DNA of 64,000 bases from assembly GCF_030684315.1 (NCBI RefSeq), contig NC_081386.1:14145914-14209913 (forward strand), given 5' to 3'. The position numbers and the translations under genes are program-made. Below the pieces are notes generated by a model, which saw only the letters and a program-made list of their open reading frames with translations, was not told where the DNA came from and did no database searches. Every line of letters starts with the position of its first letter. Position 1 is the stretch's first letter. This document shows positions 1 to 64,000 of the stretch, in pieces. Source of the stretch: Stegostoma tigrinum (taxonomy: Eukaryota).

Positions 1-1430
1 AGTTAATGGAGTTAGGGAAAGAATATTATGACCCAAGCCTCCTCTCATTCTGAGATGGTACTGGTTTTACTGAGCAATTTAAGATCCAGGGGAATGCATG
101 TCAGGGCTTTTGACTAGGTTCAGATAACTGGCAGAGGCATATAACTTTGGTTTAACCCTTAATGAGATGCTGAGAGACCATATCAGTTGCAGAGTATTCT
201 GATGGAAGTGGACACCCTTGTTAGTTCAAGTGGGCTTGGGGAACACCACCTGAGTGAAGGCAATTGCATCGTCTCACCCAGGACATATCCTGAAGAGAGG
301 GACTTGAGGTCAGCCCAAAGCAAAAGCCTAAAACAAAGCCAAGCCTCAAATGAACTGTTAAAATTTTCTTCAGGATCCAGGCCAGCAAGCACTTGTAGTT
401 GATGCTGGCACGCAGACTCCAGCTAGCAAAAGAGTCCCACTAGACCGAAATTGAGTAAGAGAACTCAGGTCGCTATTCAGGAGAGTGCACACTCTGGAAA
501 GTCCACCTTTGTTTCAGAATAGTTACACTACATAGAAATCCAAATCAAAACCAATTAGAATGGTCACCCAGTTCTAATGGAGATTGATAGCGGTGTAGCC
601 ATTTGAGATTGCAGAACGGGTTTTTAACAGAATTTGCTCTGGACACCAACCCTAAGGTTTGGGGTGGCACAGTGGTTAGCGCTGCTGCCTCACTGTGCCA
701 GGGACCCAGATTCAAATCCTACGTCTGGCAACTGTCTGTGTGGAGTTAACATGTTTTCCCTGTGTCCGTGTGAGTTTTTGCCAGATGCTACTGTTTTGTT
801 CCACAGTCCAAAGGTATTCAAGTTAAGTGGATTGACCATGCTAAATTGTCTGTAGTGTTCAGGGATGTGTAGGTTGGGTGCATTAGCCAGGGGGAATGCA
901 GGGTTACAAGGATAGGGTAGGGTGATGGGTTTGAGTGGGACATTCTTCAAAGGTTTGGTGTAGAGTTGTTGGGCCCAATGGCCTATTTCCACACTCTGGG
1001 AATTCTATGAAATTCTAAGACCTCAACTAGACTGTGAACCTAAACCAGGGAGCCTTTACCGATTTAAGGATACAACTTTGTTTCCAGTCTCTAATGAGAA
1101 GGAGCTGGTTCAGTTATCACTGATTGCAGTAAAAAGCTAGGGCCCAAGCTTGATGGGGCATTTGTTCAAGAAAGATTCACAAGATTGGCTCAACATTTGC
1201 CGATTAGAAAATGGTTGCCTGAGTGAAGTCCTTATTCAATATCCGCAAGTTTTCAGGGAAGTCCAGTGACCATCAAAGGAGCTAAGGCCACCTTGCACGT
1301 TGGCCTACAGGCAATTTCACAATTTTGTAAGAACTGCCCAGTACCATTTCCTTATGGGCAGAATTAGAGTGAGAAATCAGAAGGCTGGAAGGCAAAGGAA
1401 ACAGCAAACCAGAACAAGAGTTTTGCTAAT
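1..1430 (+). mobile_element. Decayed Ty3/Gypsy LTR retrotransposon gag-protease-early pol fragment, interrupted by a SINE
   Basis: Broken frames give gag-like 'RLAEAYNFGLTLNEMLRD' near 120-180, aspartic-protease motif 'NGHPVLMEIDSGVA' at about 559-600, and post-protease 'EVLIQYPQVFRE' and 'TIKGAKATLHV' near 1225-1300; many stops and frameshifts. Confidence 0.7.
661..1015 (+). mobile_element. HE1-type tRNA-derived SINE (elasmobranch V-SINE)
   Basis: Head GGGGTGGCACAGTGGTTAGCGCTGCTGCCTCAC with B-box-like GATTCAAATCC; core TGGATTGACCATGCTAAATTG; tail shared with the other copies in this window. Confidence 0.85.
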
Positions 1431-1584
1431 GGGGAGAACACTCCACGCCAGTTTAAATATAATCTTCCCAGATCTTGGTAGGGTGAAACGGCACCAGGAA
1501 TGCCGATGCCAGACACAAGACTCTGCTAAGCCAGAGACACAGTTGTCGTATGTAATGTAGAGGTGGGATTTACAATGTGGGATG

Positions 1585-1815
1585 AAGTGATTGTAATGAG
1601 GTCAGCCAAGTGGACTTCATGGAATGAGTTCCTCGATTTGGGGCTGTTAATTTGGTCTAATTGGGAAGCCTGGCTGAGAGATAAGAACAGGACTGTCTGA
1701 TATTAGAAGAAGAATCCTGTTCCCTCTGAGGGAGCTGGATCGTTGTCAAGGACTATCCACGTCTGCATAATGGGTGGCTTGGTGACAGGATATCAGTCTT
1801 GGTGGAATTATTGTA
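1585..1815 (+). mobile_element. Probable 3' LTR of the upstream Gypsy element
   Basis: Purine-rich tract (agaggtggga) then TGTAATGAGGTCAGCC..., directly downstream of the gag-pol remnant; boundaries approximate. Confidence 0.45.
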
Positions 1816-2061
1816 TACTCCATGCCTGGTCCTGTGAGGATCATGTACAAATTTAATATAACTTCCATAACTTCACTATTTTAAAAATTCTATCGCCTTG
1901 GAATACTAGTACTTTGCTGACCTGCAATGCTGTTTTTAATGATGTGCTCACCTGTATTATGCTGTACTGTTCTAAGTATCCCTCAATAGTTTTTCTACTC
2001 CTTTTGGATCTTTATTTTCTAAACTGAATCATCTCCCATTAATCCATCTTAAAGTTAATTT

Positions 2062-2152
2062 AATAAAATGTGAGGCTGGATGAACACAGCAGGCCAAGCA
2101 GCATCTCAGGAGCACAAAAGCTGACGTTTCGGGCCTAGACCCTTCATCAGAG
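2062..2152 (-). mobile_element. Short Penelope-like terminal fragment with intact minimal hammerhead motif (2123-2150)
   Basis: Reverse complement reads CTGATGAAGGGTCTAGGCCCGAAACGTC; flanked by 9-bp duplication AGTTAATTT (2053-2061 and 2153-2161). Confidence 0.85.
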
Positions 2153-2731
2153 AGTTAATTTGCTACTTTGTTGCAAATTTACATTTCCTCAAGTGGTATG
2201 CATCACATTGTATGCTTCATCAGAAATCAGTATAGCCCTCAGTTTGGTACCATCTGCAAACAGTTTGGTAAGAGTTATTCGTTCCTAAGTCCAAAACTGG
2301 AATGTAAATAATGACGAACAGGGGGAGAGGTCAGCTGCTTAGGCAGCGTCAGTGGGGAAGAGAGACAAAAGCTTAGCTTTCAAGTCTATAAGGACAAAAA
2401 GGTTCTTGCCACAGTTTGAAATTTAGCATACTTGTATGTGTTGCCTAATTAGTATGCGATGGAAAAGCTCCCTCAGCGCGTCACTTTTCACAAATATTCA
2501 AACTCTGGCGTACAAGTTTGATAATGTGAGTTTCCAATCATCACGTATCCTAAAGTAAACTGAAAACGACAAATGCATGAAAAGTTTTGGAGTAATTGCA
2601 CGGAAGATCTGGTTTCCCTGGGAGGTGCTGCCTTGGTATTTCCTACAAATCCGAGCTGGTTATTTCACAAAAAAAACAAAAGGCTGTTCACTGACAGGTA
2701 ACACACAACGCACAGTTAAATAACTAAATAC

Positions 2732-3050
2732 CTCCTGGAGCTCGGGGGAAGCGCAGTGATGACAGGGACACGGCGGCCTTAGCAGGATGGACACTACAAA
2801 CCAGCCAGGGCCTGGGCTCTAGGCTTGGCTCCCCTCGAGACATCTCACGTCAGGAAGGCACCCGCCGCCATTAGCCCCTTCCCCAGGCTCCGATCTCCGG
2901 CTCCAGGACCACAACAAACCCACACTCCATTGGTCCTTCCCCCACTGCCAATCACCAAACTAGGTCCTACATCGGCACCAAGCTGCCCCCCTATTGGTGC
3001 CGGCTCGCGGGGCACACTGGGACTTGTAGTCCAGCCCGATGCCCCGGCTC
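2732..3050 (-). promoter_or_regulatory. GC-rich housekeeping-type promoter and probable non-coding first exon of a minus-strand gene extending off the left edge
   Basis: ZNF143/THAP11-type motif ACTACAAGTCCCAGTGTGC (minus strand, about 3012-3030); CCAAT boxes near 2928, 2948 and 2992; CRE-like TGACGTGA at 2845-2852; donor-like GAG|GTATTT at 2732/2731. Confidence 0.6.
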
Positions 3051-3960
3051 AGAGGTAACAAGGTGTCGAGCTAGCAGCGGGAAAGCTGACATTTCGGGTC
3101 TAGACCCTCTGCTCAGACACGCGCATTCCTCTCCCAATGATCCACTTCACTTACCCTCCTCTTCCGACCCCAAAGAGCTCCAGCTCCTTCTTCACTGAAA
3201 GCAAAATACTGCAAGGGGCTGGAAATCTGCAACAGTAGCTGGAATTTCCTGGACAAACTCAGCAGGTCTGGCAGCCTCTGTGGAGAGAGAAACAGAGTTA
3301 ACACATCAAGTATTAACTCTCCTTTCTCTGCAAAGATGCTGCCGGACTTGCTGAGTTTCTCCAGCAACTTCTGTCTTTGTTACACACATGTTTTCCCCCC
3401 CCCCCCATGATCACTCACTCACTCACTCACTCTCCTACACCAACTCAAAGAGCTGTAGCCCCTCCTTCAGGGAAAACAAAATACTGCAGACGTTGGAAAC
3501 CTGAAATTAACACTGAAAATTGGATTCTCAGAGCCCTCTCCCCACCCCCCTCTCTCATGAAACGTCTAGGCCCGAAATGTCAGCTTTTGTGCTCCTGAGA
3601 TGCTGCTTGGCCTGCTGTGTTCATCCAGCTTCACACTTTGTTATCTTGGATTCTCCAGCATCTGCAGTTCCCATTATCTCTGATCACAATTTTAACCTCA
3701 TTGCGAAGCCTCTTCCAGGGATGCCTAAGCTGAAGAAGTTAACCTCCTCCCTCAGGACCAACCTCAGGGAATCTCCCTCTCCTCTATCCATCTTCGGTCC
3801 ACCTCCCCCTCTCTCCCTATTTATTTCAGAACCCTCTCCCCATCCCCCTCTCTGATGAAGGGTCTAGGCCCGAAACGTCAGCTTTTGTGCTTCTGAGATG
3901 CTGCTTGGCCTGCTGTGTTCATCCAGCTTCATGCTTTGTTATCTTGGATTCTCCAGCATT
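3050..3960 (+). mobile_element. Cluster of Penelope-like terminal repeats, including a tandem pair with hammerhead motifs (degenerate at about 3553-3582, intact at 3852-3879)
   Basis: Two direct copies of ...GAAA(C/T)GTCAGCTTTTGTGCT...GGATTCTCCAGCAT about 300 bp apart; older related termini at 3055-3375. Confidence 0.8.
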
Positions 3961-3984
3961 TTTGGTGTTGTGTGTTTCTTAGAA

Positions 3985-4520
3985 AAATAGAAGATAGGAG
4001 CAGGAGGAGGCCATTCAGCCCTTCGACCCTATCTGCCATTCATCATGATCATGGCTGATCATCTGACTCAATAGCCTCATCCTTAATAGCTTTCTCCCCA
4101 TAACTTTTCATCCCATTCACCCAAGTGCTATGTCTAGTCGCCTTTTGAATACATTCAATATTTTAGCATCTACTACTTCCCGTGGTAATGAATTCTACAG
4201 GTTTACCACTCTTTGGGTGAAGAAATGTCTCCTCATGTCCATCCTGAATGGTCTACCATGAATTGTTAGGCTGTGACCCTTGGTTCCGGGCACACCCACC
4301 ATCAGGAGCATCCTCCCTGAATCTACCCTGTTAGAATTTTATAAATTTCCCCTAATTCACCTGAATGCCAGCATAAAAAAAATACATCTTAGTCAATCTG
4401 TCTTCATATGTCAGTCCCACCATCCCTGGAATCAACCTGGTAAACCTTCACTGTACTCAATCGAGAGCAAGTGCATCCTTCCGCAGAAAAGGAGACCAAA
4501 GCTGCACACAATATTCTAGC
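3985..4520 (-). mobile_element. CR1-type LINE 3' fragment
   Basis: Reverse complement resembles the CR1 ORF2 C-terminus and 3' end (ttcttcacccaaagagtggt, gaatggcctcctcctgctcct), similar to the 21.7 kb copy. Confidence 0.75.
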
Positions 4521-5755
4521 TTCACCATTAAATATGAGACAGATTAATATCTGGACAGTTGGTCATCCTGCATGGTACTGAGGGAGTGTGCTGGACTTTT
4601 TAGGGTGCCATATTTGAGATGAACAGTGAAATGGAGATCCAGTTTGTCTTCTCCAGTGGATGCAAAATATCCCACAGCTTTTATTTTGAAGAAGATCAGG
4701 CTAGGTTTTACAGTTGCCAAATAACAAAGAATAAAAGGTCAATAGTAGAAAGGTCAACCTTTTGGTGAATTAGTAGTAACCCTACATCTGACCAGAAGGC
4801 CCGGGTTCAAGTCTGCCCTGTTCCAGAGTTTGTGCCATTGAACAGGTAGTTTAAAGATAGCGAAAAGGGTGAAAGATTCCTATCTAAACCTCAGATTATG
4901 TGATCATATTTTGTCAATTTGACAACATTGCTACTAATCATCAGAAGCCTAACATATTATTTTAAGAATGAAGGTCCAATAGCAAAAATACTTTCATGTC
5001 AATTGCAAGATATCTTGGAATTGGGACGTCTATAAACTGATGATAATTTCATTACAGGCTGGTGACAGAAATGTCACATTGACGATCAGCCGGGGGGAGA
5101 GGGGGTACAATGCCCCCTGGTGGCCTTACTGTAAAATACATTGTTTGGTGCATACATGGGCTCCCACAATCTGAATTACACCCACGTTGAATGAGCCTAT
5201 AGCTAGGAAAGTAAAAAGGGCACATGCACATCTAACTTCTATGTCTGGAGTAGGCAAAAAAAAGTGTCCTTCGTGCACAAATTGGCTGCTACATTTCCTT
5301 CTATTGCAACAGAAACTGTATTTTAGGAAGTGCTATGGTGTGTGCTTTATTTGTCAAAGGATCTATATCAATGCAAGTTTTTCATTTTTCTTTCTGCTTC
5401 TACACATGTTCTCATGACTCCAGATGGAAAGGCTACAAGTGGATGTCAGGACACGATACCTTCCCCAAGTTCACCGAATAAGCTTTCCCCGGAAATGCAC
5501 AAAAGCAGAAATTGCTGGAGAAATTCTGCAGATCTGGCAGCATCTGCGGAGAGAGAAGCAGACCGAGCACTTTGAGTGCGGTGACCCTTCTTCACAAGAT
5601 TTTCCAGCAGTTGCTCTCTCACGTCATATATAAGTCATAGTAATATACAAGCAGGAGTAATCCATTCAGCTCCCGGAGCCCACCATGCTATTTGATACAA
5701 TTATGGCTGATCTGATTGTGGCCTCGTCATTACTTTTCTACCTAACCCCATGATT

Positions 5756-5977
5756 GAGTTTGCACATTCTCCCTGTGTCTGCGTGGGTTTCTTCCAGGTG
5801 CTCCAGTTTCCTCCCACAGTCCAAAGATGTGCAGGCTGGGTGGATCGGCCATGCTAAATTGCCCGTAGTGTTTATGGGTGTGTGGGTTATATGAGTCTGG
5901 GTGTGATGCTCCAAGGGGCAGTGTGGACTTCTTGAGCCGAAGGGCCTGTTTCCACACTGTAGGGAATCTAATCTAAT
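5756..5977 (+). mobile_element. 5'-truncated HE1-type SINE
   Basis: Near-identical to the 3' two-thirds of the 9605-9926 copy; (AATCT)n tail. Confidence 0.85.
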
Positions 5978-7599
5978 ACATAGCAATGATCTGAAAAGGC
6001 AAAAGGCATTGTAATTAAATTTGTACACTCTAGATGCCTACAATGCATCCTTATGTTTACGGCAGGGCAAATATTCACAATGTTTCCCACCATATAGGTA
6101 TCCATTTAATGCTAGATAAAGTTGTCCGATGTTGATGATTTTCTTAGCTGTTATTTGGCCGTTTTTAAATATTATTTGATGGGATTTGCCAGGTCAGCAT
6201 TTTTGCCTATCCCGGCTCGCCCTTGGGAAAGAGGTGGTGAGCTATCATTTTGAACTGCTGTAGTCCATCTTGGGCAGATACACCTAAGAGCTTTCAGAAA
6301 CTCAATACTTTGTTTGGTAAAGGAAGGATGTTGCAGTTGGATGTCATTCTTGCTTTAATGGGTCATTTGTGATTCCCATCAGTGGATTTCACACTTATTA
6401 AACAAGATTTCCTTTTCAAAAGTCCGAATAAGTGAAACAAATTTTAGGCGTAATTCACATCAGGTAGAATACAACAAACTTTACTAAATCCAAACAAGAA
6501 AATTGCTATTGTGGTGGAATAAACTTTGCATTCAACCCCTCAACATCTCTCTCCAGTGCTATATATGGCATAATATGCATTATCGTTTTCGTAACTTGAC
6601 ATTATTAGTCCCTTAGTGCAGCAGCTAATAAACATTCACTAAATTCTGATTAATTTAGGAGTGCAGAAATAACACTAGTTTAGCACATTTTATTCAGATT
6701 TGAACTTTATGCATCAGCAATTCAAGAAGAACCTCATAATAATGATGTTTGCACACTTCAGAGAAGTTTATTTTCCTTGGCCAGCTCACTTCGTCTGGCC
6801 AAATACCATTTACTCAGGCCATTGCAAGGTAGTGAATTAAAATATCAGCTGGCGAACAGTTTCATATATTTGGCTCCAGTGAATGATCATTGAATATTAG
6901 CAAACAAGATAAAATTAATGAAACCAATTACTTTCCACTTCAAAAATATGTACAATAGGATGGCCTAGTTACTGCCAATGTTAAAAACATTAGTACACTC
7001 TGGGTACACGTTGCAAGGAGAGTGTTAGAGAGCAGGCCAGATCCTCACAAAATATTTTTAGAAGGTAGCCTACAACCTATTTTTTTTCTTATTTTAAAGG
7101 CAGATGTGAAGTGAGTGTTCTGAATATGATACAACTGGTCAAAACACTTGGTTTTAAGCAAAACAGAAATTATTTGAACACTACAGTTGAAACATGAACA
7201 AGAGAAAGTGGGATTGAGAATAACTTAACTATTGGAAAACTTAACTGACCCAATACAGCAAATGAACTAATGAACTGCTCCAGTATAGCAACATCCCATA
7301 AACACACCCCTTGGGAAAAAGGCAAATTCAAACAAAGACTCCTATAGGCAGGAGGGAACAACATCCAGAGAGAGATTTCAGAGAAAGTCAGAGGAATCCT
7401 TTACTGAAGCCAGCCAAACTTCTGGACTCCAACATTTTGTGACTGCTACAGCTAAAGCAAACTGGAAAAAAAAACTGAACTAGGAGATCTGGTCACTTCC
7501 CCTTCAATCGTTAAGCAGTTTGTCTCTAACCAAGTTTTTATGACTGCGAAGTCTCTTCAAACAATGCCCACTTTGAAGAAGTTCTCTGTCACCCTCAGA

Positions 7600-10075
7600 C
7601 CAGATTCATCTCTCCCATCGACCAAGCTCTAGGTCTTCTTCTCAATCATGGAATATTTCTGTTGATGAGTATTCAATTTCCTGGAGAAATAACTGATAGG
7701 TTTTTCTATCTTCTTGTCATCTTCTTGTAAGAGTACAGCATGGACACCCACATCACTTGCATCTATTGCCATCTTGAATGGCTTTGTGTAATTAGGTGTG
7801 GCTAACACTGAGCAGTGGTTAACACAGCTTTCAGGCTGTCAAACACCTTCTGACAGCCTAGCACCCACTGAAACGTTCTGCACTTCTTCAATCAGTCAGT
7901 CAATGGAGGAACCACTCTGCTAAAATTCGGTACGAGTTTCTGATAAAACCCACTTGATCCCAGGAATCGTAGTACTGCCCTCTGTCGATGGTATGGGAAA
8001 CTCCTCAATAACTTTTGTTTTCACATTCCTGGAGCCATCTGTCCAAGTCCAATAACATGACCCAGGAACGTGACTTAGGCTTTGGCAAGTTCACTGTTAG
8101 CCATATTTATCACCAAGCCTGCCTCCCGAAGTCGATTGAATAATTCCAATAAATGCTACAAATGTTCTTTCCATGTGTGACTAAAAATCAACAGGTCGCC
8201 GACGTATACCACACAATTGGGTAATCCAGAAATAACTCGATTTGTTAGTCTTTGAAATGTGGTTGGTGTATTTTTCATACCAAAAGGCTTGACTTTAAAT
8301 TGGTGTAGCCCATTTGGTGTTATGAAATACAAAATTGTCTTAACTCTTTTGGATAAAGGTATCTGCTACAATCCTCTGAGTAAGTCATACTTAGAAATAT
8401 TAAGTTGCCTGTCCCACTTTCTCAATACAATTTTCCAAATGTAGAATCAGAAATGAATTAGACTTTATAACTGCATTGACTTTGTGTTAGTCTACATATA
8501 ATTGTTTGGTACCATTTGGTTTTAACGCCATTACTGTGGGTGAACTCCAGTTGCCGCAACTCACTTCAATTATGTTGTCTTGGAGCATGCGTTCATTCTC
8601 TTTTTGAACCAACTTTAAAGGGTTATGTCCATAAGGATGTTGCTTAATTGGAACAGCATTTTCTAAATTTACATCATGTATAATTAGATTAGTACTTCGC
8701 AGCTTATTCCCACACATCTCCCCATGTGATAGTAATAACTCCTTCAAGTCATTTCAATTTTCTTCTGGAAAGTAACACAATAACTTATTGCAATTTTTGA
8801 GAACTTTCTCATTGTCCAATTTAATTTGAGGAATGTCCAATTCAGAATCCTCTGAACGTGGGTTCTTCACTCTGTTTTGTAATCAGTAACGCATTCTCCT
8901 TTTGCTTTCTTTCCCTATCAAAATATCTTTTGAGCTTATTCACGATACACTCTGTGAGACTTTTTTAAAAATCTTGTGTCGTTACCAAATAATTCACCTT
9001 ACTCAACCTTCTTCAATTTGACAAAGTCCACTAAACATTGCTTCTAAAGGTTCACCTATCACTGGAAATAACACTAACACTTTGTCTCCATTGACAAAAT
9101 TGCAAGTTTTTGATTTCTTGTCTGCTTCCTGTTTCATCATAAGCTGTGAGACTTTTAAATGCTCTGTAGCCAACTCCCCTGCTCTATTTAATTGTTCCCT
9201 AAAGTTTGACACATGCTCCAAATATGTCGGCTCTGAATTCCGACTCACTAATTTCTCTTTGATTGATTTCAGTGGTCCTCTCACCTCATGCCCAAAACCT
9301 AATTCAAATGAACTGAATTTTGTCAGTTCATTTAGTGCATCCCTAATGGTAAAAGTACAAACTAAATTCCTTTGTCCCAATTGTCTTGATAGTCTTGACT
9401 ATAAGCTCTTAACATGGTCTTTAAAGTTTGATGCTACCTTTCTAGCACTCCCTGCAATTCCGGATAGTGCATAGTGGATTTGAATTGTCTTATTCCTAAA
9501 TTTTCCATAACTTCCATGAATAATTTTGATGTAAAATTTGACCCTTTATCTGATTGTATCTTTATGGGTAGTCTGGATCAAGTGAAAAATTTGAGTACCT
9601 CTTTGGGGCAGCACAGTGGCCCAGTGGTTAGCACTGCAGCCTCACAGCACCAGGGACCCGGATTCGATTCCAGCCTCGGGTGACTGTCTGTGCAGAGTTT
9701 GCACATTCTCCCCGTGTCTGCATGGGCTTCATCCGGGTGCTCCGGTTTCCTCCCACAGTCCAAAGATGTGCAGGCTAGGTGGATTGGCCATGCTAAATTG
9801 CCCGTAGTGTTCAGGGGTGTGAGGGTTATAGGGGGATGGGTCTGGGTGGGATGCTCCGAAGGGCGGTGTGGACTTGTTGGGCCGAAGGGCCTGTTTCCAC
9901 AGTGTAGGAATCTAATCTAATCTAAAAACCGTTAGCTGTGATATTGCATAATGGAATGGCCTTTGAAAATCTAGTGGACTCATCCATTAATGTCAAGAAA
10001 TATTGATTCCCACTTTTTGTTTTAGGTAGGTGTCCTATACAATCAATTAAAACCCTTGTAAAATGTTCTTCCAGG
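7600..10075 (-). mobile_element. Decayed Gypsy-superfamily pol with integrase upstream of RT and RNase H (Gmr1-like order)
   Basis: Minus-strand order: integrase 'FTRVLIDCIGHLPKTKSGNQYFLTLMD' (about 10070-9935), 'IQSDKGSNFTS', 'GHEVRGPL'; then RT 'PIKQHPY...WSSPTV', 'PFGMKNTPTTFQRL', 'YVGDLLIFS' (about 8750-8000); then RNase H 'AIDASDVGVHAVLLQ...PISYFSRKLN' (about 7790-7620). Confidence 0.85.
9605..9926 (+). mobile_element. Full-length HE1-type SINE inserted in the Gypsy integrase
   Basis: A box TGGCCCAGTGG, B box GATTCGATTCC, V-SINE-like core and (AATCT)3 tail; the integrase frame resumes on both sides. Confidence 0.9.
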
Positions 10076-10323
10076 GGGAGGTGATGGCCTAGAGGTGGAA
10101 GCAGATCGAAGATGGATAGAGGAGAAGATAGGCAGAGAGGAGACAGACAAGTACGAGAAAGTTGCCTCTATCCATCTTCGATCAGCCTCCCCCTCTCTCC
10201 CTATTTATTTCAGAACCCCATTCCCCTCCCCCATTTCTGATGAAGGGTCTAGGCCTGAACTGTCAGCTTTTGTGCTCCTGAGATGCTGCTTGGCTGCTGT
10301 GTACAGCTCCACACCTTGTTATC
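10073..10323 (+). mobile_element. Penelope-like terminal fragment with a short inverted arm and degenerate hammerhead (10237-10264)
   Basis: CTGATGAAGGGTCTAGGCCTGAACTGTC; GAAGATGGATAGAGG and CCTCTATCCATCTTC form inverted arms. Confidence 0.75.
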
Positions 10324-10475
10324 CCCTTCCATTGTTAAGCTGTTTTAGCCCCTAGCTGCCTAGACACTTGGCACCTCTGCCTTTACAACCTCTCTTCAAA
10401 AAAAACCAAGCACAAGATAACCTTTTTAAAGTGATAGTATCATCACGAAATGTTTTGATAACATTTCAAAAATTT

Positions 10476-10505
10476 ATCGCTTCTTGACCTTTTGGCTAAG
10501 ATCAA
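10476..10505 (+). pseudogene. 3'-truncated U2 snRNA retro-fragment
   Basis: ATCGCTTCTTGACCTTTTGGCTAAGATCAA versus the U2 5' end ATCGCTTCTCGGCCTTTTGGCTAAGATCAA (28/30); similarity stops before the branch-site recognition sequence. Confidence 0.8.
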
Positions 10506-10653
10506 CAGTATTTGATATTTCTCCACTGCTTTCATTCTGTCTGGTTTCACAAAAACAAAGAAAACAACGGGTTACAGCTGCTAATGGCAAAAGATATAAA
10601 TTACATAAATTGCATTTGAAAGACTTGTGAAAATCAGATTCCAATTATGTTAA

Positions 10654-10891
10654 GAGATAATGGGAACTGCAGATGCTGGAGAATCCAAGATAACAAAGTG
10701 TGGAGCTGGACGAATACAGCAGGCCAAGCAGCATCTTAGGAGCACAAAAGCTGACGTTTCCGGCCTAGACCCTTCATCAGAAAAAAGATTTTGATTTTTT
10801 CTGATGAAGGGTCTAGGCCCGAAACGTCAGCTTTTGTGCTCCTAAGATGCTATTGGCCTGCTGTGTTCATCCAGCTCCACACTTTGTTATC
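10654..10891. mobile_element. Palindromic Penelope-like terminal insertion with two hammerhead motifs (10753-10780 minus, 10801-10828 plus)
   Basis: About 90-bp near-perfect inverted arms; 14-bp TSD TCCAATTATGTTAA (10640-10653 and 10892-10905). Confidence 0.9.
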
Positions 10892-10944
10892 TCCAATTAT
10901 GTTAAATTGACTTAACCACCACCCAAATTCTGTGGCATAACCCA

Positions 10945-11495
10945 AATTACAATCTCAACACAGGATTATTGCTCAGTTATTACTGCAGTATCTTAAGACA
11001 ATTGCATGCAGTTCTTGTTGCCACATCATATTTAGGATTTGGATGCATGGGAGAGGATGCTGTGAAGATTTGTAAGGATGATTATTGGAAAAAAATTGTA
11101 GGCTGCATTTCTTTTCTTTTGGCAAAAGAAAAGCCTGAGGAGTGTCCTAACAGTGGCCTTTAAAACTGTGAAGGGATCCAATGAGAAAGTTACAGACAGA
11201 GTATTTCCTCTTCTGGCTAAAAGCATAACCAGATGTAACCAACATAAGTTAGTCTCCAAGAAATCCAACAGAGAATTCAGAAGGAACTTCTTCACTCAAA
11301 AAATAGTCAGAACATGGAACACACCTACGCAGGGAGCAAAACTATCCAGTATAGTTGTATTTTATGGGAAATTGGAACAAAGGGAATAGATCCTTGCAAT
11401 GGTAGATTTGGATAAACAAAACTATGAAAATTTTCAAGAGGAGTATCAAAACGGGTGTGGACTGATTCGATAAAAAAGGCCTATTATTGTGCCTT
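10945..11495 (+). mobile_element. Old CR1-type LINE 3' fragment
   Basis: 'FRRNFFTQKIVRTWN' matches the CR1 ORF2 C-terminal motif (compare RGGFFTQRVVRAWN at 24.4 kb). Confidence 0.7.
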
Positions 11496-11656
11496 GTATG
11501 CTCCCTTCTTCTCCCACAGACTGCCTGCATCGATCGTAAATTATTTCTTTTTGAAAGCCTCCTCCTATTTCTCTATTACTGTTTTCCTCACCAGTTTTTG
11601 GTTATATTTGGTCCAGATTCCTTTTCAACTCTGAAGTTATCTGTCCTTCAGTTAAT

Positions 11657-11864
11657 AAAATGTGAGGCTGGATGAACACAGCAGGCCAAGCAGCATCTCA
11701 GGAGCACAAAAGCTGACGTTTCGGGCCTAGACCCTTCATCAGAGGAAGGGTCTAGGCCCGAAACGTCAGCTTTTGTGCTCCTGAGATGCTGCTTGGCCTG
11801 CTGTGTTCATCCAGCCTCACATTTTATTATCTTGGAATCTCCAGCATCTGCAGTTCCCATTATC
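11657..11864. mobile_element. Palindromic Penelope-like terminal insertion; intact hammerhead motif at 11715-11742 (minus)
   Basis: Perfect inverted arms of about 85 bp; 17-bp duplication TCTGTCCTTCAGTTAAT (11640-11656 and 11865-11881). Confidence 0.9.
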
Positions 11865-13468
11865 TCTGTCCTTCAGTTAATTTGTTTTATACTTAATTGT
11901 ACATTTCCTTTCCAATGATTATCCTCGTCCTAAAGATATTATGATCAGCATTACCCAAGTACTCTCTCACTGAACCCTCTTCCAATTCACCATTTCATTC
12001 TCTAGAACCAGATCTGGCACTGTTTTCTTCCGCAGTTGGCTAAAATACACCGAGTTAGGAAGTTTTCTTGTATATCATTCAGGAATTCCAAACACTTTGC
12101 CTTTTAAAATTTACTAGCCTTGTCTATATTAGGATAATTGAACTCTCCCAGTGTCACTACTCTGGAGTTTTTGTATCTTGATAACTTGCCAATAAATAAG
12201 CCAGACTATCTTTTACCTGTTATTTTGTGGCAATTAAACAATAGCTCTTTTATTGATCATTAATTCTGACCAAACAGGCTTTGTGTTTGTCCTGTCAACA
12301 GTATCTTCCTCTAGTGTTACATATTGCACACTATGTATCATCATTTTTATCATTTTTTGCTTTTAGTTCCTCAGCATGCAAACTAATAATGCATTCATTA
12401 AATTCTGATTCATTTAGGATTGCATACTTAATGCAAGCTTGGCACATTTTATTCAGATTTAATCTTGAGTTTGTGGTTTGTTTGACGTATTTATTGTCGT
12501 TTATAAACCCTGTACAACTGATAGGTTCTCTATAGAGAATACAAACTTGCATGTATTACACTGAAAATGAGATTCCTGTCAAAACAGTAACCAAGTGCTA
12601 ATGTAACATCAGTCAAAATTTCACACAATACTGTCACATCTAATGCAATGTCAATACCATATCAAAAATAATCAATTTTTAATCACACATTCTAAATAGT
12701 TAATCATCATTTGTCATACTTCTGCAAGACCACTTAAATTCTTGTATTTTTCTACTTGAATAAGCTGTCATTTTGAGAAGCATTAGGCTTAGTAACTGTT
12801 TATGCCTTCTGTTCTTCCAAAACGTTATCTATCATTGTCAGAGATGTTCCTTTTGCACAATGTACGTCATACTGATGTTTGATCATTTTGTGCTCTCTTG
12901 AAGGGATAAGGGTGCTCACAGCTGACATTGAGAAGAGGCCCCCTGAGAAATCTAGTGGATCAAAATTGGCAAAAACCCTAACTCATGCTATACAATTGAA
13001 CTTGCATTGTTCACTGGGGATTCACAAGATCAAGCTGCAGTGCTATCAACAAACCACTAAAGCAACCAGTCACATGATAGAATTCTCACAGTCATCCATT
13101 CAAAAATACAAAACACAAATAATCAAATCACACTTTTGAAACAATTACATAGACCAAAATAAAGATTGGGGCGTACTCCTGTGCTGAAGGTAAAAGATGA
13201 AATGCCATGGAAAAATGGAATTTCTTTTCTAGTTATTGAAAACAAAAAATCAATATTAAATCATAATGGAGACATTACCAACATTCCACGTAGTTTTGAG
13301 TCCTAGGTTGGGATTTTCAGCAACAGTTTCAATCCAGATCATGGTCACAAACTATACTTGTATTTCGTTGAACTGACCTTGATATTTTCTAGGATTTCTA
13401 ACAACCATGTGACATCTGAACTGATTTTGCTGATTGCTAAATCTGGTTTGGACTTTGGAGATTGTGAT

Positions 13469-13832
13469 CACAGAATCATAGAAACCCCGCAGTGTGAAAG
13501 CAGGCCATTTGGCCCATTGAGTCCACACCGACCCTTCAAAGAACATCCCACCCAAACACACCACCTCTAACCTATCCCTGTAGCCCTGCATTTATTGTAG
13601 CTAATCCACCTAACCAGCATACCCCTGGACACTATGGGCAATTTAGCTTGACTAATCAACCTAACGTGCACATTTTTGGACTATGAAAGGAAACCAGAGC
13701 ATCTAGAGGAAACCCAGACAGACATGGGGAGAATGTGCAAACTCCACATGGACAGATACCCAGGGTGGATTCAAACTTGGGTTCCTGGTGCTGTGAGGTA
13801 GCAATGCTGGCCACTGAGCTACCATGCTGCAC
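13469..13832 (-). mobile_element. HE1-type SINE
   Basis: Reverse complement of the family seen at 9605-9926, including the tRNA-like head. Confidence 0.85.
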
Positions 13833-15250
13833 ACAAATGTATGGTTAGGGTCCACACACAGTTAGGAACAGACCAGTGAATAATGAACTACAATTACAGC
13901 ACTTGTAAGTGAAATTGCATTCAGATTCAGTGCAGCAATGACACCATAAAAACCTGTACAAATTCTGGATCAATATAAGACAAAAAAAAATCAAGGATTA
14001 TAGAAAAGCTTTTCACCCCATTGAATCTCTCCTGTAACTCTTTCATTACATCATTCATTATACCTGAAACTGTTTTGCTGTTTTTGCCTTCACAATAAAC
14101 CACCTGACAAGCTTTACAAATGATTTTCGTGTTTTGCATAGAAAGATTCTGGCTAACAAATTAATCTCACTTTGTACTGATTTAAATTTCTATTCTCACG
14201 CTTGATGCTAACGTGAACATGTCTCAGTCCTCCAGGATCTTCCCAATGATTTTACATCTCCACCTGTAAATTGTGTTTCCTCAACCACACTCCTACAACA
14301 ATAAGCTATTCCTTGTCCTTGCTCTTTCTATTCTATTTTTGGTTGCCTTTTGTTCAACCTCTGATGCCCTATCATCTAAAACAACTGACAGTTTATACGT
14401 TTATTCCTTAGAGTATGTTTACTCTCAAGCTCTCAGTTTTCAATGATGGTCCATATTTTCATTTTTCATCTCCAGCACTCCCTGTTGTGCTGTTGACGGA
14501 GTCATCATGAAGAATACCACAGGAAACAGGCCTGTTGCTTTACCGTCTGACGTTTGCGTTCTTGGCTTGTTTTAAGGCAATGTTTTATGTGGTTAAAGTG
14601 CCTTAGTGAACTTTCATCTCTCTACACCAGAGAGACTGGATTTCTTCAAATTCCCTTCATAGCACATCCTCCATATTTGGGGTCCAAAGTGTGCAGCTCA
14701 GCTCTTCAAAGTCAAGAATAGGAAATGTATTACATGGACTGCAATGAACTTTTATCACTGGAACCAGAACAGGCAGTAGCGGATTAACTGTATGTCATGG
14801 CATCACACCCAGAATTAATTTTCATTGATTTCCATATAATGCACATCAACTGGTTGATCTGGTAACACCTGTTTTCTGCTTGCTACCACAGTATATAGGT
14901 CATTGCTAGTCTATTATTCTTGCACCATAAAGGGATTGCCACATGGAGACATGGGCCCTTCCAAGTACCAGGTAACAGGCCTGTTCCATTCTCCCTTCCC
15001 CTTTTAAACTCCTTCCTACCTACAATCCCACTACCCCACCCCAAAACTCCTCATGTGACACAAGGGGTAGTAATAACTGAAAAATTAGGGGTAAAAGTGG
15101 TGTCAACAAAGTAAATGGTACTTCAACTAGAAATAATTAAGTTGTAATATTGTAATAACTTAAACAAACATTGGTGCAATTGAGTTCACAATTAACAAAT
15201 TTTACTTGCTAGAGTATAGAATTTGGCTCCTACAAGATCTTGAAGACATT

Positions 15251-15282
15251 TTATACATCATGCATATTCACGAGGGCCTGAG
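15251..15282 (-). CDS. CATSPER2: CATSPER2 coding exon 12 (terminal): (A)QALVNMHDV*
   Basis: Acceptor ttgttcacAG; matches the mammalian C-terminus VQALMNLEDK*; TAA at 15253-15251; phase consistent. Confidence 0.85.
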
Positions 15283-17099
15283 CTGTGAACAAACAAATAT
15301 ACATTAGCTATACAATTTTGTTTCATTTAAGGTTACATCCTTGCTATTTATTTTGGCCAGTACGGCAGTCTGCTGTGATCATGGAACATTCTATTTTACT
15401 TCTGTGGCTGAAAATAAAATCTATTTTGTAATTGTAAATATCATTGGGAATCTCACATAGCAAAACAGTGACACAGTGCTTTACTGTGTGAGAGCTGCAA
15501 GCCATTGCGCAAGCCAAAGGTGCTGTGGGAGTTATTGCAGACAATCCGAAGATTGTCCAATTTAGGTTTCTGACTGTAGTTACATAAAATGGGGACGAGG
15601 CACTGAGCAAGAAAATCAGGAGCTGGACTACAAGCAAGTGAAGAAGCATCGACTCAACAAAAGCAAAATATTGCTGATGCTGGAAATGAGAAATAAAGAC
15701 AGCAAGGTCTGAAACAGCTGATTCAGCAGCCTGGATCAAGGGAGGAAAACAGAGTTCATGCTAAAATCAGGAGCTGAAGTGGCCAAACCCTGAAAATACT
15801 GCCACCGGGCAACACACCAGTTTCCCAACACAGAGCATTTTAATGGAGGTGGATTCAGGATCCAGCCAGTCTGTCCATCTTCACAGGGTGTGGGTGCAGC
15901 CAAAGGCTGAAGTATAGGGGGTTTAATTCTACCCTCCAATCTCCCAAAGCACTGTGATTTTTTTTGTCTAGTTTTCACTTGATTTTTTTAAAAATGCTGA
16001 TGAGACAGCATCGCGTTGAAGTAACCTCTTAGTTACTTACTCTTTATTACAATCTGCTGCTCACTTGAAGTTGCAAGGCCTCCAGGCCATCCAGCTCTAA
16101 CTCTGCCTTTAGCTATTTTTTCCATGCCAACTGCAGGAGATTTTCAGGGGAACATTCAGTGAAGTCGGACTAGGTGAGTTACTCTTGCAGAGAGCTGGCA
16201 CAGACACAATGTGTCAAATGGCTGCCGTCTGTGTTGTAACTATTCTATGATTCTATAGACTACATCTGAAATGCCCTTTTCTTTCATAAAAGTGAAATAT
16301 TCTGTGTAAAATCCAACTGTTTTTGCACAGTTTTGAGATCAGGAAACACTCGCAGTTTGTGTTTTCTGCCTCCAAGTGAAAATTTAAGCCAGCATTTCCG
16401 TTTCACGACATTTTGATAGAGCCATAATTTCTCATTACCCTTGCAAAACATATAAATGGCAATTTAGAAAGTAACATTGGTAGACATTTAACAGGCAGCC
16501 ACCTTACTACTTATTGGTGTGGAATAACAAGGAGAATTTTACTTAATTCCTTGCCTTATACTTTTCCTTCCCAACTTTGTTGCAAATTGAAATTAAAAAC
16601 ATGAGGCATAGGAGCAGTAGTAGGCCTTTGAACCAGGGCCACCATCAATATGTTTATGGTGGAACCTCTGTATCAATTCCACTTTACCAACCAATCCCAC
16701 ATTCTTGATTCTCTTTGCAGCAAAATATCCATTGACTGCAGTCGTGAATATGCTTCATCATTGAGCAACCATACCTTCTGGGTGTAGAGCATGCGAAAGA
16801 TTAAAAACTATCAGTGCAAAAATGTTTATCTTCATCTCAGTCCTAATGAGCTAAAACAATCGGCACCCAGTGCTTGTGTGCACTGACTATTAATATTACT
16901 GCTGCCATTTTTCACATGACCTACTGAAGAATAAAGAAGAATCATTGGATTCAAAATGTTAACGCTGTTTTTCTTTCCACAGATGCAGCCAAACCTGCTG
17001 AGTTATTTCAACACTTTCTATGTTTATTGCCGAATCCCAGCATTCAGAGTATTTTGCATTTATTAAAGATTTATTAAGCATTTCTCATGTAGGTCAAAG

Positions 17100-17490
17100 A
17101 ACTATAGAATGGTTATAGTGCAGACGGTGCGCCATTTGGCCCATTGTATCCGTGCTAGCTCTCTGCAAGAGCAACACACCTAGTCCCACTCCCATCTAAT
17201 TTTCCTCTGAAAATCATTCTCATCGGATAACTAACCAATTCTTTTTCAAAAGTCAAAACTGAATCTGCCTCTACCACGGTCTCAGATAGTGCATTCTGAA
17301 TTCCAATCATCACAGCTGTACACACATAAACCTTCCTCATGTTACACTTGCTTCATTTTCCAATCATCTTAAACCAGTTATCTCATCTAATTCTCAACCC
17401 TTCCAACAAACAAGAGCAATTTTTCCCAATCTACTGTGTTCCTCGTGATTTTGAATTCTATCAAATCCCTCCTCAATGTACTCTTCTCTA
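17100..17490 (-). mobile_element. CR1-type LINE 3' fragment
   Basis: 'LEKSTLRRDLIEF' and 'LSETVVEADSVLTFEKEL' are CR1 ORF2 C-terminal motifs. Confidence 0.7.
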
Positions 17491-17499
17491 AAGAAATGT

Positions 17500-18422
17500 T
17501 TTGGATGTGAACATGGGAAGAATGGTTCGTAAGTTTGCAGATGACACCAAAATTGATGCTGTGTTGGACAGCAAAGAAGGTTACCTGAGAGCACAACCAG
17601 ACCTTGATCAGATTTACCAATGGGCTGAGGAGTTGCTGATGGAATTTAATTTAGGCAAATGTAAGGTGCTGAATTTTGGAAGGGCAAATCAGAGCAGGAC
17701 TTATACACTTAATGATTAGGTTCTGGGTGTGTTGCTGAACAAAAAGACCTTGGAGTGCAGGTTCATAGTTCCTTGAATGTGCAGTTGCAGGTATACAGGA
17801 TAGCGAAGAAAGCATTTGGAATGCTTGCCTTTATTGGTCAGTGCGTTGAGTATAGGAGTTGGGAAGTCATTTTGCGGCCACTTTTGAAATACTGCGTGCA
17901 ATTCTGGTCTCCCTGCTACAGGAAGGATATTGTGGAACTTGAAAGGGTTCAGAAAAGATTTATAAGGATCCTGCCAGGATTGGAGGGATTGAGCTATAGG
18001 GAGAGGATAGGCTCAGGCTATTTTCCCTGGAGCACCAGAAACTGAGGGGTAAGCTTATTGAGGTTTATAAAATAATGAGGGGCATGGATAAGGTGAATAC
18101 CCTTTTCCACAGGGTAGGGGAGTCCAAAACTAGAGGGCATAGGTTTAAGGTGAGAGGGGGAAGATTTAAAAGGGATATAAAGTACAACCTTTTCATGCAG
18201 AGATTGATGCATTTGTGGAATGATCTGCCTGAGAAAGTGTTGGAGGCTGGTACAATTACAATATTTGAAAGGCAGCTGGGTGGGTACATAAAAATGAAGG
18301 CTTTAGAGGACTATGGGCCAAATGCTGGCAGATGGGACTAGATAAATTTAGGATATCTGGTCAGCATGGATGGCTTGGACCAAAGGGTCTATTTCCATAC
18401 AATATATCGCTATGACTCGATG
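17500..18422 (+). mobile_element. CR1-type LINE 3' fragment (RT C-terminus, frameshifted)
   Basis: 'KFADDTKI', 'YCVQFWSP', 'LERVQKRF', 'KTRGHRFKV' in successive frames. Confidence 0.9.
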
Positions 18423-18591
18423 AAAGCAGCCCCAGATTCTTCAATCTGTCCATGTAACTAACGTTCCTCATCTCTCAAGTATCAGTCTCCTCTGGCTCCT
18501 GGAATGAAGCTTCTTCCTGAGCTATTTAATATTGCCTCATGTGTTCCAATAGCATACTCATTGTTCCTTCAGCACCAGTGTTTGCACCAAC

Positions 18592-18750
18592 CTGCAAGAA
18601 ATTGTAGTTTCTTCCGTTCACACAGATTGTATTGCAGCTGTTCTAGTAGCTCGTAGTAATGGAACAAAGAATCTCTGGGCCAGATGACCTTCTCTCTTGC
18701 TAAATTACTTTGCATCAGCTTTATGTTTTTACGAACATAGCTCTCCCAAT
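18592..18750 (-). CDS. CATSPER2: CATSPER2 coding exon 11
   Basis: (D)WESYVRKNIKLMQSNLAREKVIWPRDSLFHYYELLEQLQYNLCERKKLQFLA, matching mammalian DWETLVHEN...VWPRDSLFRYFELLEKLQYNLEERKKLQEFA; AG/GT borders. Confidence 0.95.
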
Positions 18751-18851
18751 CTGCGTAGAAATTAAAACAAAACGGATTTAAGTTGTTCTTTCATTCATAT
18801 TTAATCATGTGGTATTCTAACTGTGAAAAACACACGTGTATCAATTTTGAA

Positions 18852-19309
18852 CAGAGATAATGTGAACTGCAGACGCTGGAGAATCCAAGATAACAAAGTG
18901 TGGAGCTGGATGAACACAGCAGCCAAGCAGCATCTCAGGAGCACAAAAGCTGACGTTTCGGGCCTAGACCCTTCATCAGAGAGGGGGATGGGGAGAGGGT
19001 TCTGAAATAAATAGGGAGAGAGGAGGAGGTGGACTGAAGATGGATAGAGGAGAAGATAGGTAGAGAGGAGAGTCCATCCTCCCCTGACTGACCTATCCCC
19101 TCCCCACCTCCCCACCTACACTCTCCTCTCCACCTATCTTCTCCTCTATCCATCTTTGGTCTGCTTCCCTCTCTCTCCCTATTTATTTCAGAACCCTCTC
19201 CCCATCCCCCTCCCTGATGAAGGGTCTAGGCCCGAAACGTCAGCTTTTGTGCTCCTGAGATGCTGCTTGGCCTGCTGTGTTCATCCAACTTCACACTTTG
19301 TTATCTTGC
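18852..19309. mobile_element. Palindromic Penelope-like terminal insertion with two intact hammerhead motifs (18952-18979 minus, 19214-19241 plus)
   Basis: About 180-bp inverted arms; 12-bp TSD ATCAATTTTGAA (18840-18851 and 19310-19321). Confidence 0.9.
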
Positions 19310-19828
19310 ATCAATTTTGAAATTCTTTACATGCATCAGGGACCAGTAATCACGGGGATCTTTTTTACTGACGCACCCCTAAAGCAGGTTGGTCATAAAA
19401 CAGAGTGTCTTCACTTAGAAGTAGGGACACTGTCACAATATCTCAAAGGGCGCTCCTAATGGGGAAGCTACCCTTGCAAGAGGTGTTGGAACAACAGAAG
19501 ATTGTTCACTGTAGAAAGGAAAGACAGGATTGCTTTGTCTGCCTCATGTTCCTCTAGCTGCAGGAGCTACTGAGTTTGAGTAAGTTTAAAACTGTATGAT
19601 TCTGACAAATAAGCTGCAAAAGCTCCAACACCTTGAACTGTCATTCACGTAGACTTATTTTCACCATTTTTTAAATGTTAGCTATTTGAGGATAAGATGA
19701 TGCTTAAAGCATTGTGAATTCGGATATATACATTCATCGGATTTTTACACCTGTTGAAAATTGAAAAAAATTGTCAAAGAGGTGTAAAGTCACCATAGTC
19801 CCAGAGGATCATAGAGTTGCTCATCCAT

Positions 19829-19829
19829 T

Positions 19830-19860
<31 letters not shown>

Positions 19861-19893
19861 CGGACGGGGAAAGAGAGGGAGAGTGACAGAGAG
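19829..19893 (+). repeat. (GA)n microsatellite, imperfect
   Basis: agagagagagaaagagagagagagagagaga... Confidence 0.9.
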
Positions 19894-21666
19894 ACGTCTG
19901 GTGGTGGTTTAACCTGAGGCTCACCACATCTCAGGCAAGGGGAAATGTTGAGAAGGAAGGCCCCTTTAATGGTAACCTCTGCCAGTACAGGAATTGAACC
20001 ACATTGCAAACCAGCCACCTAGCCAACTGAGCTAATTGAATGACAGCATAGATATTTACTATATAAGGACAGTCACATTGGAATTTTTATCATTAAGGAG
20101 ATTTTAACTTAAAATTTCAATGAATTTAATGCAGAAATGTAGAAATCTGTAATAAAAGCGAAAATGCTGTAAACAATCAGAAGTTCAGTCAATATCTTTA
20201 AAGAGGGAAACAGTGCTAATATTTCAAGTCAGTGTACTTATGTCAGAAGTGGGAGAAGTGAGAATGTTGCCAATTTTGTCACAGCTGGTCACAGGGATGG
20301 GAGCACATACACAAAGACATCTGCACATCAACGTCAAAGCACAAAGTTATTGGACATGCAAGAGAAAGTCTGAGACATGCGTCTGAAGTGCAGAATGCTC
20401 CTGGAAAATCCAGGACTGTTGGTTGCCATGAATAAACCTCCATTTTCATCCCTGAAACATCAACCAACATCATCAATGTCTCAACTCACCTGCTGCCGAA
20501 ACTGTCAAGTACACGATCATACCTTCAAACTTGACCAAATGAAGCTACTTCTAGCTGGTCTCCTACATTCTACCCTCTGCAAATCTGAGGCCATCCAAAA
20601 CTCGACTGACTAAGTCTCAAATCACAGCAAGCCCTATTCCCTGGTCACCCTTGAACTCACTGACCCATACTGGCTCCTAGCCAAACAATCTGTTCGTCAC
20701 GTGATCTGTTATGAGTTCAGTCCAACCACAAGCCTCTGTTCCTTGGCTACTATGGGTATGTCAGGGATTGATGACTGAGGGAGTGTGACACTCATTGACA
20801 GGAAACTGCAAAATGTTTACACTTGAACCAAAACCAAGCTAAAGCTCGTAATTGCGGATAGGCTTTCTGTTTGAGGGTTTGAACGGAAAGAGAAAGACAC
20901 AGCTAAAAAAAAATGCAAAAATGCATAGAGTACTAGTTGGCTACTAAGTAATGTTCAGTGGATTCTTTATAGTCTACTTATTACAGTAAAATTCTTAAAG
21001 TTTGAAAGCTTGCACATTTCTTTTAAAGTTTGTAACTGAAAAATAAAAAAATATAAATTATTAATTCTACAGGGATTATAATAGTTTGCAGATCTTGTCA
21101 TGACCTTGTCCCTCACCATGATCCTCTCTAGCCCCTTCCGTGATGTCTACGCTTCTTTAATTTAGCCCCAATTAGTGGCCTTAATTTCAACTGCATTGGT
21201 CTACATAAATACTGTCAGTTTTACTCCTTTAAATTTAGCTCTTTCCTGATTATCTAAACTAATATCTCTTTCTGTGCATCACAATGATGCAATCTGGGAA
21301 GAATGTCCTGCAGTTAGCATTACAGTGAAGCAGACTGTGAACAATATCCTGTATGCTCTTGTTCATATGCTTGTGTATTTTAAAATGTTATGTAAAGCAC
21401 CTTAGGACAGTTTGTTATGTTAAAGGAGCCATATAAATGTGAGTTATCATTTTTCTTGACTTTCTGTCAAGCTTTGTTCGACCAATGTAGGAGTATGACT
21501 GTGAGGTCACAGGAGTGGAAAACAGCATTAAATTGACAGGTAACTTCAAACTGGGATCATGCCTATGAGTGAACAGAGATTTCTGTAAAGTGAATAGCCA
21601 GTCAGTATTTGGTCTCTTCAGTGTACAAGAGATCACATTACAAACAAAAAAGGGGGTAGGCCATTT

Positions 21667-21937
21667 AGAACAGAGTTAAGGAAAAACTTCTTCACCCAGA
21701 GAGTGGTAGATATATGGAACGCTCTGCCCCAGAAGGCAGTGGAGGCCAAGTCTTTGGATATTTTCAAGAAAGAGATGAATAAAACTCTTAAAGATAGTGG
21801 AATCAAGGTTTATGGGGATAAGGCAGGAACAGGATACTGATTGTGGATGATTAGCCATGATCATAATGAATGGTGGTGCTGGCTCGAAGGGCTGAATGGC
21901 CTACTCCTGCACCTATTGTCTATTGTCTATTGTCTAA
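21667..21937 (+). mobile_element. CR1-type LINE 3' end with (TCTATTG)n tail
   Basis: 'RKNFFTQRVVDIWNALPQKAVEA' followed by a 3' UTR and a tandem heptamer tail. Confidence 0.85.
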
Positions 21938-22366
21938 ACCTTAAATACGGGATACTAAATTTTAAAAAAACATGCATCTATAATGAAATTGAATGGTTAG
22001 CACTGTCAATGGGGGAAGGGAGGAGGTATTTCATCTTCTGCATACAGAAACACTGTGGGAGGGAAGGGAAATAACAGGGTGACTGTTTCTCCTTCAAAGA
22101 AGCTGCTGAACACGCTGAATATTTCCAGAAGATTCTGTTATCTTTATTCAACTGTCTAACCTCTAATAAGTTCACATTTCAGAGTGTATATTTACAATGC
22201 TAATTTGCAGTTAAATTGAAAGCAAAATACAAAAGGTTCTTAACAATCTTTATTTTTTAACAATAAAGATTGTTAAGCAAAAATTGAAAGTCAATAATGC
22301 AGTGTTTTTGAGATTCATGATATGTTTTAAAAGCTATCAAATAAATTAATCTTTCATTCATCTTAC

Positions 22367-22470
22367 CTTTGCCAGCTTTGTAAGACATATCACTTGAATG
22401 ACTCGCATGGCTGCTTGATCTAAAATCCATTTCACTCATGTGAGTTATTTCAGATTCTGATGGTCTCTCT
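22367..22470 (-). CDS. CATSPER2: CATSPER2 coding exon 10 (Ser-rich linker)
   Basis: ERPSESEITHMSEMDFRSSSHASHSSDMSYKAGK; acceptor catgtAG, donor G|GTAAG; phases 2/1 fit the neighbours; poorly conserved region. Confidence 0.7.
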
Positions 22471-23411
22471 CTACATGTAGTAAGCAGTAGAAATTAAAAG
22501 ATTGTAGTGCACAATGCTATAACATTTTTTTTCTTCACTTAGGTACTCTCCTCTTTTCTTCTGAAGGTATCAGCACAGTTCCAAAATCAGATCTAAGTAA
22601 TTGATTGAGCAGCCTTGATTTTCTTCATAAATTTGAATGATGAGTTCTGATGGGTTGTATAAAGGGTCATTATAACACACAGTCCAGTTCTATACTCAGC
22701 AAAACGTTTAAACTTTCTCCAATACATTTTTTTATGAAATTGTTTGTCCAGGAACAAAAGCTATTTGGGATTTCTATTAGATTATGAATATAACTTTCAT
22801 TTCGGGTGTCTGAACATCTGTGCTTTCCAGCAGGAATACTTTGAGGCAGCAATCAGAAGCAGACTGGTTTTTCTCTTTCCTCAACCACATACATTAAAGT
22901 CGATCAGCAACTTTCAGCTCTTCTAGCTGTGATAGCAGTCAACTCAGGATGAATCAAGGCAGAACACAGGCCTCGCCTGGTATTTTGCTTCAATTCCACA
23001 GAGAGCTGCACCTATTGAGCCATTTTGGTTATTTTGCAATTTGCAAACACTTTCTTGTCCAAAATCAAAGAAAAAACCTCATAAGGGACTCACTTTGTTT
23101 TTCTAAAATAAAATTATGAAGCCATTAAACTGACACATAAAAATAGCTAAAAATGCTGGAAATCTGAAAGATAAATAGAAAATACTGGAAATATTCAGTA
23201 GGCAAGACCAGTGCTGCATGGTTTGCTGGTTATTTTCAGCATTTTCTTTTCCTAAACTGATCATTAAGCCTGGGAAAATACAAGGACTATATAGTTGCAT
23301 TTTGACAATATTTCAACATGCTCAGAAATGTAATTGGTGATGGTGATTAATTAAATGAACAAAATAATGGGAATATTTATGTTGGATAATATTTAAGGAA
23401 TAAATTGAAAG

Positions 23412-24594
23412 ATTGACTAGAAAAGTTGATGAGGGTCGAGCTGTGGATGTAAGGCATTTGATAAAGTTCCCCATGGTAGGTTCATTCAGAAGGTCAGGAG
23501 GAATGGGATACAGGAGAACTTAGATGTCTGGATACAGAGTTGGCTGGCCAACAGAAGGCAGCGAGTGGTAGTAGAAGGAAAATATTCTGCCTGTAAGTCA
23601 GTGGTGAGTGATGTTCCACAGGGCTCTGTCCTTGAGCCTCTACTGTTTGTAATTTTTATTAATGACTTGGATGAGGGGATTGAAGGATGGGTCAGCAAGT
23701 TTGCAAACGACACAAAGGTTGGAGGTGTCGTTGACAGTATAGAGGGCTGTTGTAGGCTGCAGCGGGACATTGACAGGATGCAGAGATGGGCAGAGAGGTG
23801 GCAGATGGAGTTCAACCTGGATAAATGCGAGGTGATGCATCTTGGAAGGTCGAATTTGAAAGCTGAGTACAGGATTAAGGATAGGATTCTTGGCAGTGTG
23901 GAGGAACAGAGGGATCTTGGTGTGCAGATACATAGATCCCTTAAAATGGCCACCCAAGTGGACAGGGTTGTTAAGAAAGCATATGGTGTTTTGGCTTTCA
24001 TTAACAGGGGGATTGAGTTTAAGAGTCGTGAGATCTTGTTGCAGCTCTATAAAACTTTGGTTAGACCGCACTTGGAATACTGCGTCCAGTTCTGGTCGTC
24101 CTATTATAGGAAAGATGTGGATGCTTTGGAGAGGGTTCAGAGGAGCCTTATCAGGATGCTGCCTGGACTGGAGGGCTTATCTTATGAAGAGAGGTTGACT
24201 GAGCTCGGACTTTTTTCATTGGAGAAAAGGAGGGGGAGAGGGGACCAAATTGAGGTATACAAGATAATGAGAGGCATAGATAGAGTTGATAGCCAGAAAC
24301 TATTTCCCAGGGCAGAAATGGCTAGCACGAGGGGTCATAGTTTTAAGCTGGTTGGAGGAAAGTATAGAGGGGATGTCAGAGGCGGGTTCTTTACACAGAG
24401 AGTTGTGAGAGCATGGAATGCGTTGCCAGCAGCAGTTGCGGAAGCAAGGTCATTGGGGTCATTTAAGAGACTACTGGACATGCATATGGTCACAGAAATT
24501 TGAGGGTGCATACATGAGGATCAATGGTCAGCACAACTTCGTGGGCTGAAGGGTCTGTTCTGTGCTGTACTGTTCTATGTTCTATGTTCTATGT
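23412..24594 (+). mobile_element. Young 5'-truncated CR1 LINE with a 312-aa open RT C-terminal frame and (TTCTATG)n tail
   Basis: ORF 23565-24503: 'VPQGSVL', 'KFANDTK', 'RPHLEYCVQFWS', 'FFTQRVVRAWNALP'. Confidence 0.95.
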
Positions 24595-25624
24595 TAACTG
24601 AACTTAAAAAGCTACTTCACACAAAAAAGTAAAGGAAATATGAAGATACCTTATAGATAAACGTTGGATTTCACATTTACACATTACTCTTGTCTTACAA
24701 TCAAATGCAATTGTCATTATGCAGTACTCTATAAAAAACATTAAACTGTCATTGAACCATTGCAGACTTTAAAAGTAGTGTTTTTAGAAGGAGCAGGCAA
24801 AAGCATTACTTTGTTGGATTTTATTCTTTAAATGAAATATGGTGGTGCAGTTGACACTAGAATATGAACAAATGTAGAAATATATTGTATTGAAGCCAGT
24901 GAACTGAAAATAAATTATGTCTGAATCATTGTGAAACATAATAATCCATTCCATAAAATCTTATGAATAAAAATGCTAATCACCATGCAAAACAAAAAAA
25001 AAAGCCCCTGTGTAAAAAGGACTGCTGTGAAGAAAACAGTGTTGCATTAAGCTGTGTGGACAATGAAAATGTCTCCAAGTGTTAGGGAGAACAATGTAAA
25101 AACTAATCTTTGGACAGTGTGAACAAGGTGACATGTGAACGTCAATAATGGTGACTTATAGCTTCCCACTGTTGTACTGATAAATCCTTCCAATATTACC
25201 ATAATATAAGTCACAGGGCTGGAGCATTGAAACAAATAATGACTAGAATACAAAGTGCATCACTTTGAGAGGCAATGTTACAATTGTAAGTGCCATTAAG
25301 GATTGTACAAGTGTGATCATGAGGTGTGCTAAGGCACTCTGATAAATTAGTGGAATTTTAATTGAGATCTTGGAGGATTGTGACAAGTTACAAGTAGTCA
25401 AGACAAAACTTGCAGTCATGTTTGTTAAAAAACTCAGTCAGTAATTGCTAAGCATGCTTAATTTTAATTTCTGAGTCGAAAGTCTCATTTTGTTTTTTCT
25501 TATATTTCTCACAGTTAAGAAACCAGCATTCACATCATGTGCCTAGCTCTGCAAATGTCATGTTTTGATTCTTAACACGAGAAATTTGCTTTCACATACT
25601 AAATAAGAAGTGTGAGATACTTAC

Positions 25625-25669
25625 CCTTTGTTCAGAATATCTTTTACGCTAATTTCTGGACTCAATCTC
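25625..25669 (-). CDS. CATSPER2: CATSPER2 coding exon 9 (45 bp)
   Basis: RLSPEISVKDILNKG; strong acceptor ttttcAG and donor GG|GTAAGT; phase 2/2 like the small mammalian exon at this position. Confidence 0.7.
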
Positions 25670-25729
25670 CTGAAAATGAGTAACAATAATAAGTTTGTTT
25701 TTGTTACACTCTCCTGTCTGGTTTCCCCA

Positions 25730-26010
25730 CTTCCTAGCAACTACATCCAAAAATGATGATCTCTAAAACATTTCCTAGGACACTGGTAATGTCTCACCAA
25801 GAAACCAAGCAGAACAAAGCAGGCTTCCATCCCAGAGTCCTGTCCAATAATTATCCCTTAACCAAGCTAATGTAAGCAGATAATCCAGCCACTATCATGT
25901 TACTGCTTGTGGGATGTTGCTGTGTTCATATTGGCCTCCACATTTCTTACAGTACAACAGTCACAAATATACTCCCTTGGCAGTGAAGGGCTTTGAGATG
26001 ACACTACTGT
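25730..26010 (+). mobile_element. Ancient DeuSINE-like fragment
   Basis: 'tgtgggatgttgctgtg...catttcttacagtacaacagt...ttggcagtgaagggctttgagatg' resembles the Deu-domain SINE core; related pieces near 4570-4720, 27830-28140 (minus), 29630-30220 and 45120-45330 (minus). Confidence 0.55.
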
Positions 26011-27202
26011 AAATGAATTCTGGCCATTTCTATTTCTTTCTCTGCCAGCAGTAAATCAGAATATAACTCCATCTAGACTCTGGGAATGAAATTTGGCCTG
26101 ACCTGTTGTTGTAAATTAATAGGCATCATCCAGGGATCAAAATGGCAGAATTTGGACTAAGAGATATCTTGGTGAAGGCTTTAGCATGCATGCAGTGAAT
26201 GATGTGGTAAGTAAGACAGATCATGGTGTTAATCATTTAAAGGAAGTGAGTAATTGTGGTATTTTCGCAGTGGACCACGCATAGCACCTTGTGATATTTG
26301 CTACCTCCACTAGTTGAGAAACAGAAACAGAAGAAAAAGGAAGAAAACGATTGCAGAAAAGCCAGCAGAAGGACCAAGGCCAGAAAGAAAGGTGTAAATA
26401 TTGTGGAAGAAATCACACAAATGCCCAGTGTGGGGAAGGCAGCTTTCTATCTGCAAGATGTCGCATCACTTTTCACACAGATGTTACACTAAAAAGAAGC
26501 AAAGATAGAAAATGACAGTTGGAGTGATGTCAGTCAATGATTCCAACTGGCACCATCAGGCCTGAAGATGATAAATGGTTTGTGGCTGTTAAATGATGAC
26601 GATAAAACATTAAGTGAATGCAAGTGTTAGATACACTGGTGTTTTGTCCAACTCAATGGCCTTTGCAGAGCTGTATGATGTGGCACAAGACGGTATCCCA
26701 AAAAAATGAAGACTCAAAAGTATAGATGAGTCTAGATGATGGAACAATACACAGACCAAGAGGACAAATTAAGCTGAGAGCCCAACACAGTAGGAAGAAT
26801 ACAGAGATAAATATCTGGTGTTCCAGAGAGTAGCATTCATTTCAGCTGAGGCTAGTCTACAGCCTGCACTAATAACCTCAATGTGCAGTATGGTGCAGGT
26901 CACTAATCTATTGACTGCTGAACAGATCCTAGAAGACTACAAAGCTGATTTTTACAAGACATGGATGTCTTTCTGATAAATATAATCTCGAATTGGATGA
27001 GAGTGTTGCAGAAGAGTAGCAATGCAGTCAGCAGTAACCTGTAAAAACACTGGTCACCAAAGGTAGGAAAGGGACCTATTTCAAAAAATGACATATGTTG
27101 GATAGAAAGAAATCACTTAAACTAATATGCAATGCAGTATCTTATTTATGTGACCCTAATTTTGCATATATTCAATATCAAAGAGGCTCATGCATAACAT
27201 AC

Positions 27203-27302
27203 CTCTGCATCATCTGTAGTTTAAAATGGTCTGCTTTTCGTTGGGTTTCAAGCTGTTTAATTTGTGTTGCTAGATCCTTCCTTATGGACTGAAAATTGCT
27301 CA
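27203..27302 (-). CDS. CATSPER2: CATSPER2 coding exon 8 (post-S6)
   Basis: (V)SNFQSIRKDLATQIKQLETQRKADHFKLQMMQ(R), matching mammalian TNFQNIRKEL...KADMFKRQIIQR; 100 bp with AG/GT borders. Confidence 0.93.
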
Positions 27303-28849
27303 CTGTGGGTAAAACAACAAGAAAAATTTGAAACTACAGAAAATCTTTTCAGATGAATTTTGAAATTGTAGTGTGGACGTTTCAATGATCAGTTTAAGTC
27401 TTTTGTTGGCAGTATTTCTGTTACTGTCCAGTAAAGTGTGCATGTTACCCAATTGGCTTACAATTATATTGAAACAGAGAACATTGTGCACAATGCAGAG
27501 TCTTCATATGTTTTTTTTCTCATTGTTTGTATAATAAATTGGACTCATCATATGTTCCATCAGTGTATTTTATGTGAAATTTCTGAAACTGAACATAATA
27601 TGCATTTCTATAAGTGACAACATGGGATAATTAGTCATGATAGGACCATGATGACCCTGAGTTCAAGCTTGGCTCCTGGCTTTGGACACCTTTCATTTCC
27701 TTACGTGGCCTTCTGAAAAGGAGTTAAGGTATGTTATTGTCTGGGACATCCTCTAAACCTCTGCATTCTATGAGGTGCCATCGCATTGTACAAGCAAAGG
27801 AAAAATATATTGTATTGATATCCTCCGGCCATCACAAAGATCTTCACAGCTAATGAAGTACTTTTGGAGTATAGCTGCACTGTTTATGTTCGCAGATCAG
27901 TGACAAATTGCACACTACAACGTTCACAATTATGTACAACATTGAGAAAAATTGGGCAGGATTCAAGAAGAACTCTTCTGCATTTTTCTTTAACTTCCAG
28001 CTCAGAAGCAGCTAAGGCTTCTGTTAATATCTTGTCTGAAAAGTCATCTCTCTGATGGTGCAATACTCATTCAATCCTACACTGAACTAAGATTTTACAG
28101 TATTGGCTATTGTATGAGGAATGAGGCTTGAACCTGCAAACTTCTACACAGAATAGGTGTTCTAATATTTGCACTATAGCAAGAATATGTATGTTACTGA
28201 GATGATGACGTCTTCAATGACATCAGCCATGATCTGCTAGTGAGACTGAGCATGGACAGTAGAGAGGTAATACAAAGATTCATATTCTGTACAATAGCAT
28301 GCAGCTAAAAAAAAAGTTTATTGGGATTTGAGAGATAAAGCAATGTTGTCTCTTAAAGTAGAGGCAGAAATGCAGCAGACTCAGAGTGAGGATAGCCTTG
28401 TGTAAAAGAACATCCTCTGCACTGCAGGATTTAACATGACTCTCAAAGCACAAGTAGGAGAATCCATAAGGATGGCACAACTAAGGGCTGTATGCATGCA
28501 GGCAGATCCATCTATGGTGTCAGCCTGAACCACCATTCAACTAATGTTGTCACATCGTCTTGAGATACAGTTATTGTGTGGAACACAAACAGTGATTTAT
28601 ACCTTCCCCTTTTGGAATCTGTTCTATGCGACACTCTAAATGAACATCATGTATCTAGGCTGAATGACAAGGATTTCTTGTGCAAAGTCCCTTAGAGGCT
28701 TCCTTCAATCCAGATTTTTCATTCACTGAATTTCCCACATTTCATACCCCACTGTCCCCTGCGTTGCCAGCTGTTTCGATACAGTTTGCAGATGAAATCT
28801 GCTTCAAAAGCATCTGATCACTATGCTGCCATTTAGAGGCTAATTTCAG

Positions 28850-29200
28850 TTTTTTAAATTCATTCATTGGATACAGGCATTGTTGGCTAGGCTGGCGTTT
28901 ATTGCCCACCCCTAATTGCCCAGAGGTCAGTTAAGAGTCAATCACATTGCAATGGGTCAGGAGTTACATGTAGGCCAGACCAGGTAAGAATGAAAATTTT
29001 CTTCCCCAGAGGATTTTAGTGAACCAGGTGGGCTTTTACCACAATCGACAATTAATCCCAGAATCTTCTCATTGACACTTGATTCCAGATTTTTATTAAA
29101 TTCAGATTCCACCATCTATGGAATTTGAACGCTGGTCCCCAGGACATCACTTGGGTGTCTGGATTAATATTCTAGCAATAACGCCAGCAGGCCATCACTT
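28850..29200. mobile_element. LINE-derived interspersed repeat (related pieces near 6175-6290, 38030-38600, 51505-51610)
   Basis: Recurrent 'ggc...tttattgccca.ccctaattgccc' and 'gtggtgagc' sequence; family not identified. Confidence 0.5.
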
Positions 29201-29757
29201 TGGAACAAAACTAAACCCATTTCTTTTACCATTCAATTCCCCTTAACTCATTCTCATTTCTTTGCTTCTCCTAAAGGTTTTGAGCAATATGATAATCTGG
29301 TTCCACGGCTATCATCATTGTCCAGCTGCTCACTTAAGAGATCAATATTCCTATCTAATGCACCTGAAAGGAGGTTCCAGAAGTCTACTTGTCCATGGAT
29401 ACCATTACTGCTATACCTACCATGGCCTTACCAAACATCCATACTTTGGTGATTGCTAGAAGTTACTGGAATCATGGTAGATTCTTCTCCAGACATTATA
29501 GCACTGCTTCAATGACTGAAACTGACAGTGAAGTTCTGAGGTTTTTCTAGGTCTTTCTGATTAAATCATACACAATTATATTGTAATTACCCATTAGTGG
29601 GAAGAACAGAAATCCTCACAATCGTTTGACCATCCTCACTGGTAGCTCATTGGGTAAGAATATTGTGAGTTCAAATACTGTTCCAAAGACAGGAGCAGCA
29701 AACTAATCTAGGTTGAGGCTTCAGTGCAATACACAGGAAGTGCTGCACACCCAGAGA

Positions 29758-29980
29758 GATGTGAAGCTGGATGAACACAGCAGGCCAAGCAGCATCTTGG
29801 GAGCACAAAAACTGACGTTTCGGGCCCAGGCCCTTCATCAGAGATGAAGCCTCTCTGATGAAGGATCTAGGCCCGAAACGTCAGCTTTTGTGCTCCTGAG
29901 ATGCTGCTTGGCCTGCTGTGTTCATCCAGCTTCACACTTTGTTACCTTGGATTCTCCAGCATCTGCAGTTCCCATTATCA
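29758..29980. mobile_element. Palindromic Penelope-like terminal insertion with hammerhead motifs (29814-29841 minus, 29855-29882 plus), inside an older SINE
   Basis: About 85-bp inverted arms; same family as 10654-10891. Confidence 0.88.
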
Positions 29981-30409
29981 CAGTCAGAGAGGTGTTGTCT
30001 TTCAGATAGGATGACAATGGAGTTATCTCTGTCTTTAATATCACTCAATCAATGTCACCAAAGCTGATTAACTGATCACTGCAGTCTGCGGGGCCTTGTT
30101 ATGCACAAACCTGCTGCCATGTTTTCTGCATTAGGAAAAAGAATGACCACACATCAAATAAAGTGCTTCATTGGCTGTGATGTTTTGGATATGCTGAGAT
30201 TATGAAAGTCACCGTAAAAAAAACAAGCTGTTCTTTTTGACCACATAATTTGATGTATAGTCCTGAACGTTATATTAAAATGATTAGTTAATGAGGTTTC
30301 TAAATGCTCTAAAACATGAAAACAAAGCAAAGTGCTGCAGATGTTAGAAATCTAAAATAAAGACAGAAAGAATGGAGAGAACTTCAGCAGTTTTTGCTTT
30401 TACTGCTCC

Positions 30410-31295
30410 TGTTATGATCACAACTGATGTTATTCCTGTACCAGTCAAATCCCAGATTGAAATTTAGCCATGTAGATTATTATTAGTTTTCTTCAATTAA
30501 TGAGGTTGTCTTTCACTGAAACATGAAAAGGAAAGCTTCAGATTTGATTCTCACAACAGAATAGAAGTTTATTACACAAATGAAAAGTGGATAATATATT
30601 TTAAGCTGAGCTATTTACCTTTAGCACAAGTTGAAAGATTTCATAACAGAGTAAAATTACAATCCCATCTTTCCGAACATCATCACATTATAGGGCTCAA
30701 AAAACTTGAGAGAGTTTGGTTCTCAGTCACATCTATAAGTTTAACTTAACTGTTTCTATGAATTCCCTGTCTTGACAGTTTGATAGCCTTTTTCTTGAAT
30801 ATACGTATAACTTGAGTTTAGACTTTTCAGCATTGAATAATTCATTCAGGGAGTTAAACAAGTAATTGTGGTCTGAAACTTTAAAATTGAAATCTTAACA
30901 CTGAGTTAACCTATTTCCTAATTTTTCTGAATAAGCTCCATTCTTTAGGAGAAACTGTTTGAAATGTCTTACTTCAAGCAGGGCTTCTGCAAACTGAAAA
31001 GAAAATCCTCCAATTTATGAGATTTTCTCAAAGCAAAAAATAATTTCCAAACTGAAAGCCAAATAATGTCCTTCAATGTTCACTCAGTCCATCTCTTGAA
31101 ACGTGCCAATGTCACCAAACTCCCATTATCATCCAAGGAAGTCCCTCTTTCATGCTGTTTGATTTTAAAAGTTATGTCTCCAGAAATATTGACAATTTAA
31201 TCATTCAACACCTCACACACACAGGCCAAAATCAACCTGCCATTAGGTCAAAATCCAACTCTACAATATTATATAAAACCCACATCTTATATCAC
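30410..31295. mobile_element. Possible solo LTR
   Basis: Begins TGTTATGATC and ends TATCACA (TG...CA); AT-rich and non-coding; no clear TSD. Confidence 0.35.
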
Positions 31296-31410
31296 ACTCA
31301 AACATGTTAACTTTTTGTACATAATGTAAACAAACAAGAACTAAGCCTTTTAACATCTTATCCATTCTATACTGCTAACACTGAACTTAAATGTCCAATG
31401 CTTTGCTTAC

Positions 31411-31589
31411 CCATTATCCCAACAATTATATTTCTGAAAATGAAGGAACCGATCAGGATCCAGAGCATTATGTATATCCCACTTGCAATTTTGTCAATTT
31501 CATCAACCTGCCATATGTCGGTGAGCAGAGCATACCAATGGTCCAAGGTAAATAACTGGAAGAGGGTCTGTAATGTGTGCAGGATACCC
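31411..31589 (-). CDS. CATSPER2: CATSPER2 coding exon 7 (pore loop and S6)
   Basis: GILHTLQTLFQLFTLDHWYALLTDIWQVDEIDKIASGIYIMLWILIGSFIFRNIIVGIM; CatSper2 selectivity motif TLDHW; 179 bp. Confidence 0.97.
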
Positions 31590-32369
31590 CTGGTAAGAAA
31601 AAAATGTTTTGTGTAAAGCTACTTGTTTTCTATTACATAATAACAAAGTAAATCAAAGTATATACTTCTTTCCCCAGTATTTCTTCCCTTATATGTCAGT
31701 GATCATTTTATTTTTCACCTTTCTTATCTTCACCAGATGTTGAACTCACCAATTCAGATCATTATTCAACAGCGTTTTAGCTGTTCAATTAACCTCCTGT
31801 TGCCTGCCACACCTATTTCACAGAGACTGGATGGTAACTCCTCTGCAGCTAGAGAAATGAAAGCTGTGGAACTGTCAGCATTGTATCTTTGCTGACAGTG
31901 AAGTACAAAATCAAACCATTTCCAGTGACACAATTAATCACACCAGTAAGAAACCTATATTTCAATCAAAAGTTGCAATTAGCCCATCTAGGCTAAACTT
32001 GCCATTTGAAATCCTTGCAATTGGTTACACTCAGTTGGAGCTCGAAAGCAGCATCACCGTACAGCATGCAACCTTAGCATCTTGCCTGGCAGTATCAGGA
32101 TCTGAGAACCACAGTCAGTGAAGCCCTGCTTTAGGTGTATCTCAGAAAAGTGTATACTCAGTTAGAAGACTCCGAAGCATTCTTTCAGAATTATACATTT
32201 GGTCCCTTCGTCCACGTTATTGATACAAACAGTGGTTCCAATAGTGATTCCAGTGGCACACCACCCATCACATCTCGCAACTTGAAATGTTTTGAACCTC
32301 TCCTGCCCCCCAACCCCTGGTTCTTTTTAGCCAACCAATGTTAATGTGTTCACATGTACACATGGAGGT

Positions 32370-33000
32370 ACCGGTGTTGCACTGGGGTTAGCAAAGTCAG
32401 AAGTCACTCAAATACAGCAAGCGTACAACGCAAAAGAAGACCTTATATTGTAGATATTAAATGCCAGAAGTCACATGATACCATGTTCCAGTCCAACAGG
32501 TTTATTTTAAATCATAAGCTTTTGGAATGCAGTCCTTTGTTCAGGTGAAGTGACAGAGCAGCACACAGTCGCAGAACGTATCCGCAGAGAGATCAATGGC
32601 AGAGGGATGAATACATCATACAAATGGCATGAGTGGAGTGTCGAATAATGAGTCTCTGCGGGTGATCAAAAGTGTCAGACGGGGTGAATAAAATGTCAAT
32701 GGCTGAATAACAAGTGAAAGGATGATAATCTGTTTAAATGAGGCAGAGAGATCATTACAAAATATTAAAACTAAGGTGGTGCTGGAGACAAACCAAATGA
32801 CTGGAATAATAGAAAAGACAAAAGAACCTGTAAATCGGGAAAAAAAAACAGAAGTTGCTGGAAAAACTCAGCAGGTCTGGCAGCATCTGTGAAGAAAATA
32901 TCAGAGTTCATGTTTCTGGTCCAGTGACCCTTCCTCACGACTCTTGGAGTGTAGCCCCGTTTTCAGGTGAATTGACAGAGCAGCACACAGACACAGAATC
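32370..33000 (-). mobile_element. Nested older Penelope-like termini of two other families
   Basis: Decayed hammerhead-like cores on the minus strand (CCTGAACAAAGGA...TCCAAAAGCTT at about 32517-32547; GTGAGGAAGGGTCACTGGACCAGAAACATG at about 32909-32938); 'gacagagcagcacacag' is repeated. Confidence 0.55.
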
Positions 33001-33824
33001 ATTCAGAGGAAGGCACACTTAGCTAATATTCTTGACACAAGAAATCGACGGAGATATGTGTTCCTGACTAAAGATCAGCAGAGAAGGCACAGAACATTCT
33101 GGCAGATGAAACCTGGCTAACATTTTGAGAGACTAAGTTTTAATTATTTTTTATTATTTTGATTTATATAAGTGGGACTTAGATTTATTGGAACAGCATA
33201 CCATTAGAATTTTGTTTTGTTTGGGAATAGTTAGTAGTTAATTGTGAATTGTTCAGTTTGTTACTGGTTCAGTTAATTTATTCTCTCTTAGAGCTAGATA
33301 AATAGATTGTTACTTGTTGATTATAGAGTGAGTGAAAGCAGTTCATTTCATTTAACCACTCCTTTATAACAGCTTGAGGGTGACAGGCAGGTTATACCAC
33401 TTTTCACACTTTTTTTAACAGATTAAGAGGTAAGGTGAGCCTCTTTGGGTATTTTGGTTTTAGTTATTAGGGCTGGGCATTGACCTCTGCTTTATAACAA
33501 TATAGATGAAGAATATATAAAACGAAAGATTACTAAAGGCACTTGTCATGAATTAGTCTAAATCAGAAATGATGGTATTAATTCTTACCCTCTTTGATAA
33601 CTGTGGCATTGACAAAACTAAGTGTTCTTAACTATATTAGACATAAACAAAGCACAAAGCTGTATAAAGGTATGTTTGAAATGTCAATTTCTCCAATTAA
33701 TGTTACAATGTGCAGCTGGTGTAGGAAATGCTGTACATTACAATTTGCAGAAATCTCCTGTGTTTGCGATTAAGGCATAGTGTGAACAGCACAGAGAGGG
33801 TTATCACTGCAGGTATTTGGTCAG

Positions 33825-34162
33825 TCATAGTCATAAAGTCATATAGCACGGAAACAGACCCTTCAGGCTAACCAGTCCATGCTGACCATATTGCAAACTA
33901 GACTAGTACCACCTGCCTGCACATATCCGTCCAAAAATTTCTTATTCATGTAATCATAAAAATGTCCTTCTAACACTGTTATCGCATCCATCAATTCCAC
34001 TGGAATTTCATTCCACAAGTGAACCACTCTCTGTGTAAGAAAGTTGCCCTTCATGTCCCTTTCTAAAATCTTTCTCCTCTCACCTTAAAAATATATCCCC
34101 TTATCTTAAAATGCCCCACTCTTAGCAAAGGACACCTGCTATTCACCCTATTTGTACCCTTG
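33825..34162 (-). mobile_element. CR1-type LINE 3' end
   Basis: ORF 33863-34054 'KGNFLTQRVVHLWNEIP' with a (TATGAC)-type tail. Confidence 0.8.
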
Positions 34163-34546
34163 GTGGCAAGTTGAATGCTTGCACGTTTCCCAGGAAATTA
34201 ATAATTACAGAGATTCCCAGGCGAGTAATGTTTAAAGCAGGTACCCAAGAGGTTTAAATTTAGACAGGGTTCTTGGGAAATGAGGTACCTAACCTAGAGT
34301 ATGAATGATGAAGACTTGGTTTTATTGTATTTCACAATTTAGCAGTAAGAGTAGCCAATTCTATCTTTATTTGTAATATTGAAGAAAGAAATCCTCACAT
34401 TTCTGGACATTCTTGAAGTAGGTTGAATTAATAGACCATTGCAGGGTTCCTCCTGGTACTTGTCTTATTGAAATAAGCCATGTATGGAAATAGTTATTTC
34501 TGATAAAAGCCATATCATTTTAAAAAAATTTTTAAAATGTATTTAC

Positions 34547-34671
34547 CTAAAAGATGAGTGGTAAATAAGTCCTGGTTTGTCAGATTCAGTGTAAGTACGA
34601 AAAAGTGACACTCCAACCACTGCAAACATGTAAGCAAATATCAACACCAACAGCAGGATGAATGTCATTGT
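34547..34671 (-). CDS. CATSPER2: CATSPER2 coding exon 6 (S5)
   Basis: TMTFILLLVLIFAYMFAVVGVSLFRTYTESDKPGLIYHSSF(R); 125 bp with AG/GT borders. Confidence 0.95.
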
Positions 34672-35161
34672 CTAGAATGGATACAAAATACATTGTCAAC
34701 TTGTCACATATGTACAGGTAAAACACAACATCTATCCTTAGTTTCATGTTAATAATGAAAACTAATGAAAGTACTCAGTGAGTAAATAGAAAATTATCAA
34801 ACGACAAAGTGCTTTTTGGAATAACTGGAAATCCAGAAGGCATTTAAAATAGCTCTGAATTTCTTTATTCTTGGCATGTACATCTGTAGAAAAGAAATTA
34901 AGAATATGGTGAAGTAGATAGAAAGTCTGGCAGAAGCCACAAGTGCTGAATCTCCATCCTAAATAGCTCAATAGAAAAATCTTGATTATGTCTAGAGTGC
35001 ATGGGACTTATGTATGCCCCATGAGACTGGAAGGGGTAGAGCAGGTGTGATTGCCTTTACAGTGAGAAATCCTGCAGATCCCACCTCCAGAGAAACTACA
35101 AGAGCGAAAGCCAACAAAAGCACAGGTTGCAAATGAAACCCACCAAGGTTTGAGGACAGGA

Positions 35162-35582
35162 TCATAAGAACAGAGAAACAGGAGCAGGAATAGGCCATCT
35201 GGTTTATTGAGCCTGCTTTGCCATTCACTAAAATCACAGGCTGATCTTTTCATCGAATCAGCTCCATCTATCCACACGCTCACCATAGCCCTTAAGCCCT
35301 TTACTGCGCAAAAATCTATCTATCCTTGACTTAGAAACATTCAGCAACGTAGCCTCAATTGCTTCATTGTACAGGGAATTCCACAAATTCACAACTGTTT
35401 GGGTGAAGAAGCTCCTCCTCAAATCAATCCTAAATCTGCTCCCCCAATTTTGAGGCTCTGCCTTATAGTTTTAGTTTTACCCGCCAGTGGAAACAAATTC
35501 CCTGCTTCTATCTTATCTATTCCTTTCATAATTTTGCATGTTTCTATAAAATCCACCCGATTCTTCCAACCTCCAATGAGTA
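35162..35582 (-). mobile_element. CR1-type LINE 3' fragment
   Basis: Reverse complement contains cttcttcaccca...gttgtgaatttgtggaattccct and a CR1-like 3' end. Confidence 0.75.
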
Positions 35583-37024
35583 TATTTTGTCAAAGTTACA
35601 GTGTGGGAGGACAGCTTGATCAAGTAGAATACCCATCCTGCAGCATTTGGGAAGTCACGGATGCAGCATGTGTCTTAGGCAGACATCTGCTGCAAGGATC
35701 ACCATAAACAGGAGCTTGATCTCTGAATTTCAGATTTCAAGCAGTTGCTGGAGTCACTGCCGCATATCCACGAGACAGAGATTTCAGGCTGTTCCATCAA
35801 AGCCCCTTCTGAGTTACCTGCATAAAAATCAATTCTTTAATAATTGTATTTAATTATCTTTGGGCGATGGAAATTAACTGAGGATTCACTCATTAGACCA
35901 AGACTGAAACTGATTGTTGGTTAAAGAGTTATGTATATAACCTGTAACTCTGTGAATATTTACAAAGGAACCAAAAGACTGGCTTCAGTTCCATCCTTCA
36001 TCATCTGCCTGTGTGCAATATAGCACTTTGGTGTGACTTCATCCTCTGGAGAACAGTCACCATTCCATGGTTCTCCCTGCTCTGGCTCCAGACTACTCAT
36101 GCCCAGTGGCCTACCAGTTGCAGATCTCACCTTTGTGTTAACATACGCACAGCACCAGTAGCTGAATGATAGCTACAAATCTGACATTGTGTGATGGTAT
36201 TTCTATATCATTAGTGCCCTCGCCCCCTTGACCTTTGGGCATCTGTACTACTGCCTGAGAAACTGGCAGTTCTTAGGTATCTGAGAGGAGAAAATTACAA
36301 GTGTAGGCTTGGAGTACAGTGAAAAATGGTGGTGAAAATAACAGATGCATGTTAGTTCCACCTGCAGTGTGTGAAAATTTGCGTGGGGGTGCCTGCTTTC
36401 TGCCATTGCGTGCCATCTTTACTCTTCCTGTAGGTCAAATGTGATCTCCAGCCAGCTTCAGTAAGTGCTTCATTAAGCCTTTAAGTGGTGCAGTTTGAGA
36501 TTAGATTGTATAGGCTAGCTTCTTCACACAAACATGGAGCCTTACTGAGCCATGCAGAACATTTTTTCTGGTGACGTTTAAATTCACAGATAGCTTAAAG
36601 TTTGGATGCTTTCTGCGTAAGTTTGAAAAGATGCATCGTGGAAATGGATGGCCTATGGTGGTTAAAAAGGACAATGTGACGAATAAGCAGATTTAAACCA
36701 GAATGAATGTGGGCAACAATGTTTAAAGAGACTGGCAATAGGAGACTAGTAGTGAGACTATTACTGGATTTAAGTTTGAGGCTGTTAAGGTATTATTATA
36801 TATTTTGTTAACACAAGGATTAATTTATCAGTGGAAGCATAATGTTGAAAGATAGCAACAAGTCATAAGTTTATATCTCAGTGTTAAATAGGATTCTAAT
36901 ATTCCATCAAATATTGTCATTGAAATTTTCATTCAATAATTATATGTATAATATAAATGTCAGCTACTTTTGCTGCACATAAGTTCATTCCATTTGTTAG
37001 TGTTGCCAATGAATATACCTTTAC

Positions 37025-37186
37025 CTTAAACGCTTTTGTAATAGCCAATAAAATCAACCGCACTTGATGAAATCTTCTCATCATTTTTAAAGAACGTAAA
37101 GCTCTGAAGATCCGAGTAACTTTCAAGAAGTGTAGTTCAATGCTGGTTTTGAGATTAGTTCCTTTAACAACCTCTGGAACTAGAGA
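37025..37186 (-). CDS. CATSPER2: CATSPER2 coding exon 5 (S4 voltage sensor)
   Basis: SLVPEVVKGTNLKTSIELHFLKVTRIFRALRSLKMMRRFHQVRLILLAITKAFK; K/R every third residue; 162 bp, phase 0/0. Confidence 0.95.
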
Positions 37187-38670
37187 CTGGTTACAAAAGA
37201 GAATCAGACCAATTTATGTGTTCAATAAACATAGTAATTGTTTTCAGCAAACTTTAAGTTGTGACAAAGCAGTTTTAAGTGAACATAATTGTTGTTTATT
37301 CTCTGAGACCGGTACAATTTTGCACAGATCAAAAGGTTCTGTTTCCAAAGTCCAGTTCCCATTATTTGTCTGGGTGAGACATGTGAGTGAGGCTGTGGAG
37401 AAGGAGACAATGATGACAAAGAAAGGGAATAAATACATAAGATCAAAAAAAATTGTGTAAATTGGAGGGGATTGGGACTATTGAAAATTATATCAGAAGT
37501 AACAAAATCATGAGTTAAATTGAAAGAACTGAAATAAATTCAATATTCAGAAGTTTACAATTCTGAAAGTGAAGAATAGGCAGAAAAAGAGATGAAGTAG
37601 CTATCAAAATCAAGGACCTTTAGTGGATAAGTGAAGTAATCAAACATAAGGAACTAAGCTGCAAATTAACTACATTCGTTGCAATGCAAAAAATACATAA
37701 GGTGCAAATTTCTCCTACAAATGGGAAGAGTATGCAAGGAGATGGAAGTTATTTTAACAAGTTATTTCAATCAACCCAAATATAAACTGTGAAAACTCAA
37801 GTAATTTAGAGTCTGAGTTGGCAAATAGAATGTGAATCATTGCAGCTGGCAAAGGCAGTGTTAATTTTATCACGGTATTCATCAATACCCCTGTCAACTA
37901 ATAAGAAATGGAAGTTGGAGCACTCTGGAAGAGAGCACACACATAATGATCAAGTTCCATGTGATCCTGTAGTTACATACACACAGGACCAGATTTTGGT
38001 GAGTTTACTGCCAATTCCTAATTGCTCTGCAGTAAGTGATGGTGAGCTGCCTTTTTAAATTGCTGCAAAGATTGGGTATAGGGCCAATCACAGTGCCGTT
38101 AGGAAGGGAAATCCAGGACTTTGACCCAGCAACAGTGAAGGAATGGAAATATACTTCCAAATTATATGTGGCTTGGAGGGGAACTTACTTGTATTGATGT
38201 TCCCACACAACTCCTCCCCTTAGCTTTCTGGGTGGTAGATGTCATGGGTTTGGAGGAGCCCTTGTGAGTTATTGCACAGCAGTATACACTCCTATTAATG
38301 TGCAATGGCAGTGAAGGGAGTAAATGCTGTAAGTGATGGATGGGGTACCACTGCTGTTTGACTATATTCATTTAGGCAAATGAAGAATATTCCACCACTT
38401 TCCTAATTTGTGACTTGTAGATGGTAGTCAGACACTGGGGCGGCAAAATGTATATAACCCACTGCAAGATTTCTAGCCTCTGAGCTGCTCATGTAGCCAT
38501 AGTTTTGAAATGCCTGCTTCAGTTCACTTTATGATATTATAACTCCTGGGTTTCTGAGTAACACCACATGATCTCACATCCATGCTGTATAAGTAAAACT
38601 TCCAACAAGTGGAAGCAAATTTAAAGAATTCTAATGGAGTCCTGCAAATTATAAAGATTCTGATTCTTAC

Positions 38671-38843
38671 CGTAATTAGGACGGTCAAGTCAAACACGTT
38701 CCAGCCACTTTTCCAAAAATTTACAAAATCATAAAGCCACCTGAGAATGATTTCAGATGTCAAAACTGAAAGAATGCACCAGTCGATGATCACTAACATG
38801 GTCATTACAGCATGGAACTTTGGTCCTGGTTTGTCAGCAACAT
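38671..38843 (-). CDS. CATSPER2: CATSPER2 coding exon 4 (S2-S3)
   Basis: (D)VADKPGPKFHAVMTMLVIIDWCILSVLTSEIILRWLYDFVNFWKSGWNVFDLTVLIT; FWKSxWNVFD motif; 173 bp. Confidence 0.96.
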
Positions 38844-39673
38844 CTGAGAAAGAGTCATTCAACATAGCATCATAAAAAACTTACATCAAGCGACAAAAAC
38901 ATCTACCTGAAGTCCTGCACTTTTCTTCAAATGGTACAAGTTTTTAACTTTCGTTTATTTTGTTGTACAAATAGTAAGCCAGATTTTTTAAAAAAAACAT
39001 TGAAATGTTCCATTAATTTCCACCGTCACAACTTAATATAGAATGTAATTGAACATAAGCTGCTATTTTCAAATCTTTCAAAATTATAAATAACTTTTGG
39101 AATGATGTGGCCTGCTGATAAAATACAACAACGAAACATGTTGAAAAGTGACCAAGGAATCTTTCTCATGACAGCAAAAGCAACAAGAGGATTTGTCCTG
39201 GTAGCTTCATAGGAAACTGCACACATTATAAGTATCTGATTATTAATATATTGTTTGTGGGGAAATGGGGAGATATGCTAGTGAGGTGTGTGCTAATATC
39301 CATTTCTATAAATGAATAGAAAATTGATCCAACCAAACTACCTCAATTGCACCAGTGCTAAAGGTGGTAAATTTCTATCATTTTGAAATAAGATCTACAG
39401 TTCTGGTCTACAGCACTTGCTTCCCTGAATTTGAAATGGGTTTTTTTATTTCTAACCCACAGAAAGTTTCTGTGGAATGATGAGGAGTAATATTATCTAC
39501 GTGTATATTGCCAATGAGATTATAATTGGAATTCTTCACATCACGCTATTTGGACAAAGACATAATTCCAATTGTAACTTCATCAGTTTCTGTTCAGTTT
39601 TACTACTTCTGTGTTTGTCTATATTGCCAGCATCTTATCTACCATAAAGGAGAAGAAACTAGCTTTCTCTTAC

Positions 39674-39742
39674 CTACTAAAACACCAAATACAATAGTGT
39701 TGAGGATAATAAGATACAGAATAAGGTTTCTGAAAAATGAAC
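39674..39742 (-). CDS. CATSPER2: CATSPER2 coding exon 3 (S1)
   Basis: (S)SFFRNLILYLIILNTIVFGVLV; 69 bp; caaccAG acceptor and G|GTAAG donor. Confidence 0.92.
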
Positions 39743-40877
39743 CTGGTTGACTCTGATCAGGAAAATGCACAGCTTATTTTTTCCAAGCTCATTAATCAAT
39801 TGAATACTGTTCAAAATATCAAAATCATGTTTAAGAAACTAATAATTAAAAAAGATACAATTATCATGCTGAAGGAGTAAAAAAATGATTATGCTCTAAC
39901 CTTATTCTATAGTGGATAATAAATTGCTTTTCGCCACTGGCTTCTTGTTGACTTACATTTTTCTAATTTATCATTTTTTAAAACTTTATTCAAGTCACAT
40001 GAAGTATACAAGAAGTATTGTAACTTTCTTGGTGAAATCTCTACTGCCCTGGAAAATTAAAGCACTTCTTGCACCAAACATGTTGAATACATTCCCAGTA
40101 CAGGTGTAACTTTGCAATTGTATTGTATTGGCAGGACTGTTTCTCTTCAACCACTGAGTATAGTATAATAGCTAATTAGAAAAAGATGCAGTGGTCCTTG
40201 GATACGTTGGATGATGTCCTGGATCAATGGGTAGGTTATCGAATGTTAACAGTTCTCAAAGTGGTTCTTAAAGTTACCCAACTATTGGGAGGTAAGAATG
40301 AGTTCAAGAACTCAAAGAAGGTGATCTGCAGTTTTGAAGATGCAACTTTCAAGTTTCTACTACAGTATATCCTTCACCAAATAATGGCCTCACTCAGTGG
40401 GGAGTTGGAGAGGGAGAAAATCTTCCCAAAAGCAACTTTGACGGAGGTTGCAGAATGAAAAATACACTGAACTGAAAGTGAAAAAAGCTGCTTTCTGAAA
40501 GAACACTCATCCTTATCTCACTTTGCAGTGTACACCTATAGCACATTAGGTATAAGTATTATACGGGAAACATATTCAACCGTATGTAGCAAATGTTTAT
40601 TCTCCAGCATTAAAACACATCCTGAAACACCATGCAATGTGGATCATTCATCTGCACCTTAGATTTCAAGACTTAGGAACATAAGATTCTACTCTATCTT
40701 CCTCTTCTCCAACTCTCGGTATACCCCAGATGTGCTCTAGTGGTCTACTGAGGTGACATTTACAGCATCTAGCAAGGCTCAGTTCTGAGTCAGAAATTTC
40801 TGGTGTCAACTCCTAACCCAGGGAGATGAGCATTTCTAGCCTGGCATTTCAGCGTAGTACTGACATTGTTATGCACA

Positions 40878-41318
40878 TAGAAACATTGAAACTAAGAGCA
40901 GGAGTAGACCTTTTAGCCTTTCAAGCCTGCTCCACCATGACTCAATCTGATCATGGCTGATACTCTATCTCAACGCTATTTTCCTGCTTTCTTCCCAAAC
41001 CCCTTAACAACCTTAATATCTGGAAATTTATCAATCGCTTTCCTGAAATGTATTCAAGGTGCCTTCTGTAGTAGATAATTCACAAGTTTACTACCTTTTG
41101 AGTCAAGGAAGTGTCCCTCACTTTCATTTTGAATGACCTACTCCATTTCCTGAGATTATCACGTCTGGGTCTGGACACCCCAATCTAGGAAAACATCCTT
41201 CCCATTTCTAGACTGTCTAGACCTGTTAGAATTTTATGTGATTCAATCAGATTCCCTCTCATCCTTTAAAATTCTTGTGAATGCAGAACCTGGCAAACCA
41301 ATCTCTCCTCATAGGACA
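40878..41318 (-). mobile_element. Old CR1-type LINE 3' fragment
   Basis: Same pattern as 3985-4520 (gagcaggagtagacc...tcaagcctgctccacc). Confidence 0.7.
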
Positions 41319-41561
41319 GTGAAGGTGGATGAAACTTCAATACAATGCCTTGTCTCCATCCCAAGTTAAATAATGAATTACTAAGTCAGATGGCAATGTG
41401 AGAGTAGGAAAACTTGAGATTTCATGTAGCCACTCCACCTCTTGGACAACATGGCCTAGATAATGTGAGGTAATATTAACTTGTCTCTTGGAAAAACAGA
41501 AATCAATGTCAATTAAGTTTAACCTTAAGAATATTATAAGCCATAGATTGGCTAAGGATAC

Positions 41562-41735
41562 TGTCCAGGATCCATTGCGCCCACATGTTGAGTGGTGGGT
41601 ACTTGACATAACGATTCTGAAGACAGTTTCTCTGTCTGTAATTTGGCGAAACATTTACGTTTCGAACTGGATTAAAATCAAAGCGGACCAATTGCAGAGG
41701 ATCTTCTACCATCAACTTGTTCAGCACCTTTGGAT
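41562..41735 (-). CDS. CATSPER2: CATSPER2 coding exon 2
   Basis: (D)PKVLNKLMVEDPLQLVRFDFNPVRNVNVSPNYRQRNCLQNRYVKYPPLNMWAQWILD, matching mammalian QLVRF...PPLSLWAGWVLE; 174 bp. Confidence 0.93.
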
Positions 41736-42427
41736 CTGAGGGTCAATAAGAAACAATCAACATGTGCTTTTTAATATTAACTTTTTGCAGGTATTTTCAA
41801 TTACTTTCTACAAGTGTCTTTCCACTATTTTAATCTTCACTTTCTAATTATAAATTCATATTTTAAAAAAGTAAGCTTACTCTGCAAGACATTTATATAA
41901 AATGTCAATGCTGACAGTATACTGGATGACAGGTGTTGCAGTTTCCTGCCCCCTCAGCCAAAAAGTCAATGGAGAATGCAACAATATCAGTGTTGGGTGG
42001 CAGATAATATGAAGCAAAGTGTCTGACATCGAAGCAGTACTGGCTGGTGTCTGGTAAGTAACTTGGTGGGAACAAAATAGGTCAAAAAAATTATCTGAAA
42101 GACATCACCTTTTAAGGCGACTTGCTCCAGAGCCAATGATGAGTTTTCATGTTAGGCAGTCAAATTACCTGATATCATTCCAACTAAGCATGGACTTTGT
42201 TGCTTCTATTACGTAAACTTCCATAAAAAAAACTTATTTTACAGTGGTCAATGCTTTCAACAAAAAAATGGATGGAGAAATATCAAATAATTGCATTAAG
42301 CATTCATCTACTCACATCACTAGCATAAATTCTGGCTTTTATAATTTTTTGATCTTGTATTATACTGGCTATAAAACAGCACTCCAATCAGCATGCAGGT
42401 ATCACAATTACTAGAATCAAGCTCCAC

Positions 42428-42651
42428 AAGTTTGCACATTCTCCCCGTGTCTGCATGGGTTTCCTCCAGGTGCTCCGGTTTCCTCCCACAGTCCAAAAAT
42501 GTGCAGGTTAGGTGGATTAGCCTTGCTAAATTGCCATTGTGTTCAGGGATATGTAGATTAGGAGGATGGATGTGGGTGGAATGCTCTGAGTGTTGATGTG
42601 AACTTGTTGGGCTGTTTCCACACTGTAAGGATTCTACGAATTCTACGAACT
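42428..42651 (+). mobile_element. 5'-truncated HE1-type SINE
   Basis: Matches the 3' part of 9605-9926; (ATTCTACGA)2 tail. Confidence 0.85.
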
Positions 42652-44094
42652 CCAAATTGGAGATTGGATTTTGCTCATTGTCATATGTTTCGAGAAAGTT
42701 TATTTCAAGCCTTACTTTTAATAATTAATCATTCCAAATTATGAGGCACAGTTTGGAGAAATGACATTACTTTACACTTCGCTGGAGGCTGTCTCATGTT
42801 TTACAATTTCTGGGCAAACAAAAATCAGATAGGATTACCATTCATCTGCGTTTTTGTTCTGTATCAGGCTACCGATTGCCATCACTGACTCATGATATTT
42901 GACCATGATTTGAAAATAAGATGAAAACAAAATAAACCGTCCTACCAACTTTGCAGTATCTATATTAGTAAACATTTTAGGATGGGTTTCCTCTAGTTTC
43001 TTTTAGCAATTTAAACATGGTAGGAAGAACTGTACTGAAAGAACATATTTTCTATCATGTTGATTAGTAAAAATCTTCCTTCCATCTGTTTTCTCATGAA
43101 CAAATTGCACCCAATGGTGTTGATCTTCATCGTCCTATTGTACAGTAAAATCCTATTCGTCAATTAACACACAGTATATGCAACTACACTAGCCTCATCT
43201 TCTCCAGGTCTGCTTCCTCCCTTGGCTGGTTTATTCATTGAACAGGAAGAAAATTGGGAAATGATACAGCAGTTGACTGCAGCTGAACTAAAGCCAGAGT
43301 GAGCATTGAATGGTCCCAAGACTGCTGAGGGGGGTTTGGAGACCAACAGTAGGACAAGTATCTTTTGAAAACGACCACTATTTTATAATACAATAAGTTT
43401 TAGACAATGCAGTAATCTTTTCTTGAGGCTCTGATTGTAGTAACAAACTATTCAATCTTTTTACCCATATTATTACTTTATAGGTATTTTGTGCAACCCT
43501 TATGCATCACTTCTATTAATTATTTTTAGAGGGTTGTTTGGAATCCTGCTTAGGTCCACTCCCTTTATGTTTGCTTTAACTGCATAGTTGTACAAACCAG
43601 CAAAAATGGACCTTATTGCCAGGTCAGAATGCTGTAATACCGAACGAATAAATTTATTGGACACAAATCATAACGGTGTCTTTACTTTGTCTCCGAATTC
43701 AACTGTTGCAGAGACATAATGGAGGAAAGATTGAGTAACCAGATTTTAAATGTCACCCCCCCATAAATATACATTTAAACAAATATGCACACTTTAAAAA
43801 ATTAACATACATAAACTTGCAATTTCAAAATAATAAAACCAAGAAGATAATAACATTAAAAGATGATGTTATCTTTAGACTGTTTACCCATGTTGATTAA
43901 TAACATGCTTGTACTGCATGGGTAAACATGTGTACCTTGCACTTTGTACACAGGGACTCTGGACTGGTTATATAGTCAGCGCCCCTTAAATTCAAATCCT
44001 CATTTAACTGAGTTTTGTTCAAACTTCATACTTCAGTTTGCATTTTTCATTTCAATAGCAAAGTTGACTTTTTTTTAATAACAGAATCTACTAC

Positions 44095-44266
44095 CTTTAA
44101 CATCATTCATGTTATATTTAGGGTCATTGATGACCAATCCTTGTAAATGGTCCAATAGATTAAAATCCTGAATGAGTTTTGCTCGGATAATTTCAGCCCG
44201 AGGGTTTTCCTTTGAATGGATCTGGGAAACTCCTTTTCTTTCTTGAATTAGTTCCAATGTGTCCAT
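44095..44266 (-). CDS. CATSPER2: CATSPER2 first coding exon
   Basis: MDTLELIQERKGVSQIHSKENPRAEIIRAKLIQDFNLLDHLQGLVINDPKYNMNDVK, matching mammalian LPRADAIRSRLIDTFSLIEHLQGL; acceptor AG at 44277-44276 just before the ATG implies an upstream UTR exon. Confidence 0.9.
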
Positions 44267-45539
44267 TGTCAAAAGCTATTCAACAGAAAGACAGTGTGTA
44301 ATGCATACATTCTGTATGTTTTCAATCAGTAACTTTCTTAAACCCTGTCACCCTCTGAGATATCTGTGACCCTCTTTCACTTTCTTGATTTTAATTGTTC
44401 CACCACTGATGTCTGCACCTTTAGATGCCTAGATCACATCCCTCCACCTCTCTACACCTTTAAATTCCTTTACGATACTCCTTGAAGTATACCTCTGACC
44501 TGTTTTGATATTATTTTTCTTAATAAGGCTCCTGTGAAGTCCCTTGGGATATTTTATTATGTTAAGGATGCTATCTAATTAGAAGTTATTGTTATTGTTG
44601 TAAGGACATGATAATCATTGCCTTCTCAAATAAACATCTGTGATCGATACAAACATGAAAAGCAGAAATTAAAAATTCCGAAAATCAATTTGTTCATTCA
44701 CCAAAAATGTATTTTCAACATCATTGAACTCTTGTGGTTATCCTGAGGCAGGCTATTATTTTTTAGATTTGAAGAAGTACTTTTAATGCACAATAATTTC
44801 TTGTTGTTAATGTGGGCATTATTGTTAGAAGACGAATAATTATTTAATACCAAAACTGTCCTTCTACTTAAAATAAACACATTTTTAGTCCAGTGATATA
44901 ACTGACTCTGCATCCTGTTAAATCTACCTCAGACAATTATTAATCCTAAAAAACAGCAATCTCCTGCTTGCAATGAGTAAATATAAAATGACCACCAGAC
45001 AGTGAATAACCCAGTGCAACAGGATAATATCATATGCGACTTTCTTCAATCAAGACAAATCAAGCAACTGCATTATTTTCATGTAGCAGGCTGAAAACAC
45101 AACAACAGGAAGAAACCAGTACAAGGAAAGAATTTGCATTTATATTGTGCTTTGTCTTTCCAAAGGCTCTTCACATCCAATTAATTACTTTTCCAAGTGC
45201 ATTCCATGTTATGTGGGTAGCAGTCTATTTCTGTAAAACAAGGCCTGCTTTTGCAAAGTCCCACAAATGACAAAGATGATAAATGAACTCTTAATCCGTG
45301 TTTGGCACTATGATTAAGAAAGAAATATTGAGCTGAATCTTACCAGAAATCAATAAAGAGCAACTTTTGTCAGGTTTCAGGGAGGGTTTCTCTCCACGAG
45401 GCTTAATGTATTTTCTTGCACGATTGTTCCAAACCTGCCTGGTTGACTCCAGATATGTGCCCTATAGTGCCCATTCATTAGGCGTTAACCCACTTCTCCC
45501 ACTCACTAAGTCGAAGTACTCACTACGATTGCAGAATCT

Positions 45540-48300
45540 CTGGCACCAGAGCCATGTTTTCTAAACTGTTTCATACCTGGTAGTCCAAAGCTGCCCTGCA
45601 ATGTTTGGAGACATTCACCCGAACTTGGCAGACAAGGTGATATTGGTGCGCTGCTTTATGGACAGGGGTCTGGTGGACTGGGTGGTACAGAGGAGGGCAC
45701 TCCTATTCCCCCAAATCTATTAGAGGAGGCCACAACATCAGACCTTGGCAGTCTTCTCCATGGATGCCATCCGGGTCAGAGTTGTATCCACGCTCTGGCA
45801 AAAGTCCCAGCTAATGGCCTTCTCTGCTTCATCAGGGAAGTCACTACTGAGGACCAGGTCCACTTATGAGGAGACACTGAAACTTCCACGTCACTGAAAG
45901 CAAGTAAGAAGAATTGATCATTGCTGTGCTACTGTCCCACCATCTTCAGTGTGGATGTATTATTATCATGACACAACTTCTCGGTCACGATGCTTTCTCT
46001 CTTTTGTCTTCAGTAGGCCGAAGGAAGATGTCTACAATTTATGCAGTCAAGGTATGGTGCTGTAAAATATGCCCTCCTTCTCTGAGGCACAGATCTCTCA
46101 CAGGAAACATCAGCAAGGCTGGCACTGGCACTCTTCACTGGCTCAGATACTGGCACCTCACTGGTATGTGCTGTAGGTCAGATTCGGGAGCACACACTGG
46201 TGAGCACATCACTGCCATGTCTTTGAAGTTGGACAAGGGACAGAAGTTCCTGCTCACTGGCACGCAGAGGACCCCTGGGAACCAAACATCTCCTCAGCTC
46301 CAGGCAGGAGATGACTCCATAGCATCAGCAATTAGTGCCTTCATCAACATGTTTAAGTAGTCACGGGAGGGGCAGGCAGGTTGGTTGGGGACACTGACCT
46401 TATAGGACTGCAGCAATGTGGTTGGCACCCTGCTGCCTCAGGCATGTGAATGTCTGGCTGCCTCCGTGGGCAGGTCGGTGGCTGCCATGGACAGGCAAGT
46501 CCAGCAGCCTCAGGGTTTGTTAGATTTAAGCCCAGACCTGAATTCTCTCACTCCAACCATTAATGCTCAGCACCTATGCAAGGCAACAGGCTGGTGAGTG
46601 AAGGACATCAATCCAGGTACCCACTGCTCATAAGGTGTCGGGGTGGTGCCTGTGGGAAGAAGAGAACTCAACACAGAAGCCCCCCAGAAGTCTCCTCTCA
46701 GGACTTCAGAGATGACCTGTAGATGAGGAGAGTATACCTACCTATACGTACACACGTGCTCCTGGAGTCACTTGGCCAAACCTCCAAGACCAATGGGCCC
46801 CACAGGTTCCATCCATTCACCTTTGGACTGCACTGAGACGTTGTGGGAGGGAAAGGAAGATATTTTCAGAATAAATATGTGAATTATGTATAAAGTTCCA
46901 TTATTTGTAAATATCTATTTACCTTTCATCATCAGCTGCACATGCGAATGTCTGACTAATTGCAAAGGCGACATTGATGGTACAGAGCCTTGCTATCCTT
47001 CGTAGTGCACGATGTTTGAAACTCCAAGGTATGAACTGACCAGCTCCTGCGCTATATGCACGCAATGAGTAAATGACAGATAATTGCTTTTTAGGAATTG
47101 AGGATCTTTCTGGTAGAGCACTGTCCCATCAAAGTTTGGACATTGACTGTCAATACCCCACCTTTGTTCTGCAGAACATCTTTCCCTTCCATGCTCTATC
47201 ATTTCCCCCCCAACTCCTACATTGAATGGCATCCTTCCCTTTTGTAATCCCCTCTGCATTCCAGCATTCTAATTTCAATCCTCTCAGTTAAGGTGCCCGG
47301 CTTCCCTCTCACAGCAGTAGCCCCGATAGTCTGCCCAGCCCCTTTGACTTTTCGTGGACAGACTATGGCCAACGCCCTTGAGCCACTTAACTGAACAGAC
47401 CTACATGAAGAGTGGCCAGACCCCTAGGTGATATCTATGCAGCTCCCTGTCCATGTTTCTGTGACTCCTCGGACTGGTTGCACTGAATCCACAGGGACTG
47501 CAGAGGTATAGCCCCCTGACCAGCTGACTAACGTAGTCTAGCCCTCAGACTGACACTGGAGGCCATCCTTGGCTTCACTGAGGACAATTCTCAGAGTTTG
47601 AGACCTGTGTGTCTGCTTGCCTGACCTTAACTGGCAGCTGGGGCAGGTATAATACTGACGTAGAATGGTGCCAGACAATGACAGCCCACCCCCTTGTCTG
47701 ATGACAGCTGACAACCATGGCAAGTTGCCTGGCTTTGTGCCTGCTCTGAAAAGCAAGGGAAGATAGAAGGACTGAGGTCTGGTTGAGGGGCCAAAGCGCA
47801 AAAAGACAAGGGAAGGCACGGATGGTGTGAGCATCCAGGTAGGCACAAAGGGAGTGAGAACTATGAGAGCAGCCTGATCCAGTCTACGAGCTGAGTGCCT
47901 GAACAAGTGCAGTGACCTTGCTGAAGCATTCCAACAAGAGAAGCCAATGCACTTCAAAATGTGGGTGTGGGATGCGTGCAGTTCCTGCTTGTAGGATGTG
48001 CACCGGGATGTTGGTGCCTGATATCCAAGATGAGGGTCTAGAGAAGCAAGTGGTCAGCTGGAACTAATAGATACATTCCCTAACTTCCATGTTGGGAATT
48101 CTGACTGTCCCTCCAGTAATGGTAGATCAAAGATTAAATAATAATGAACGTGATAATGAGTGATAATCTCTGTTTATAGCCTCTCGCTGCTCCCTAGTGA
48201 GAAAACCGTTTCAATGTGACCTTTTGGTCTTGACGCTGAGAAGGTCCTTTTCGGATACCTCAACTGAATTTCCCAAATTTCTTGCCACAGCCCAGATCAT
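45540..48300. mobile_element. Possible highly decayed PIF/Harbinger-like DNA transposon
   Basis: GC-richer block; plus-strand 'VQRRALLFP...RRPQHQTL' (about 45680-45750) resembles the Myb/SANT partner protein; minus-strand scraps (GY..., QTIG) near 47300-47520 resemble a HARBI1-type transposase; no TIRs identified. Confidence 0.35.
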
Positions 48301-51300
48301 TCAGGCCCTGGGAGGATTCTATCCATTAGGTCGAATTTACTGTCCCTTGGTGGTGGGTTTTGAGGCTGAGGACATTTAATGAGGTGGAAATTCAGCAGGT
48401 AGGCACTGCCCTCATTCCTCAGTGCTTGATCAAGGAACCAGACATCAGGAGGAGTAGGAGAGGAATGCTGATGAACACCCTTTTCTTCCAATTCTCCTGT
48501 ACCCCCAGTGACCCTCTTTCCCTCCAACACCCATTCCACATTACTCATCTGTGGCCTGTCCCCTCAATAATCCTTGTTCTCTGGTGGTGCATTACCGGTT
48601 GCTGCCACAGCTGCCAGTGGTGCTGATGAGCAGTGGAGAGTTACTGGCCTCTGACTTGGCAGACCAACACTGACCAGTTAAACCAGCAGGCCTTCCTCAA
48701 CTGAGATGACACAAGGTGTTGCCGTTTCTCCAGCTGGTGGGTCAGAGCTATGAATTCTACCCACAGAATAGCAACAGAGCCTATTGGTTTTCTTCAAAAA
48801 TTGTTTAAAGAACTTTGATATCTTCAAGAATAATTTGGTCACAATGGTGTGAAATTCTTGTCCATTTGCACAATACTCTCTTTTGTCATTGAACATTCCA
48901 AATTACAACGGCAACCAGTCTACATTCTATTTCTGCTGGTGAATATTGAGAAATATACATTTTCTTCATTATCATGAATTTTAAAACTATGGTTAGGACA
49001 GAGCACAACAGAGATCAGGAGAGAATAGCAATCAGGTGTTTTATCCCTTGCAATCCAATATCGCGTGAACATTCACTGTCATGGCTCACACTATTAACAG
49101 GCACTTGGATTGGATATTAGAAAGGATCACCGTTCATGAAACATTATTTTAATGAATCATCAATGGCCCAGATGTTGCAGCAGTATTAGCATCAAAACTT
49201 GCTGTCTATGTCCCACTGAACTGAATGTATGCAGAAAGAATGCAGAAATCCAGAAGTTGGTGTCATGCTTATACACTTCTCCAGATGTACCCTGCAGAAG
49301 CATCCCAGACTGCAATCAATAGGAAATGTACGAATTAACAAGAAGCATCCACGCTGTTAATCTCATAAAAATGATTTGGAGAGTCACACCTTGTTAAATG
49401 AGATGGATTTAAACAAATACATGGCCTCACTGGTCTGAAAAGCAGATCTTCTTTTTGTAAAATTTCTAATTTCTCCATTCGGGGCCACAAATTCCACACA
49501 TTTTAAAAATATTCATAACATTTTAGTTTAATCCAAACCTAATTGTTTGCTACATGATCTGAAATATTTAAATTAAAAGCAGAGTATTTAGAGCTTCTAA
49601 CTTGCAGGTTTGCCCTCTGTAAAAATGCTGCTAGCTTCTGTGTTGACAGCAATGTTGCAAATGGCTGGAAATCCCCTCAACTTGGCACCAACTTTAAACT
49701 CGTCTTGAGAAGGAAGAAACCAATATTATCAAGATCACTAGATCTCTGTAGGCAACTTTCAATAAGGTTCAACAGGTAGTGGTTTTGTGCTATCACAGGC
49801 CACAAAATCCACTGATAATACTTTCATGTTGAGGGCAGAAATATAAGGATATATGCAATGTTCATACTATGTGGTAAGAAGAATTTGGTTTATTTATTGG
49901 TCCTTAATATTATGACCTTATCTTATGCATTTACTGTATATTTTCCTGACACTAAATTCCTGTGAACTACAGGAATAGATCAGGTCATTGTAGTTACTTA
50001 CCAAAATCCTGACACAATCTTTACTCAAATAAAAGCAGTATATTAATTGGCGTCTTTGGTTTACTGCACTGTTCGTGCCCTCTTCATGGGTAAGTTGAGG
50101 CTGTTCTGAGTGAACTGTGCTTTATTCGTCACACTTTATTCATGATATCATGATTACATTTCTGGTGTCACAGTAGCATGCAGTTGACATCATAAAGCAA
50201 CAAAAATATGATTAGCACTTGGAATTCCAAAACAACGGGTATGCATATAAGACCTCATAGAAATACGTCCTTTAAGTCAGTAGATATAAAAGCAAGAACT
50301 CTATTTAAATAATTATTTTCATGTTGCAGAATCTATTAGAAACACTTTCAAAGTGTGTTCACTGGTGCAACATAGGAAACACAGCAGATTGTTTGCAGAC
50401 TGCAAGCTCCAACAAACAACAATGATAAAGGGACGACAGAGTACTGATAATTGGGTTATATTGATTGAAGAATAAATATTTGTTGGAATACAATTTCCAA
50501 GCATGTTACCAACTGAACTGATAAACGTGTATCTTGAGAAACCATTAGAGAGAGATATTTGGTTGTATGTAAGGTTGAAAGGTATTTCAAAGGAATAGGG
50601 TATTCCACAAGCATGGAGCTTGGTGAGGAGGCATGGGCTCTGTGAACTACCACAGTCAGTACAGTAATTGAACATGTACCGTTTGCTTCATTCTGCACCA
50701 CACCTTAGCCAACTGATCTAACTAACTTCCCACTTTTCCAACATAAGCCCTTCTTTATTTGTTTTGCATAGTGAAGGTTCCAATAACAGGAGTATGCATA
50801 GGAAGACATGAGTGAGGAGTCTGTGTGATCCTTAAGGCTATGATCTTAGATTCATTACATTTCCCAGTCCAAGGAAAACCTACTATGTGTTCAAAGTGGA
50901 AAGATTTTCTGTTACTGGACAAAAGAAACATTGTTGGAACCACTGGAATAATCCATCAACGTTTTGGTGACCTATATGATGCAACTCTACACTGAGGTTA
51001 GATTTGGCATAGATCTATTGTCATATTTAGAACATTGTGGACAACATTGTGGCCTTCACAGCTTTACGGATCTGTACAGTTATTTGCTGGCACTCTTCAA
51101 GAATGTTATTTAACAACACAACAGATTTTGAATAGGTCCAAATACAAGGTTACGGCATTGGACACAGTGCCATAGAGACTAAGGAAGTATCAATAATGTG
51201 AGTGAGAGATGGCAGAAAGAAACACGAAACATAATAACGAGTGTAGTAGCATCTAAAATATTTTAAAGTAGTCTTGAATAGGAAATAATGTTGAATGATA

Positions 51301-52199
51301 CAAAATTGAAGATCTACTTTTATAAACTAGTCTGAGTCTTACAGCACAAAAAGAGGTCCTTTGGGTCATCATGATGGTCTTAGATGGAAATCTTTATTTA
51401 AAGTCGAATTGTTGAAGGAATGTGGAAGTCTATTGACTACAAATTAGGTGCTATGTTTCGTGCATTACAGCAATGAGTATATTTGAAAAAAAGTTCTCAT
51501 TCACTCAGTGGAGGTGGTTGGGCTAGCATTAATCATCTATCCCTAGTTCCTCGTGAAAGGTGGTGGTCAGATTTTTTGAACCATTGCAGTCCTTGTTCTA
51601 TAGTTAGACCCCCAATGATGTGTGCCTGTGGAATTCTCTACTACAAAAAGCAAACTGAGGCCAAATTGTAGATTGTTTTTAAGATGGGAGTCAGTTACAG
51701 GTCTTGGAGATAAAGCGATCAAAGCATGTGGGGAAGAAGTTTGAACAGAAGAAGTGGAGCAGGAGACAATTCAGCCCCTTGAAGCTGCTCTGCCATTCAA
51801 TATGGCCATAGATAATCTCATAGCAGCCTCCACCTCAATTTTGCCTCTGCTTAGTACCAACAGGGCACTGAATGGAATGCTCAGCCTGCAGGCTGAAAGG
51901 GTCAAATGCTCCTATTTGTTTATGTTACAAAACGGAGTTCCAGAATTTGGAATCGCAATGCATTTTATTCAAATAAAAAAGTTCCAGAGCACTGTGTCCA
52001 CATCATTCATGAACATTTGCTGTAGTTGCAGCATTGCACAAGATGCAATGACAGAGCACCAGCACGTCCCCAACACCGTCCCCCGTACTCCACTAACACC
52101 GCACTGCGCATACTCCCCGGGAGCCGATGCTGATTGGTCCAGGTCAGCGCTGCGGCTACTGTCATTGGCGGGTCGCCGTCCTCGTGATGCGGCCGCCAG

Positions 52200-52218
52200 C
52201 CAATGGAGAGGCGCCACA
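52200..52218 (+). promoter_or_regulatory. ERSE-like element (NF-Y/ATF6)
   Basis: CCAAT-GGAGAGGCG-CCACA, i.e. CCAAT-N9-CCAC(G/A), about 140 bp upstream of the PDIA3 ATG. Confidence 0.7.
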
Positions 52219-52357
52219 CTCCGGCGAAGGGGGCGGGGTTGTTTTCCGCCGGGGCTCCGGCTCCTTCAGTTTGTCCGTGTCTGCCGATCAGAGGCCGGAG
52301 AGGAGGCCGTCACTCACTCTCGTACACAGAGACTCTCACCTCCCATCCTCGCTCGCT

Positions 52358-52491
52358 ATGATTCGCCTCCTGCTCCTCGCGTGCACTGTTGGCGCGGGCC
52401 TGGCCAGCGACGTCCTCGAGCTGACCGACGACGATTTCGAGGATCGGATCGGGGACCACGAGCTGATCCTGGTGGAGTTCTTCGCCCCCTG
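52358..52491 (+). CDS. PDIA3: PDIA3 (ERp57) exon 1: signal peptide and start of thioredoxin a domain
   Basis: MIRLLLLACTVGAGLASDVLELTDDDFEDRIGDHELILVEFFAP(W); donor TG|GTGAGG. Confidence 0.97.
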
Positions 52492-52659
52492 GTGAGGGTT
52501 CGGGTTGCTGCTGTCCTCGGGGAAACCGAGGTTCCGTCTGACTCCCATCCCCGCTCTTATTTTTATTCTGTTTTGTTCCGACGGCGCGGGTCGTGAATTG
52601 GTGGAACGAGAGAGTCCCGTCGTCGAAAGGTTCAGCCGTTGCGGACTTGTAGGCCTTAC

Positions 52660-52930
52660 CCCTTCGCCCTGTTCACTTCAATCGCTCCACGGACTGCAGC
52701 GAGGGGTCGCGACCCGCCCTCTAGCGAGTTCGAGTGGGAAGTGGGGGGCTGGGATTCGCTTTGCCGGTGAATCCTGCTACATTTACGGGGGCGGGTAGAA
52801 TTTCCCCACCCCCACTATTTTCGAAGGATAGTTCCGGCGCGTGCACGTCATCCTGGGATTTGTAGTTCCGCCGCGTCTGTGTCGGGCGGCTGGCGACGGT
52901 TCCCGGGACTACAATTCCCGTCGTGCCCCA
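52660..52930 (-). promoter_or_regulatory. Candidate CATSPER2 promoter and non-coding first exon inside PDIA3 intron 1
   Basis: Minus-strand donor GGG|GTAAGG at 52660/52659; TGACGTGC at 52850-52843; ACTACAAATCCCAGGATG (minus, about 52849-52866); ACTACAATTCCCGTCGTGCCCC (plus, about 52909-52929); minus-oriented CCAAT boxes further upstream. Confidence 0.5.
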
Positions 52931-55429
52931 GTGGCCACCCGCCGCAGCGGTTCAGACCGGAAACTATGGGCACGCGCCCCCGTGGCTCTAGCTGATTGGA
53001 TCCCGGGGGCAGGGTGGGCATCGTTGATTGGTTGATTGTTGGCCTGCCCCCAACCTGGGTGGGTGGAGACTGAGCCCCTGACAACGGGCGAAGGGCCACC
53101 GGACATTGAACACCACCTAATATACAAGGTGCTGAATGACATGAAATCTTAGGTCCTCTTTCCTAGCCGTGTCACTGGGCGACTGCCTGTTGTGGTTATT
53201 GTGCTGTGGTAATTGGCAAGTGGTTAGCATAACTCTTGTTCCTAGCAATTAAATTTAGATTTTTTTCACTTGTCTCCTGAAGAGTTTTGACTCCAGTCCA
53301 CTTGGTCCGCTATGTCTGGCTTGCATCCATTTGAATAATAGAAGTGTAGTCGTTGCTTGTCGCATAGCTAGCCAAGTGGATCTGTTGCAGAATTCCTTGT
53401 CCTGTGTTTTGTTAGCTATGTGTGAAGAAAATCTAAAGTTTTGACCCAGCAAAAATGATTGTTCCAAATGAATTGTGTGAACATGTTCTTGTGTTGCATA
53501 TTCTTTTATTCATTGTAATAGGAAAAGTGTGAGCCCAACCCAAATCTAGTGATTTAAAAACCCAAAGAACTGCAGATGCTGTAAATCAGGAATAAAAACA
53601 GAACTTGATGGAAAAGCTCAGCAGGTCTGGTAGCACCTGTGAAGAAAAAAAATCACTTAACGTTTTGGTTCCAGACCTGAAATGTTAGCTGACCTTTTTT
53701 TGTTTAAAGGTGCTGCCAAACAGCTGAGCCAAATCAAGTGACTTTCTGACCAATCTCCAAACTCCATTTTAAGTGATCAAAGCTTGGTTATACAAAAATA
53801 ACTTAGTTGTCCAGTTAATGGAAATGGATATTTTACAGAAATTGTGAAAACCTTACTATAACCCAGCTTGCTTGCTTTGTCATGTTGACCATCGTATAAA
53901 TTAAAAAGCACCAAGATTGTGATTTAATATCTGGATTATAAACATGAAGTAGCAAAACTCAATGTAGGTAAACTTCAGAAACCTAAGTACAAAGTTACCT
54001 GGACTACCAAGTATGCAACAACAATAGTCATGGCTGTCATTTTTCAGACAATTTTTGAATATAGTATGAATGATTTATCTTTTTTCTTTTGAATTAATCA
54101 ATACTCTGTTTTTGCACTTTCTCCCCCTCTCTGAGCAAGTTTTCAGATGTATTTTAATTTCCTTGACACACATCCTGCCCTAGTGCTGGTTGTGTCTTAT
54201 CTACTCGAGTACTACAACTCTCATGGAATGTTCTGATCAGTGTTAAAACAGCAAGCACACCTCCTGCCAAACTCTTTTTTTGCAATCTGACAAGGATTTG
54301 AGCAGTTGTCCTTTACATATTGTAGGTTCTTATTCCTGTCTCATTTGTGAAATCATGCGAGGAAAAGAATATGACTATGCAGATTGACTAAAGGGTCAGC
54401 CTATTATGTGGGAGTTTTGGAGCACAGTTTAACAGAACCTTCTGCTTGGCCTAGTGATTGCTGATAGTATAACGTTAGATGACCAAAACATTTTATTTAA
54501 ATTGTAGAATACTAACTTGAGACTGGAAGTTTCACTACCTTTCTTGCATATTCTGACTTTTGATTAAAGTTACTGCACACAACTCAAATTTTGTATTGAG
54601 TTGTCACTATTTGGTTATTTATTACGTGTACACCAGTCATTGATTTTAAAATCTTGTCATGATTTAAGTTATTCAACAAACTGTTCTCCTCCAGTAACAT
54701 GGGATGTGAACCTTAATTGTGAAATGCTATTAATACTGATGCCAAAGGATGTCATTTTAGGGTATGGATGAATTCCTAAAATGGTTTCTTTCTGTCTTGC
54801 ACTTTGTGTTAATACTGGATGCCAGAAGTGGGCACGTGTGAATACTGAACTTGTCAGTGGTTATTAACACATGTTTTAGAAGTCTGCCAGTGATGAGTTT
54901 CTTTTACAATACTCTTTCTGCTAATCCAAAGTATATTGGTGGATTTCTCACTGCATGTGATTTATGATTGAGCTTCTGTTACTCTGGCAGTGCAGTTTTG
55001 GAATAAATTGTGTTCCTAGTCATAACTTTAATTTACAAAAAACTGTGGCTGATTAGTAATATGAATTGAAAGATTGAAGATATCCTGGCACATCAGTGCC
55101 CTCACCCTTCCTTAGTCTCCTGTGTAATTCCAATGCATGACAGTTATGGATTCAGTGGACCATCTACATTTTGAACTGAATGTGAGCTGGTAAATTCCTA
55201 TCTCATGCACTCAGAGTTGGGTGATTCACAGGATTTGTAGTAATCAGGGAGCTAGCTGCCTGTGATTAACACTGCCTCTGTGCAGGATGCTGGGTGCTTG
55301 AATTCAGCAAGACGTAGTAGAATATTGATAATTAGAAATCTCCTCTTCCTAATTTCCCCTAGTTGAGAGTTAATAGCAGAAATAAATGGTAGTACTTGAG
55401 GAAGGTAGACACCATCAAATCAGCTACTC

Positions 55430-56050
55430 CTGTAATCCAGTTCTCCATCCTTTAATGACTTCTGTGCCTGAGCCTTGAACTGAACACTTTTTTTCTAGTT
55501 TCTCTCCTCTGTTTATCTCCATGTGACCTAGCTTCTGATCCCTCGAACCTGTTCCAATTAATCTGTTGACCACCTAACTTTGCTTTCCCTGTTCCCACGT
55601 CGGCCGATGATGTTAACAGTTCGCTGTCTTTAGGTATCTGTCCTTCCTCTAATTCTGCTGTTAGTATCCACCTTGTCAAAAAAGTCCCCTGACCCAACTG
55701 TCCTTGCAAACTGTCATCCCATCTTCATGCTCCTTTCCCTTAAATTCCCGAGTGTGTTATTGGCTGTAGATACCTATCCATCTTTCCCAGAGCACCATGT
55801 TTGAAACAGTCTATGATCCATTTCCTTGAGCAGTGGAAAGCTCTTGGAGCGTCACTTGCAATTTTTATATGAAAAATGTACTTCCCTGGCTTTCCTGGAC
55901 CTGTCTTGCAAATGATTGGCATGTTTGACCAGGCCATTGCCTGCCGGTGTTTCTGTACTTCTGTCATCCTGCTTGGAGTGGCTACACTCGCTTGGTTCTG
56001 TTTTCAGCTGTCTGTTTGTAGCTAGAGAATCATTCCCAGTGGCTGCCAGT
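55430..56050 (+). mobile_element. Decayed L2-like LINE RT fragment
   Basis: Scattered 'cccatc...tc', 'agatacctatccatctttccc' and 'tgctggttctg...ttttcagctg' pieces typical of L2 ORF2; no open frame. Confidence 0.4.
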
Positions 56051-57637
56051 ACCATTTGCCTTTGGTATACCCCCAGGAATCTATCCATGACCTGATTTTT
56101 TTTAAAAAATAAACTTCTCAGAATGGATTGCTAAGTCTAAGATATTTGATTCTCAGTAATCATAGCATTGCCAGTGATTGAAAACAGTGGAGAGTTGTAC
56201 AGAGTTACTTTCCTGCTAGGTATGAGTTCAGGTTTGTTACGTCATTGCCTGAGGTCAAGTTTGACTGCTTCCTAACAGGACAGTTTCTGGAAGCCAAAAG
56301 AAATAGAACAAATGTTGTAAAAGCTAAGGGCATTGAAGCAACTTTGTGTATCATTTTATTAATGGTGTTATGAGTATAGCTGAAAGACTAGTTCTCACTC
56401 CAGTTGGCATTAATTGTGAGCCACATTGAAATTTAATGTTGCAACTTTGGATGGGTTTGATTTCCTTGGGGGTTAATGTTATATTTGAAATGATTTGGCC
56501 ATGATAGCATAACCTTGCAAGTAAGAAGAGCTAAATTTTCTTCTGGCCTACCTTTTAGAATATACATGTTTTTGTTAACCTATAGCAGTTATGAGAGACA
56601 GCTATATTAAACATTAACCTTATTTTTAAAAACTCATAAATGTGCAGCCATGGGATTCTATGCATCACTGAAATTGGTTGTGGCATGTCCTGTAACTAAT
56701 TGAGCCAATGTGAGTAGGGGTGGGGAGTAGAGGAGGTAGAGGTAGAACTCCTATTTAAGTAATTTCAAGTCTAGTTGCTCATAATTTTTTTAACAGGCTG
56801 CAGGACAGACTGATTCGCAATTTGCTTAGAACACTAGAAACTAGAATCTGTAGTACAAGGCTCCCTGAAATGGGGATAGTGATTTCAGTTGGGGCCATGG
56901 GCGAACAATTTGGGATTGAAAGCTCTGAGGCAATAATGCCTGCCAAGGGACCTGTATGGTATAATAATTGTAACCATACTCCAACAGGAGTCCCGCTTTC
57001 CCAAACTCTCCTCTTCACTTGGATTGTGTCACTTTTCAAACCTTGAAATGGGGTCACTGGCTAGAAAAGACTTGGAGGACTGCTGGAGAATGGTGTAACG
57101 TGGACAGTAAGTCAGTCCATCAAGCCTGTGCTGATAAAGATCTGAAAAAAAAAACAGTAATATCAGACTTGAAATTCCAATGTTAGCCATCTTTCTGTCT
57201 CTACAGTTGCTGCCAGACCAGTTGTTTCACCAGCATATTTTGTTTTTATTTCAGTTGTCCCGCATCCACAATACTTTTACTATATAAGCCTGTGCTGATT
57301 CCTTACTGTCTGTACTGTCTCACTTTTAAGCAGTTGTTGAATTGCCAATTGTATTTAATATGAATTCTCTCAAGTGTGATATAAAATTTCCAATTCAGCC
57401 ACTTCGTATAGTAAAGTTCCTTTTGTGAATTACCTTACTGATGCTTTATAAATTAATAAGCTACCAATTTATAGATCCTTGGAAACCATTTGTTGTTGTT
57501 TACCTTTTCAAAACCCTCAGTTGTGGAGCCTTCCATCAGGTTGCTGTTTGTAATAACAATCCAGCCTAAATGAGTGCAATATTTGTATGATCTGCTTATA
57601 CATATCATGTTCTCTAATCACTGTTTACTATATGCAG

Positions 57638-57716
57638 GTGTGGCCACTGTAAACGGCTGGCCCCGGAATATGAAGCTGCTGCTACGCGGTTGAAAGGAAA
57701 AGTTCCTCTGGCGAAG
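57638..57716 (+). CDS. PDIA3: PDIA3 exon 2 (WCGHC active site)
   Basis: (W)[26 protein letters not shown]; 79 bp with AG/GT borders. Confidence 0.98.
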
Positions 57717-58535
57717 GTAAATTACTGAGAGTATATCTGCATGGAATGTGTAATAGCAACTCAGTATATTTTAATGGTTGCCAACTTTAAATCAAAATGT
57801 AATAAACCAGAAGCCTCCTATATAGCTGCAAGCATTTTACCAAAGCTTATTTTCTTCACTGTTATACAACTTTGTATTGGTAATCAGTAGTAATTACACA
57901 TGCATTTCCTTCAGGTTCTAATTTTGTTTGCTTGTGTAACCAGAGCGATGTATGCTAACTTATCTAAAGTTTATTGAATGCTATAACAGTGAATGAAATT
58001 GAAATTTAGCTATGCAATGCTGTAAAATGCTGAGATAACAAGGGCTGCATTCACCTAGTGTTGGTATATGACTGAAATCAAACACAATTGGAAATGAAAG
58101 TTGAATACTTTTGGCGTACCCAGCAGAGAATTAATTTCAAACCACAGTGTCAACTTGACTCACTCAATCTTTTTCAATCTTTAGCAAACGTAGACCACAT
58201 TTTGGCAGGAGGATAGGGAAACGTAAGGCCACTTAAAGTCAGGAAGAGATTGTAACTGCACTGAAACAGGATCACTTCAGTGACTGAGTAGTGATTTTGA
58301 CCTTGGAAGCTTGAATGATGAGCATTCAAGAAGGCAGCTCTATTTACCACCTTCTCAAGGACACTTAGGAAGACACAGTTAGCTAGCAATGCTCATGTCC
58401 TGTGAATGAATCAAATCAAAATACTACAGAACTTTGCTTGCAAGTTGGGTTCACTTTGAATACCAGACTCTTAATTTGTTCCCGAATTGTGCGTGTTCTG
58501 AGAAGTCTCATCTGTAGCCAGTCTTGCAATGGCTT

Positions 58536-60183
58536 CAGAGAGAATGGGAACTGTAGATGCTGGAGAATCCAAAATAACAAAAGTGTGGGGCTGGATGAGC
58601 ACTGCAGGCCAAACAGCATCTTAGGAACACGAAAGCTGATGTTTTGGGCCTAGACCCTTCATCAGAAAAGGGGGATGGGGAAAGTATTCTGAAATAAATA
58701 GGGGGAGAAGGGGAAGTGGACTGAAGATGGATAGAGAAGTGGAGAAGAGTGTATGGGTGTTGGGGGGGGGGGGGGGGGTGCGAGATAGGTCAAGGGGGAA
58801 GGATGAGGTTGGTAGGTAGGAAATGGAGGTGTGGCTTGAGGTGGGAGGAGGGGATAGGTGAGAGGAAGAACAAGTTAGGCAGGTGGGGATGAGCTGGGCT
58901 GGTTTTGGGATGCAGTGGGAGGGGGGGGGGGGGGGGGATATTTTGAAGCTTGTGAAATCCACATTGATACCATTGGGCTGCAGGGTTCCCAAGCAGACTG
59001 AGTTGAGTTGCTGTTCCTGCAATCTATGGGTGGCATCATTATGGCACTTCAACCCCCTGCCCCCCCCCCCCCCCAAAAAAAAAGAGACGGACACACAGAC
59101 ACACGTCAAGGAACGCCGTCAGCGTGTCTCCTGCATTTCCGGCACCTCACCCCACCCCCACAGTAACCACCAAAAGAGCTTCTCCCTCGTCCTCACGTTA
59201 CACCACCACACGCACACGCACACACACAAAAGCTCTGGATACGACGCATCATCCTCTGACACTTCCGCCATCTACAATCTGACCCCCACCACTAAAGACA
59301 TATATTTCCAACCCCACCCTCCTCTGCCTTCCAGAGAGACGACTCTCTTGTCCGTTCCACACTCCCCTCCAACCCCGCCACACCCTGCACTTCCCCTGCA
59401 ACTGCAGGAAGTGCTACACTTGCCCCCACACCACCACCTTCGCCCCCATCCCAGGCCCCAAGATGACTTTCCACATCAAGCAGATGTTCACCTGCACATC
59501 TGCCAATGTAGTATACTGCATCCGCTGTATCTGGTGTGACTTCCTCTACATTGGGGAAACCAAGCGGAGGCCTTGGGGACTGCTTTGCAGAACACCTCTG
59601 CTCGGTTCGCAGTAAACGGCTGCACCTCCCAGTCGCAAACCATGTCAACTCACCCTCCCATTCCTTAGATGACATGTCCATCCTGGGCCTCCTGCAGTGC
59701 CATAATGCTTCCACCCGTACGTTGCAGGAACAGCAACTCATATTCCGCTTGGGAACCCTGCAGCCCAATGGTCTCAAGTGGATTTCACCAGCTTCAAATT
59801 CTCCCCCTCCCCTTTCCCCCTGACACTGCATCCCAAAACCAACCCAGCTCATCCTCGCATGCCTAACCTGTTCTTTCTCTCACCTATCCTCTCCTCCCAC
59901 TTCAAGCCACACCTCCATTCTCTAACTACCAACCTCATCCTGCCCCCTTGACCTGTCCATCCTCCCCGGACTGACCTATCCCCTCCCTACCTCCCCATTC
60001 ATACTCTCCTCTCCACCTAGCTTCTCCTCTATCCATCTTCGGTCTGCCTCCCCTCTCTCCCTATCTATTTGAGAATCCACTCCCCATTGCCCTCTTCTGA
60101 TGAAGGATCTAGGCCCGAAACGTCAGCTTTCGTGTTCCCTAGATGCTGCTTGGTCTGCTGTGTTCATCCAGGCCCACACTTTA
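58536..60183 (+). mobile_element. 5'-truncated Penelope-like retroelement with GIY-YIG endonuclease remnant, 3' terminus and inverted 5' copy
   Basis: 'CNCRKCYTCP', 'FTCTSANVVYCIRC', 'LYIGETKR', 'FAEHL', 'EQQLIFRLGTLQPNGL' (about 59395-59780); hammerhead at 60097-60124; inverted copy at 58536-59050; degenerate TSD TCTTGCAATGGCTT / TCTTACAACGGCTT. Confidence 0.92.
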
Positions 60184-60654
60184 TCTTACAACGGCTTGCA
60201 TAGTTAGGTTGAGGTTTGTAGGATATGGTTGGGTTGGAGTTTAGTTGTATGCTCAAACAATTTTTACTCTTTGATTAATCCTGGAGTATTAGAACAGTGG
60301 AAATACAATATATGCAAGCTTAGATTAGTTCAATTTGATAAATGGTGAAAAAAGACAGATACAGTCATCTGATTAAGCAAATATCTAAGTTACAAGGTTG
60401 AATTATTTCTGTATGTTAATATCTATAAAGTTAGAAATAGCATAAACCTAGTGTTAAATCTGTTCAAAATTATACAGACAAAAATGAAAAATTGTAAATA
60501 CCCTATTGAAAATCATTGAAATTTTGCTTTCTTGCTTTTTGTTTTTGCCATTTCATTGTAACAACTGAGAAAAAGTGAGCTCTATGTAGCTTGTATTTTC
60601 TAAGTTGACTTCAGCTGCAGTACCGGTCTGATATTGTATTAACGTGTCAATCAG

Positions 60655-60772
60655 GTTGACTGCACTGCAAATACAAATACGTGCACCAAGTATGGAGTCA
60701 GTGGTTATCCAACTTTGAAGATATTCCGTGATGGTGAAGAGTCTGGCTCTTACGATGGTCCTAGAACAGCAG
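60655..60772 (+). CDS. PDIA3: PDIA3 exon 3
   Basis: [39 protein letters not shown]; 118 bp. Confidence 0.98.
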
Positions 60773-61189
60773 GTAAGAGTTAGCATGATTATTTTTCATT
60801 TGCAGCAATAATTTTACTGAGCAACTAATTGCACCACTCAGGTGGTTCAGATCACCATCTAAAATCTTACTGATTTCCCTTATTGATGAGTTCCTAATGC
60901 AATTCAGATTTGCCCATCAGGTGGCTCCTTAAGTTTGAGTTAGTTTTTGTACATAGCATCAAAGGTGACATGTAAACTTTGTATATTCACCTCGCTGTTT
61001 AATGTCGTGTCCACAGAATAATTTTCTAGTTTTGGTAACCTTTTAATGCAGCTCTGTCCTCAGCCTCTCTCATTTGTGTTCAAAGCAGCCTGACCATATC
61101 CGACCCACCCTAAAATTGTTACATGTGGTGTCTGCCAAAAATCTAGCTATGCATGACTCCATCCTTTTGTCATCCTGTGCCTTGCCATA

Positions 61190-61365
61190 TAGTTATACAG
61201 CATGGAAACAGACCCTTCTCTCTCTCCTGTTCATGCCAAGCGTAATCCCAAACTAAAACTAGTCCCGCCTGCCTGCTCCTGACCCATATCCCTCCAAACT
61301 TTTCCCTATTCATGTACCTATCCAAGAGCCTTTTAAACATTGTAATTGTACCCACATCCACCACT
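61190..61365 (-). mobile_element. CR1-type LINE 3' end
   Basis: 'VVDVGTITMFKRLLDRYMN' followed by a 3' UTR like the 33.8 kb copy. Confidence 0.8.
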
Positions 61366-62168
61366 ACGTTCTAAAACCATAGGAGCAACTTTCATTCCTT
61401 TGACAGTGTATGGCTCGTCTACCATCTTTTCATATTTGCCACTGCTTTGTCACAAACCTCATTCAAAATTGGAAGCCAGATAAGTAGCTGTAAGCATTTT
61501 GGATGACTGAAATCACCGCTTTGGCCCTACCACAAACTCTGCTTTCGTACCTGTGTCCAATCTCCTGTCTCAGTCACAATATCAAGTCAAAATATTGAAA
61601 ACATTTGGTCTCACATTTGACCCCAAGCTGAACTTTCATCAACATATTTCAATGGAACGAAATTTAAAGGGTGTTGTAGTGAAGTGGTAGTAACCCTGTG
61701 CTTGGGTCACACGCTGTATCAAGTTCCACAACCCCTGAAGATGGACTCTCTTTGATTTAAAAAGAAGAAAATTGAAGCATTCTAGGTTAAAGTGATAATG
61801 TCCTCTTTGAGCCAGAGAACCTGGTTTACAGACTCACCTATCATGGCATCATACCATAACACATTCATCCTGGTAATGTTGCCTGTAAAGTTGTTTAAAA
61901 TTTTAAAGTTGTATTTCATCTCTGTACTAGCCCCGTTCCAGCCCTGCAATACCCACCATTATCCCTGCAATTCTGCATGCCTGACTTTAGCTTCTGAACA
62001 CCCTTTGAAAATATCTTGCCTGTTAATTGAATAATAGATAGTGTAGGGATAGTGTACCAGACTCTGGTTATGTAGATTTTACTTGTCATCAGTCAGGGCT
62101 AAAGATAATTTGATTATAAGGGTGTCTTTAGCTCAATAGTTGCTAATCTATTTGCTGTTTCTGTGCAG

Positions 62169-62276
62169 ATGGGATTGTCAGCCAATTGAAGAAACAGGCA
62201 GGACCAAGCTCTGTAGAAATTAAAACTGCTGAAGATTTGGAGAGCTTCATTAATGATGCTGATGCTTCTGTTGTTG
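62169..62276 (+). CDS. PDIA3: PDIA3 exon 4
   Basis: (D)[35 protein letters not shown]; 108 bp. Confidence 0.97.
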
Positions 62277-63143
62277 GTGAGTAGCTATCAGTAAAACCTG
62301 AGTGGGACATGTTTGTTTTTAGGTGAGCGTGACCAAGTTACTCGTGAAATATAAATCTGTTGCTACAACAATCTTTCAGAATAGGATTTAAGGGATTGCA
62401 TTGTTACATTAAACTTTAAATAATTTATTTACTACTGTCTGAGCAAACTGGGCATGTCTGCTTGATGTTTGTACAAGTTTATATATGAAAGAGGTAAACA
62501 ATGAGAATTAGGAATTCTTCACCTTGTCGTGCATCTGACATTGGGAAGGAGAGCAATTCAAGTGTACCACGTCAATTTTGCAATACCTTCCAGGAAGGTG
62601 AAAGGTAGAACTGGAAGAGCTTGACGATCCAGTACTGATATTGAGCCAATTCAGTAAATCTTTAGGTTTGTGCTTGTCCTCATTGTCGCAGCTAACATGG
62701 AAACTTCCTTAGGACTCCAATTTGTGCCAAATTATGCATTAATTCCAGAAGTGACCTGCTTAACACTTGCTTGTGCTAGCCATGTGATTTGTTCATTATT
62801 ATTTAATTAATCATTCTGGGTTTGGCTAATTCCTTGATTCTTCTACAAAGGAACTGAACTTCTTTCCAAACTTGCTACTTAATAATAAAAGCCTTCTTTA
62901 ACTTTACTTTAAGTTGCTATGCCATCGTTGTATTCCTTTTTTTGCATTGTTCTAAAGTAAAGGGATAGAATCAGATTTTTTTTAGTTTACTTCTGCTTGC
63001 TGAGCATGCATCTTTTAAAAAGTATTTCTGACCTTTAACTCCTTGCTTTTCATGTGCACTTTTACTGAAAATTTCAGTAACAACTATAAATCTGTTTGCC
63101 AAAATTCTTCATGTTCAAATCAATGTGTGTGCCTGTTGTACAG

Positions 63144-63273
63144 GTTTCTTTGAAGACTCTGCTAGCTCAGGCCAGGCTGACTTTGTCAAGGCAGCAAGTG
63201 CAATGAGGGAGAACTACCGTTTTGCGCACACTAATACAGAGGAATTACTGGAGAAATATGACATCAAGGGCAA
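63144..63273 (+). CDS. PDIA3: PDIA3 exon 5 (gene continues beyond the window)
   Basis: (G)FFEDSASSGQADFVKAASAMRENYRFAHTNTEELLEKYDIKG; 130 bp; donor AA|GTAAGT. Confidence 0.96.
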
Positions 63274-63644
63274 GTAAGTACTTCATTGTAATGGGAGCTA
63301 TCCAGAGTTAACCAAATGACTACTGCTTTGTAGTCAATAGATAAATGCTTTAATATTGTGCAACTGTTTTTAAAAAAAATCCACTTTTTAAAATTTTATA
63401 CTGTCAGTCTTTTGCTCTAAAACCTTTTCAGTTGTAATCTTCTGTTGATTTTTCAAGGCCACTTCCAGAAGTGTCCCCTTTTTTCTTTGAAAATCTGTTT
63501 TTGATTTTAAATTTCAATTCTGTTGTTTGTGAAAAGCCTGCAGTTCAACGTAATCACTATATCTAGACTGATGAATTAAGTAATAAGTAATTCTTTATCT
63601 GCAACTACAAACCAATTGAATACTTGGGGCCATGCTAAAATGTG

Positions 63645-64000
63645 CACTGATGTTGTTGACTTGCTTGCTGAGCTGGCTTGTTCTTGTTCAGATATTTTGT
63701 CACTCGTTAGTGACATCACTGGTATACTGTGCAGTGACTGCCACAAACATTACATTGGACAGACAGGAAGGTAACTAGCCGTCAGAATACAGTGTAACAA
63801 ACTCTCGTTAATAATGGTACTCTCAGACAACCGAGACCATGCTAACTGGGACAAGGTAACCATAGTAGCCCAAGCCAAACATATACGCACGGGAATTCCT
63901 CAAGGCATGCTTCTGCGCCTGGTAATACAGTCAACAAACATGTAGAATTGGATACCATATAAATCCATACAGATTGAAAACAGAAATGACACTATTCACC
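63645..64000 (+). mobile_element. Second-clade Penelope-like element fragment (endonuclease C-terminus) with an inverted terminus
   Basis: Broken 'NWDKVTIVAQAKH...EFLKA...NTVNKHVELDTI' at about 63840-63960; decayed hammerhead-like inverted terminus at about 63688-63722. Confidence 0.6.

Follow-up and report, generated by a model that had tools for sequence, protein, structure and literature searches.

Hammerhead motifs of an abundant Neptune-type Penelope-like retrotransposon in Stegostoma tigrinum and the insertion scars that surround them

Background

A stretch of 64,000 nucleotides of the Stegostoma tigrinum genome (NC_081386.1, positions 14,145,914 to 14,209,913 of assembly GCF_030684315.1), called the window below, repeatedly contains a 28-nt motif with the layout of a hammerhead ribozyme. 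The locus raises the question of whether such copies form a standing population of ribozymes that cleave as dimers, as had been suggested in the first-pass annotation, or are residues of the insertion process of the element that carries them.

The link between hammerheads and Penelope-like elements is already known (Cervera and de la Pena 2014, PMC4209133), so the system is not a new one. The minimal hammerheads described there in metazoan pseudo-LTRs (pLTRs) share with the present motif the type I topology, the lack of loop 3, the palindromic 15.2-16.2 positions, an extra base between 9 and 10.1, the G10.1-C11.1 pair, the presence in both pLTRs and the occurrence mostly as solo copies or opposite-strand pairs derived from truncated copies. 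They differ in being highly variable, whereas the copies analyzed here are very uniform, and in their typical stems (I of 4-5 bp, II of 7-8 bp, against 2 bp and 4 bp here), although a 2-bp stem I occurs in Drosophila virilis.

The closest functional model is the Poseidon element PAc of Anolis carolinensis (Frangieh et al. 2024, PMC11167929). Its protein cuts and extends both strands from two internal start sites, with no strand difference in their use seen in vitro, and its hammerhead is protein-dependent and dispensable for insertion. For the canonical endonuclease-bearing (EN+) unit, the origin of the inverted pLTR and of the one-sided tail is an open question on which the insertion scars bear.

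Results and discussion

Hammerhead copies in the window

Positions within the element are given relative to the predicted cut site, minus meaning upstream. At up to four mismatches the motif was found at 14 places of the window, in agreement with the first estimate of about 14 copies, in which a copy at 11740 (+) with its core cut by a junction had been overlooked (Table 1). The exact 28-mer occupies the six places assigned to consensus copies (2123-, 3852+, 10801+, 11715-, 18952- and 19214+), and the four announced variants (10753-, 29814-, 29855+ and 60097+) are present. Degenerate copies lie at 3554 (+), 10237 (+) and 58638 (-), and the one reported near 3087 is in fact a minus-strand copy covering about 3092-3116.

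Table 1 Copies of the element and their hammerheads in the window
Feature	Position	Strand	Target duplication	Remarks
Solo short copy	2062..2154	-	~9 bp	Tail-less 3' end; 5' end 4 nt ahead of core; intact hammerhead 2123-2150
Degenerate hammerhead remnant	3092..3116	-		
Internally deleted partial tandem	3524..3959	+		Broken hammerhead 3554-3581, intact hammerhead 3852-3879; between them ORF start (to ~+197), then jump to 3' UTR
Decayed copy	10091..10305	+		Broken hammerhead 10237-10264; short inverted 3' UTR fragment ahead, 10091-10143 (-)
Head-to-head pair	10653..10892	both	14 bp	Both arms end at 5' edge of core
Same pair, tailed arm		-		Hammerhead 10753-10780, stem II pair broken
Same pair, tail-less arm		+		Intact hammerhead 10801-10828
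Head-to-head pair	11650..11868	both	15 bp	
Same pair, tail-less arm		-		Intact hammerhead 11715-11742
Same pair, tailed arm		+		Core cut at 11745
Head-to-head pair	18852..19308	both	12-15 bp	Arms extend 114 and 151 nt upstream of cut site
Same pair, tailed arm		-		Intact hammerhead 18952-18979
Same pair, tail-less arm		+		Intact hammerhead 19214-19241
Head-to-head pair	29759..29979	both	Imperfect, by eye only	
Same pair, tail-less arm		-		29814-29841, stem II variant, pairing kept
Same pair, tailed arm		+		29855-29882, stem II mismatch
Long head-to-head pair	58535..60190	both	Imperfect, 12 bp, by eye	
Same pair, tailed arm	58535-59051	-		Decayed hammerhead 58638-58665
Same pair, tail-less arm	59111-60190	+		Hammerhead 60097-60124, stem II mismatch
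Broken 3' end of ORF, two frames	59283..59823	+		Cys linker C-x4-C-x2-C, GIY-YIG-type LYIGET, CCHH residues

Core, stem II and GUC are all intact in 7 of the 14 copies, and 7 of the 14 follow the hammerhead grammar (CUGANGA, GAAA and UH in this order, with G10.1-C11.1 closing stem II). As read from the letters, the G10.1-C11.1 pair is broken in copy 10753, a stem II pair in copies 29855 and 60097, and the core in copies 58638, 10237 and 3554. A descriptor including a palindromic stem III gave 7 matches in the window against a mean of 0.1 and a maximum of 1 in 50 shuffles; in a 1.1-Mb sample 64 matches compare with 0-1 per shuffle (n=10). By sequence, core, stem II, palindromic stem III and GUC agree with a minimal hammerhead. 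Stem III, described at first as near-palindromic and loop-less, does lack a loop and is an exact ACGU palindrome, whose decay is mostly CpG change. Stem I, given as 2-3 bp, measures only 2 bp, and the C/U variation at position 2.2 keeps the pair. The 4-bp stem II is preceded by a bulged A, the extra base between A9 and G10.1, found at -21 in 107 of 109 copies.

An Rfam covariance-model scan of the window at E up to 1 returned 28 matches, none of them to a hammerhead, all below the gathering score and belonging to unrelated hairpin families. Standard RNA annotation therefore misses the motif, as had been anticipated. The microRNA-like matches among them are inverted copy pairs.

Abundance

The expectation of a very large population was confirmed in the 3.2-Gb genome: the 28-mer occurs exactly 92,176 times, its reversed pattern, taken as control, 0 times, and 114,869 motifs have an intact-type core. 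The largest counts in PMC4209133 are about 9,000 in Xenopus tropicalis and 4,000 in the coelacanth, so the identical copies alone exceed the larger of the two about tenfold. The extrapolated density of one motif per 5 kb was too high: the window, with one per 4.6 kb, has about twice the sampled average (42 motifs in 400 kb at up to four mismatches), and the genome holds about one per 10 kb, or one intact motif per 28 kb. Extrapolation gives about 300,000 copies covering the ribozyme, and the family makes up about 7% of the sampled DNA.

The element that carries the motif

The carrier is a Penelope-like family, as first proposed, with reverse transcriptase (RT), a Cys linker and GIY-YIG endonuclease encoded in one ORF. 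Its layout is an inverted arm, a pLTR, the RT/GIY-YIG ORF and a second pLTR, the AUG lying 18 nt after the predicted cut site. In two near-complete units, L131 and L133, the inverted arm is accompanied by two hammerheads on one strand, separated by 3.5-3.6 kb; the ORF reads in frame from its AUG at +18, and the target duplications measure 13 bp. In two other loci, L132 and L139, taken at first for tandems, the upstream copies turned out to be separate insertions.

The RT motifs DKG, YIDD and a GMAMG-type sequence, the Cys linker and GIY-YIG were recognized in natural frames. Pfam gave E=5e-4 for GIY-YIG and E=5e-3 for RVT_1, both short of the curated cut-off; the element pieces among the broken frames of the window had no Pfam match, and a PDB sequence search with the RT frame gave none at E up to 1. 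All ORF copies seen carry frameshifts or stops, and among 60 long-frame loci scanned no intact full-length ORF was found, the longest open frame having 804 amino acids. The element has the features of an EN+ Penelope-like element: a single ORF with RT (DKG, YxDD) and C-terminal GIY-YIG with CCHH, pLTRs in partial tandem and an inverted 5'-truncated copy, as in L131 and L133, a 34-35 nt tail and a target duplication. A CX2-5CxxC linker between RT and endonuclease is, according to PMC8557442, a Neptune trait common to Nematis; here a C-x4-C-x2-C linker is present at 59283-59615 of the window and in locus L045, and the Neptune label rests on this linker and the vertebrate host. Judged by sequence, the motif is thus a minimal type I hammerhead in the pLTR of an abundant Neptune-type Penelope-like retrotransposon.

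As in Poseidon PAc (PMC11167929), the hammerhead sits where pLTR and ORF meet, the tail (30-40 nt in PAc) is set by two internal start sites and copies come from uncut RNA; the AUG of PAc lies 26 nt before the cut, in contrast to 18 nt after it and a Neptune-type Cys linker here.

Insertion scars

In the 1.1-Mb sample, which is 0.03% of the genome and the source of all pair statistics, 102 of 188 copies form 51 head-to-head pairs. Copies of the element end 3' either near +65 or near +100, and each pair has one of each: a tailed arm is joined to a tail-less one in 49 of the 51 pairs, two tailed arms are never joined, and the other two pairs are part-tailed (P=5e-13). Target duplications of 9-17 bp, typically about 14 bp, flank 38 of the 51 pairs but only 5 of 400 mismatched flank pairs. 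The arms are coupled in length class (38 short-short, 10 long-long, 3 mixed; P=5e-8) and in subfamily letters (515 of 571 common to both arms, against 54% at random), and rare variants are shared by the arms at 9 of 167 against 40 of 4031. Gene conversion between arms could raise their similarity.

The one-tail rule, the target duplications and the coupled arm lengths together indicate that the scars likely arose by twin priming, i.e. simultaneous copying of one RNA into the two ends of a DNA break. On this account, which we consider probable, the window copies are 5'-truncated debris of the Neptune-type element, each made on one RNA. The element protein (a dimer in the Anolis model) would cut the two target strands about 14 bp apart, each target 3' end would prime reverse transcription of the same RNA, one at +65 and the other at +100, and end joining would link the two cDNAs head to head. 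The equal behaviour of the two strands in start-site use, seen with PAc in vitro, speaks against this scheme. The one-site-per-arm rule and the coupled arm lengths, counted here in genomic copies, are unreported for PAc in the available part of PMC11167929. The scars agree with the canonical EN+ unit (Arkhipova et al. 2013, PMC3846280; Craig et al. 2021, PMC8557442) in the partial tandem, inverted arm and tail at one end; in these papers the duplications are 8-10 bp, compared with 9-17 bp here, and the tail is optional or often at one end, compared with exactly one in 49 of 51 pairs.

In a sequencing run of uncertain kind, loose contig ends pile up at +100, +65 and -28; since the assembly may itself derive from this run, it is not counted as independent.

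5' ends at the ribozyme edge and joints at the cut site

Half of the copies that extend to the 5' edge of the ribozyme (57 of 114) have their 5' end between -26 and -36, and of the other 57 only 3 end between -37 and -120, which gives 0.0455 against 0.0006 ends per nt, a 75-fold excess over the upstream region. Genome-wide pattern matches gave 8,407 ends at -32 and 464 at -48, with the caveat that subfamily variants inflate the counts for 0, +2 and -48: by hand, the first 100 matches listed for ends at 0 comprised 40 insertion variants, 34 palindromic joints and 26 others, and about 59 of the first 100 listed for +2 were recurrent variants. The pile-up, which we did not find in the available portions of PMC3846280 and PMC8557442, likely marks the 5' end of the RNA. 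Somewhat over half of our confidence goes to the more specific proposal that about half of the templates start 1-8 nt ahead of the core, probably at the transcription start, run-off then leaving arms of 100-135 bp. The pyrimidine tract there fits an initiator, though trivially so. The idea that the AG near -52 closes an intron was dropped, as no copy of the random sample ends there.

No pile-up of solo 5' ends was found at the cut site itself (5 of 153 copies within 2 nt). Palindromic joints number 728 at the predicted cut site and 59 and 152 at control palindromes, and this excess is a possible trace of cleavage. Most copies extend across the cut site and, read from their letters, were reverse-transcribed from RNA uncut there. 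Cutting would be dispensable for insertion, at most about a percent of insertions coming from cut RNA.

The same data could be explained by the enzyme itself, if the 5' ends reflect a stall or drop-off after the ribozyme hairpin or at a C-rich tract, and the cut-site joints come from pausing at the hairpin foot and AGCT self-pairing with no cleavage. The predicted closed hairpin spans -28 to +1, which puts the two hot spots at its feet; two arms halted at +2 and joined bluntly would leave a joint identical to that of arms beginning at 0; joints farther 3' (+5 to +16) occur often as well, in 7 of 51 pairs; and one-sided ends at 0 are just about twice those at +2 or -8. A template hairpin, however, stalls a polymerase on entry, at its 3' side, and the main peak is on the 5' side; the C-runs go on upstream, where ends are 75-fold rarer; both arms stop together, which implicates the template; and ends show no rise at +2. 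We regard this explanation as a serious minority possibility.

Should templates instead start at the ribozyme edge, a bolder combination can be entertained, tentatively and as a whole: that the RNA starting a few bases before the hammerhead would be a cap-proximal switch, opened by the element's own protein and cutting a 33-nt leader off ahead of the AUG, that the 728 exact palindromic insertions, with both arms beginning at the cut site, would be a fossil record of cleavage in vivo, and that the tailed 135-bp arm would be a self-sufficient mini-element. Such an arm holds start, ribozyme and both priming sites, and would beget hairpin pairs. In the underlying twin-priming scheme an inactive hairpin would keep the naked RNA from cutting unless a protein assists, and the predicted cutting would remove a short leader ahead of the AUG. 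The joints offer a precise candidate signature for whether Penelope hammerheads ever cut in vivo.

Conservation of the motif

Comparison of core with flanks across subfamilies, named at the outset as a way to refute the proposal, showed core letters held and tolerated positions varying. None of 12 non-CpG core columns varies by more than 10%, against 20 of 80 others (rank test P=0.009; Fisher P=0.06), for copies picked by their resemblance to a single natural reference, a choice biased towards conserved cores. Changes between subfamilies within the motif are confined to N7, loop 2, 11.4 and 2.2, with pairing kept. A conserved upstream ORF from the AUG of the core was rejected, as a third of the copies have A at N7 and hence no AUG. 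The older subfamily consists mostly of short copies (18 against 2), and long old copies may be under-detected.

It has also to be considered that the motif is no longer a ribozyme and is kept as a signal for protein binding, transcription or priming. Several stretches on the 3' side of the ribozyme equal the core in invariance, L131 shows mobilisation of a template whose last pLTR has a broken stem II, and PMC8557442 remarks that hammerheads may merely ride on Penelope-like elements. We find this unlikely, given that the subfamily changes fall on ribozyme-tolerated positions only and that a second hammerhead family in the sample (4 copies) retains core and ACGU while its stem I, of 3 bp, and its stem II differ completely.

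Self-priming

Both PMC3846280 and PMC8557442 propose self-priming; following PMC3846280, fold-back of one cDNA or of antisense RNA would make the head-to-head pairs and hairpin resolution the tail. Overlaps of a few letters at the joints of 17 of 38 short pairs and the close match between arms are in its favour, but the junctions of the other 21 are blunt or have inserted letters. Fold-back predicts one fixed longer arm. The tailed arm is longer in 20 pairs, the tail-less one in 19 of 49 (the difference amounts to hundreds of bases in several of them and to about 3.5 kb in L131), and both are equal in 10, a balance that argues against fold-back of one cDNA; moreover, copying a tail-less arm cannot add a tail. 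Against twin priming stands the three-way arm comparison in L131, which is symmetric (12/10/11 sites), one multi-base stem II change alone being common to both outer arms. The counts favour twin priming, and self-priming appears improbable.

Dimers and tandems

Least probable, and in our view quite doubtful, is a standing population of working ribozymes whose dimeric cutting would involve either a tandem on one RNA or two RNAs meeting through the ACGU palindrome. The loop-less palindromic stem III and bulged A do suit the dimer-type motif of PMC4209133, 114,869 cores are of intact type, and true tandems exist 3.5-3.6 kb apart in L131 and L133, besides one short tandem in the window. The monomer's best predicted structure, however, hides the core in a 6-bp inactive hairpin (-11.4 against -3.6 kcal/mol for the hammerhead stems), and a double hammerhead is predicted at -5.5 kcal/mol against -22.8 for two closed monomers, in nearest-neighbour energies that generally penalise hammerhead junctions. 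In vitro, published dimers show weak cutting, and copies ending within 2 nt of the cut site are, as noted, only 5 of 153.

Arrangement also speaks against the dimer cleavage first suggested. Five close pairs of the window are head-to-head on opposite strands, so a transcript of such a pair includes a single sense ribozyme, and the sole same-strand pair (3554/3852, 298 nt apart) has a broken first core. Neighbours less than 1.5 kb apart are on opposite strands in 60 of 73 cases and on the same strand in 13. Most of the population is debris of insertions rather than a standing set of ribozymes at work.

Animal non-LTR retrozymes (bioRxiv 10.64898/2026.07.22.740005) are likewise non-coding hammerhead-bearing repeats derived from pLTRs. 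They are head-to-tail arrays with at least two intact ribozymes, whereas the copies here are nearly all solo or head-to-head, and no same-strand pair of intact hammerheads was found within 5 kb in the 1.1-Mb sample or the window. The two-unit, internally deleted tandem at 3524-3959 is retrozyme-like.

Occurrence of the motif and its carrier element

The 28-nt minimal type I hammerhead motif was found without mismatch at all six places where the first-pass annotation had put a consensus copy, and 14 places in the window carried it with up to four mismatches. Searched with a hammerhead descriptor, the window yielded seven intact motifs, whereas 50 shuffled sequences averaged 0.1. An Rfam scan of the window gave no hammerhead match, in line with the suggestion that ordinary annotation misses the motif. 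The proposed very large genome-wide population was borne out by the copy count: the 3.2 Gb contain 92,176 exact copies (none for the reversed-pattern control) and 114,869 matches keeping the core, the stem II ends and the triplet. In the accessible parts of the literature, the highest comparable counts come from Xenopus tropicalis, with about 9,000 minimal hammerheads (PMC4209133), far fewer than the exact motifs of S. tigrinum, and from axolotl, with 14,255 retrozymes (bioRxiv 10.64898/2026.07.22.740005; for background see also the available part of PMC6155905). In the literature covered, which is incomplete and whose supplements (notably that of PMC4209133) may hold the motif, shark Penelope hammerheads, a strict one-tail rule and 5′ ends at the ribozyme edge were not found. 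The system is real, correctly identified and of a known kind; its scale is unusual, and it provides a useful natural record of the insertion mechanism.

The attribution to a Penelope-like family stands. The copy at 60097 is preceded on its 5′ side by a disrupted frame in which a Cys linker and a GIY-YIG-type motif can be read, a search with this frame returned 195,758 first-look candidates, and the longer copies contain reverse transcriptase motifs. By the linker definition in the accessible text of PMC8557442, the Cys linker places the element, at the sequence level, in the Neptune type. Two near-complete units elsewhere in the genome (L131 and L133), each flanked by 13-bp duplications, comprise an inverted truncated arm, a pseudo-LTR (pLTR) bearing the hammerhead, an ORF and, 3.5-3.6 kb further along, another pLTR. 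The ORF starts at an AUG 18 nt 3′ of the predicted cut; a scan of 60 long-frame loci turned up none that was both intact and full-length. According to the portion of PMC13725137 available, a hammerhead located in a 5′-UTR can support translation that does not depend on the cap. The family occupies 78,374 of 1,100,000 sampled bases.

Arrangement of copies and insertion mechanism

The copies had been thought to work as dimers, and their arrangement speaks against it. Neighbours lay on opposite strands in 60 of 73 pairs less than 1.5 kb apart, no intact same-strand motif pairs within 5 kb were present in the 1.1-Mb sample, and the window holds five head-to-head pairs and a sole tandem whose first core is broken; therefore the copies are not arranged as cis dimers.

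Mapping of 188 copies across eleven 100-kb stretches, numbered from the predicted cut, revealed two groups of 3′ ends, near +65 and near +100, the 34-35 nt between them being the Penelope tail. Head-to-head pairs numbered 51 (102 copies): 49 paired a tailed with a tail-less arm, two carried part tails and in none were both arms tailed (P=5e-13 against free choice), and the same rule holds in all five window pairs. Duplications of 9-17 bp flanked 38 of the 51 pairs (5 of 400 control pairings). Both arms shared subfamily letters in 515 of 571 cases versus 54%, and rare variants in 9 of 167 versus 40 of 4031. Arm lengths were coupled (38 short-short, 10 long-long, 3 mixed; P=5e-8), and either arm could be the longer (20 and 19 pairs, with 10 ties).

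The one-tail rule, the duplications, the shared letters and the coupled lengths make twin priming the simplest account of these pairs: each end of a staggered break would prime on the same RNA, at a different one of the two start sites, before the two cDNAs are joined. In the available part of PMC11167929, both strands are cut, synthesis begins at two sites and the protein is predicted to be a dimer. For elements of the same anatomy, self-priming was proposed in PMC3846280, as far as its accessible text goes, and the question was left open there; a single fold-back does not allow either arm to be the longer. Twin priming explains solo copies less well, because only 12 of the 78 tested show a duplication.

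A short TTATCT-like motif ends both priming sites (about +58 to +65 and +91 to +100), 35 nt apart, and may be the signal that each subunit reads. Opposite-strand joints of a tailed with a tail-less end, L131:5941 to L131:5976, occurred in 18 and 17 contigs of X3, a sequencing run that may be the assembly's own source and is therefore not counted as independent; they are perhaps tail-to-tail junctions from serial insertion into the element's own end.

Position of the 5′ ends

Half of the copies reaching -26 (57/114) stop by -36, but over the following 84 nt only 3 of 57 do so, giving stop rates per nt of 0.0455 and 0.0006. The young type alone shows the same pile-up (28 versus 1), and genome-wide end patterns numbered 8,407 for -32 versus 464 for -48. 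Both arms stop together, and the sequence further upstream is still C-rich; for these reasons we read the pile-up as an RNA 5′ end just before the hammerhead core, probably the transcription start. The leader of Drosophila virilis Penelope, as described in the accessible parts of PMC2377424 and PMC4209133, likewise has its hammerhead behind the start, with a short intron between the two.

Ribozyme likeness and possible traces of cleavage

Among 109 motif-covering copies, columns varying by more than 10% made up 0 of 12 in the non-CpG core and 20 of 80 elsewhere, the better conservation expected of a core, although selection of copies by likeness to one reference favours this result. Variation within the motif was confined to N7, loop 2, 11.4 (U-G to U-A) and 2.2 (C-G to U-G). 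Genome-wide, two older subfamilies depart from the motif right at the cut site: in one the triplet is followed by an additional A, in the other it is of GUU type and stem I has different letters; they are useful natural variants for cleavage tests. A second hammerhead family (4 copies in 1.1 Mb) retains the core and ACGU with unrelated stems; this unrelated-looking family, seen in sample blocks C2, C5 and C20 (e.g. G000:C5 about 40,055,700), has a 3-bp stem I, a 6-bp stem II, a bulged U and the same ACGU palindrome.

In the best predicted monomer fold, which scores -11.4 kcal/mol and makes up 73% of the ensemble, CUGAUG is paired to CGUCAG, whereas the hammerhead stems score -3.6 kcal/mol; a double hammerhead scores -5.5 versus -22.8 kcal/mol for two closed monomers. 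These folds would count against activity of the naked RNA, as a prediction only, because energy models penalise junctions. They agree with the available parts of PMC4209133, where minimal hammerheads are inactive as monomers and weak as dimers, and of PMC11167929, where an Anolis element hammerhead cuts only with protein and is dispensable for insertion, and no RNA-seq reads ended at the cut site.

Since most copies span the cut site, their templates were uncut there; just 5 of 153 copies ended no more than 2 nt away. When perfect palindromic joints were counted, 728 had their centre on the four letters after the cut, compared with 59 and 152 for two nearby palindromes of four letters; the 51 sampled pairs include one such joint, with a 13-bp duplication. 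At position 0, one-sided ends number at most about 1,700 (from a hand count of the first 100 of 6,684 rows), only about twice the figures for +2 (no more than about 750 of 1,841) and -8 (1,121). The joints may be a trace of in vivo cleavage, a reading held tentatively; they are a hint and not proof, because an identical joint would arise, with no cleavage, if copying paused at the base of the closed hairpin.

Neighbouring features

The CatSper-like and PDIA3-like exons mark the host as a vertebrate, and repeat types and genome size suggest a cartilaginous fish. These exons face away from each other, and the reverse transcriptase frame is presumably of CR1/L2 type.

Other features located in the window
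Feature	Position	Strand	Basis or remark
CatSper-subunit-like exon	38524-38880	-	similarity (CATSPER2/4 matches)
First coding exon resembling PDIA3	about 52330-52495	+	similarity
Insertion	58535-60190		would sit 3′ of first PDIA3 exon, likely intronic, plus arm in sense
356-codon open frame, reverse transcriptase	23433-24503	+	Pfam RVT_1 E=5e-14
Stretch related to this frame	about 17716-18341		
Older related repeat family, decayed	32841-32940	-	longer stem II variant of hammerhead region
Same older family	3232-3315		as above
Same older family	5498-5581		as above
Same older family	53559-53674		as above
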